A stretch of 33,052 bases of DNA. Origin: Caldora sp. (GTDB lineage: Bacteria; Cyanobacteriota; Cyanobacteriia; Cyanobacteriales; Coleofasciculaceae). A program made the translations under genes and the position numbers. Below are positions 1 to 33,052 of this stretch, one piece after another; the first letter of the stretch is position 1; each line of letters begins with the position of its first letter. The stretch spans positions 1 to 33,052 of the forward strand of contig CBDCVG010000043.1 of assembly GCA_965222765.1 (NCBI GenBank), given 5' to 3'. The notes under the pieces were generated by a model that was not told where the DNA came from, made no database searches, and was given only the letters and a program-made list of their open reading frames with translations.

Positions 1-1
1 C

Positions 2-1612
2 TATGGCTATCAATCCCCAGAAGAATTAATCGCCAATCTCAAAGATGTCACCCATCAACTTTACCTTAATCCTCAAGACCGTGTTGAGTTAACGGAGCTA
101 GTTGCTCAACAAGAAGTAGTCTCAGCCTTTGAATCCCAGAAGCTTCGTCAAGATGGCACAGTGATCTGGACTGCGGAAAACCTGCGGCTTGTCCGTAATC
201 AGTATGGCACACCTCTCTACTATGAAGGCACAGTGACAGATATCACTCTTGCCAAACAAGCGCAGGAGAAACTGTGTGAAAATGAAGAGCGCTTCCGCAT
301 TATGGTGGAAGAACGGACAGCTGTTCTCAAAGCATCAAATAAGCAACTGCTACAGGAAGTAGTTGAGCACAAGCGGATTGAGAATGCTCTGCGGGAGAGT
401 GAGCGCAGGTTTCGTGCTATTTTTGATGGAACATTCCACGGCATTGGCATACTCTCTCCAGAAGGTATCGTACTCGAAGTTAACCAAACAGTCTTGGACT
501 TTGGCAGCATTGAAGCTTCCGAAGTCATAGGACATCCGTTTTGGGAGGCTCAGGCTTGGGGAACTTCCCCGGAAATTAAGCAACGGCTGAAGCAGGCAGT
601 TGCGGCTGCAGCCGGGGGTGAGTTGGTTCTGTTTGAGGTAGATATTCCTAGTGCTGGTGATACTATCAGTACTATCGATTTCTCCCTGAAGCCAGTTCTC
701 GATGAGCAGGGTCAAATAGTACTACTGATATGCGAAAGTCGCGATATTACTGAGCGCAAGCAAGCTGAAGAGAAACTAAAAACTTCCCAGCAACGGCTTT
801 CCTTACTAGTACAACAAACACCCCTAGCTGTGATTGAATGGAATACTAAAGGGGAAATTGTTGATTGGAATCTTGCTGCAGAATCAATTTTTGGCTACAG
901 CAAAACTGAAGCTTTGGGTCATACAGCCAAATTGATTGTACCTGAGGAAACTATAGATGAAACTCCACTTCTCGATAAGTGTTGGTTTAACCAGGGAGTA
1001 ACTCGCGCCACTAACGAGAATCAGACCAAAAACGGTAGAGTTATTATTTGTGAGTGGTACAATTCACCCCTCATTGATGCTCAGGGAAACTTACTCGGAG
1101 CTGCTTCTATGATTCTAGACGTAACTGAACGGGCTCTGACTCAAGAGGCATTGCGGGAGAGCGAGGAGCGATTTGCTTTGGCTATTCAAGCTAATAATAG
1201 CGGACTGTTTGATCTCAACTTGAAGAGTGAAAACTACTATTACTCGCCGCAATTTCTTAGCCAAATTGACTATAGTTTAAATGAGCCAAGACCAACTTTT
1301 CAAGAATTACTTTCCCTCGTCCATCCTCATGATGTAGATTCTGTTCAAGCCACTCTAGACGAGATTTTTGCTCAACCAATCTTTCCCACCTGGAATTTAG
1401 AATTTCGCTTTTTGCTAAAAGATGGTTCTACCCGTTGGATTCTCTCACGAGGTTTGGTTCTCAGAGATGCTCAAGGCAAAGTGAGTCGCCTGATTGGAAC
1501 TCACACTGATATTACCGATGCCTATCAACAAGCAACTCAACGTAAGCAAGCAGAAGCAGCACTGCGGGAACGGGAGGAACAGTTCCTACAGCTAGCAGGA
1601 AACAATCCGTGA
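2..1612 (+). CDS. 5'-partial N-terminal portion of a multi-PAS sensor histidine kinase (at least three PAS/PAC modules). It is the same gene as 1623..3971, interrupted by a 1-nt frameshift near 1596-1606.
   Basis: Reading frame is open from the window start to TGA at 1610-1612 (ORF track lists 161..1612). Repeated PAS linker motifs are present (RKQAEEKLKTSQQRL, LRESEERFALAIQ, LREREEQFLQLAG), as are PAC-like blocks (GTVTDITL, SRDITERK, THTDITDAY). Confidence 0.8.
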   Translation, partial: YGYQSPEELIANLKDVTHQLYLNPQDRVELTELVAQQEVVSAFESQKLRQDGTVIWTAENLRLVRNQYGTPLYYEGTVTDITLAKQAQEKLCENEERFRIMVEERTAVLKASNKQLLQEVVEHKRIENALRESERRFRAIFDGTFHGIGILSPEGIVLEVNQTVLDFGSIEASEVIGHPFWEAQAWGTSPEIKQRLKQAVAAAAGGELVLFEVDIPSAGDTISTIDFSLKPVLDEQGQIVLLICESRDITERKQAEEKLKTSQQRLSLLVQQTPLAVIEWNTKGEIVDWNLAAESIFGYSKTEALGHTAKLIVPEETIDETPLLDKCWFNQGVTRATNENQTKNGRVIICEWYNSPLIDAQGNLLGAASMILDVTERALTQEALRESEERFALAIQANNSGLFDLNLKSENYYYSPQFLSQIDYSLNEPRPTFQELLSLVHPHDVDSVQATLDEIFAQPIFPTWNLEFRFLLKDGSTRWILSRGLVLRDAQGKVSRLIGTHTDITDAYQQATQRKQAEAALREREEQFLQLAGNNP

Positions 1613-1622
1613 AGTTTTCTTT

Positions 1623-3971
1623 TTGACCACTCCTGATGCTCGTCAGATGCTTTACATTAGTCCTGCTTATGAGGAAATTTGGGGTCGTACTACCCAAAGT
1701 TTGTACGAACGACCTGAATCTTGGCTAGAAGCTATTCATCCAGAAGACCGCGATCGCATCATAGCAGTCTATGCTACTAGTCTCCGAGAAAAGCGAGATT
1801 TAGACGAAGAGTATCGGATTATTCAACCGGATGGTTCAGAGCGCTGGGTAGGGGTGCGCAGTTCCTTTGTTTTCGATGAGGCAGGTGAACCGACAAGTAT
1901 TGCTGGCATTGCTGAGGATATCACTGAGCGGAAAATTTCGGAAGCTGAATTGCATCGCCAAGCACGACGTAGGCAATTGTTTGCGGAAATTACCCTTAAG
2001 ATCCGTAGGTCTTTAAGATTAGAGAAAATTCTCCAAACTACTGTCACAGAGGTGCGACGTATTCTTGATGTTGACAGGGTAGTAATCTACCAGCTATATG
2101 TTGATGGCTCAGGAACCGTGGTCAATGAGGCTGTACTTTCCAACTGGCCTGCTATCCAAGGAGAGCAGATCAACGATCCTTGTTTTGTTAAATCTTACCT
2201 GCAAATGTACCGTCAAGGAAGGATTCATGCGGTAGCTGATTTACAAAACTCTGAAGTCAAAACCTGCTATAGAGAAATGCTAGGTCAATTTGGTGTCAGA
2301 GCTAACTTAGTAGTACCCATTCTCCGCCGGGAAGAACTTTGGGGTTTACTAATTGCTCATCAGTGTAGTGGAGCAAGACAGTGGCAAGACTTTGAAGCTG
2401 AATTGTTAGATCAATTAGCGGATCAAGTGGGGATTGCTATTGCTCAGAGCCAGCTTCTGGAGAAGGAAACTAAGACAACTCAACAACTGACAGAACAGAA
2501 CCTCCACTTAGAAGAAGCCAGAAGGGAAGCTGAAGCTGCTAATCGGGCTAAGAGTGAATTTTTAGCGAACATGAGCCATGAACTCCGCACTCCCTTGAAT
2601 GGTATTTTGGGATACGCTCAAATCCTTAAACTCCAGTCTAGTTTAACTTCCAAACAACTGGAGCAAGTGAATATCATTCAACAAAGTGGCGAACACCTGT
2701 TAACCTTGCTCAATGATATCCTAGACCTCTCTAAAATTGAGGCGGGGAAAATGGAGCTCTACCTCAGCAATTTTCACTTGCCTCATTTCCTTGAAGGTAT
2801 TGCTGAAATTATTCGCCTTAGTGCTGAACAAAAAAATATTGCCTTTAATTATGAATTAGTCTCAGAGTTACCCCTTCATGTTAGAGGGGATGAAAAGCGA
2901 TTGCGACAAGTTCTGATTAATCTTTTGGGCAATGCAGTTAAATTTACTGACACCGGCGGGGTAACTTTCAAAGTTGGTTATTTAGAAAACTCTAAAATCC
3001 GCTTTCAGGTGGAAGATACTGGCATTGGCATAGCGCCAGAAAAATTAGCAGCGATCTTTTTACCTTTTCATCAAATCGGTGATTCTAAGCATCGCTTTGA
3101 AGGCACGGGACTAGGATTAGCCATCAGCCAAAAGTTAGTGAAGTTGATGGAAAGCGAATTGCAAGTAAAAAGTATCTTTGGTCAAGGGAGCATTTTTTGG
3201 ATAGATTTAGATTTACCAGAAGTTTCTGAAGGACAGGAGATGTCACCAGTTCCCAGAAAAACCATTGTCGGTTTTCGGGGTTCCAAGCGTAAACTACTCA
3301 TCGCCGACGATAAATGGGAAAATCGTTCGGTTTTAGTTAATCTGCTCCTGCCTTTGGGATTTGAAATCGCAGAAGTAAAAGACGGTAGAGATTGCCTTAA
3401 TCAGGCTATCGAATTAAAACCTGATTTAATTTTGCTGGATATGATTATGCCGGTAATTGATGGTTTAGAAACCACTCGGCAGTTGCGGCAGCTCAGAACT
3501 CTCAAAGATGTGGTAATCATTGCTACCTCAGCTAGTGTTTTTGATTACAATCAGCAGGAATATTTAGCAGCTGGTTGTGATGGCTTTATTCCTAAACCAG
3601 TACAAGCAGAAAATCTTTTTGAACTACTACAGGAGCATCTAGATCTAGAATGGATTTACGAAAATAGTAGGACACCAAGTAACCAAGAGCTAATAGAAGA
3701 AAGTACCATCTCTGGAGAAAGTTTCCAAGGAGAAATTGCTCAAACTATACAACCCAATAAAAGCACGTTGATAGTTCCACCACCTACACAAATAGCTGTT
3801 TTTTATGAACTAGCAATGATGGGAGATATTGGAGGTATCATTGAGCAAGCAAAAAAACTTCAACAACTAGATGAGCAATTTGTTCCTTTTGCTAATAAAC
3901 TGCTGCAATTAGCAAAAGGTTTTCAGGAAAAACAGATTCTGGAGTTTGTTAAACAATACACAGAGAATTAA
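1623..3971 (+). CDS. Hybrid sensor histidine kinase with PAS, GAF, HisKA, HATPase_c and REC domains plus a C-terminal tail (continuation of 2..1612)
   Basis: Starts at TTG 1623. Contains the PAS motif [22 protein letters not shown] and a GAF region ([19 protein letters not shown]...[12 protein letters not shown]). The H-box is [21 protein letters not shown]. The N, G1 and G2 boxes are [20 protein letters not shown] and [13 protein letters not shown]. The receiver domain is [13 protein letters not shown]...[13 protein letters not shown]...IPKP. Confidence 0.9.
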
Positions 3972-4030
3972 GAATTAAGAATTAAGAATTAAGAATGGGA
4001 AATGGGGAATTGGGAATTGGGAATTGGCAA
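3965..4030. repeat. STRR-type tandem heptanucleotide arrays (GAATTAA x4, then GGGAATT x3-4). The first unit supplies the kinase stop codon.
   Basis: Direct reading: gaattaagaattaagaattaagaattaagaatgggaaatggggaattgggaattgggaattgg. TAA at 3969-3971 lies inside the first unit. Confidence 0.85.
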
Positions 4031-4091
4031 GAAGAATTTTCCTCCTGCTTAAGGAAAAACAAGAAAGAGAGTAAATCTAAAATTCATCACA

Positions 4092-4571
4092 ATGCGTTTC
4101 CCCAAAGTTAGTATCATTGCCTTCATCACTTTCTTAAGTATCATTCTTAATGCTCATTGGGGATTGACCATCAGTTCCTCTAATTTACCCTGGAAAACCT
4201 CTGAGGTACAATTAGAACCCAACTACCAGATATTGAACCAAAACCTAGATGATACTCAACCAGAGAGAATAGCTCAGGAGAGTTTGCCACCAACTTTCTC
4301 TTCTATGATGAACCAGGGGCGTACCTACCGTGCCCAGAACAATTATGCTAAGGCAGTAGAGCACTTTGAGGAAGCTTTAACTTTTGCTCAAGAAAGTAAT
4401 AACTTAGAGCAGGAAGGTCGTGCTTTGAGTGAGTTGGGTAGTGCCTACCTCAGTTTGGGTAACTATGCCCAAGCACTAGCATACAATCAGGAGTGTTTAG
4501 TAGTTGCTCGGAAACTGGGTAATCGGCAGCGGGAATACTTGGCATTGAGTACTCTAGGAAGTAATTACAGT
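4092..4571 (+). pseudogene. N-terminal fragment (signal peptide + TPR repeats) of a TPR–CHAT protein gene, disrupted by IS insertion. The last 8 codons of the ORF (to 4595) are IS-derived.
   Basis: Hydrophobic N-terminus MRFPKVSIIAFITFLSIIL. TPR units match AYLSLGNYAQALAYNQECL. The repeat periodicity breaks after ...LGSNYS at 4571 and resumes at 6067 (KLGDNAKAIEFYQQAL). Confidence 0.7.
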
Positions 4572-4588
4572 ATTGTGACGTTCTCCCA

Positions 4589-4613
4589 CCGTTAACCCTT
4601 GCGGGTATAACGG
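4589..4613. repeat. Subterminal imperfect palindrome (hairpin) at the tnpB-3'-proximal end (RE side) of the IS
   Basis: ccgttaacccttgcgggtataacgg. Arms CCGTTA/TAACGG pair, and inner ACCC/GGGT pair. The same architecture is seen at the other end. Confidence 0.6.
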
Positions 4614-4619
4614 AGGCTT

Positions 4620-5879
4620 CTAAAATAGAGACAGTTGAACCCACTCTCTACTTGTAGCTTCGCGCTTCCCAGGTTGTCTATCGACTAAGCCTCCACGCGC
4701 AGGCAAGATGAGTCCCACCTCGCTTAATGCTCGGTCTAAAATATTCCGAGCTGCGTTTTCATCTCTGTCCAGGGTGATGCCACATTTGTGACATTCATGC
4801 AACCGAACAGACAAAGTTTTCGGTACTTTCACTCCACAGTTTGAGCAATTTTGTGATGTACTGTGAGGATTCACTGCAACAACTCGGACGCCGCGTTTGA
4901 CCGCCACTGCCTCCAAGATGGTGATGAATTTACCCCAAGCTGCATCCAAAATTGACTTGCTCAATCTTGTACGAGCTAGTCCTTTAATGTTCAAATCTTC
5001 CACCGCAATCAAGTCATATTGTTTAACCAGTTTGTGAGCTGTGTTGTAATGGAAGTTTTCCCTGATTCTGCCAATACGCTGATGAATTCTAGCGATGAAG
5101 TTCTTCTGTTTTTCAGCTCGTTTTGAACCAGCTTTTTTACGTGCTAATTTGCGCTGTTGACGAGCTAGATGAGACTGAGTTTTGCGATAGGTTTGCTGAA
5201 TCGGAACTGTTTCGCCATCCGAGGTTGTCAGAAATTCTTTTAGTCCGACATCAACACCAACAGCAGTCTGAACTTCATCTAATGGCATAGGTTCGGTAAC
5301 TGTTTCATCCTGCATAGAAATGCAACAGTACCAGCCATCAGCTTTGTGGACTATGGTGCAAGTCTTGAGAGTAAAACCATCCGGAATAGGACGATGCATG
5401 ATTACAGGCATCTGTCCTATCTTTGATAGTTTCAGTATCCCATTATTGATGTGCGCACCAGCTCGTTTACAGTTAACTCTAGGGTAAACAAATGAGCGAA
5501 GTGTACCTGCTTTTTTGAACCGTGGGCGTCCACCGCGTTTGCCAGACTTATCCGGAATTAGCCAGTGCCCCCAAGCTTTGTTTAATCGTTGTAGATTAAC
5601 TTGTTGAGATTCTGACCAGATGTTTTTGTAGTCTGGAAAAAGTTTCTTTGTTTGTTTAAGAGCCGACTGTTGAGTGTAGTAGTTAACTTTTTCTGATATT
5701 TCCCCAATCGGTTCAGAAATCAGACTACAACGGTCAATCCGACAACGAGTTCTTCTTAGCCAATCTAACCTCTGACCGAGTGCGTAATTCCAATGCCTCC
5801 GAAGTAGCTCTAAGGTGTAGAGCATGATTGCTTCTTGTTCGGCGCTGGGTTTAATTCGGTAGCAGTAGGTTAAAATCAT
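4620..5879 (-). CDS. tnpB: TnpB (OrfB_IS605; RuvC-like RNA-guided endonuclease of the OMEGA type)
   Basis: Translation from ATG 5879 begins MILTYCYRIKPSAEQEAIMLYTLELLRRHW. RuvC-I is VGVDVGLKEF. RuvC-II is [27 protein letters not shown]. The zinc ribbon is CSNCG...CHKCG, followed by RuvC-III DRDENAARNI. The ORF track extends 39 codons further upstream (to 5996) without similarity. Confidence 0.85.
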   Translation of the reverse strand: MILTYCYRIKPSAEQEAIMLYTLELLRRHWNYALGQRLDWLRRTRCRIDRCSLISEPIGEISEKVNYYTQQSALKQTKKLFPDYKNIWSESQQVNLQRLNKAWGHWLIPDKSGKRGGRPRFKKAGTLRSFVYPRVNCKRAGAHINNGILKLSKIGQMPVIMHRPIPDGFTLKTCTIVHKADGWYCCISMQDETVTEPMPLDEVQTAVGVDVGLKEFLTTSDGETVPIQQTYRKTQSHLARQQRKLARKKAGSKRAEKQKNFIARIHQRIGRIRENFHYNTAHKLVKQYDLIAVEDLNIKGLARTRLSKSILDAAWGKFITILEAVAVKRGVRVVAVNPHSTSQNCSNCGVKVPKTLSVRLHECHKCGITLDRDENAARNILDRALSEVGLILPARGGLVDRQPGKREATSREWVQLSLF

Positions 5880-6021
5880 AGTTATAATTTTACAACTTAC
5901 CGCCTTTGTTGCTAGTTGTGGGGGCGTAACAGTCGAGCAGCTTAAAAAGTATGTCGAGCAACAAGCAACTCCGAAATGATGATTCGCTCCGCTCAATTTC
6001 TTTGTCTGTCAGCATTCCCCG

Positions 6022-6049
6022 CCCGTTAAGCCTATGCGGCTATAACGGG
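6022..6049. repeat. Subterminal imperfect palindrome (hairpin) at the tnpB-5'-proximal end (LE side) of the IS
   Basis: cccgttaagcctatgcggctataacggg. Arms CCCGTTA/TAACGGG pair, and inner AGCC/GGCT pair. It is homologous to the hairpin at 4589-4613. Confidence 0.6.
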
Positions 6050-6066
6050 TGACCCCTGTCGAAATT

Positions 6067-7146
6067 AAGTTGGGGGATAATGCCAAAGCGATTGAGTTCT
6101 ATCAACAGGCTTTAACCCTAGCGCAGGCAATGGGTAACCCTGAGCAAGAAGTTTCCGCTCTGAATACTCTGGGAAGTATGTACTTCTCTATCTCTGCTCA
6201 AGAGTATCAGGCTCAAGTGATTGATTACCACCAGCAAGCTTTAACCATTGCCAGAGAAATTGGAAATTTGTGGGAAGAATATAGCTCTTTGAGTAGCTTA
6301 AGTGGAATTTACTCCTTCTTGGGGAACTATGCCACAGCCATTGAATATTCTCAACAAGCTTTAGCTATTGCTCCCCAACAAGGCTATCTGTTTCTGGTTC
6401 CCTTCCCAGCACTGCAAGATAAGTTAGGTAAGCACTTAATAGAAAAACATACCATCTTGACTGCACCTACAATTCAAATACTCGATTTAACCCGCCAGCA
6501 AAGGGACAAAATTGGGGATAGACGACTCGGTTCCCAGTCCTTAGTAGTAGGAAATCCTACCATGCCTAGTGTGCTCTTATCTCCAGGGGAAAAACCGCAA
6601 CAGTTATCTTCCCTCCCTAGTGCAGAACGGGAAGCAAATGCGATCGCACCTCTATTAAATACCCTACCCTTAATCGGTAATCAAGCTACTGAAACTACTA
6701 TTAAGCAGCAGTTAGGTAAAGCTAGAATAATTCACTTAGCAACCCACGGGTTATTAGATGAGGAACAGGGATTAGGAAGTGCCATTGCTTTTACCCCATC
6801 TACTCAGGATGACGGTTTACTTACTGCCGCAGAAATCTTGGATTTGCAATTAAATGCTGAATTAGTAGTCTTGAGTGCCTGTGATACTGGCAGAGGTAGA
6901 ATTACTGGAGATGGGGTAGTCGGATTATCTCGCTCTTTCATTAGCGCTGGAGTCCCCAGCATCATAGTCTCCTTGTGGCAAGTACCAGATGCTCCTACTG
7001 CTTCCTTAATGACTCAGTTTTATCAAAACTTCTCGTCCAACCCAGATAAAGCGCAAGCTCTACGCAGTGCTATGCTAGTGACGATGAAGCAACATCCTAA
7101 CCCTAAAAACTGGGCAGCTTTTACGTTAATTGGGGAAGCAAATTGA
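6067..7146 (+). pseudogene. C-terminal fragment of the TPR–CHAT protein (remaining TPR repeats + CHAT caspase-like domain), separated from its 5' half by the IS. The ORF track calls it from GTG 6049, which lies inside the IS end.
   Basis: TPR repeats match LGDNAKAIEFYQQALTLAQAMGNPEQE and LGNYATAIEYSQQALAIA. The CHAT motifs are IIHLATHGLLDE (catalytic His) and VVLSACDTGRG (catalytic Cys). Confidence 0.7.
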
Positions 7147-7190
7147 GACTAATAAGTATCTGACTATGTAGGGAACGCTGAGAACATTCC

Positions 7191-7232
7191 CCATTAACCA
7201 TTAACCATTAACCATTAACCATTAACCATTAA
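7191..7232. repeat. STRR heptamer array (CCATTAA x6). It overlaps the stop codon of the minus-strand MIF-like gene.
   Basis: Direct reading: six perfect tandem copies of ccattaa at 7191-7232, then the degenerate copy cctaacc. Confidence 0.9.
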
Positions 7233-7233
7233 C

Positions 7234-7588
7234 CTAACCAAATGTTCTGCCATCCCAACCCCAAAGATATCCTTGTGCATCAGCAAACTCAATGTAAATG
7301 CGGTTAGTCGGAACATCAATTGCCTGATTAATCTGCTCACAGAAGTCCTGACTCATCGCTTTGGTTTGCTGGGGGACGCATACTACCAACACTCTTGATT
7401 TCCACATAACAAACAGGATCACTGGTTCCGGCAAAAGTCATCGGAACATTAGATTCCAAAGCAGTCATTACATAAGATTCCGGCTTGCCTAGATGCTTGG
7501 CAAGGCTGGCAGAGAGTTGTTTGAGCAATGCTTCAGATTTATTTGTGTCCGGTGCAGTAACAGAAGTTTGAACTTTGATCAGCGGCAT
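7234..7588 (-). CDS. MIF-like tautomerase superfamily protein (macrophage migration inhibitory factor homolog). It is interrupted by a 1-nt frameshift in a G5/C5 run at 7370-7374.
   Basis: N-terminus MPLIKVQTSV (Pro-1 tautomerase start after Met). Also contains ...LGKPESYVMTALESNVPMTFAGTSDPVCYVEIKSVG. The C-terminal half is in the other frame (...RIYIEFADAQGYLWGWDGRTFG) and matches MIF family ends. ORF track pieces are 7337..7642 and 7234..7434. Confidence 0.6.
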
Positions 7589-7675
7589 ATGTTTAACCCT
7601 TGCTTCAATCCCAAACCTTAGCCTAGCGGATTCTTGAGTCAATTGCGTTAGTAAATGGGTTGCCCGAAGAAGTTG

Positions 7676-7789
7676 TAGGACTTACGCACTGTAAGGAAAT
7701 TCTGTCATCCTGAGCGGTAGCAAAGGATCTCCAAACGGCTGAGATGCTTCACTATCACCTCAGCATGACACTTGAGTGCGTAAGTCCTA
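7676..7789. repeat. MITE-like element of about 114 bp with 14-15 bp perfect terminal inverted repeats and a nested internal inverted repeat. Flanked by GTTG on both sides.
   Basis: Left TIR is aggacttacgcact (7677-7690) and right TIR is agtgcgtaagtcct (7775-7788). The internal repeat is gtcatcctgag...ctcagcatgac. A partial second copy lies at 24606-24690. Confidence 0.6.
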
Positions 7790-7796
7790 GTTGTAC

Positions 7797-7841
7797 GGGA
7801 AGCGATCGCGTTTTTGCGTTCTTTACTAGAAAAAAGACAGA
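7797..7841. repeat. 45-bp dispersed repeat containing HIP1 (copy 1). Copy 2 is at 8714-8757. The two copies flank the PEP-CTERM gene as direct repeats.
   Basis: gggaagcgatcgcgtttttgcgttctttactagaaaaaagaca compared with gggagcgatcgcatttttgcgttctctagtagaaaaaggaca (about 90% identity). Confidence 0.55.
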
Positions 7842-7947
7842 AGAGGGATAGGAAGGAAAGCCAATTGTTTATCACTCGAACAAATCCAACAACTTCAACA
7901 AAGATCGGATCACTAGGATCACCTCTAAATTAGATGCGTTTACCCTG

Positions 7948-8625
7948 CTAAATTTTATTGGATGTTAGCTTTTTGTTCAACAAAAAACCTAGTCCTAGCA
8001 TACTAAGACCTAATACAGCAGTAGGTTCAGGAACCGAGCTTGCGTCGGCAATGTTATAGGTCAAGTTATCGAAGATTTCGGGACCACCTCGAACGGTATC
8101 TAAGACAACTCGATCAAAAAGTTGTGGACCCCCTAGATTTCCCAATTCTAATTGATAGACTTGAATGTCTGAACCACCAGGGAAAGAAATAGATTGAGCT
8201 AATGCACCGTTCAAATAACCAAGAGCTGATATTGGTTCATCAGAATCTAATGACAATATAGAGAAATAGTCGATTGGCTGAGAAAAAGAAAGCTCAATAT
8301 CAAAAAAAACATCAGTTGAAGCATTACAACAGCTCTCCCCTGCATAAATGGCAATTCCTGAAGCTGGAGGAAATACATCTGCAAATAGAGTGTTAGCAAG
8401 AGGACCAGCTATTGGAGATATCCCAAGAGTGGTATCTTCAAGTAGGGAAAATTTTACTCCTTGAGACGCAAACTGATCAGTGACAATAGTTCCTGGAGCA
8501 AGGTCATTAAAATCAATTTCAACAAGAGTTGCAGCTATAGCTACCGTAGGGTTGATTTCCATTGCTAGTATCCCTAGAACACTACAAACAGTAGCTATAG
8601 CAAATTTTGGGTAGATCTTAGTCAT
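7948..8625 (-). CDS. PEP-CTERM sorting-domain secreted protein (exosortase substrate)
   Basis: N-terminal signal peptide MTKIYPKFAIATVCSVLGILA. C-terminal motif is VPEPTAVLGLSMLGLGFLLNKKL (PEP motif, then a TM helix, then a basic tail). An alternative start lies at 8643. Confidence 0.65.
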   Translation of the reverse strand: MTKIYPKFAIATVCSVLGILAMEINPTVAIAATLVEIDFNDLAPGTIVTDQFASQGVKFSLLEDTTLGISPIAGPLANTLFADVFPPASGIAIYAGESCCNASTDVFFDIELSFSQPIDYFSILSLDSDEPISALGYLNGALAQSISFPGGSDIQVYQLELGNLGGPQLFDRVVLDTVRGGPEIFDNLTYNIADASSVPEPTAVLGLSMLGLGFLLNKKLTSNKI

Positions 8626-8713
8626 ATCAAAACCCTGTGTCAATTTATGCTCACAAGTTTAGTCTCAATCTCAATCGCTATATTTAAAATTTTGTGAACT
8701 AAGAAGTTTTACC

Positions 8714-8757
8714 GGGAGCGATCGCATTTTTGCGTTCTCTAGTAGAAAAAGGACAAA
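8714..8757. repeat. 45-bp dispersed repeat containing HIP1 (copy 2)
   Basis: See copy 1 at 7797-7841. Confidence 0.55.
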
Positions 8758-8868
8758 AAAATTAGATGGTCTAACTGACTGAGAATTGGGAATTGGGAAC
8801 AAGAGATATGCTTGGGAAGTTCAAGCGATCGCCTAAAATGAGCCTCAGTTTGTCCAAGTCTATTTTGC

Positions 8869-9705
8869 ATGACCCGTACCCCCTTTGATCAATTTTCTAA
8901 ACAACTGCTCGAAGAATTCCTGAGTCCCTTTGGCACTGTTGAGCGAAGCTTCGAGATTCCTGGAGAGGCTCGCCAAGTTGATGTCTACTTTATTCCCAAA
9001 CCCCAAACTACGATAGCTCCCCAAACTCTGGGACTCCTTGGTAAAATTCTGACTACTCCCTGCCTGCTCGAACCCTTCCGTAATGCTCCCAGCATCACAG
9101 AAATTCGTCATTGCCGACTTAAGCTCTTGTTACTCCAAGCCAACTTACAACGCCAAGCAAAACGAGATAAAATCACCCTCTCAGAAACTCAACTTCCTCA
9201 CCTGTGGATTCTGACACCCTCTGCCTCTGCTAATACTCTCAATGGTTTCGGAGCTAAGCCAAAACCCCCTTGGCCATCCGGCATCTATCATTTCCGTGTG
9301 CATTTCAAAACCACTATTATTGTTATCAATCAACTACCCAAAACTCCAGAAACTCTCTGGCTCAGACTCCTGGGCAAAGGTAAAGTGCAAGGGGAGGCAA
9401 TTTCGGAACTCCTGGCTCTGCCCAAAAATGAACCATTACGTTCAACTGCCCTGCAACTGTTAGCCAATTGGAAAATTGCCTTGGATTATAGTGGTATTGA
9501 TGAGCAAGGGGATTTATCGATGCAATTGACACAAGCGTATTTGGAATGGGAACAAAAAACCAAACGTCAAGGGCGTGAAGAAGGGCGTGAAGCGAAGCAG
9601 CGAGAAATCGCGATCAAGCTTTTGCAGCTTGGTTTATCAATCGAGCTAGTGGTTGAGGCGACGGGGTTATCCCTAGAACAAGTCCAACAGCTTCAACAAA
9701 GATAG
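8869..9705 (+). CDS. Rpn/YhgA-like putative PD-(D/E)XK nuclease / transposase-family protein with a DUF4351-like C-terminus
   Basis: N-terminus MTRTPFDQFSKQLLEEF...VDVYFIPKP. The C-terminus ends ...LLQLGLSIELVVEATGLSLEQVQQLQQR, typical of the cyanobacterial multi-copy family. Assignment is from recalled family features only. Confidence 0.45.
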   Translation: MTRTPFDQFSKQLLEEFLSPFGTVERSFEIPGEARQVDVYFIPKPQTTIAPQTLGLLGKILTTPCLLEPFRNAPSITEIRHCRLKLLLLQANLQRQAKRDKITLSETQLPHLWILTPSASANTLNGFGAKPKPPWPSGIYHFRVHFKTTIIVINQLPKTPETLWLRLLGKGKVQGEAISELLALPKNEPLRSTALQLLANWKIALDYSGIDEQGDLSMQLTQAYLEWEQKTKRQGREEGREAKQREIAIKLLQLGLSIELVVEATGLSLEQVQQLQQR

Positions 9706-9970
9706 GATGCTCCCCCAGGGTAAAACGGGTGAGCGAAAAAAAGGGTGGGGAGATAGGGAGATGGGGAGATAAGGAGATATTGTTTCTTCCATTCAATTGG
9801 TGGTGCGAAGCGCTCCTTGGGAGCTCTTCAATAATCAGAAGAAGGTTTCTATGTCAAGTGTCAGAGGGTGCTTTGTACTAATGACCAATGACAACGGTGA
9901 CATTAATTATCCTTAGAGCACGTATTAATAAATTTTTAAGTATTGTTACCGCCCCGTGATATGATCACTA

Positions 9971-10465
9971 GTGGCTTGTAGCGATAAAGTCAAATTCCTA
10001 GGCTACCTTTTGCTGCTAACCGTGAACTTATCAAACGATTCTCTTGAGCCGACAACGGCAGAGGAAGAACTGTCTCAAAATAGTTCCCCTCCAACGAAAA
10101 ACAATTCATCAATGGAAGAGTTTTACCAACTCAAACAAAATTTGTTGTTGGCAACGCTCGTACTGGCAGGAATTATTTTTATCCCTGTCTGGATTGTTTA
10201 CTCTCTTAACACTGCCTTAAATTACTTACTTGGGGCATTCACAGGGATGTTTTACTTGAGAATGTTAGCAAAAGATGTCGAACGTCTGAGCGAACAAAAA
10301 AAAAGTTTGAGTTCTAACCGGTTTGCACTTTTTGCTGGGCTAATTATCATTGCCAGTCAATGGCAAAATTTACATATTATGCCCATATTTTTAGGATTTC
10401 TGACTTATAAAGCTGCAATCCTAGTTTATGTGCTACCAAGCACTCTGATGCCTACATCCAAGTAG
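9971..10465 (+). CDS. atp1: ATP synthase protein I (atp1; small hydrophobic protein encoded first in the operon). The true start may be the internal Met at 10112.
   Basis: Small polytopic membrane protein located immediately upstream of the a-subunit gene. Hydrophobic segments include [20 protein letters not shown] and [14 protein letters not shown]. Confidence 0.6.
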
Positions 10466-10541
10466 GTTAAATTGATAAATAGGTTAAGTTTGAAATTAAC
10501 CGATGTTTCACTCTCGATAGGTATCTGGGGAAACCTCCGGA

Positions 10542-11297
10542 ATGGAAATGATAGATGGTTTGAGCGTTCTGAATTCTTTCCCCCTTGCTGAATTAGAAGT
10601 TGGTCAGCATCTGTACTGGAAAATTGGCAATTTCACAGTACATGGGCAGGTTTTTCTAACCTCCTGGATCGTAATTGCCATTCTCGTCATTGCTTCGATT
10701 GCTGCCACTCGAAACGTCCAGAGAATTCCCAGTGGCATCCAAAATTTTATGGAGTATGCCCTAGAATTTATAAGGGATTTGGCGAAAAGCCAGTTGGGGG
10801 AGAAAGATTATCGTCCTTGGGTGCCATTTATTGGCACATTGTTTTTGTTCATCTTCGTGTCAAATTGGTCTGGAGCCTTAGTACCCTGGAAGTTAATTAA
10901 GCTTCCCGCTGGTGAATTAGCTGCTCCAACAAATGACATTAACACCACAGTCGCTTTGGCATTGCTAACATCTTTAGCATACTTTTACGCTGGGTTTAGG
11001 AAGAGTGGTTTAGGGTACTTTAAGAAGTATATTCAACCGACTCCTATTCTCTTGCCCATCGCGATTTTAGAAGATTTCACCAAGCCTCTTTCTCTTAGCT
11101 TCCGTTTATTTGGTAACATCTTAGCTGATGAACTAGTGGTGGCAGTGTTGGTACTACTAGTACCTTTGTTTGTGCCACTGCCAGTGATGGCGCTAGGTCT
11201 GTTTACCAGTGCCATTCAAGCCTTAGTGTTTGCTACCTTAGCTGGTGCTTACATTCATGAGGCACTTGAAGGGCATGGTGGTGAAGAGCATGAGTAG
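10542..11297 (+). CDS. atpB: F0F1 ATP synthase subunit a
   Basis: Contains ...[30 protein letters not shown]... (conserved Arg-containing helix) and multiple TM helices. Confidence 0.95.
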
Positions 11298-11517
11298 TAG
11301 GAGTAACTTTTTGATTAAAGACTGAACGAGTAATCGACTCGCTAGTCTCAAATTCATTCCTACATAAAACCCTCAGTTGATGTAATAAGGCATGAATTCT
11401 GAATAGTTGTATGGGTAGGTAATCACTTGAAAGCCGAACCATTAACCTTCCTAGGTTAGGTAAAAGCAATCCATCCCTACAAATCAAAATTCAAAACCGC
11501 TGTTGTTTGTTCTGTAA

Positions 11518-11784
<267 letters not shown>

Positions 11785-11872
11785 AATTGCTTAAGCTTTG
11801 TAGAGACGTGGTTGCTCCCGTCTCTACATTCTGGAGTTTAGGTTCCATTCCTAAAAAGGATCTGTAAAAAAA

Positions 11873-12304
11873 ATGTTTGATTTTGACGCTACCTTGCCCT
11901 TAATGGCAGTACAGTTCCTATTATTAGCAGCTGTACTAAACGCGATTTTCTATAAGCCACTAACCAAGGTTATAGATGACCGAGCTAATTACATCCGCAC
12001 CAATGAAGCTGAGGCAAAGGAACGCTTATCTAAAGCTGAGCAATTGGCAAATCAATATGAACAGCAGTTAAGCGAAGCTCGTAAACAGTCTCAAGCAATC
12101 ATTGAATCCGCTCAAGCTGATGCTAAAAAAATCGCAGCTCAGAAAATTGCTGAAGCTGAGCAGGAAGCTCAAGCTCAGCGGGAAGAAGCTCAAAGAGAGA
12201 TAGAGCAGCAAAAGCAACAAGCAATGAGTTCGCTGGAGCAACAAGTAGACGCTCTTACTCGTCAAATCCTTGAAAAACTACTAGGACCGGAATTAGTAAG
12301 ATAA
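11873..12304 (+). CDS. F0F1 ATP synthase subunit b'
   Basis: N-terminal TM helix ([30 protein letters not shown]), then a long charged A/E/Q-rich coiled coil. Its position is between c and b. Confidence 0.9.
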
Positions 12305-12492
12305 CGAAGTCAGTAGTAAGTCGTTCAGATATTTTTACTGATTGTCCAAACTCGGGGCGAGAGTAAAACTGTAAAAGCGCCAAACTATGCTGCTAGCAGA
12401 TAAGTTGAGCAAATGCACTTCCTCTTAGCTTGCCCTTGATGGATGAGTCAAAGTCTTAAAGATTTCGCGGCAAAGAAAGTTGTAATTAGTTT

Positions 12493-13043
12493 ATGATGGG
12501 GAATTTCTTTTTATTAGCCACATTATTGGCAACAGAAGCTCACTCCGCTGGCGAAGGTGGTTTTGGACTACACCTAGACATTCTAGAATCCAATCTCATT
12601 AACCTTACGCTCTTGATTGGGGTGCTATTTTACTTTGGGCGTAAATTCCTCGGAAATACCTTGAGCGAACGCAGTGCCAGTATTGCTGAGGAAATTCAAG
12701 CAGCAGAACAAAGGCAGAAAGAAGCAGCTGTCAAGCTTGCAGACCAACAGCAAAAGTTAGCTCAAGCCCAAGCAGAAGCAGAAGAGATTCGCAAAGCTGC
12801 TGAAGCCAACGCTCAGAGGGCTAAGGATGGAATATTAGCTCAATCTGTTGAGGATGTCAAGCGTTTGAAAGAAGTAGCAGTCCAGGATCTCAACACCGAA
12901 CAAGAGCGAGTGATCAGCCAACTTAGGCAGCGGGTAGTTGCCATGGCGCTGGAGCGCTCAGAGTCCCGGCTAAAATCCGATTTGGATGAGTCTGCTCAGC
13001 AACAATTAATTGATCGCAGCATTGCTTTATTAGGAGGTGGATC

Positions 13044-13047
<4 letters not shown>
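12493..13047 (+). CDS. atpF: F0F1 ATP synthase subunit b
   Basis: Contains [36 protein letters not shown] (TM helix), then a coiled coil. The stop overlaps the delta start (ATGA at 13044-13047). Confidence 0.92.
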
Positions 13048-15215
<2,168 letters not shown>

Positions 15216-15224
15216 ATTGGTCAT

Positions 15225-15292
15225 TTGTTGTTTGTCATTGGTCATTAAAGGACAAAGGACAAACAACAAAGGACAAACAACAAACAACAGAA
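15225..15292. repeat. Inverted STRR heptamer arrays (TTTGTTG... / ...CAAACAA) that can form a 13-bp perfect stem. They lie in the atpA–gamma intergenic region just 5' of the gamma start codon.
   Basis: tttgttgtttgtc (15225-15237) is the exact reverse complement of gacaaacaacaaa (15258-15270). Further ggacaaa/caacaaa units continue to 15292. Confidence 0.7.
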
Positions 15293-15297
15293 ATATT

Positions 15298-16248
15298 ATG
15301 CCCAATCTTAAAGCAATTCGCGATCGCATTAAGTCGGTCAAGAATACTAAAAAAATCACTGAGGCAATGCGCCTCGTTGCTGCAGCGAAAGTGCGACGTG
15401 CTCAGGAACAGGTGACAGCTACCCGTCCCTTCGCCGACCGTTTAGCACAAGTTCTCTACGGCTTACTAAACCGTCTACAGTTTGAAGAAGCCAATCTACC
15501 CCTACTCAAGCAAAGAGAGATCAAGTGTGTAGGCTTACTAGTAGTTACAGGCGATCGCGGTTTGTGTGGTGCTTATAATACTAACGTCATCCGCCGTGCG
15601 GAAAACCGTGCTAAGGAACTGAAAAAGGAAGGTCGTGACTACAAGTACATATTAGTTGGACGCAAAGCCATCCAGTACTTCGAGCGCCGTAATCAGCCCA
15701 TTGATGCCAAATACTCTGGTCTAGAGCAGATTCCCACAGCCTCAGAAGCATCTGCGATCGCAGATGAATTGCTCTCTTTGTTCCTGTCTGAATCTGTAGA
15801 CCGAATTGAATTAATCTACACCAAATTCGTCTCCTTGATTAGTTCTCGACCTGTGATACAAACCTTATTACCTCTAACAAGGCAAGGATTAGAACCCCAG
15901 GATGATGAAATCTTTAGGCTGACAACTCGTGGCGGTGAGTTTAAAGTGGAGCGGGAGAAAGTCTCAACTCAAGTCCGTAGCTTCCCCCGGGACATGATTT
16001 TTGAACAAGATCCCGTGCAGATTCTCAATGCATTGTTGCCACTATATCTTAATAACCAGTTGCTGCGAGCATTGCAAGAATCAGCATCCAGTGAATTGGC
16101 AGCCCGGATGACAGCAATGAACAGTGCCAGTGATAATGCTACAGAAATGATCGGTACATTGACTCTATCTTACAATAAAGCACGGCAGGCTGCGATTACC
16201 CAGGAAATTCTGGAAGTTGTCGGTGGAGCTCAGGCCCTAAGTGGTTAA
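15298..16248 (+). CDS. atpG: F0F1 ATP synthase subunit gamma
   Basis: N-terminus [40 protein letters not shown]-terminus ...[49 protein letters not shown]. The ORF track extends upstream to 15217 through translated STRR. Confidence 0.93.
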
Positions 16249-16330
16249 ATTCAATCTTTTTCCGTAGGGGCTCACCGACGTGCGCCCGATCCAAAGTACC
16301 CCAATCTGACATGCGCCTAAAGCGTTTAAG

Positions 16331-16373
16331 AACCCCGACTTCTTGAAGAAGTCGGGGTTCTGGGCAGTTTTTG
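16331..16373 (+). terminator. Rho-independent terminator of the atp operon
   Basis: Perfect 12-bp stem aaccccgacttc / gaagtcggggtt with a 5-nt loop, followed by ctgggcagTTTTTg. Confidence 0.8.
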
Positions 16374-16566
16374 ATCTGTTTGATATACAATTGCGATCGA
16401 ATTACTTTCTCCTAGTACAGAGGCAATGGAAGTACGATCGCTTTGCTGTTTCCGTAGGTAATCGCTTCGATAAAAAGATAATAAGACTAGCCAGGATACC
16501 GATAAATCCTTATTGTATATGAATAAAGGCGAGTGCTGAGCGAGGTACTGAAGGAAAAAGCGATCA

Positions 16567-17916
16567 ATGGGAAGAATATTTATTTCAGCAGGTCACGGTG
16601 GTATAGAAGAAGAGGGTCGTGATCCAGGAACTATTGCTGGCGGCACAACTGAAGCTCAAGAGATGATTTTGCTGCGGGATCAGATAATACCAGAGTTGCG
16701 ATCGCGCGGATTTGAGGTGCTTTCTGTACCTGATGACCTAAGTATGAGGCAAACACACCAGTGGATCAATGACCGTGCTCTCACCGATGATGTAGCCCTA
16801 GAAATCCACTCCAGTGGTTTTTTCAATCCCGACATCAGGGGAGCCATAACTTTTTACATTGCCAACAATACTGATCGTCAGAATCAGGCAGAATTGATGC
16901 TCTTGGCTCTAGTAAGACGCCTGCCTTCGTTGCCTAGCCGAGGTGCCAAACCAGATACGGAAACAGGAACTGGAAGAATCTCCTTCTGCCGTAATATTAT
17001 CATCCCCTCTTTACTACTAGAAGTTGGTTTCCTAACAAACCCAGATGATCGGTTTTTAATCCAGAATCGACGCCGAGAGATGGCTCTGGGTATTGCTGAT
17101 GGACTTGCATCTTGGAGCCGTACTGTTTCTGGTACTGAGTCTAATGATTCGGAGGTCACTTATGACACAATCAATATCAGCGTTAATGGTCAAATTTATG
17201 AAGAGCAGGGGATTCTAGTTAATAGTAATGCCTACATCCCCAATGACTTGGCAGACCGACTGGGAGTCGATTTGACTGTTGCTCCTGATATTCGCCGCAT
17301 TCAATACCGAGGAGTGGTGTATGTCAAAGCGATTGAACTGCGAGACTATAACATTTCTGTCGGCTGGGATAATCCTAGTCGTACCGTAATTGTGCGCTCA
17401 ATCTTACAAATTTGTCCTGGTTTAATTGACCGAATTATGGGACATGGCAATACTTCGGAAGTACAGCTAATGATGTTCCTCAAAAATAATAATGATAATG
17501 CTTTGAGTGAATTTCCCCAATTACCCCGGCTCTACCGAGAAGAGGGGCAGATTGAAGGAGTAAACTATGACATTGCTTTCTGTCAAGCTTGTGTAGAAAC
17601 TAGCTTCCTGCGCTTTGGAGGTGAATTGAAACCCAGTCTGAATAATTTTGGTGGTTTAGGAGCTGTTAGTGGTACTGAACCAGCGTCATTTCCTAGTGCC
17701 AGAATTGGAGTTCGCGCCCATATCCAACAATTGAAAGCCTATGCTAGTCTAGAACCTTTGGTACAAGAAGTCGTTAGTCCCCGATTTCGTTTTGTCACTC
17801 GCGGTGTTGCACCTTTAGTTGGTCAGTTAAGTGGGCGCTGGTCAACAGATTTGCAGTATGGTGATCGGATTAAAGCAGTAATCAGAAGTCTCTATGAATC
17901 GGCTAACTTACTGTAA
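16567..17916 (+). CDS. Bifunctional peptidoglycan hydrolase: N-acetylmuramoyl-L-alanine amidase (Amidase_3) plus a C-terminal glucosaminidase-like domain
   Basis: N-terminal region IFISAGHGG...GFEVLSVPDD...ALEIHSSGF...LEVGFLTNPDD (zinc amidase signature). C-terminal region ...NYDIAFCQACVETSFLRFGGELKPSLNNFGGLGA... (glucosaminidase/FlgJ-like). Confidence 0.7.
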   Translation: MGRIFISAGHGGIEEEGRDPGTIAGGTTEAQEMILLRDQIIPELRSRGFEVLSVPDDLSMRQTHQWINDRALTDDVALEIHSSGFFNPDIRGAITFYIANNTDRQNQAELMLLALVRRLPSLPSRGAKPDTETGTGRISFCRNIIIPSLLLEVGFLTNPDDRFLIQNRRREMALGIADGLASWSRTVSGTESNDSEVTYDTINISVNGQIYEEQGILVNSNAYIPNDLADRLGVDLTVAPDIRRIQYRGVVYVKAIELRDYNISVGWDNPSRTVIVRSILQICPGLIDRIMGHGNTSEVQLMMFLKNNNDNALSEFPQLPRLYREEGQIEGVNYDIAFCQACVETSFLRFGGELKPSLNNFGGLGAVSGTEPASFPSARIGVRAHIQQLKAYASLEPLVQEVVSPRFRFVTRGVAPLVGQLSGRWSTDLQYGDRIKAVIRSLYESANLL

Positions 17917-18729
17917 ATGAATCCAAAAGCTCGTAAACAATTTGCTCAACATTGGCTGCACAGTGAAGAGGCACTCAGTCAAATCGTAGCAGCTGCCAAC
18001 TTGCAACCAAGCGATCGCCTGCTGGAAATTGGTCCTGGTACCGGTATTCTAACTCAATGGTTATTACCCCAAGTCCAGTCATTAGTTGCTGTTGAAATTG
18101 ACAGGAATTTGTGTAAACTTTTAGTCAAAAAACTGGGTAATATTGACAATTTTTTACTTCTCGAAGGGGATTTCCTCTCCCTTTACTTAGACAAGCTACT
18201 AGTTTCCTTCCCTAATTTCCAAAAGCCAAATAAAGTTGTAGCTAATATTCCCTACAATATCACCGGTCCCATTCTCGAAAAATTGCTGGGAACTATTAGT
18301 CAGCCAGCTGTACCAGCATTTGATTTAATTGTGCTGCTTCTGCAACAAGAAGTAGCACAGCGCTTATGCGCCCAACCCGGTTCTAGAACCTTCGGTGCTC
18401 TATCAGTAAGGGTACAGTATCTAGCAGTATGTGAATTTATCTGTGATGTACCAGCCAAATCTTTCTCCCCTCCTCCCAAGGTCGATTCTGCTGTAGTGCG
18501 TTTGCGTCCCCAGCTAGTGCAGCAACCAGCCAATGAACCAAAGTACTTGGAAACTTTGTTGAAATTGGGCTTTGCCAGTAAACGGAAAATGTTGAGAAAT
18601 AATTTGAAATCCTTAGTCGAACGCGATCGCTTGACCCAATTGCTGGAACAATTAGAGATAAATCCCCAAGCTCGCGCAGAAGACTTGAGTGTTGCCCAAT
18701 GGGTAACTCTCAGTAATAAACTGCTATAA
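17917..18729 (+). CDS. rsmA: 16S rRNA (adenine1518/1519-N6)-dimethyltransferase RsmA/KsgA
   Basis: Contains HWLHSEEALSQIVAAANLQPSDRLLEIGPGTGILT (SAM site) and VVANIPYNITGPIL. The start ATG overlaps the amidase stop (TAAATG). Confidence 0.9.
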   Translation: MNPKARKQFAQHWLHSEEALSQIVAAANLQPSDRLLEIGPGTGILTQWLLPQVQSLVAVEIDRNLCKLLVKKLGNIDNFLLLEGDFLSLYLDKLLVSFPNFQKPNKVVANIPYNITGPILEKLLGTISQPAVPAFDLIVLLLQQEVAQRLCAQPGSRTFGALSVRVQYLAVCEFICDVPAKSFSPPPKVDSAVVRLRPQLVQQPANEPKYLETLLKLGFASKRKMLRNNLKSLVERDRLTQLLEQLEINPQARAEDLSVAQWVTLSNKLL

Positions 18730-18822
18730 ATTTCTCAACCTAACCTGGTTATTGCCTATACAGAGCAAGGAGACACTGAGACGCGGGGACAATTCTAAAT
18801 TCTAAATTCTAAATTCCAAAAA

Positions 18823-19764
18823 ATGCATTCCTACTCCCTAATTGCTCCAGCCAAAATTAATCTGTATCTAGAAATTCTAGGCGATCGCCCAGATGGTTAT
18901 CATGAGTTAGTGATGCTCCTTCAAAGCATCGAGTTAGCAGATCAAATTGATATCCGTACCCTTACCACTGACAAGATTCGGGTAAATTGTGACCATCCCC
19001 AAGTACCCCAAGACGAAAGTAATCTTGCCTACAAAGCAGCAAACTTGATGAAGGAGCAGTTTCCCGATGTTTTTGCCCAATTTGGGGGTTTGGAAATCAC
19101 CATCAACAAGCATATCCCTGTGGCAGCGGGACTAGCTGGTGGTTCTACCGATGCCGCTGCTGTGTTGGTGGGAATAGATATGATCTGGCAGTTGGGACTC
19201 ACCCAGCCAGAATTACAAGAACTAGCAAGCCAGCTGGGCTCCGATATACCTTTTTGTATTGCTGGTGGTACAGTTCTTGCTACTGGTAGAGGGGAACAGC
19301 TATCTCCCTTACCGGATCTCGATTCTCTGTATGTGGTATTAGGAAAATACGGCAGCCTTGAGGTTTCTACCCCTTGGGCTTATAAAACTTACCGCTCTGA
19401 GTTTGGGGATTCCTACGTTCGGGATACTGAAGACTTAGAAGCCCGTGCTGCTAAAGTTCATTCAGGACCAATGGTACAAGCGATCGCTAATAAGGATGGG
19501 TCACAGATTGGTCAACTACTGCACAATGATTTAGAAAAGGTAGTGTTACCAGCTCATCCTCAAGTATCCCAACTCCGAGAAGCATTCCAGAATACTGGCG
19601 CTTTAGGTGTAATGATGTCTGGCTCAGGACCAACTGTGTTTGCTTTGTGTGATTCCCAAGCTCAAGCTCAGGAGATTCAGCAACAGGTGAGAAGCACAAT
19701 TACTGACCCGGATTTAGACTTTTGGGTGACCAAGTTTTGCAGTACTGGTATTAGGATGATGTGA
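18823..19764 (+). CDS. ispE: 4-diphosphocytidyl-2-C-methyl-D-erythritol kinase (MEP pathway)
   Basis: N-terminus APAKINLYLEILGDRPDGYHEL. The GHMP kinase loop is IPVAAGLAGGSTDAAAVL. It is preceded by an AATTCTA x3 STRR (18796-18820). Confidence 0.9.
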   Translation: MHSYSLIAPAKINLYLEILGDRPDGYHELVMLLQSIELADQIDIRTLTTDKIRVNCDHPQVPQDESNLAYKAANLMKEQFPDVFAQFGGLEITINKHIPVAAGLAGGSTDAAAVLVGIDMIWQLGLTQPELQELASQLGSDIPFCIAGGTVLATGRGEQLSPLPDLDSLYVVLGKYGSLEVSTPWAYKTYRSEFGDSYVRDTEDLEARAAKVHSGPMVQAIANKDGSQIGQLLHNDLEKVVLPAHPQVSQLREAFQNTGALGVMMSGSGPTVFALCDSQAQAQEIQQQVRSTITDPDLDFWVTKFCSTGIRMM

Positions 19765-19809
19765 TACCAAACCCTCTCTATGTAATGAGTAAGTAGAGGA
19801 GAACAATAG

Positions 19810-20559
19810 ATGGATTTGCAGATTGAACTATTGAAAACTATAGCCGCTTTTGATAGAGAAAAGCTCAAAGCAAAGTTTCAATCCCAGAATGAATTTATAG
19901 TAGTAGAGAAATTTCTCCCCACCTCCATCCTGGATGAGTTTCTGCTCACCTTGCCATCACTCAAACCTACCGTCAACCGGAACTATATTCCCAAACATAA
20001 AAAAGGCGGCAGTATCAGCCGCTTCAACCTCGACAGCTTCGCTCCGATTTTTGGCAAATTCTATCAACTACCACTCCTTTTTGAGTTACTCAATGAGATT
20101 ACAGGGGAAAAGCTCCTTTCCTGTCCTCCTAATGATCCTCATACCTACGCCCTGTATTATTACACTGAGCCAGGAGACCACATCCAGTATCATTACGATA
20201 CCTCTTACTATCGAGGTAAGCGGTACACAGTACTGCTCGGTTTAGTTGACCAATCCACTAGTAAACTGGAGTATCAACTCTACCGAGATAACCCCAACCA
20301 GGAAACCCAAACCCACTCTCTAGTATTAACTCCTGGAACTCTAGTATTATTTAATGGTGACAAGCTTTACCATCGGGTAACTCCTTTAGGAGAGAACGAA
20401 GAGCGTATTGCCCTAACGATGGAGTATGTTACTGATATCCGTATGCATGGACTGAAGCGTTTCGTCTCGAATATGAAAGATGCGATCGCTTATTTCGGTT
20501 TTCGTCAAGTGTTTAGCAAAGCAAACACTCCTGAAGCTCCACCGCTTGCTGCTGATTAG
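19810..20559 (+). CDS. Hypothetical protein, possibly of the 2OG-Fe(II) oxygenase superfamily
   Basis: Candidate facial triad H-x-D (IQYHYDTSYY) plus a distal His (LYHRVTP), followed by a basic residue (EERIALTMEY). The assignment is weak and motif-based only. Confidence 0.35.
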   Translation: MDLQIELLKTIAAFDREKLKAKFQSQNEFIVVEKFLPTSILDEFLLTLPSLKPTVNRNYIPKHKKGGSISRFNLDSFAPIFGKFYQLPLLFELLNEITGEKLLSCPPNDPHTYALYYYTEPGDHIQYHYDTSYYRGKRYTVLLGLVDQSTSKLEYQLYRDNPNQETQTHSLVLTPGTLVLFNGDKLYHRVTPLGENEERIALTMEYVTDIRMHGLKRFVSNMKDAIAYFGFRQVFSKANTPEAPPLAAD

Positions 20560-20610
20560 GAATTTTTTAACTTACTAACGCTTCTGGACAGATGAGCCTA
20601 TGGTGTTTGG

Positions 20611-21145
20611 ATGAAAATCTGTACACTAAGTTCGCTGGTTGAAAGAAGAATCCCCGTCGCTTTTAGCACGGGGAATACGCAGGTAGAACGTTTAGCCCGT
20701 CCGGCGATTAATGAAGGGTTAATTCTCAACAATGACTTCTTGAATGCTCTCAATAGCGTTGGACCAGACTTTGAAGCAGCAGCTCTAGCGGGTCAGAATC
20801 CAGCGGCAAAGATTGCTGGACCGATTGTAACTCAAGCCAAGCAAACTTTACTAGCTGTGGGTAATAGTGAAGAACGGGCTAATTCTCTAATAGGGGCGTT
20901 TCTACCAGATGTTATGCGCATTGATACCAGCCGGTGCTAGTGGCTATGCGAAAGATCTCAATGCCAAGGGTAGTCCGGTGCGAGGGCGAATGCTGGAAGA
21001 CGATGTAATTGATATTACCCTAAGCGTACTGACAGACGGTGCGATCGCAACTGACAATGTTTCCTATGCAGGTACTCCCGGTAACCCGTCTCAGGGCCAC
21101 GATCCTCTAGAACCCTCATTCCCTTACCTAGCATTGCCTAATTAA
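20611..21145 (+). pseudogene. Short, frameshifted relic resembling only the C-terminal part of DUF4331-family secreted proteins
   Basis: Motifs LARPAINEGLI, LPDVMRIDTS and, in the +1 frame, GRMLEDDVIDITLSVLTDGAIATDNVS...FPYLA. ORF track pieces 20611..20940 and 20909..21145 overlap. The family is normally about 450 aa, whereas about 175 aa are present here. Confidence 0.4.
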
Positions 21146-21609
21146 AAAGAAAGGCAGAAGGCAGAGGGCAGGAGGCAGAAGGAACCGGGTGAAGTGAAAA
21201 AAGTTGTGGGAGAGCTTTTTTGAGTAATGAGCGCCTAACGGCGAATGAAGAATGAAGAATTAAGAATTAAGAATTCATTGATGGAATCGCCGAAAAAGAA
21301 GTCAGAAACTACTCATATCAAGGGATTCAGCCCCAAATATAGGATTTTAGTTTCTCGAGAGTAATGAGTAATGAGTGAAGAAACTTTTCTCAAATCCTCT
21401 TCCCTTCTAACTCGTGCCCTGGAGCCTCGGAGCCTTGTTTATTCAGAACCACCGTAAAATTTAACCTCACCCGAAGGAACCCCTACTCTCTGCTCCCTCA
21501 CGGGGTGACAAGCAGCTCTGCTCTCCATCTCTCCTATCTCCCGATCTTCCCCATCTTCCCTATCTCCCCTATCTCCCCAGCTCCCCAGTGGCGCGGCACG
21601 ACTAAAAAG

Positions 21610-21687
21610 GTAGGTTGGGTGTAACGAAGTGAAACCCAACAGAATATACGCCGGTGTTGGGTTACGCTATCGCTCCACCCAACCTAC
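21610..21687. repeat. Small MITE-like element (78 bp) with 12-bp perfect TIRs and an internal hairpin. A truncated copy is at 24716-24775.
   Basis: Left TIR is gtaggttgggtg (21610-21621) and right TIR is cacccaacctac (21676-21687). The internal palindrome is aacccaacag...ggtgttgggtt. The core gaagtgaaacccaacag...gttgggttacgctatcgctc recurs in inverted orientation at 24716-24775. Confidence 0.6.
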
Positions 21688-21811
21688 TTATTCTCAAAAG
21701 ACGCGGAGAATTGAAATCCCACTTCATGTTTCGTTCACCTCCATACCCCCTATCTCCCGATCTTCCCCATCTCCCCATCTCCTCCAGCTTCCCAGCTCCC
21801 CTTTCAGAACA

Positions 21812-23165
21812 ATGCTAATAAATTTTGCTCTCAAACATCGGTTCTTGCAACAGCAACAACAACTTATTCTCGGTGGATGTCTTCTAGTAGGTTTAGCAAT
21901 CACCACTCAGCTAGTACCAAAGCTAATTGCTTCATCTTCTCCCTACCGCTATCCTTTTGCATCACCCACTGATGTTAATATCACTCGTCAGCTAGAACAA
22001 GAAGTGACGTTTTATCAAAGGCGCATTCGTCAGAGTCCTCAGGATGGCCTTAATCAAGCACTCTTAGCAACCGTCTATCTCAAGCTAGCAAGAGCCACAG
22101 GTGATTCCAACTGGTATTTGTTGGCAGAACAAGCTGCTCAACAATCTTTCAATAATCTGCCTTTTAACAATACGGGAGCGCTACTCGCTCAAGCAAAAGT
22201 TGCAGAAGCTAGGCATGATTTTGACGGAGCGATCGAACTTGTTCAAAAAGTTTTGAGTACCCATCCTCAGCACGAAGATGCCTTATCTATTCTAGTAAGT
22301 GCTCATCTGGGAAAGGGACAAATTTCTCAAGCCGAGGTTGCGGCTCAACAATTAGTTGAGCAAGTCCCCGACATTGGGTGCTTATACTCTCAGAGCTTTG
22401 GTTAATATCGCTCAAGGTCAAGATGAAGCTGCAATTGAAGACTTTCAACAAGCCTTGGCGTTAGAAGAACCCGAAGAAGTGGGTAGCTCTGTTTGGACTA
22501 GAACCTTGCTGGCTCGGTTTTATGCTAGCCGAGGTGAGTTGAACGAAGCCAAACAGCTTTATCAAGAAGCATTGCGAATTTTACCGCGATCGCCTTTAGG
22601 ACTGACTCAATTAGCTCAACTAGAAACTCGGCTAGGCAACTACCGTAAGGCAGAAAAGCTCTATTCCCAAGTTTTTGTATCCCGCGATTATCCCAATGTC
22701 TGGGATCATGTGGCGCTGGAAGGTATGGCAGAAGTAGAAGTTTTACGGGGTAATCGAGTAGAAGCGGAAGCTCTCTGGGAGAAGGCAGAGGTTCTCTTTC
22801 GCCAGCATCAAGATTTGAGTACTTTTGGCCACCGCCGAGAGTTAGCGCGATTGTTGCTCTCACGAGGACGGGAAAAGGATTTGCCAGAAGCTCTAACCCT
22901 GATAGAAGCTGACTTGCAAATGCGTCGTGATGTAGAAACCCTGGATACCTATGCCTGGGTACTAACTCGGTTGAACCGTTGGCAAGATGCTCAGGCTGTC
23001 TTGAAAAAAGCGATCGCAACTGGTCAACGTAGTGCAGTTATCTTCTACAGAGCAGGACTGGTTGAACAGCACTTAGGTAATTCTAACCAGGCAGAGACTT
23101 ACTTTCAACAGTCTAAGGCAACTGACCCGATGTTTGACTTTCAAGAAACAAGGCAGTCTCGATGA
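21812..23165 (+). CDS. TPR-repeat protein with an N-terminal TM/signal segment, interrupted by a +1 frameshift (extra G in the GGG run at 22376-22378)
   Basis: Starts MLINFALKHRFLQQQQQLILGGCLLVGLAI. Frame 2 ends ...LVEQVPDIGCLYSQSFG*, while frame 0 continues ...GAYTLRALVNIAQGQDEAAIEDFQQALAL with consistent TPR periodicity. The upstream part of ORF 21629.. is a translated heptamer repeat. Confidence 0.7.
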
Positions 23166-23193
23166 AAAAATTTTTTCACCACCATGCATGAAA

Positions 23194-23221
23194 GTAGGGG
23201 CGAATGGCCATTCGCCCCTAC
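23194..23221 (+). terminator. Perfect 14-bp palindrome hairpin downstream of the TPR gene (candidate intrinsic terminator; weak U-tract)
   Basis: gtaggggcgaatgg|ccattcgcccctac, followed by tactccctacttt. Confidence 0.4.
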
Positions 23222-23278
23222 TACTCCCTACTTTCAAGTCAGAAGGCAGAGGGCAGAAGGGAAGAGGAATTCCCAAAT

Positions 23279-23330
23279 AACAAATGACAAACAACTAACA
23301 ACAAATAACAAATAACAAATGACAAAAACT
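23279..23330. repeat. STRR heptamer array (ACAAATA/ACAAATG family) that supplies the ATG start of the downstream gene
   Basis: aacaaatgacaaacaactaacaacaaataacaaataacaaatgacaaaaac. The ATG at 23319 lies inside an ACAAATG unit. Confidence 0.8.
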
Positions 23331-23699
23331 TTTTATTATCTTCGGCTCTCAATAATTTCCCTACTTGGAACCTTATGTTTTGTAGGAGTTCACACACAGA
23401 TTGTATCTGCTCACTGGGCTGATCTTACTGTTGCAGACATTATGGTTGAAAATACCACTGCTCAGATGACATTGACTATTCTGACAAACCTGGTACAGTT
23501 TGCTGATGAAAATGGCAATGGGCAAATTTCAGTATCTGAATTTGGAACCCATCAAAGAGAGCTTGAAGAGGTTTTCCGAGACCGGATTTCTTTCAAGAAT
23601 ACTAAAAGCGACGCTGCCAAGTTAACCTTAGAAAGCGTACTAGAGGAATCTGCTAAACCGGCTGAAAGCCCTGAAATGCACAGTACCTTTTTACTGTGA
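23319..23699 (+). CDS. Small secreted protein with an EF-hand-like Ca/metal-binding loop
   Basis: Signal peptide MTKTFYYLRLSIISLLGTLCFVGVHTQIVSA. The canonical 12-residue EF loop is DENGNGQISVSE (D1, N3, N5, G6, I8, E12). Confidence 0.5.
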   Translation: MTKTFYYLRLSIISLLGTLCFVGVHTQIVSAHWADLTVADIMVENTTAQMTLTILTNLVQFADENGNGQISVSEFGTHQRELEEVFRDRISFKNTKSDAAKLTLESVLEESAKPAESPEMHSTFLL

Positions 23700-23816
23700 T
23701 ATAGTTGGTCAGAACCTTTACAAAATCTAGCAATTAATTATGACTTTTTTCCTTCAGACACCCACACTCCTCAATGCTTAGCAACAATCTCTCAAGGAGG
23801 CACAACTCGTAATTTT

Positions 23817-24419
23817 GTGTTTACTCCTGAGAGCACAATCTTTACCTTAACGGAAGAATCTCCCTGGCAACAGCAATTTGCAAGTTTCCTGAAGCTAGGT
23901 ATTGAGCATATTTTTACTGGCTATGATCATATTTTATTCTTGATTGCCTTACTGTTACCCGGTGGTAAACTCCCTGAGCTGCTTAAAATTATTACAGCTT
24001 TTACGATCGCTCATTCCCTCACCCTTTCCCTAGCAGCTCTCAATATCATCACCCTTCCCACTGCTTTAGTAGAAAGCCTCATTGCTTTATCTATCATCTA
24101 CGTTGCTGTTGAAAATCTCTGGCACAAGCAATTTCGCCATCGTGGGTGGATTACCTTTGCTTTTGGACTAGTTCATGGTTTGGGATTTGCCAATATTTTG
24201 CAAGAACTAACAGGTTCTCAAGGTAATTTGGTTTTATCCCTCGCTAGCTTCAATCTGGGAGTAGAGTTAGGTCAAGTTGCGATCGTGCTCATCGCTTTTC
24301 TTTGGCTACGAGTACTTCACAAATATACTTGGTTTATCACTGTTCGTCGTGGTTTTTGTTTTTCTATGATTCTCATCGGCGCTATCTGGTTTACCGAACG
24401 TGCTATTTCGGCTATATAA
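23817..24419 (+). CDS. HupE/UreJ-family membrane protein (putative Ni/Co transporter)
   Basis: Contains GIEHIFTGYDHILFLIALLL, AFTIAHSLTLSLAA and FGLVHGLGFANIL (6-TM HupE/UreJ signatures). GTG start with an AAGGAGG Shine-Dalgarno at 23796-23802. Confidence 0.7.
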   Translation: MFTPESTIFTLTEESPWQQQFASFLKLGIEHIFTGYDHILFLIALLLPGGKLPELLKIITAFTIAHSLTLSLAALNIITLPTALVESLIALSIIYVAVENLWHKQFRHRGWITFAFGLVHGLGFANILQELTGSQGNLVLSLASFNLGVELGQVAIVLIAFLWLRVLHKYTWFITVRRGFCFSMILIGAIWFTERAISAI

Positions 24420-24494
24420 CGTAAGTTGCTAGTGCAAGAAGGCAGAAGGCAGAAGGGAAGAAAACTTGTGTAGTAAGCTTTTTCACCTTTAAAA

Positions 24495-24775
24495 CTGTAG
24501 GTTGGGCATTGGTGTCAACTTAAGATGAAATCCTTGCCCCACAAGGAACTTAAGTTCCTCTCTTATAGCTCAAGTCATCTAAAGATGACTCAATCTGCTC
24601 AAAAATCTAGGACTTATGCACCGTAAGGGAATTATGTCATCCAACAGGGATAGCAAAGGATCTCCAAACGGCCTAGATGCTTCACTATCAACTATCTCTA
24701 GCTTAAGTTGACACCAATGAGCGATAGCGTAACCCAACAGCGGAGTATACTGTGTTGGGTTTCACTTCAAAAAAT
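24495..24775. repeat. Composite nested MITE region. A ~212-bp element with 18-bp perfect TIRs (24507-24524 / 24701-24718) is inserted into a truncated copy of the 21610-21687 MITE family. Its interior carries a partial copy of the 7676-7789 family.
   Basis: TIRs are cattggtgtcaacttaag / cttaagttgacaccaatg. The flanks gtaggttggg...agcgatagcgtaacccaacag...gttgggtttcacttc match the reverse complement of 21610-21680. The internal aggacttatgcaccgtaagg...gtcatcc...agcaaaggatctccaaacgg matches 7677-7740. Confidence 0.6.
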
Positions 24776-24784
24776 GCTACTAGC

Positions 24785-26311
24785 TTATGACAAATAAGTA
24801 GACACTCCAGGTCCTAAAGGTAGTCGCAAAATCAACCACAAAATAAACAGAATTGACCATCCAAGAAGAAACACTACAGAATAGGGTAACATCATCGCAA
24901 TTAACGTTCCCAAACCAAAATTTTTATCATATTTTTGTCCATAAGCCACAATAATGGGAAAATAGGGCAACAGAGGTGTAACCATATTGGTGCTGGAATC
25001 CCCAATGCGATAAACCAATTGAGTCAGCTCAGGGGAATAGTCCAACAACATCAACATCGGTACAAAAACAGGAGCCATAATTGCCCATTTTCCCGAAGCT
25101 GAACCAATAAATAGATTAATGAATCCACTCAGAACAATCAAACCCAATAGCAAGGGAATTCCTGTTAATCCCGTCCCCTGCAAGAATTCTGCTCCGGAAA
25201 TAGCGACAATCAGTCCTAAGTTTGTCCAACTAAAATAGGCAACAAATTGAGCCATAAAAAAGGAAAGTACCAGATAATATCCCATCCCACTCATTGCTGA
25301 AGTCATTCCTTGGATGGCATCTTTATCAGTTTTAATACTTCCAGCTCCTAACCCATAGGCAATACCCAGAATTAAAAACACCAATGTCATGATAAATACG
25401 ATACCGCTGAGAAAGGGTGAGGGAATAATGGTGAATGTCTCTGGCTGTCGAAGAATTCCCTGAGGCGGTAGAACTAAAGCCATCAGTAGCCCAATTAAGG
25501 CAGCCAAGGAATAACCTGCCCATCTTAGTCCTTTTTTTTCCTCTACTGTTAGTGTTTCCAGGGAAAAGCTGACATTGTCTGATGATTGATACGTACCTAA
25601 TTGAGGTGCAACAATTCTTTCCGTCACCCACCAACCTAACAAAGTGATGACTAGGGTTGAAACTGCCATAAAATAATAATTGGCGGTTGCATCGACTGTG
25701 TAATTGGCATCAATTAATTGAGCACCACTTTGAGTGATACCTGCCAGCAAAGGATCAAGGGAGTTGACTAGGAAGTTGGCACTAAAACCTCCGGCAACTC
25801 CAGCAAAAGCAGCAGCTAATCCAGCGATTGGATGTTTACCAAAAGAGAGAAAAACTAAAGCGGCTAAGGGGGGTAGAATCACATAACCTGCATCTGCTCC
25901 TAGGTTGGACATTACACCAATAAACACAATCACAGGAGTAATCAACTGAGCAGGGGTAATTAAAACTCCCTGCCTGAGAATTGCAGCTAAAAATCCTGTA
26001 TATTCAGCTACCCCAAACCCTAAAATTGCTACTAATACAGTCCCTAGTGGAGGAAAGGAGACAAAATTACTCACCGCCTCACTGACAATGCGGCGAATTC
26101 CGTCAGGGGTAAGGATAGAAACTGCTTCAATCGTTTCTTGAGTTGCTGGATGAGTGACTGACACCCCCATTCCACTTGCGATCGCACTCACTATAATGAT
26201 AGTGAAACATAGAACGATAAAGATCGTGACAGGATCAGGCAGGCGATTGCCAACGTTTTCAACTCTTTGCAGAGTCGAGGCAATGAATTTTTTTTTCGGA
26301 TGATTTCCCAT
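24785..26311 (-). CDS. AbgT-family transporter (p-aminobenzoyl-glutamate / MtrF-type)
   Basis: N-terminus MGNHPKKKFIASTLQRVENVGNRLPDPVTIFIVL (characteristic AbgT start). 508 aa, polytopic throughout. Confidence 0.75.
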   Translation of the reverse strand: MGNHPKKKFIASTLQRVENVGNRLPDPVTIFIVLCFTIIIVSAIASGMGVSVTHPATQETIEAVSILTPDGIRRIVSEAVSNFVSFPPLGTVLVAILGFGVAEYTGFLAAILRQGVLITPAQLITPVIVFIGVMSNLGADAGYVILPPLAALVFLSFGKHPIAGLAAAFAGVAGGFSANFLVNSLDPLLAGITQSGAQLIDANYTVDATANYYFMAVSTLVITLLGWWVTERIVAPQLGTYQSSDNVSFSLETLTVEEKKGLRWAGYSLAALIGLLMALVLPPQGILRQPETFTIIPSPFLSGIVFIMTLVFLILGIAYGLGAGSIKTDKDAIQGMTSAMSGMGYYLVLSFFMAQFVAYFSWTNLGLIVAISGAEFLQGTGLTGIPLLLGLIVLSGFINLFIGSASGKWAIMAPVFVPMLMLLDYSPELTQLVYRIGDSSTNMVTPLLPYFPIIVAYGQKYDKNFGLGTLIAMMLPYSVVFLLGWSILFILWLILRLPLGPGVSTYLS

Positions 26312-26404
26312 CGGTTTAGAACAGGTATTAGGTGTTAGGTGTTAGGTTTTTCTAACTTTAAAAGTGTATATTTTTCTTATAAATAAGTTGACAGCCACTA
26401 AGAA

Positions 26405-26436
26405 CAAACAACAAATGACAAATGACAAATGACAAA
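26405..26436. repeat. STRR heptamer array (ACAAATG x3) overlapping the start codon of the lactate-oxidase-like gene
   Basis: caacaaatgacaaatgacaaatgacaaacc. The ATG used (26422) is the middle of three out-of-frame ATGs created by the repeat. Confidence 0.8.
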
Positions 26437-27525
26437 CCAATAAATCTCTTCGAGTACGAAGCCATGGCACCACAACATCTATCTCAGATGGCGCTGGATT
26501 ACTATGCTAGTGGTGCTGGGGATGAGGTAACACTACGGAATAATCGTACTGCTTTTGAGGCGTTCAAACTTCGTCCTCGGATGTTAGTGGATGTCAGCCA
26601 ACGGGATTTAAGTACAGAAATTTTGGGAGAGCCTGTTTCCCTGCCGATTTTAATTGCGCCGATGGCTTTCCAATGTTTGGCGCATCCGGAAGGAGAAATC
26701 GCAACAGCTAAAGCAGCAGCTGCGTTAGGAACAGTGATGGTTTTGAGTACAATGTCCACTAAGAGTTTAGAAGAGGTGGCACAAGTTTCCCAGCATACCA
26801 ACCAGTGGTTTCAATTGTATATCCATCGCGATCGCGCCTTGACTCGTGCTTTAGTAGAACGAGCAGAGGCAGCTGGTTTTACTGCTCTGTGCCTGACTGT
26901 GGATGCACCGCTTCTAGGATGTCGGGAACGGGATAGGCGCAATCAGTTTACCTTACCATCGGGGATGGAGTTGGCAAATTTAGCAACAATGGCAGATTTG
27001 AAGATTCCCAAAACCGCTGGAGAATCTGGTTTATTGAGTTATTTTGCTCAGCAAATTGATCCAGGAGTAACCTGGTGGGATGTGGAATGGTTGCACTCAC
27101 TAACATCTTTACCCATAGTAATCAAAGGGATTTTACGGGGAGATGATGCCTTGCGGGCTGTAGAATATGGAGCCAAGGCAGTGATTGTCTCAAATCATGG
27201 AGGTAGGCAATTAGATGGAGCGATCGCAACTATTGATGCTTTACCTGAAATTGTGGCAGCAGTAGGAGATCAAGGTCAAGTACTAATTGATGGCGGTATC
27301 CGGCGTGGTACTGATATATTGAAGGCTTTAGCTTTAGGAGCAAAAGGGGTTTTGTTAGGACGTCCAGTTTTGTGGGGATTAGCTCTTGAAGGAGAAGCTG
27401 GGGTGCGTCATGTGTTGCAACTGTTGCGGGATGAGTTGGAGCTGGCGATGGGTTTGAGTGGCTGTGCCAACATACAAGATATTGACTCTAGTTTGGTTAA
27501 GTTAAGACACATTGAAATTGGTTGA
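26422..27525 (+). CDS. FMN-dependent alpha-hydroxy-acid oxidase (L-lactate oxidase / glycolate-oxidase-like)
   Basis: N-terminus PINLFEYEAMAPQHLSQMALDYYASGAGDEVTLRNNRTAFE. Also contains SNHGGRQLDGAIATIDALPEI and IDGGIRRGTDILKALALGAKGVLLGRPVLWGLA (FMN/TIM-barrel signatures). Confidence 0.85.
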   Translation: MTNDKPINLFEYEAMAPQHLSQMALDYYASGAGDEVTLRNNRTAFEAFKLRPRMLVDVSQRDLSTEILGEPVSLPILIAPMAFQCLAHPEGEIATAKAAAALGTVMVLSTMSTKSLEEVAQVSQHTNQWFQLYIHRDRALTRALVERAEAAGFTALCLTVDAPLLGCRERDRRNQFTLPSGMELANLATMADLKIPKTAGESGLLSYFAQQIDPGVTWWDVEWLHSLTSLPIVIKGILRGDDALRAVEYGAKAVIVSNHGGRQLDGAIATIDALPEIVAAVGDQGQVLIDGGIRRGTDILKALALGAKGVLLGRPVLWGLALEGEAGVRHVLQLLRDELELAMGLSGCANIQDIDSSLVKLRHIEIG

Positions 27526-27559
27526 TCGTGACATACTCCCGGCGCTGATCTACGCATAC

Positions 27560-27970
27560 AGGGCGGGCTTCTCAGCGACTCCAGGTATTGCTTCGGACGT
27601 TAACTGAGCTTTAAGAACGGGATGCCCCACCGCTCTATTGCAAGATATTGATAGCTGCATTTTGATCACGCCCTAGACTGCACCCACAACTCCGGCAGTT
27701 GTGCCAGCGAATATGCAGTTTTTTTGGTACTTTCTCTCCACAACTGGAGCAATCTTGTGAGGTGTTATAGGCACTTACTGGGATAACCAACTTTCCAGCA
27801 TTCTCGGCTTTGTTTGTCAGTATTAACAGAAAGTTTGATCACCCAGCATCCAACACAGATTTAGCCAGCCTGGTACGAGCAAGACCTTTGATATTTAACT
27901 CTTCATGAGCAATAACGTCATATTTTGACAGCAGTTGATTAGCTGTTTTGAAACAGATTAGAGGCTGTAA
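27560..27970 (-). pseudogene. Degraded, internally deleted relic of a second IS605-family tnpB (3' two-thirds only)
   Basis: 27836-27958 (ctggtacgagcaagacctttgatatttaactcttcatgagcaataacgtcatattttgacagcagttgattagctgtt) aligns with tnpB 4968-5045 at about 75% identity. 27720-27775 aligns with the zinc-ribbon region 4820-4870. No intact ORF remains. Confidence 0.55.
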
Positions 27971-28119
27971 ATCATGAGCTTTTTTGCTAACCTGAAAATT
28001 TCGTTAAAATTCTTGCAGAAGTAGGCAGTAGACTTCTCTAACCAAGAATCTGTAACCCTTATCCTACCTAGATGAAAACTTAACTTCTGGAAATGTCTAA
28101 CTTAGATCCCTTATTGATT

Positions 28120-28157
28120 GCATATTCTAACAACCCTTGCATATTCTAACAACCCTT
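28120..28157 (+). promoter_or_regulatory. Perfect 19-bp tandem direct repeat, 36-73 nt upstream of the methyltransferase start codon (candidate operator / duplicated binding site)
   Basis: gcatattctaacaaccctt is repeated twice head-to-tail (28120-28138, 28139-28157). It is flanked by tattgat motifs on both sides (28112-28118, 28161-28167). Confidence 0.35.
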
Positions 28158-28192
28158 GTATATTGATAACGTGGTAATCTTAACTAGACAAT

Positions 28193-29590
28193 ATGAGCCA
28201 AAGCAGATTTACAGAAACAGAGACTGAGGCATTTTATGATGCTGAAGACAGTCTCTACCGCAGTTTCTGGGACTCAGATGGTAGTCTTCACTGGGGTTAT
28301 TTTCTGGACTTGGTTCCCACCCGTGTTGAGGACTTCGTTCCCGCCTGCCAGCGCTGGAATGAATATATGCTAGAAAAAAGCGGAATTACAGCCTCCTCCA
28401 AGGTTCTAGATATTGGCTGTGGTAATGGTAATACTGCTATTTGGCTAGCCGAAAAGACAGGATGTGAAATAGTCGGCATCGATTTGAGTAATGTTCGCAT
28501 CAGTAACGCTATAGAGAAAGCTCGAAACTATCCATCCTTGCGTCTGCAATTTCACAAGGCATCCGCGACTAACCTACCTTTTGAAGAGGGGACTTTTACC
28601 CATATTTGGAGCCAAGCAACCCTCTACCATGTTCATGAACGAGACTTAGCTTTGAAGGAAATGCATCGGGTTCTTCAAGAAAATGGTACATTTCTCTTTG
28701 ACGATTTGATAACCCCAACAAAGCAAATCAGTGAACAAGCTCGCAAATACGTTTACGATCGCCTGCTATTTGAACCAACCTACAGCCACTCAGACTATAT
28801 CGATGCTTTAAGTCAACTAGGCTTAATGGTATTGCACTCAAAAGATTTAAGCGAACATCTCCAGAAAAGCTACGAATTACTTTCTCACTTAGCTCAACCA
28901 CAATATTCAGATTTGAGTGCTGCTTACAACAAAATGTGCGAGGCGATTGCGGCGGGAGAACTAGGGTGGAGCTTCTTTTTAGGGGAAAAAGTCAGCAATC
29001 GCCTTTCCTGGATCTATGAAACGAAAGATACCCAAAAGTTGCAGGATAAATATGATGCTTGGTCTCGCATCTATGATATTGAATTAGAGCAAGCTTATCG
29101 TCTTAGTCCAATTCAGTCAGCTCGTGCCTTAGCCCAAATACTGCCAAATAAAGACGCTAGGATTCTGGATGCTGGAGCTGGTACAGGGATGGTAGGAGAG
29201 GCTTTGGCTCAATTGGGATATACCAATCTTACTGCGATTGACCTCTCGGAACAGATGCTAGAAGTTGCTCGGGAAAAGCAAGTTTACCAAACCCTGTATC
29301 AAGACAATTTAGAAGCACTAGTCAATTGCTCTACTCCCTCTAGCTTTGATGCTATCATCTCTGTGGGAGTTTTTACCTTTGGTCATGCTCAACCAAAAGC
29401 TTTGCTTAATTTAGATACTTTGTTAGTATCTGGTGGTTACTTTGTGCTTACCGTGCGTGTAGATTACCACGACAATAACGAAACTTTGCACAAGGTACTA
29501 GAAGATCTATCTTGGATTTTAATCAACCGAGAGGAATTTACTATCTTCGACACAGAATCGATGTATAGTATGGTTTTCCAAAAGAAGTAG
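28193..29590 (+). CDS. Fused double-domain SAM-dependent N-methyltransferase. The N-terminal domain is SDMT-like (sarcosine/dimethylglycine N-methyltransferase family) and the C-terminal domain is GSMT-like. This is a candidate betaine-forming (successive N-methylation) enzyme.
   Basis: Domain 1 contains FYDAEDSLYRSFWDSDGSLHWGYF, VLDIGCGNGNTAIWLAEKTGCEIVGIDLSNVRISNA and FEEGTFTHIWSQATLYHV (compare the SDMT block DADNFY..WGG.DIH.GLY). Domain 2 contains ARILDAGAGTGMVGEALAQLGYTNLTAIDLSEQMLEVAREK (compare the GSMT block RVLDVACGTG...VDASDKML). Assignment is from recalled motif patterns. Confidence 0.6.
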   Translation: MSQSRFTETETEAFYDAEDSLYRSFWDSDGSLHWGYFLDLVPTRVEDFVPACQRWNEYMLEKSGITASSKVLDIGCGNGNTAIWLAEKTGCEIVGIDLSNVRISNAIEKARNYPSLRLQFHKASATNLPFEEGTFTHIWSQATLYHVHERDLALKEMHRVLQENGTFLFDDLITPTKQISEQARKYVYDRLLFEPTYSHSDYIDALSQLGLMVLHSKDLSEHLQKSYELLSHLAQPQYSDLSAAYNKMCEAIAAGELGWSFFLGEKVSNRLSWIYETKDTQKLQDKYDAWSRIYDIELEQAYRLSPIQSARALAQILPNKDARILDAGAGTGMVGEALAQLGYTNLTAIDLSEQMLEVAREKQVYQTLYQDNLEALVNCSTPSSFDAIISVGVFTFGHAQPKALLNLDTLLVSGGYFVLTVRVDYHDNNETLHKVLEDLSWILINREEFTIFDTESMYSMVFQKK

Positions 29591-29635
29591 TTTTCGATTA
29601 ATCTAACAAACTCAATTCAGGAGAAAACAGAAGAA

Positions 29636-30100
29636 ATGGGGACAATCAAGCTTATGCATGCCAAGCTGCATCGTGTCCGCGTAACTGAAGCTAACCTCCA
29701 TTATGTAGGTAGTATTACTATTGACCGAGAGCTACTGGAAAAAGTAGGAATCCTGCCTCTAGAAGAAGTAGAAATTGTCAACATTGATAATGGGAATCGC
29801 TGGTATACTTATGTGCTTCCAGGAGAGGCAGGAAGTGGAGCAATTTGTCCTAATGGTGGCGGTGCACTATTGTGCCAACCTGGAGATACCTTGATTATTT
29901 GGGCCAACGAGGATCTAGAGCGTTCTGAAGTTTTGTGTAACGGACACCAAGCGCGAGTGTTGATTGCCGACGAAAATAACCAAGCTCAGGAAGTTTTCTA
30001 CCAAACTCTCACTCCTAATGGGGAGACATTGGAATACAACGGTTATGAAACTGCGAACGGCAAACAACCGATTGATTCCAAGTCTTTAGTAGGAGTTTGA
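29636..30100 (+). CDS. panD: Aspartate 1-decarboxylase (pyruvoyl-dependent; forms beta-alanine) with an atypical ~30-aa C-terminal extension
   Basis: Contains [34 protein letters not shown], with the Gly-Ser self-cleavage site in YVGSITID. Total length is 154 aa (the family is usually about 115-140 aa). Confidence 0.85.
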
Positions 30101-30109
30101 AATAAGCTA

Positions 30110-30718
30110 ATGACCAGTAACTTCAATTACTATGAAGTTCCCTTAAAAAGGCTGAACTCAAAAAATGCTCAAGGAGTAGGAGTCGTATTCACAGAGTTTA
30201 AAGATGTGGCAATAGAATTGTGCCAATGGCCTACTCAAGGAAAACGACCTTTGATTGCCAAGGGGGGTTACGGTACCGTTATTGAAGAGGAATTCAGACT
30301 TTATTGTCAGGGTTCGACTATGCTTTCTGCTGGTCATCAAAATGCTCGCGGCGGTGTCACAGGTAAGATTGTATCTGACCCAGAGAATAACTCCAAGTAT
30401 GTTCTGGTCAATTGGCTGAGTGCTCATCTTGATGCAGGAGAAGCTTTTATTGCGAAAAATGGCGAACCCGGTATATTTCTGTTGGCTCCTCCGAAAGAGG
30501 ATGTCAAACCAGAAGATTTTGTAGCCTTTTATTCGGATGGTAGCTGTGGCATCTCAATGCATCCTGGGGTATGGCACACAACTCCTCTATCCCTTTGTGA
30601 ACAGGAAGTAGTCTATAAGAGAAAGCAAGGCAGTATCTATGCAACAATCGATTGTGTCTTAACCAAAGAGCATAATACTTGGTTAAAGATTCCCCTGCGT
30701 CAACCTGAAGATGGTTAG
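30110..30718 (+). CDS. Cupin-fold protein resembling the ureidoglycolate lyase (AllA) family
   Basis: Block GISMHPGVWHTTPLS (compare AllA VNYHRNVWHHPL). N-terminus ...YYEVPLKRLNSKNAQGVGVVF. Weak, motif-level assignment. Confidence 0.35.
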   Translation: MTSNFNYYEVPLKRLNSKNAQGVGVVFTEFKDVAIELCQWPTQGKRPLIAKGGYGTVIEEEFRLYCQGSTMLSAGHQNARGGVTGKIVSDPENNSKYVLVNWLSAHLDAGEAFIAKNGEPGIFLLAPPKEDVKPEDFVAFYSDGSCGISMHPGVWHTTPLSLCEQEVVYKRKQGSIYATIDCVLTKEHNTWLKIPLRQPEDG

Positions 30719-30777
30719 TAAACTCTCAAGCGCTCAATCAACATCTCAGGTGGTAAATAAAGAAACAAAGGAGTAAT

Positions 30778-32097
30778 ATGACAACTCTACTTCGGCAAGT
30801 CAAAAGTGCTTTTCGGATCGAATCGGTTGCAACAGTCGATAACGGGGTGCAAATTACTTGGAAAGATGGTCATGAAAGCTTTTATCACAACCTCTGGTTG
30901 CGGGATACTTGCCATTGTCCCGAATGCTTTCAGCAGGATACATTGAGCCTTAACAGTGGAGAAGGGAAAGGTCATGACCCCCTCAACATGCCACTCAAGC
31001 CGATAACTCAAGAGGTTAAGTGCGATCGCGAAGGAAATTTAGATATTATTTGGGGTGGTGAAGAACCTGGACATCATAGTGTATTCGATCCCTCTTGGCT
31101 AAGGGTTCACTGTCAAAAAGACCCTGCTCTCAAACAAAGAAGAAAACCTCAACTCTGGGATGCATCAGTGTCCATTCCTCACTTCGACTACCACGAAGTG
31201 ATGCAAGACAATGATGCACTATTGCTATGGTTGGAGAAGATGCTGGAATTGGGAGCAGTAATCATTGATAACTTTCCCAAAAATCGAGCGGGTTTTCAAG
31301 CACTAATAGAGCGTATCGGACCAATCCAGCAGCGATATCATCCCACACATATTTTTACCTTAGATACAGCTAACAAATTGGCAGGGAATATTCACCACGC
31401 CTATCAATACTTGGAACGTTTACATAATCATACAGATCATGTTTCTTACAACGTTCCTCCTAGACTCCAATTTCTCGGATGTATTGAATACGAAAACTCT
31501 GACAATGATAGCCAGGGATATTCCACTTTGGTAGATGGTTTTAAAATTGCCGAAGTTTTGAGGAGGCAACAGCCAAAATATTTCGAGCTACTCACTCAAG
31601 AGTATGTACCAACGGGTCGCCGACGGCTGGGTGTAGAAGAAAAAGTATCCAATAAGGAAAAAGGCACCAAGAAATACCAATGGGAAACTTATCATCGCCA
31701 GCACGTCATTAATCTGGATGAAAATGGGGAAGTTTACCAGATTCGTCACCATGAAAATGACCGGGTCCCCCTAGATGTTTCCCCTGATAAAATAGAAGAT
31801 TTGTATGCCGCGTACCAAGCATTTACGGCATTAGCTGAATCTCCCGAATATATCGCCGAATTTCTCATCGCTCCCGGACAAGTCTTAGTTAACGATAACT
31901 GGCGACTGCTCCACGGACGGACAGCTATTTGGAATCCCGGATTACGACGAATTTTACTGGGAGCTTATATGAAACCAGAAACCTTCCGCAGTCGGAGGCG
32001 ACTGTTGCTGGGGAAGAAAAGTGGGTTACCCAATATGTGGTTAATGGGATGTTCGGATCGCGCTTTAGAAATTCTGGCAGACCGCATGAAAGATTAG
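30778..32097 (+). CDS. Gamma-butyrobetaine hydroxylase / trimethyllysine hydroxylase-like Fe(II)/2-oxoglutarate dioxygenase (N-terminal DUF971 zinc domain + TauD fold), paralog 1
   Basis: DUF971 region FRIESVATVDNGVQITWKDGHESFYHNLWLRDTCHCPECF (Cys/His Zn site). TauD core LHNHTDHVSYNVPPRLQFLGCIEYE...GYSTLVDGFKIAEVLRRQQPKYFELL (compare BBOX FHTDYPA...GGDSEIVDGF...NPQAF) and ...LLHGRTAI. AAGGAG RBS. Confidence 0.75.
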   Translation: MTTLLRQVKSAFRIESVATVDNGVQITWKDGHESFYHNLWLRDTCHCPECFQQDTLSLNSGEGKGHDPLNMPLKPITQEVKCDREGNLDIIWGGEEPGHHSVFDPSWLRVHCQKDPALKQRRKPQLWDASVSIPHFDYHEVMQDNDALLLWLEKMLELGAVIIDNFPKNRAGFQALIERIGPIQQRYHPTHIFTLDTANKLAGNIHHAYQYLERLHNHTDHVSYNVPPRLQFLGCIEYENSDNDSQGYSTLVDGFKIAEVLRRQQPKYFELLTQEYVPTGRRRLGVEEKVSNKEKGTKKYQWETYHRQHVINLDENGEVYQIRHHENDRVPLDVSPDKIEDLYAAYQAFTALAESPEYIAEFLIAPGQVLVNDNWRLLHGRTAIWNPGLRRILLGAYMKPETFRSRRRLLLGKKSGLPNMWLMGCSDRALEILADRMKD

Positions 32098-32130
32098 AGT
32101 AGATTATTTTGGCTCAATTGGAGGAGTAAA

Positions 32131-33052
32131 ATGACAACAGTCTTGCAACAACTCAAACCAGCTTTTCGCATCGACTCAATAGTAACCCTTGATAAGGGTC
32201 TGAATATTACTTGGAAAGATGGTCACGAAAGTTTTTACCATTATCTTTGGCTTCTAGATAGCTGTCGCTGTTCCAAATGTTTTCAACGAGATACTTTGAG
32301 TCTAGGTCACGGACACGATCTGCTCAAAATGCCTTTAAACCCAACTCCTCAAGAGGTTAAGCTCGATCGCGAGGGTAATTTAGATATTGTTTGGGGTGGG
32401 AAACAAACAGGTCATCACAGCGTATTTGATGCCTCATGGTTGCGGGTTCACTGCCCAAATGACCCTGCACTAAAACAAAAGCGAAAACCTCAACTGTGGG
32501 ATTCGTCAGTATCCGTACCTCATTTTGATTGCCATGAGGTGATGAACGATGATGGGGTATTATTATCGTTTTTGAATCAGATCGTAGAATTGGGGGTAGC
32601 AATAATTGAGAACGCTCCCAAGAATGAAGAGAGTTTTCGAGCACTAATAGAGCGGGTCGGACCACTGCGGCAACGATACCATCCCACAAATGTTTTTACC
32701 ATGGATAGAAGCAATAAAAAGGCTCAGGCTATCCAACATTCTTATCAAGTGGGAACCTTAAGAAATCATACAGATGTTACAGCTTATGATATTCCCACAG
32801 GATTGCAATTTTTTGAATGTACCCTTTATGAAAACCCAGATGGCGATCGCCAAGCCTATTCTACAGTTGTTGATGGTTTCAAACTTGCAGAGGTTATCAA
32901 GACAGAAAACCCCTGGTTTTACGAGTTGCTAACTACTGAATATATTCCCGCAGGTCGCAAGCGACTTTCCGTTGAGGAAAAACTAGGAGAACATGAATCT
33001 AGTGCCAAGAAGTACGAATGGGACGCTTATCGGCGCAACCACTTGATTCAAT
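32131..33052 (+). CDS. BBOX/TMLH-like DUF971–TauD dioxygenase, paralog 2 (3'-partial, runs off window)
   Basis: Starts MTTVLQQLKPAFRIDSIVTLDKGLNITWKDGHESFYHYLWLLDSCRCSKCF...NHTDVTAYDIPTGLQFFECTLYE...AYSTVVDGFKLAEV. About 50% identical to paralog 1 over the aligned part. GGAGG RBS at 32121-32125. No stop before the window end. Confidence 0.75.
   Translation, partial: MTTVLQQLKPAFRIDSIVTLDKGLNITWKDGHESFYHYLWLLDSCRCSKCFQRDTLSLGHGHDLLKMPLNPTPQEVKLDREGNLDIVWGGKQTGHHSVFDASWLRVHCPNDPALKQKRKPQLWDSSVSVPHFDCHEVMNDDGVLLSFLNQIVELGVAIIENAPKNEESFRALIERVGPLRQRYHPTNVFTMDRSNKKAQAIQHSYQVGTLRNHTDVTAYDIPTGLQFFECTLYENPDGDRQAYSTVVDGFKLAEVIKTENPWFYELLTTEYIPAGRKRLSVEEKLGEHESSAKKYEWDAYRRNHLIQ

Follow-up and report, generated by a model that had tools for sequence, protein, structure and literature searches.

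The window analysed here, a stretch of 33,052 nucleotides, carries about 31 genes, among them atpA as a member of an atpI-B-E-G-F-H-A-C operon. Five of these genes are split: a histidine kinase gene, a MIF-family gene, atpA itself, the remnant of a DUF4331 gene and a gene for a TPR protein (Table 1). Each break was recognised as a pair of ORFs that lie on the same strand in different frames, and no further ORF pairs of this split-gene type were found in the window beyond the five. Such a proportion of broken genes is far above expectation for an accurate assembly of a free-living cyanobacterium. An earlier note on this DNA had proposed that one extra base breaks each of the five genes, and the ORF pairs together with a blastn comparison to a close relative confirmed this.

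Table 1. Split genes in the window, the run that holds the extra base, and the inserted base in alignments with two loci (L081, L086) of Symploca sp. SIO2C1
Gene	Strand	ORF pair (different frames)	Run with extra base	Change	Insertion vs relative
Histidine kinase (hybrid PAS/GAF)	+	161-1612 / 1623-3971	1604..1605	A -> AA (ACATCC -> ACAATCC)	1605 vs L081 (blastn)
MIF-family gene	-	7337-7642 / 7234-7434	7371..7375	G4 -> G5 on + strand (C5 on coding strand)	7375 vs L081 (blastn)
atpA	+	13634-14482 / 14424-15215	14466..14469	C3 -> C4	14466 vs L081 (blastn)
DUF4331 remnant	+	20611-20940 / 20909-21145	20931..20932	C -> CC (CAGCGG -> CAGCCGG)	20931 vs L081 and L086
TPR protein gene	+	21629-22405 / 22356-23165	22366..22369	C3 -> C4	22369 vs L086 (blastn)

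The reference was a MAG contig of Symploca sp. SIO2C1, which shares about 96% DNA identity with the window. This contig has none of the five extra bases and its genes are intact, which is the outcome of the comparison with orthologues in a close relative that the earlier note had asked for. All five events are 1-nt insertions, as had been claimed, and each copies the adjacent base, so that a run of identical bases is lengthened by one in 5/5 cases. The true run lengths are 1 in the kinase and DUF4331 genes, 3 in atpA and the TPR gene, and 4 in the MIF gene. Two of the positions had to be corrected. The G5 run of the MIF gene exists, but it had been placed at 7370-7374. The TPR break is likewise real but does not lie in the GGG run at 22376-22378, since the relative reads EQVPTLGAY here and this sequence is restored only by removing a C. 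The C4 run in atpA was found exactly where it had been reported, at the point where GKATLVIYDD is expected, and SIO2C1 has C3 at this site. On inspection, the surroundings of the five sites had no motif in common, be it of sequence or of methylation (GATC, CGATCG, GGCC, CCWGG); a GGG(G)WC-like resemblance at three sites on one strand was judged to be due to chance.

Deleting one base per site repairs every gene, as the earlier note had predicted. The five resulting proteins are free of stops, colinear with their SIO2C1 orthologues and 95-99% identical to them. Family similarity is retained on both sides of the breaks: PAS domains are present on either side of the frame switch in the kinase, and the Pfam coordinates continue from one frame to the other in atpA (the first ORF covers ATP-synt_ab positions 1-105, the second 106-213), in the MIF gene (profile positions 1-76 and 66-114) and in the DUF4331 remnant (252-343 and 356-421). 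The repaired kinase is identical to the L081 orthologue at 965/998 amino acids, with 0 stops. Its frame is open from the window start (base 2) to 1612, which rules out a sixth frameshift at that end of the gene. The MIF gene comprises 117 codons (7234-7588); its repaired product is colinear with the 117-aa MIF protein of L081, contains no stop and is identical at 115 of 118 aligned positions, and the junction is uninterrupted also in loci L082 and L083. For the TPR gene (21812-23165, about 450 aa), the repaired version matches its orthologue at 428/451 amino acids with 0 stops, and the homologues are single proteins of mostly about 430-510 aa. The DUF4331 remnant (20611-21145) corresponds to the C-terminal part of the protein and, once repaired, shares 154/156 amino acids with the orthologue. 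It had rightly been called a relic: about 2.6 kb are missing from the window which in L081 and L086 carry cupin_7, an ECF sigma factor and the first ~260 DUF4331 codons.

The break in atpA (13697-15215) deserves separate treatment, as the F-type ATP synthase of a cyanobacterium cannot work without its F1 alpha subunit. The gene is split after ...MYKGKAT. All 90 atpA loci examined read ungapped through this junction, and six of these loci match the repaired 83-aa junction peptide at 100% identity. When the repaired AtpA protein was compared with the genome collection, 80 loci were obtained, the best of which is only 90% identical; these loci attest to an intact junction but are not close relatives. 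The close relative was obtained from a protein search together with contig look-ups. All 80 align from query residue 1 or 2 (one locus: 5) through 500-505, and nearly all of the cyanobacterial AtpA protein matches listed have a length of 505-506 aa. A scan of metagenomes for the atpA junction, in which either C3 or C4 was allowed, gave 5 matches. All of them have C3, but with only about 71-78% identity they are uninformative for this species.

One explanation to be considered is that the strain or population truly carries the extra bases as recent +1 slippage mutations. The five genes would then have become pseudogenes only a short time ago, in the course of an ongoing gene loss such as relaxed selection or a host-associated lifestyle can bring about. 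Each inserted base copies its neighbour, as replication slippage would yield, and other lesions in the window look genuine (a TnpB element, the 2.6-kb deletion and a TGA codon in a HupE-family gene). We nevertheless consider this explanation improbable. The atpA copy in the operon of the window is among the broken genes, and a cyanobacterium cannot lose atpA; essential core functions are thus not spared, as they would be in the course of pseudogene decay. Relaxed selection downstream of the breaks, visible as raised dN/dS or further stops, was not found in any of the five genes. In this comparison with the orthologues (dS about 0.14), the dN/dS values upstream and downstream of the break were 0.12 and 0.10 for the kinase, 0.10 and 0.04 for MIF, 0.012 and 0.04 for atpA, 0.04 and 0.06 for DUF4331, and 0.14 and 0.16 for the TPR protein. 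The values are similarly low on both sides of each break, which indicates that purifying selection has acted on the downstream parts during practically all of the divergence. With no increase downstream in any of the genes, all five events, if real, would have to be very recent. The decaying genome that the earlier note had listed as an alternative would be expected to show downstream decay and to spare atpA, and neither is seen.

The spectrum of indels between the window and SIO2C1 bears on the same question. In the aligned coding DNA (23,283 nt) there are five mid-gene 1-nt insertions and zero 1-nt deletions, and all other indels in this DNA either preserve the frame (12+12 nt) or lie at a start or stop codon. 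The aligned non-coding DNA (2,328 nt) contains 19 indel events, with 1-nt events in a ratio of 3 deletions to 1 insertion. The comparison of these classes indicates that the +1 events have not passed a selection filter and that their bias in direction is opposite to that of natural indels, although this bias, which the earlier note had described as systematic, comprises only n=5 events. The density of insertions is compatible between the two compartments (5 per 23.3 kb of coding and 1 per 2.3 kb of non-coding DNA). The same lack of a filter is apparent from the fact that the essential atpA is affected while no decay follows downstream of the breaks. Real mutations would not be expected to leave coding DNA without a single 1-nt deletion when the non-coding 1-nt events lean to deletion. 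In addition, a rate of about one frameshift per 5-7 kb would mean that the number of broken genes in the whole genome is of the order of a thousand.

The other lesions in the window are of a different kind. The TnpB element (4620-5996) splits a TPR-CHAT gene and looks genuine. In the HupE-family gene, the codon at 23697-23699 is an in-frame TGA, against CAA or CGA in relatives; a frameshift in this gene could be ruled out, because the TGA is a substitution and not an indel. As the TnpB insertion, the 2.6-kb deletion and the HupE TGA all look real, gene loss in the strain is to some extent genuine, and among the four frameshifts in non-essential genes any single one might be real.

A second possibility is that the extra bases are real but bypassed during expression, by programmed +1 ribosomal frameshifting (of the prfB type, or with tRNA-Pro reading a quadruplet at C runs) or by transcriptional slippage, so that full-length proteins are made. 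The TPR site GTC CCC GAC would fit such a route, as on inspection the orthologous sequence would result exactly if tRNA-Pro slipped from CCC to CCG, and in the kinase a TGA stop follows two codons past the shift. However, none of the five shift sites is conserved: the relative with about 96% identity lacks every extra base, and 90/90 atpA loci are unshifted. The five contexts have no motif in common, and inspection of the five sites did not reveal the combination of a slippery P-site codon, a slow A-site codon and an upstream stimulator. Re-pairing of tRNA-Pro is permitted only at the TPR site (CCC G); at the atpA site, ACC CCU AGU, no tRNA re-pairing in the +1 frame is possible. Transcriptional slippage is known from runs of A or T of roughly 8 nt or more, and the runs found here, of 2-5 nt (AA, G5, C4, CC, C4), are too short to serve as slippage tracts. 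It is also implausible that an abundant essential subunit should be made by way of inefficient frameshifting. With their sites unconserved and their contexts unsuitable, slippage and programmed frameshifting, both of which the earlier note had mentioned as alternatives, are very unlikely to account for the breaks.

Comparison with known cases of recoding leads in the same direction. Bacterial prfB (RF2) also has one extra base relative to the uninterrupted frame and a zero-frame stop soon after it, but its shift site, the in-frame UGA and an upstream Shine-Dalgarno-like stimulator are conserved across bacteria, whereas here nothing is conserved at 96% DNA identity and the contexts lack a common motif. 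The rescue by transcriptional slippage at poly-A tracts in the reduced endosymbiont genomes of Buchnera and Blochmannia likewise concerns frameshifts at mononucleotide runs in otherwise well-conserved genes. The tracts in those AT-rich, decaying genomes, however, consist of A or T and are about 9 nt or longer, while the runs in the window measure 2-5 nt and are mostly G/C, the genome has about 43% G+C, and its relatives are free-living. A broader version of this idea, in which the bases are real, +1 recoding at short C or G runs is frequent (e.g. because tRNA-Pro decodes quadruplets or the reading frame is loosely maintained) and AtpA is made at full length, we regard as highly improbable too. 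If it were true, it would mean a free-living cyanobacterium that tolerates hundreds of frameshifted genes.

The broken fragments are recorded on a single 228,187-bp contig only, which has no deposited protein annotation, and 0/3 of the repaired atpA, MIF and TPR proteins were found as exact sequences in the protein collection, so that an intact copy from the same strain did not come to light there. A second unannotated contig of 17,648 bp comes from a near-identical Symploca; several of its proteins are identical to those of the window and others differ by a few residues. It is connected to the window assembly only through the type of source, both being unannotated records in NCBI and ENA. On this contig the AbgT and HupE genes are broken by other run-length changes (A5 -> A4, T6 -> T5, GG -> GGG and GG -> G) at places where both the window and SIO2C1 are intact, and an FMN-dependent dehydrogenase lacks its first 85 residues. 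The aberrant peptides of the contig are exact out-of-frame translations of window DNA. It shares none of the breaks of the window, which is a further point against genuine mutations: an unannotated contig from a near-identical organism is broken elsewhere. The existence of such a contig in the same type of source also means that closely related strains may be co-sampled. The contig of the window could then be a mixed-strain consensus, with the indels resulting from the merging of co-assembled haplotypes, i.e. an artefact of assembly rather than of base calling. We think this hardly likely, as merging two intact haplotypes does not normally produce single-base extensions of runs, and the alignments show no local mosaic of substitutions around the five sites. 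In any case it is a variant of the explanation by consensus error, not a biological rival to it.

The extra bases are confined to this contig, and the genes bear no evolutionary trace of inactivation. From the sequence comparisons, we consider it probable, at roughly 0.9, that all five frameshifts arose as errors in the consensus when this contig was assembled. The sequencing or assembly error that the earlier note had preferred as explanation is thus supported, and it fits every test that was run. In the organism, a Symploca (marine cyanobacterium) close to Symploca sp. SIO2C1, atpA and the genes for the histidine kinase, the MIF-like and the TPR protein are most likely intact and the DUF4331 remnant is unshifted; a single base of a short run would have been called twice at every site. 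The most plausible technical cause would be a long-read or otherwise run-length-error-prone assembly that was inadequately polished. Among the points against the error reading is that classic nanopore errors favour longer homopolymers and lean to deletions, whereas the changes in the window are exclusively insertions, the true runs are only 1-4 nt long and 4/5 sites are C or G. In other respects the breaks resemble the run-length errors of long-read and flow-based sequencing, in that single-base changes of runs leave two adjacent ORFs which jointly correspond to one full-length homologue, no distinction is seen between essential and non-essential genes, and assemblies of near-identical organisms break elsewhere. 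It is documented that gene calls can be fragmented by indels in long-read consensus sequences, an effect which the IDEEL test measures (PMC9262707).

The value of these findings is mainly practical. They provide a recipe for distinguishing error from biology that does not depend on reads: indels are polarised against a relative of about 95% ANI, dN/dS is compared on either side of each break, indel classes are compared between coding and non-coding DNA, and sister assemblies are searched for breaks at other places. If the bases were real, the expression of an essential ATP synthase subunit via a frameshift would be remarkable, but the evidence is strongly opposed to it, and the five frameshifts are most likely not a real biological feature. 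About 15 frame-breaking indels per 100 kb, an error load of about Q38, are present in the contig and probably throughout the assembly to which it belongs. Gene calls, pseudogene counts and inferences of 'genome decay' or 'recoding' drawn from this assembly would be wrong unless it is polished or a frameshift-aware annotation is used.

The window, 33 kb of about 43% G+C, carries a cyanobacterial atp operon, read from ORF and Pfam calls as atpI-B-E-G-F-H-A-C; the genes on its flanks include a PAS/GAF hybrid histidine kinase gene, a TPR-CHAT gene, a MIF-family gene, a cell-wall amidase gene, rsmA, ispE, genes for a 2OG oxygenase, a DUF4331 remnant, a TPR protein and a HupE/UreJ-family protein, AbgT and an FMN-dependent dehydrogenase. 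A protein search with the repaired AtpA (one base removed) led to Symploca sp. SIO2C1, whose AtpA is 99% identical in amino acids. Its contig JAAHGL010000061.1, used here as stretches L081 and L086, keeps synteny with the window over 967-32100, with DNA identity mostly of 94-97%, and 92-93% across 21810-27523. In the protein collection, the only record of the window's gene products, broken fragments included, is one 228,187-bp NCBI/ENA contig without deposited protein accessions.

The earlier note had claimed five +1 frameshifts in this DNA. An ORF scan of the window found all five as same-strand ORF pairs in differing frames, the kinase frame being open from the first codon of the window, and no further split pair in the window. 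At each break, three-frame translation shows the expected protein resuming in the next frame; in atpA, ...[11 protein letters not shown] stands in one frame and [17 protein letters not shown]... in the next. Both halves were said to keep their family similarity, and indeed the Pfam coordinates run on over the breaks (ATP-synt_ab 1-105 / 106-213, MIF 1-76 / 66-114, DUF4331 252-343 / 356-421). When one base is deleted per site, all five genes are colinear with the orthologue, without internal stops and at 95-99% protein identity. In the alignment to L081 and L086, every lesion is base-exactly one inserted nucleotide, the same as its neighbour (see Table). Two placements had to be adjusted: the G5 run in the MIF-family gene lies one base further right than proposed, and the insertion in the TPR gene is not in the GGG run named for it but in a C run 7-10 nt upstream, since the relative's EQVPTLGAY comes back only when a C is deleted.

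Table. Features of the window and their differences from SIO2C1; dN/dS (window vs SIO2C1) is given on either side of each break.
Feature	Position	Change or content	dN/dS upstream	dN/dS downstream
Site 1, histidine kinase	1605	ACATCC to ACAATCC	0.12	0.10
Site 2, MIF-family	7375 (run 7371-7375)	G4 to G5	0.10	0.04
Site 3, atpA	14466-14469	C3 to C4	0.012	0.04
Site 4, DUF4331 remnant	20931	CAGCGG to CAGCCGG	0.04	0.06
Site 5, TPR protein	22366-22369	C3 to C4	0.14	0.16
Coding indel	9575	12+12-nt repeat change, in frame		
Coding indel	3964	7-nt repeat change overlapping kinase stop codon		
Indel listed with coding	directly 5' of atpA start codon	4 nt		
Coding indel, amidase stop/rsmA start	17915 (17913-17917)	overlapping TAATG (SIO2C1) to TAAATG		
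Heptamer repeats	3964-4027, 7191-7234, 13650-13694, 15247-15289, 18791-18820, 21151-21275, 23274-23326, 26323-26436			
Dispersed repeats	9727-9779, 21603-21690, 24719-24768	SIO2C1 matches, for example, at L086 2020-2065, 6649-6736, 12866-12917		
TPR-CHAT gene	4092-7146	167-aa TPR N-terminal part (4092-4595), 365-aa TPR+CHAT part (6049-7146)		
TnpB	4620-5996, minus	interrupts TPR-CHAT gene		
Extra DNA	7643-8762	about 0.9 kb, between MIF gene and next gene		
ORF in extra DNA	7948-8643, minus	231 aa		
ispE to 2OG oxygenase gap	19757-19780	PIN/MazE-type pair absent (SIO2C1: L081 16382-17000)		
Deletion	20575-20675	about 2.6 kb of SIO2C1 gone		
HupE/UreJ-family gene	23319-24419	366 codons; in-frame TGA 23697-23699; restart GTG 23817		
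TauD/GBBH-family gene, first copy	30778-32097			
TauD/GBBH-family gene, second copy	32122-33052	start near 32130, open to window end		

The comparison with orthologues of close relatives, which had been proposed as a check, finds SIO2C1 intact at all five sites: L081 and L086 encode a 1711-aa kinase, a 117-aa MIF protein, a 505-aa AtpA, a 417-aa DUF4331 protein and a 461-aa TPR protein, and the repaired-window junction peptides (83-84 aa) match them contiguously at 95-100% identity. The atpA junction is read through ungapped in 90 of 90 atpA-bearing loci from genomes and metagenomes. All 80 genome loci match the AtpA query from residue 1 or 2 (5 in one locus) to 500-505, and the cyanobacterial AtpA matches listed are nearly all 505-506 aa long. 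TPR homologues across cyanobacteria are likewise single proteins, mostly of about 430-510 aa. A metagenome scan for the atpA junction that admitted C3 or C4 returned C3 in 5 of 5 contigs, all distant and thus of little bearing on the species. Judged from these alignments, the broken state is derived and unique to the window.

Selection shows no response to the breaks: dN/dS, compared upstream and downstream at a dS of about 0.12-0.22, gives no sign of one in any of the five genes. In the 250 codons downstream of the atpA break there are 3 non-synonymous differences, against several tens expected under neutral drift on the window's lineage for the whole divergence. Because dN/dS shows no downstream decay, the five lesions, if real, would all have to be very recent. 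That they are such recent pseudogenes is improbable. Slippage mutations would give sequences of just this kind, and other lesions of the window do seem genuine, but atpA is not dispensable, the sequence beyond the breaks has not decayed, the 1-nt events are biased in the wrong direction, and at this rate about a thousand genes would be broken across the genome. Recoding at the sites is less probable still: not one of the five is kept in a relative as close as 96% in DNA, the contexts have no motif in common, ACC CCU AGU in atpA allows no +1 re-pairing, and the runs are much too short for transcriptional slippage.

The classes of indels between the window and SIO2C1 were also compared. In the coding alignment (23,283 nt, 4.3% mismatches), the five 1-nt insertions are the only mid-gene indels whose length is not divisible by three, and there is no 1-nt deletion. 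The amidase/rsmA change is a single-base run extension from A2 to A3, harmless by position; it could belong with the five as a sixth. The non-coding alignment (2,328 nt, 6.1% mismatches) has 19 indel events, many of them changes in heptamer-repeat copy number; its 1-nt events are 3 deletions versus 1 insertion. Natural indels, by these classes, are filtered by selection as expected and lean to deletion. Neither filter nor lean is seen in the five +1 events, and at 2.1 per 10 kb of coding DNA they are as dense as a uniform error process would make them.

Counted as five or six over 33 kb, the events occur at about 15-18 per 100 kb, a rate near Q38. On the best explanation, one base was over-called per site, by a data type prone to run-length errors or in an unpolished consensus. 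That consensus indels of long reads shift frames and fragment gene calls is documented (PMC9262707). Textbook nanopore errors, however, are deletion-biased and affect longer homopolymers, whereas the window has insertions only, in short runs of mostly C/G. Such a pattern would suit insertion-prone chemistries or a polishing artefact; as it comprises five events, nothing further is read into it. A strain-merging artefact, a variant of the technical explanation, is about as improbable as recoding.

Most intergenic spacers, and some gene ends, are taken up by tandem heptamer repeats such as CCATTAA, CAACAAA, AGAATTA, CAAATAA and ACAAATG. The copy number varies between the window and SIO2C1 and is behind most natural indels between them; the repeats are similar to the short tandemly repeated heptamers (STRR) of filamentous cyanobacteria. 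There are also short dispersed repeats, one palindromic, which match several intergenic places of SIO2C1 in both orientations and look like miniature repeat elements.

A TnpB gene (IS200/IS605-type RNA-guided endonuclease; NF040570, 279 bits) parts the TPR-CHAT gene, whose orthologue is one 1047-aa protein in two further loci (L082/L083), while SIO2C1 has only a 297-aa TPR protein. The extra DNA next to the MIF gene, relative to SIO2C1, has an ORF with a weak C-terminal PEP-CTERM signal (TIGR02595, E = 8e-4). In SIO2C1, ispE and the 2OG-Fe(II) oxygenase gene are separated by a PIN-domain toxin and a MazE/PrlF-type antitoxin, a pair that the window lacks. The 2.6-kb deletion took away cupin_7, an ECF sigma-70 gene and some 260 codons from the start of the DUF4331 gene, which bears out its description as a relic; about 100 bp of unrelated sequence stand at the junction. 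Since the 156 retained codons keep a dN/dS of about 0.05, it is recent or itself an assembly artefact. The second TauD/GBBH-family gene, about 69% identical to the first at the DNA level, appears to be a tandem paralogue.

Clustered at 90% identity, the window's proteins are joined by some from another unannotated NCBI/ENA contig, 17,648 bp long and outside the window. Its PanD, methyltransferase and TauD-family proteins match those of the window exactly and others differ by a few residues, so that it comes from a near-identical Symploca. The in-frame TGA of the window's HupE gene, which leaves a 126-aa N-terminal part and a 200-aa HupE_UreJ_2 part, is CAA (Gln) in SIO2C1 and Arg on this contig, presumably CGA, one change from each of the other two. 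Being a substitution, it falls outside the insertion-error model and could be either a genuine nonsense mutation or a wrong base.

The 17,648-bp contig has aberrant proteins of its own (P0155, P0169 and P0176). Its AbgT has 422 aa (vs 508), its FMN dehydrogenase 282 aa (vs 367, the first 85 residues missing), and its HupE is a 153-aa N-terminal fragment. The aberrant peptides GNTNSRG and NMIKILVWER (followed by a stop) are exact out-of-frame translations of window DNA; LQTPTLLN is another, with its last residue altered by a substitution. The AbgT and HupE breaks could be rebuilt as run-length changes (GG to GGG and, 30 nt on, GG to G; A5 to A4; T6 to T5), and window and SIO2C1 are intact at each of them. 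The contig leaves all five window sites uncovered and thus does not arbitrate them directly. Since it breaks elsewhere, frame breaks in this type of assembly are contig-specific rather than inherited, the signature of consensus noise. Its broken AbgT and HupE suggest that a whole set of assemblies may carry many indels. The unique breaks, dN/dS, indel classes and this contig together support the earlier note's preferred reading, an insertion-type sequencing or assembly error: the five frameshifts, as far as sequence comparison can tell, are most likely technical errors and no biological feature.

Follow-up and report, generated by a model that had tools for sequence, protein, structure and literature searches.

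A non-autonomous IS605-group deletion derivative with an intact tnpB gene and a putative omega RNA inside a cyanobacterial TPR–CHAT gene

A gene for a TPR–CHAT protein (a caspase-like protease) shows up as two plus-strand open reading frames, annotated at 4092-4595 and 6049-7146, in the 33,052-nt stretch of DNA from Caldora sp. analysed here, referred to below as the window. The split is explained by an inserted element, whose features are listed in Table 1. In P0002 and over 100 other homologues, one uninterrupted gene runs colinearly through the junction, so that the two halves represent one split gene, as the preliminary description of this DNA had proposed. The 5' part is colinear with P0002 residues 1 to about 163. 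A separate lesion, an in-frame loss of about 970 bp, lies inside the 3' part near 6376-6385; aligned to P0002, the window gene lacks residues 269-590 there. P0002 was considered as a syntenic empty site and rejected, because its gene neighbourhood is not the same (a flavodoxin-like gene lies there), making it the nearest homologue rather than a proven ortholog. By alignment it still identifies the gene as a single unit and supplies the junction sequence. Frameshifts affect at least three other genes of the 33-kb window, and are seen in its atpA, MIF and TPR genes.

Table 1. Features of the inserted element and of the gene it interrupts, in window coordinates.
Feature	Position	Strand	Description
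5' part of interrupted TPR–CHAT gene	4092..4574	plus	Signal-peptide-like N-terminus and TPR repeats; ORF, Pfam TPR
Predicted 16-nt guide	4559..4574	minus	AATACTGTAATTACTT, templated by host TPR-gene DNA just past the right end
Whole element	4575..6069	minus	1495 bp; non-autonomous IS200/IS605-family element, IS605-group derivative
Predicted omega RNA (reRNA) scaffold	4575..4728	minus	About 150 nt; covers the right end and the final ~105 nt of tnpB
Right-end imperfect palindrome	4589..4613	minus	CCGTTATACCC-GCAA-GGGTTAACGG, bulged T
tnpB	4620..5879	minus	1260-nt ORF, 419 aa, intact; Pfam and ISDra2 structure alignment
tnpA remnant	5905..5979	plus	Last 24 codons (FVASCGGVTVEQLKKYVEQQATPK) and stop; HUH motif and catalytic Tyr deleted
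Left end	5980..6069	minus	Contains subterminal palindrome 6022-6049; left-end alignment
Left-end palindrome	6022..6049	minus	CCCGTTATAGCC-GCATA-GGCTTAACGGG
Target motif and predicted TAM	6070..6073	minus	CCAA (ttgg on plus), directly 5' of the left end
3' part of interrupted TPR–CHAT gene	6070..7146	plus	TPR repeats and CHAT domain, E 1.3e-68

Excision of 4575-6069 in silico restores the reading frame and gives the sequence TACAGTATT/TTGGG (the slash marks the junction), as found in the uninterrupted homologue L050. The joined flanks, TACAGTATTTTGGG, are identical to L050, which bears out the earlier statement that the target was not duplicated, and the predicted empty site reads ...TACAGTATTTTGGGGGAT.... 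In the protein, the junction becomes LGSNYSI/LGDNAK, and the uninterrupted homologue P0002 has YSILGD. The clean TPR junction first described therefore stands in that a single gene is restored in frame, with the correction that it reads YSI/LGD and not YS/KLGD. Boundaries at 4572 and 6066, which had given the latter reading, are ruled out by a right end (RE) that is invariant as far as GTCAC across relatives and by YSILGD in the homologue; the true ends lie 3 nt rightward, leaving the length of the element as it was. Equivalent boundaries for the copy in L002 restore the KX6RP motif (KSLIQ/RARP) of a PAP2 phosphatase gene. An assembly artefact, either a chimeric join placing the insertion sequence in the gene or two genes misread as one, could be suspected from the homopolymer-type frameshifts in this assembly (for example in atpA, 14466-14469), but it is hardly credible for a locus whose boundaries match the conserved ends and the CCAA target of the family to the base, and where removal of the element gives back both the frame and the sequence of the homologue.

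The minus-strand protein of the element matches the Pfam models OrfB_IS605 (E 1.6e-23), Cas12f1-like_TNB (5e-22) and HTH_OrfB_IS605 (2.8e-7), and aligns to the solved structures of ISDra2 TnpB (8bf8/8exa/8h1j) with an E-value of 7e-41. That alignment places the RuvC triad at D210, E294 and D373; a CxxC...CxxC zinc finger is present at C345, C348, C363 and C366. The description of a tnpB gene of about 1.26 kb, antisense to the TPR–CHAT gene and with RuvC and zinc ribbon intact, is thus upheld, along with the assignment to the IS200/IS605 family. RNA-guided, TAM-dependent DNA cleavage by this TnpB would be expected from its intact catalytic residues. Judged from its sequence, the element is a member of the IS605 group, with divergent tnpA and tnpB genes, and this copy is a defective derivative. 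It falls outside IS607, since the tnpA of its relatives is Y1_Tnp rather than a serine recombinase and its target is CCAA rather than G-rich.

Alignment of relatives defines both ends. RE terminates in the invariant ...GAGAACGTCAC, beyond which flanks diverge (about 30 loci), and the left end (LE) opens CTTAAT... immediately after a conserved CCAA. This motif is invariant, occurring at each of 16 distinct sites of insertion; at position -5, 10 of them have T, 4 have C, and G and A occur once each. Insertion takes place 3' of CCAA, abutting LE. Terminal inverted repeats are absent, and subterminal imperfect palindromes occur instead at both ends in the same, direct orientation, appearing as direct repeats D6 and D13. 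Such a related pair had been noticed earlier; the two have now been located precisely, and are kept in more than 30 relatives with covarying inner stems. The RE palindrome has a conserved outer stem, with covariation in the inner one at pairs 282/314 and 283/313. Folded as single-stranded DNA, the RE hairpin has a predicted energy of -10.2 kcal/mol (z = -3.05), and the LE hairpin has z = -3.4. The LE fold of the window copy reaches -12.8 kcal/mol, versus -17.9 in L002 and -17.4 in L004, a difference owed to a weaker outer stem (GTCGGCA/TGCTGAC). Two substitutions lie at otherwise conserved positions of this LE, T at 6063 and A at 6059 on the element strand, with consensus G at both. Given these changes, the window copy may no longer be excisable.

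L002, L004 and roughly 15 further relatives are full-length; their tnpA encodes a protein of 136 residues, runs divergently from tnpB, and matches Y1_Tnp (PF01797) with E-values near 1e-42. Base for base, the window aligns with L002 and L004 on either side of a gap of 338 bp, whose junction falls at 5903/5904 with a 2-nt ambiguity (CAACAAAG/GCGGTAAG). The deletion took the promoter-proximal 112 codons of tnpA and spared both ends with their hairpins, tnpB and the structured 3' region. A tblastn search of the window with L002 TnpA matches residues 113-136 alone, at 100% identity; no donor of TnpA occurs within the 33 kb. Y1 (HUH) TnpA is accordingly found in the full-length relatives and not in the window copy, and comparison with them places a Y1/HUH tnpA between the left end and tnpB in the ancestor. 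The earlier observation that no tnpA is present holds for a functional gene and overlooks the 24-codon remnant; the element is non-autonomous, as had been stated, with its own tnpA reduced to the C-terminal end.

The label of a tnpB-only element, by contrast, has to be withdrawn in favor of an internal-deletion derivative of a tnpA-plus-tnpB (IS605-group) element. A primary tnpB-only element of the IS1341 type, one that never had tnpA, would likewise code for TnpB alone, and tnpA is wholly absent from an Okeania branch placed further away in the family. That reading is refuted by the tnpA remnant, in frame and identical to the L002 residues, and by the alignment around the 338-bp gap, and we give it almost no weight. 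Most relatives carry a Y1 (IS200-type) tnpA, and sister lineages show other, independent tnpA deletions with tnpB and the ends retained. The relatives form a small natural experiment: several losses of tnpA, independent of one another, against conservation of tnpB, ends and RNA structure.

The preliminary description had raised the question of further copies. One was found in L052, which belongs to a different assembly: it is also 1495 bp long, 97.3% identical, and has the identical deletion junction, but lies at a different CCAA site with a different 3' flank. Because two sites share one junction, the transposase-less derivative will have moved after the deletion arose, most simply with TnpA supplied in trans; less probably, the L052 site was reached by horizontal transfer and recombination. 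Four TnpB proteins 91-94% identical to that of the window occur on NCBI/ENA contigs. Neither other copies nor solo ends are present in the 33-kb window. Scanning metagenome_contigs and viral_contigs with a 16-nt junction pattern returned 166 loci, all chance matches by blastn, as the pattern is too short; in the viral contigs, neither a longer junction pattern of 26 nt nor a scan with the TnpB protein gave a match. The insertion need not be recent, as it was first called, with 2.7% divergence from the L052 sibling, two substitutions in LE, and a host gene bearing its separate deletion of about 970 bp.

An RNA structure was anticipated on the minus strand near 4572-4760, across the 3' end of tnpB, and comparative analysis supports one. 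Alignment A2 has 97% of its cells paired (39-52% in slid controls) and scores 0.36 for covariation, against less than 0.1. The covariance model built for it, R1, has one match in the window (147 bits; Table 1) and, in held-out relatives, full-length matches at the 3' end of tnpB, with compensatory changes in 24 pairs. The structure is assigned to the sense strand of tnpB by its many G·U pairs. A long-range helix joins the 5' scaffold to the 3' end beside the guide. Rfam gave no matches, either over the whole window at the gathering threshold or over 4400-6250 at E <= 1. We predict that the structured region is the omega RNA of TnpB, and that CCAA serves as its TAM. The guide sequence follows from the exact RE boundary and the established TnpB/omega-RNA architecture (PMC13565253). 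It would be templated by the adjacent TPR-gene DNA, as had been suggested, from a position 3 nt away from the one first given (the reverse complement of 4559-4574, not of 4556-4571). Its match in the window is preceded by TCAC rather than CCAA, and for this reason the occupied site would be spared from TnpB.

Taken with the known mechanism of the family, these features suggest the following course of events. The deleted element would have travelled in single-stranded form ("peel and paste"), driven by TnpA supplied in trans, and would have been pasted 3' of CCAA in the bottom strand of the TPR–CHAT gene, splitting it inside a TPR repeat without duplicating the target. The 3' end of the element would then yield an omega RNA, with a scaffold of about 150 nt (4728 to 4575) and a guide of about 16 nt, and TnpB with this RNA would cut copies of the locus that lack the element, where CCAA stands before the sequence matched by the guide. 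An occupied copy could then recombine with the cut one, so that the insertion would be re-established or propagated. Family membership makes single-strand transposition by TnpA the expected route, and the presence of the same deletion derivative at two different CCAA sites may be read as indirect support for it. We are confident of the explanation as a whole, that of a non-autonomous IS605-group deletion derivative, moved in trans, with a putative omega RNA and a homing TnpB. Elements of this kind are already well known, and such ordinary biology will not surprise a specialist.

Between the window copy and that of L052, tnpB differs at 26 synonymous and 12 non-synonymous codons (pN/pS 0.14), a ratio indicating that the gene is under purifying selection and kept functional. 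Conservation of tnpB once tnpA is gone could suggest a domesticated protein, either a nuclease-dead repressor (TldR-like) or some other host regulator. TldR proteins are marked by an inactivated RuvC and lost ends; here the RuvC triad and zinc finger are intact, both transposon ends are kept, and different genomes carry the element at different, gene-disrupting sites, which makes domestication very improbable. A syntenic position fixed between species, with decayed ends, as domestication would favor, is not seen. The window copy might alternatively be a fossil that can no longer move or home, a dead insertion persisting in a decaying gene, its TnpB intact through too little time to decay or through selection on other copies. 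The loss of tnpA, the two LE substitutions with their weakened outer stem, the second lesion in the host gene and the lack of a second copy in the window are all consistent with this. So is a scan of 4400-6250 for promoters and terminators, where matches were at or below chance and no convincing promoter was seen inside the element; the promoter native to tnpB may have gone with the deleted part of tnpA. Yet tnpB has neither stop codon nor frameshift in a window where at least three other genes are frameshifted, its pN/pS is low, and the RE and omega-RNA structure remains fully consensus-like, so a fossil is a possibility we take seriously while doubting it.

Many cyanobacteria are polyploid. 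In such a host, TnpB and omega RNA could act as a TnpA-independent gene drive, cutting insertion-free copies of the chromosome, with repair from an occupied copy fixing the insertion; if true, this would explain selection on tnpB after the loss of tnpA. That tnpB evolves under purifying selection in two copies without tnpA points this way, as do the repeated, independent losses of tnpA with tnpB and ends kept and a report of IS605 spreading independently of TnpA in a plasmid population (review PMC13565253). For this host the argument is entirely inferential, and homing alone does not account for the new site in L052; we consider such a drive unlikely. Less probable still, and offered as speculation, is the extension to the whole lineage: that after repeated tnpA loss it is kept mainly by TnpB–omega-RNA homing or gene drive in a polyploid host, with only occasional transposition by TnpA in trans and with an unusually C-containing CCAA TAM. 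The repeated loss of tnpA with tnpB kept does fit how TnpB is currently seen, namely as a selfish homing nuclease. A CCAA TAM, if correct, would be unusual in containing C for a family usually described as targeting AT-rich sequence, and a TnpB with this TAM may appeal to collectors of compact genome editors. For a TnpB lineage of cyanobacteria that has many relatives and was so far uncharacterised, the analysis provides base-exact ends, a target motif and predicted TAM, a predicted guide, and the omega-RNA model R1.

IS605 itself is divergently organised. Relatives of the window element resemble it and IS606 of Helicobacter pylori in having a Y1 HUH tnpA transcribed divergently from tnpB, and the element shares with them the lack of inverted terminal repeats and of target duplication, subterminal imperfect palindromes at both ends, and insertion 3' of a short specific motif. 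It differs in targeting CCAA rather than the AT-rich TTTAA/TTAAC (review PMC13565253), in having lost tnpA through the 338-bp deletion, and in its host, a filamentous cyanobacterium. ISDra2 of Deinococcus radiodurans, the TnpB/reRNA prototype (PDB 8exa, 8h1j, 8bf8), aligns with TnpB residues 92-399 (E 7e-41), including all catalytic residues. As in ISDra2, the predicted RNA of the window would overlap RE and the end of tnpB and take its guide from the 3' flank, and a long-range helix would hold its 5' scaffold to the end adjoining the guide. The TAM of ISDra2 is TTGAT, in contrast to the predicted CCAA, and the putative omega RNA of the window, predicted by comparative analysis, matches no Rfam family. 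Like the tnpB-only IS1341 group and other non-autonomous derivatives of IS200/IS605, the element has TnpB alone between family-type ends and needs TnpA in trans. Unlike the IS1341 group, its loss of tnpA is secondary, datable to a junction common to two copies, and its sister lineages have tnpA deletions of their own.

Relatives of the element were sought across one genome per species, which returned 49 related loci, 48 of them cyanobacterial and one from Paenibacillus (L047); the nearest lie in Symploca and Caldora MAGs (88-94% amino-acid identity). In a 3'-end alignment all copies terminate ...GAGAACGTCAC, flanks differ directly beyond, and the last base of the window copy is 4575. At the 5' end, the conserved block begins (Y)CCAA-CT(T/A)(A/G)ATGTCGGCAGGGGTC. 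CCAA is invariant over 16 distinct insertion sites, with T (10), C (4), G (1) or A (1) as the preceding base. With the right end set at 4575, the sole excision that restores both reading frame and TPR spacing in the host gene is 1495 bp long (4575-6069). The protein then reads ...LGSNYSI/LGDNAKAIEFY... (slash, junction), where P0002, the nearest uninterrupted TPR–CHAT homologue (848 aa, locus L050), has ...LGSIYSILGDKAEAIEFY...; the DNA reads TACAGTATT/TTGGGG, against TACAGTATT/TTGGGC in P0002. L002 (1907-4381, Symploca sp. SIO2C1) provides an independent check of the boundary rule: a full-length relative there splits a PAP2-family phosphatase gene exactly between KSLIQ and RARP, and excision rebuilds KSLIQ/RARP, the KX6RP motif. 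Together, the end alignments, the restored homologue sequence and the L002 check show that insertion was exact, without target duplication, and 3' of CCAA. The preliminary description, which placed the element at 4572-6066, had the length right and the position 3 nt too far left; its claim of no target duplication stands, as excision restores the frame and a homologue-like junction.

The same description took the TPR–CHAT halves for a single gene split by insertion, and the homologues agree. P0002 is colinear with the reconstituted protein through the junction (residues 1-266 at 62% identity, 265-518 at 81%), and, leaving aside the window's own fragment, each of the top matches listed is one TPR–CHAT protein, about 780-910 aa long. 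Since P0002 lies among different neighbours, it counts as the nearest homologue and not as an established syntenic ortholog. The 3' part of the host gene (6070-7146) has a further lesion at 6376-6385, where ~970 bp of internal sequence is deleted in frame. The gap is bordered by CCCCAAGGC-like microhomology and is equivalent to loss of P0002 residues 269-590 (the later TPRs plus the linker leading to CHAT); the host gene would encode 519 aa, versus about 780-910 aa in the matches listed. Elsewhere in the window, atpA (ATP synthase alpha subunit, 13634-15215) is read as two overlapping ORFs owing to an extra C in a cccc run (14466-14469), and dropping that base restores the protein reading; either sequencing introduced an indel, or an essential gene is genuinely frameshifted. 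A MIF/tautomerase-like gene (7234-7642, minus) and a TPR gene (21629-23165, plus) are likewise both broken into a pair of overlapping ORFs. Three or more frameshifts within 33 kb point to an indel-prone assembly or a decaying genome.

Features of the tnpB element and its host gene, in window coordinates
Feature	Position	Strand	Remarks
TPR ORF	4092-4595	plus	flanks tnpB
Predicted omega RNA	4575-4728	minus	sole match in window to covariance model R1, 147 bits
Imperfect palindrome, right end	4589-4613		single-stranded DNA fold z = -3.05 vs shuffles
tnpB	4620-5879	minus	419-aa protein; Pfam OrfB_IS605, Cas12f1-like_TNB (zinc ribbon), HTH_OrfB_IS605
tnpA remnant	5905-5979	plus	FVASCGGVTVEQLKKYVEQQATPK*; residues 113-136 of L002 TnpA
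Imperfect palindrome, left end	6022-6049		single-stranded DNA fold z = -3.4 vs shuffles
TPR+CHAT ORF	6049-7146	plus	flanks tnpB; CHAT E 1.3e-68

Most relatives, matched at the nucleotide level, have an additional ~338 bases separating the left end from tnpB. With adjoining conserved DNA, this segment forms a 136-aa ORF divergent from tnpB, whose product is an end-to-end match to Y1_Tnp (PF01797; E about 1e-42). On either side of the ~338-bp gap the window and these relatives align base for base; the junction is ...CAACAAAG/GCGGTAAG... at 5903/5904, with a 2-nt AG microhomology. The earlier statement that tnpA is absent holds for the HUH motif and catalytic tyrosine, both missing, and fails for the C-terminal remnant. 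That remnant and the gap alignment rule out a native tnpB-only element and, from sequence comparison, show that this one arose by deletion from an IS605-group parent (tnpA+tnpB). Among relatives, L011 retains TnpA residues 78-136, L033 101-136 and L001 none; tnpA is frameshifted in L008 and L025, and a more distant Okeania branch (L028-L039) lacks it. This lineage has repeatedly and independently lost or damaged tnpA while keeping tnpB and both ends. Three different tnpA deletions all stop just upstream of the tnpB ATG, which suggests either a recombination hotspot at this point or selection that retains tnpB with its start. The window deletion, ending 24 nt upstream of the ATG, may have removed the native tnpB promoter; a promoter search inside the element gave no convincing promoter-like site.

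A search for further copies found a second one. Clustering at 90% identity groups the window TnpB with a single other protein, P0122, encoded on a 103.8-kb ENA metagenome contig (locus L052). The copy there is exactly 1495 bp, 97.3% identical (41 substitutions), and shares the deletion junction to the base. It lies at another CCAA (...GACCGACCAA/) with another 3' flank (/GATGAAATTAAT...); the deletion is therefore older than at least one change of site, and TnpA supplied in trans is the simplest route for mobilising a tnpA-less element. NCBI/ENA contigs encode four more TnpBs at 91-94% identity. Neighbouring genes on L052 (1-9260; ERZ25072724, contig ctg138390_7.69x_c) include an N6_N4 methyltransferase, a ParB_N-methyltransferase and many unannotated small genes. 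These surroundings look plasmid- or phage-like, the "_c" may mean circular, and such a contig could serve as a vehicle for spread between genomes.

TnpB is as intact as first described. Solved structures of ISDra2 TnpB (8bf8, 8exa and 8h1j) align with it at E 7e-41, and it has the RuvC triad D210 (GVD), E294 (AVE) and D373 (DRD) and all four zinc-finger cysteines. Between the window and L052 copies, neither of which has tnpA, codon differences are 26 synonymous and 12 non-synonymous (pN/pS ~0.14), a pattern indicating that tnpB is under selection. Substitutions are patchy (3 in the element's first 285 nt, 16 in the next 230), so recombination among copies is possible and pN/pS is not taken as a clock. 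The uneven regions are 5880-6069 and 5555-5784 (element positions 148-432 and 433-662), and the 75-nt tnpA remnant has no substitutions; low divergence there and at the left end could reflect either cis constraint or mosaic copies made by recombination. The tnpB frame is uninterrupted despite the frameshifts elsewhere in the window.

The final 230 nt of each of 32 copies, once aligned, yielded a consensus structure whose helices show many compensatory changes. With one helix added, 97% of cells are paired, versus 39-52% for slid partners; the covariation score is 0.36, versus below 0.1 in controls, and double-change cells number 106, versus 35±6 in shuffles. Several positions are mostly G·U, so the structure works on the tnpB sense strand only. 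R1, built from 23 copies, finds full-length matches (52-118 bits) at tnpB 3' ends of relatives left out of model building; in these, 24 of 38 pairs changed on both sides, versus 11.9±1.7 in shuffles, a count that leans towards the R1 structure because the alignment was fitted to it. An omega-RNA-like structure had been anticipated here on the minus strand, and the modelled helices are consistent with it; no match was found in Rfam. A long-range helix pairs the 5' scaffold (GAGGU) with the 3' end (ACGUC) adjoining the guide, resembling descriptions of prokaryotic omega RNAs (PMC13565253). In L003 (4100-4349) the omega-RNA region is lengthened by extra insertions (21 nt following ...TTAAGCG) and the loop of the right-end hairpin is much larger, yet this copy still scores 112 bits; these are tolerated expansion points in RNA and right end. 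In the mechanism already established, the ~16 nt past the right end serve as guide and the target-adjacent motif (TAM) equals the transposon target motif (PMC13565253). This predicts the reverse complement of 4559-4574, AATACTGTAATTACTT, as guide and CCAA as TAM. An allele without the element (CCAA/AATACTGTAATTAC...) would then be a target for cleavage. At the occupied site, the only near match within the window, TCAC stands in the TAM position, so this site would be spared.

Related imperfect palindromes, reported earlier for both ends, were located and fold better than shuffles; they are direct repeats of one another (repeat families D6 and D13). The right-end hairpin belongs to the predicted omega-RNA structure and probably has a dual role, serving TnpA in its DNA form and TnpB in its RNA form. 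At the left end, the window has two substitutions (CTTAATtTCGaCAGG; 6063 and 6059) at sites kept in nearly all relatives. They weaken the outer stem GTCGGCA/TGCTGAC surrounding the hairpin (-12.8 kcal/mol, versus -17.9 in L002 and -17.4 in L004) and, with the possible promoter loss, suggest that the window copy may be poorly mobile or poorly expressed. In L005 (2473-2535), GTGACCCCTGCCGAC replaces the usual GGGGAATGCCGAC after the left-end hairpin, making that end one long near-perfect palindrome (GTCGGCAGGGGTCACCCGTTA...TAACGGGTGACCCCTGCCGAC), a hint that the extended stem matters.

The Y1 tnpA of relatives and the CCAA target exclude the IS607 family, whose transposase is a serine recombinase; the intact RuvC triad and the presence of both ends exclude TldR, in which the nuclease is dead. 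All features fit the IS605 group of the IS200/IS605 family. Relatives of the element carry a divergently arranged Y1 tnpA and tnpB, and the element has no terminal inverted repeats, has subterminal hairpins, makes no target duplication and uses a fixed 5' target motif. Its departures are minor: the motif is CCAA, whereas IS608, IS605 and ISDra2 use AT-rich motifs (PMC13565253), and the window copy is non-autonomous.

Follow-up and report, generated by a model that had tools for sequence, protein, structure and literature searches.

What does a cell make with an operon that places PanD and a double methyltransferase beside a cupin and two GBBH-like dioxygenases? The five genes concerned lie at the end of the window, the 33,052-nucleotide stretch of Caldora sp. 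DNA analyzed here (Table 1). Their description in an earlier note on this DNA as tightly spaced genes on one strand is confirmed in coordinates, strand and spacing (gaps of 45, 9, 59 and 33 nt), and Pfam and NCBIfam searches agree with the domain identities that it had assigned. No terminator-like site is found in any of the four intergenic gaps, and the GC content of the operon is that of the surrounding window. That the cluster might continue past the window, as had been suggested, is probably not so: Moorena, Hormoscilla and Paraprochloron all have the second dioxygenase as their last cluster gene. Paralogue 2 shares 80-86% identity with its counterpart in these three. Moorena producens 3L and M. 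bouillonii have the same five genes in another order and between unrelated flanks, which defines the cluster boundaries; larger and smaller versions occur in other phyla. We infer that the operon directs the biosynthesis of a β-alanine-derived quaternary ammonium compound, running from aspartate to β-alanine betaine and on to its oxidation, and give equal weight to this scheme, taken as a whole, being right or wrong; its individual steps differ considerably in probability.

Table 1. Genes of the operon and domains of its methyltransferase; positions are those of the window
Feature	Position (nt)	Strand	Extent	Remark
Fused methyltransferase (MT2)	28193-29590	+	465 aa	
MT2 N-domain	28193-29017	+	aa 1-~275	SDMT/PEAMT/DsyG-like onium-forming subfamily
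MT2 C-domain	29018-29590	+	aa ~276-465	METTL27-like
PanD	29636-30100	+	154 aa	
PF04115 cupin	30110-30718	+	202 aa	
GBBH-like dioxygenase paralogue 1	30778-32097	+	439 aa	
GBBH-like dioxygenase paralogue 2	32131-33052	+	first 307 codons	open to window end; orthologues 433 aa

The first step, decarboxylation of aspartate to β-alanine, is the one that can be assigned with the most assurance: PanD is very probably there to supply β-alanine. It scores 138.4 bits with PF02261 (Asp_decarbox; cut-off 25) and 113.1 bits with TIGR00223 (cut-off 106). Aligned with the Mycobacterium tuberculosis (2c45) and E. coli (1ppy) enzymes, it has the self-cleavage site G24-S25 intact and keeps all of K9, H11, Y22, R54, T57, Y58 and N72. 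The C-terminal extension that had been thought unusual turns out to be an ordinary cyanobacterial tail: most of the 120 PanD relatives listed are ~140-160 aa long and are cyanobacterial wherever a source is named, and the cluster PanD is 65-95% identical to cyanobacterial PanDs of similar length. One PanD of 154 aa lies in an unrelated gene context in the complete genome GCA_000317025.1 (P0202; Hydrococcus sp. according to one source).

The second step would be the work of MT2, whose two class-I SAM methyltransferase domains (aa ~53-190 and ~300-430 in Pfam/NCBIfam searches) both have an intact motif I (VLDIGCGNG and ILDAGAGTG, respectively); both SAM motifs are invariant or nearly so among relatives (alignment A1). 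The SDMT model NF041675 matches the N-domain only, and at 96 bits stays below its cut-off of 550; among PDB entries, the putative SDMT 2o57 is matched distantly (E 4e-10), and over 273 aa the N-domain shares 25% identity with DsyG. For the C-domain, the closest entry in the PDB is METTL27 (7qcb, E 5e-10), and GSMT is absent from its PDB matches. The description of MT2 as a fused SDMT-like/GSMT-like enzyme thus survives as to the fusion and the SDMT/PEAMT-type N-domain, but has no specific support as to the C-domain. We infer the substrate of MT2 from gene context only, and propose that the enzyme trimethylates β-alanine: its two domains probably share three SAM-dependent N-methylations that would yield β-alanine betaine, dividing the labor like the GSMT and SDMT that make glycine betaine. 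In that system, too, a pair of class-I SAM modules turns a primary amino acid into a trimethyl betaine, and its SDMT (or DMT) has the architecture of the MT2 N-domain; separate enzymes are found, for example, in Aphanothece halophytica and a fused form in Actinopolyspora. MT2 differs from it in the METTL27-like C-domain and in a predicted substrate, β-alanine, that is suggested by the linked PanD. The plant enzyme BANMT, of the O-methyltransferase family, offers a different solution, in that it is a single trifunctional protein serving a pathway that has neither a linked PanD nor oxygenases. The product proposed for MT2 is nevertheless the same, since BANMT of Limonium latifolium makes β-alanine betaine by three SAM methylations (PMC9699165).

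The case for β-alanine as the methyl acceptor is comparative. PanD adjoins the methyltransferase pair in 28 of the 29 genome loci that have both methyltransferase domains, and lies directly upstream of MT-N, the counterpart of the N-domain, in four more (L022, L023, L025 and L026). These loci span Chloroflexota, Cyanobacteria, a Methanosarcinales MAG and a Hyphomicrobiaceae MAG, and the pairing recurs in Mycobacterium, Thalassomonas, Aetokthonos, Hormoscilla and Symploca. In Dehalococcoidia, PanD, MT-N and MT-C are three separate genes, the last two adjoining each other. The order changes from locus to locus (PanD-MTN-MTC, MT2-PanD, MT2-cupin-PanD), which speaks for selection to keep the genes linked. 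The linkage, whose conservation the earlier note had proposed to survey, is more than chance. Its persistence across phyla and gene orders also bears on a very improbable alternative, in which PanD is merely a neighboring housekeeping gene and the cluster serves some other onium compound, either in a sulfonium (DMSP-like) pathway or in the catabolism or salvage of carnitine or γ-butyrobetaine. The similarity of the MT2 N-domain to DsyG, and of the cupin to DsyD (below), fits such a role; ordinary cyanobacterial PanDs share 65-77% identity with that of the cluster, which may be the sole copy; and in two loci, one from Streptomyces (L088) and L089, MT2 comes with a GBBH-like gene but with no adjacent PanD. 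Against it stand, besides the linkage, the two methyltransferase domains, which suit three methylations of a primary amine, whereas a thioether needs only one; a cluster with no transporter, dehydrogenase or TMA-lyase gene in it; Symploca sp. SIO3E6, which has a separate DsyGD in addition to this cluster; and the dioxygenases, all of whose characterized relatives bind trimethylammonium groups.

These dioxygenases are the candidates for the third step. Both paralogues, which are 62% identical to each other, combine a PF06155 (GBBH-like_N) domain with a PF02668 (TauD) domain. The characterized PDB relatives of paralogue 1 are BBOX1, DfmD and TmpA; overall identities are 24-28% to BBOX1 and 25-29% to DfmD. 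BBOX1, TmpA and DfmD, together with TMLD (an NCBIfam model match only), all act on a CH2-N+Me3 substrate. BBOX and TMLH had been taken as the only well-characterized enzymes of this architecture; TmpA and DfmD, which are characterized on 2-trimethylaminoethylphosphonate, have to be added. Neither paralogue reaches the curated equivalog threshold of a characterized member: the scores are 224 bits for TIGR02409 (cut-off 415, or exactly 414.75), 162 bits for TIGR02410 (cut-off 268) and 169 bits for NF049936 (cut-off 400). Like BBOX1, the paralogues pair a GBBH-like_N Zn domain with a TauD-fold domain that has H-x-D...H and a 2OG-binding Arg. In BBOX1 numbering, paralogue 1 keeps H202, D204, H347, R349 and R360, along with the Zn site CxCxxC...H; the partial sequence of paralogue 2 contains H-x-D, and its orthologues have the rest of the triad and the Arg. 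The aromatic cage for the trimethylammonium group appears only partly conserved: Y194 and Y366 are kept, while Y177 is replaced by H and W181 by F (still aromatic) in an indel-rich region of uncertain alignment. The carboxylate-binding N191 is H in paralogue 1 and Q in paralogue 2, which also differs from paralogue 1 in having R at BBOX position 185. Both dioxygenases are also longer than BBOX by an insertion (~17 aa in paralogue 1) and by an extended C-terminus. Because of these differences and of the changes in the cage and at N191, the substrate may not be plain β-alanine betaine. Even so, we lean slightly toward a third step in which a GBBH-like Fe(II)/2OG dioxygenase would hydroxylate C2, the carbon next to CH2-N+Me3, as BBOX does with γ-butyrobetaine and TmpA with 2-trimethylaminoethylphosphonate. 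The product would be 2-hydroxy-3-(trimethylammonio)propanoate, the homologue of carnitine that is one carbon shorter. Relative to BBOX1, the substrate would likewise be one carbon shorter, and the cluster genes form a tandem paralogue pair. A eukaryote-type carnitine pathway (TMLH, HTML aldolase, TMABA dehydrogenase and BBOX) was considered and rejected, as BBOX-like genes are all that is present of it; no aldolase or aldehyde dehydrogenase gene lies inside or adjoining the cluster.

GBBH-like genes join the methyltransferase and PanD in cyanobacteria, Mycobacterium marinum, Streptomyces, Thalassomonas and a metagenomic proteobacterium; those adjoining MT2 fall into at least four divergent clades that are only 20-39% identical to each other. 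Three of the GBBH-containing clusters also contain an acyltransferase of the fatty-acyl or carnitine type: M. marinum a Carn_acyltransf gene, L089 an AMP-binding and a PP-binding-Carn_acyltransf gene, and Thalassomonas FAAL-T-C. Such acyl-transfer partners imply a β-hydroxy trimethylammonium intermediate, and in M. marinum, Thalassomonas and the metagenomic proteobacterium the hydroxyl put on in the third step would then be O-acylated.

The same partners, in needing a hydroxyl group, speak against a quite improbable alternative that has DfmD as its precedent. In dehydrofosmidomycin biosynthesis a primary amine is trimethylated and then handed to a GBBH-like 2OG oxygenase encoded beside the methyltransferase, much as proposed here, and homologues of the DfmD clade are all reported to share an operon with a putative N-methyltransferase that is SAM-dependent (PMC9296572). 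DfmD differs in having a phosphonate, the isostere of β-alanine betaine, for a substrate, and in its chemistry of desaturation, rearrangement and demethylation. If chemistry of this type (desaturation, N-methyl migration, demethylation) were applied to β-alanine betaine by one or both dioxygenases, an amino acid that is unsaturated or extended in its chain would result in place of a hydroxy-betaine, and the cluster would yield a small bioactive natural product. DfmD (9j0j, E 4e-34) is as close to paralogue 1 as is human BBOX1 (E 3e-35); the two paralogues are divergent and altered in substrate-contact residues; and extended forms of the cluster also encode a halogenase-like PhyH enzyme and an AsnB. 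On the other side, identity to DfmD is no better than identity to BBOX1 or TmpA, and the five-gene version contains no resistance, export or carrier-protein genes.

If, then, hydroxylation of β-alanine betaine is retained as the third step, the question is what becomes of the hydroxy acid, and this is where the cupin enters. It is a stand-alone PF04115 protein (24.8 bits, cut-off 23) of the AllA fold. Its identity had been missed by the earlier reader, and its homology to DsyD was found here. BLASTP matches it to DsyD at 2e-25 over 189 aa, and a DsyGD orthologue is matched at E 8e-21; identity to DsyD is 27-38%, hhalign aligns the two over 191 columns, that is, full length, with a probability of 99.45%, and they share the H-x-(D/E)...H positions. 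Ureidoglycolate lyase (AllA) was rejected as an identification: NCBIfam models give the cupin at most 30.6 bits, where the cut-off is 230, AllA has H-P-L where the cupin family has H-x-D, and no allantoin genes lie near the cluster. DsyD is the only known decarboxylase of DMSHB, which it converts to DMSP (PMC11306096). It is part of DsyGD, which makes DMSP in Gynuella and some Oscillatoriales and, like the operon, couples a methyltransferase of the same broad subfamily to a PF04115 domain, in its case one that decarboxylates an onium 2-hydroxy acid (PMC11306096). The arrangement in the operon differs: the cupin is free of any fusion to a DsyG S-methyltransferase, the MT2 N-domain is joined to a second methyltransferase domain instead, and the company of PanD and GBBH-like genes points to ammonium rather than sulfonium compounds.

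As a DsyD homologue the cupin implies a further decarboxylation, and so the product may differ from a carnitine-like hydroxy-betaine. We propose, tentatively, that in the cyanobacterial version of the pathway it would oxidatively decarboxylate the 2-hydroxy betaine, as the nitrogen counterpart of the conversion of DMSHB to DMSP, with glycine betaine and CO2 as the formal yield; this fourth step is the most doubtful of the scheme. A parallel exists in TmpA/TmpB, which take 2-trimethylaminoethylphosphonate, the phosphonate isostere of β-alanine betaine, through 1-hydroxy-TMAEP to glycine betaine and Pi: a GBBH-like hydroxylase is followed by a second oxygenase that removes the acid group and leaves glycine betaine, matching the proposed pairing of dioxygenase and cupin. 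The TmpAB pathway, unlike the proposed operon, is catabolic, and TmpB belongs to the HD-domain oxygenases rather than to the cupins. Two considerations weigh against the fourth step: glycine betaine made by this route costs more than direct methylation of glycine, and as an endpoint it gives the second dioxygenase nothing to do. That protein may be a heterodimer partner or the catalyst of a further oxidation.

It is also conceivable, if unlikely, that the first three steps are as proposed and that 2-hydroxy-3-trimethylammoniopropanoate or a doubly oxidized derivative is itself the end product, a compatible solute or signal, with the cupin acting as, for example, an epimerase or lyase. Aetokthonos has GBBH-MT2-PanD only, with neither cupin nor acyltransferase, which suggests that a hydroxy-betaine can be an end product, and the cupin fold is shared by sugar epimerases and isomerases. 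Single-domain forms of DsyD are not known, and single-domain DsyD-like proteins with 28-34% identity had no DMSHB decarboxylase activity in assays (PMC11306096), so that this chemistry is known from one enzyme only. What speaks for decarboxylation is the full-length alignment with DsyD and the shared H-x-(D/E)...H; the predicted hydroxylation product, which as an onium 2-hydroxy acid is of the DsyD substrate class; and the presence of the cupin in every Oscillatoriales-type or sponge-symbiont locus that has the 439/433-aa paralogue pair. In sum, comparative genomics favors the earlier note's combination of PanD, triple N-methylation and GBBH-like oxidation, while its hydroxy-betaine product may be wrong in view of the DsyD-like cupin.

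The wider interest of these genes lies in a gap. Open-ocean microbial communities actively make β-alanine betaine, with 13C methyl label taken up through SAM in one study (PMC9321204). For its synthesis the plant enzyme is the only one cited; a bacterial pathway was not found in the searchable literature, nor was any described pathway with the present gene combination, as the earlier note had supposed. In a red alga, a DsyG-like methyltransferase that is fused to a PanD-family domain lacks DMSP-synthesis activity (PMC11306096), and β-alanine betaine accumulates in a genus related to that alga. The PanD/MT-N/MT-C module, present in many Dehalococcoidia MAGs (one named ALOHA), in filamentous cyanobacteria and in sponge-symbiont cyanobacteria, is a directly testable gene candidate. 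Put most broadly, and with more doubt than conviction, PanD with MT-N/MT-C would be the missing microbial route to β-alanine betaine in marine Dehalococcoidia, cyanobacteria and sponge symbionts. Versions of it with linked GBBH-like genes would produce a hitherto unrecognized bacterial homologue of carnitine, one carbon short, which would be O-acylated to acyl-carnitine-like lipids in M. marinum, Thalassomonas and others, acyl esters being predicted for M. marinum and marine proteobacteria, or shortened by the cupin to glycine betaine in marine filamentous cyanobacteria. A stand-alone DsyD-like cupin of this kind would extend the only known family of onium-hydroxy-acid decarboxylases from sulfonium to ammonium chemistry. 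Shortening of a C2-hydroxy betaine by the cupin would amount to an α-oxidation-like step on an onium acid.

The five genes at the end of the window lie on the plus strand, at exactly the positions and with the intergenic gaps (45, 9, 59 and 33 nt) at which the earlier note, made from the sequence alone, had placed them, and profile searches agree with its domain calls: a two-domain methyltransferase, PanD, a cupin and two GBBH-like dioxygenases. No terminator-like site was found in any of the four gaps, and the GC content of the cluster is that of the remaining window. The closest relatives are Symploca proteins (PanD 88-95% and methyltransferase 88% identical), which marks the source of the window as a marine filamentous cyanobacterium similar to Symploca. 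An exact-sequence look-up found no identical copy of the window dioxygenase in the record, and close relatives stood in for it.

Features of the cluster and of the region upstream of it
Feature	Position	Strand	Assignment
Methyltransferase	28193-29590	+	two class-I SAM methyltransferase domains (profile search)
PanD	29636-30100	+	passes TIGR00223 equivalog threshold (113 bits vs 106)
Cupin	30110-30718	+	PF04115, weak match
Dioxygenase paralogue 1	30778-32097	+	GBBH-like_N + TauD
Dioxygenase paralogue 2	32131-window end	+	GBBH-like_N + TauD
19-nt tandem duplication	28118-28155		TTGCATATTCTAACAACCC x2, exact
51-aa ORF	27635-27790	-	
FMN-dependent alpha-hydroxy-acid oxidase	26422-27525	+	PF01070, 479 bits
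AbgT-family transporter	24785-26311	-	just upstream of the cluster
249-aa protein	19810-20559	+	HalD-like and 2OG-Fe(II)_Oxy_3 matches

Loci around methyltransferase homologues were gathered from a species-level genome collection and by exact-protein look-ups, and the cluster proteins were then mapped onto them. PanD is directly adjacent in 28 of the 29 genome loci in which both methyltransferase domains lie side by side, and in four further loci it lies directly upstream of an N-domain homologue. The two domains are fused in cyanobacteria, Mycobacterium, Streptomyces and Thalassomonas; in ~30 Dehalococcoidia MAGs, PanD, the N-domain homologue (~270 aa) and the C-domain homologue (~210 aa) follow one another as three separate genes, without a dioxygenase near them. 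The neighbourhood survey for which the earlier note had called thus finds the linkage conserved in several lineages, and because PanD adjacency recurs across lineages whose gene order differs, the pattern is that of a functionally coupled module and not a neighbourhood accident. Its simplest reading is a path from aspartate to beta-alanine and on to beta-alanine betaine.

The cluster PanD keeps all the residues that serve catalysis and substrate binding in the E. coli and M. tuberculosis enzymes, and its C-terminal tail, previously called unusual, is typical among cyanobacterial PanDs. Signs that it is a second copy were sought among its best 120 relatives, whose identities run without a break from 95% to 60% and which show no clear second clade. 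The methyltransferase has two intact SAM motifs, which are invariant in the alignment; its N-domain, earlier described as SDMT-like, scores far under the SDMT threshold, and the C-domain is METTL27-like, not GSMT-like as had been proposed. A homologue from Lyngbya sp. PCC 8106 (45% identical) was excluded for its degenerate N-terminal SAM motif and unrelated context. Stand-alone N-domain homologues of 270-282 aa (loci L015-L021, in Moorena bouillonii, Hormoscilla, Pleurocapsa, other cyanobacterial MAGs and one MAG labelled gammaproteobacterial) were considered as DsyG or DsyGD, the methyltransferase and methyltransferase-decarboxylase fusion of DMSP synthesis, and rejected: they are without a PF04115 domain, are ~60% identical to the window N-domain, itself 25% identical to DsyG, and are located in a different conserved cluster. 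That cluster, which holds a 252-aa TauD-family oxygenase, a D-glutamate-cyclase-like protein and two class-III aminotransferases that we take to be EctB-like, may serve a further onium or betaine pathway. Stand-alone C-domain homologues adjoin further GBBH-like dioxygenases at L053 (Okeania hirsuta, two in tandem), L064 (a second locus of Moorena producens 3L) and L077, a hint that the same organisms have further clusters for processing trimethylammonium compounds.

A GBBH-like gene adjoins the methyltransferase in Oscillatoriales and sponge-symbiont cyanobacteria (the window, Moorena, Okeania, Hormoscilla, Ca. Paraprochloron), in heterocystous Aetokthonos, which has only the dioxygenase, fused methyltransferase and PanD in that order, and in Mycobacterium marinum, Streptomyces albireticuli, Thalassomonas viridans and a metagenomic proteobacterium (L089). 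Since identity between lineages is only 20-39% among these dioxygenases, the association is either ancient or repeatedly arisen. Trichodesmium also has a dioxygenase beside a fragmentary methyltransferase: in one MAG (L092), a fragment 62% identical to methyltransferase residues 183-374 is followed by PanD and then by a 305-aa TauD-fold protein, which is without the GBBH N-domain and shares 74% identity with the dioxygenase of Aetokthonos; the Trichodesmium cluster is either a variant or has decayed. Among PDB entries, BBOX1, TmpA and DfmD are the three relatives found that have been characterised by experiment; all act on a CH2-N+Me3 substrate, as does TMLD, which was matched only as an NCBIfam model. 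TmpA and DfmD are bacterial, so that the eukaryotic carnitine hydroxylases are not, as had been stated, the only well-characterised members of this architecture. The whole DfmD clade is reported to be encoded with N-methyltransferases (PMC9296572).

In both window paralogues the iron triad, the 2OG arginines and the Zn-site cysteines match those of BBOX1, in whose numbering residues are given here. The aromatic cage for the trimethylammonium group appears to be present in part, within an indel-rich region of uncertain alignment: Y194 and Y366 are kept, while Y177 is replaced by His and W181 by Phe. The carboxylate-binding N191 is His in paralogue 1 and Gln in paralogue 2, and relative to BBOX1 both proteins are lengthened by an insertion of ~17 residues and a C-terminal extension of ~30 residues. 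Judged by these residues the window dioxygenases are atypical; the M. marinum and Thalassomonas enzymes, in contrast, keep Y177 and N191 and have an aromatic residue at position 181 (W and Y, respectively). The paralogues are 62% identical, differ at contact positions 185, 191 and 205, and occur together in every Oscillatoriales-type cluster; they would act either sequentially on different substrates or as a heterodimer. Of the three cysteines at the Zn site, all of which are present in both window paralogues, two are replaced in paralogue 2 of Hormoscilla (L002) and of Paraprochloron (L007) (C40S, C43F), and one is missing from Hormoscilla paralogue 1.

The hydroxyl esterified by carnitine and choline acyltransferases lies beta to a trimethylammonium group. 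If beta-alanine betaine were hydroxylated at C2, the product, 2-hydroxy-3-trimethylammoniopropanoate, would carry a hydroxyl at just this position. An acyl-transfer enzyme comes immediately after the dioxygenase or methyltransferase in three lineages. In M. marinum it is a 657-aa protein of the carnitine-acyltransferase family, in the metagenomic proteobacterium an adenylating enzyme together with a carrier-protein-carnitine-acyltransferase fusion, and in Thalassomonas a FAAL-T-C protein. These partners are the strongest indirect support for the hydroxy-betaine as an intermediate.

The cupin points to a possible fate for this compound. DsyD, the C-terminal PF04115 domain of DsyGD, is the one known enzyme that decarboxylates 4-dimethylsulfonio-2-hydroxybutyrate (DMSHB) to DMSP (PMC11306096, whose supplement supplied the sequences). 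The alignment of the window cupin with DsyD spans the entire cupin (BLASTP 2e-25; hhalign probability 99.45% over 191 columns), and a profile of the cupin family matches a Gynuella DsyGD orthologue in a library of 1.8 billion proteins (E 8e-21). An H-x-D...H motif is invariant in the family; DsyD has H-x-E...H, whereas AllA has H-P-L in place of H-x-D, which suggests that the cupin family and DsyD share a putative metal site absent from AllA. As the product of C2-hydroxylation would be an onium 2-hydroxy acid, the substrate class of DsyD, the cupin might by analogy convert 2-hydroxy-3-trimethylammoniopropanoate to glycine betaine and CO2. Such a step would account for the co-occurrence of cupin and dioxygenase, and has a parallel in TmpA/TmpB, which take the phosphonate isostere of beta-alanine betaine to glycine betaine. 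It would also leave one dioxygenase without a role and make a cheap product by an expensive route, and similar single-domain DsyD-like proteins are inactive on DMSHB (PMC11306096). On balance, we regard cupin decarboxylation as a tentative and rather doubtful proposal.

Full-text literature searches found no bacterial beta-alanine betaine pathway, no hydroxy-beta-alanine betaine and no description of this gene combination, in agreement with the earlier note; the only relevant papers among the results were those on DsyGD, DfmD and plant BANMT. BANMT is the only enzyme cited for beta-alanine betaine synthesis (PMC9699165); North Pacific communities make the compound in situ (PMC9321204). The name norcarnitine is avoided for the hydroxy-betaine, since in the literature it denotes N-demethylcarnitine. 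In a red alga, a DsyG-like methyltransferase is fused to a PanD-family domain; the protein had no DMSP activity (PMC11306096), and Pyropia, a related genus, accumulates beta-alanine betaine; the fusion lends weak independent support to the methyltransferase-PanD pairing. None of the enzyme families is new and there are precedents for the pathway logic; it is the gene combination that appears to be undescribed; beyond the facts of domain and linkage, the whole pathway is one that we infer.

In Moorena producens 3L and M. bouillonii the five-gene cluster lies between a P-type ATPase and cell-wall hydrolases. The FMN-dependent oxidase, a tempting member given the predicted 2-hydroxy-acid intermediate, and the AbgT transporter are absent from every related locus examined and were rejected. 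With unrelated Moorena flanks and upstream genes that are not conserved elsewhere, the cluster is, by this comparison of loci, one of five genes, and it probably does not continue beyond the window, as had been thought possible, except for ~125 codons of paralogue 2. The locus of Moorena bouillonii PNG5-198 that is syntenic with M. producens 3L retains only a 128-aa remnant of the methyltransferase beside intact cupin, PanD and both dioxygenases. Seven-gene versions, with an inserted asparagine synthase B and a halogenase-like PhyH enzyme, occur in Hormoscilla (L002, L003), Ca. Paraprochloron terpiosi (L007) and Okeania sp. SIO3B5 (L044). The AsnB is bona fide (563 bits vs an equivalog threshold of 499); the PhyH-family protein is most similar to the "chlorinating enzyme" TIGR01762 (149 bits, under the 226 cut-off). 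The Hormoscilla cluster has extra Rieske, aminotransferase, GNAT-like and NAD-epimerase genes upstream.

Immediately before the window cluster, a 667-nt gap contains the 51-aa ORF, which to our eye resembles the zinc-ribbon C-terminus of TnpB/OrfB (IS200/IS605-type) and would be a mobile-element remnant. The 19-nt duplication, whose end lies 38 nt ahead of the start codon of the methyltransferase gene, may be a regulatory element (operator or promoter) or else the scar of a duplication event. The 249-aa protein, 8 kb upstream, adjoins a GHMP kinase and KsgA, with no link to the cluster seen.
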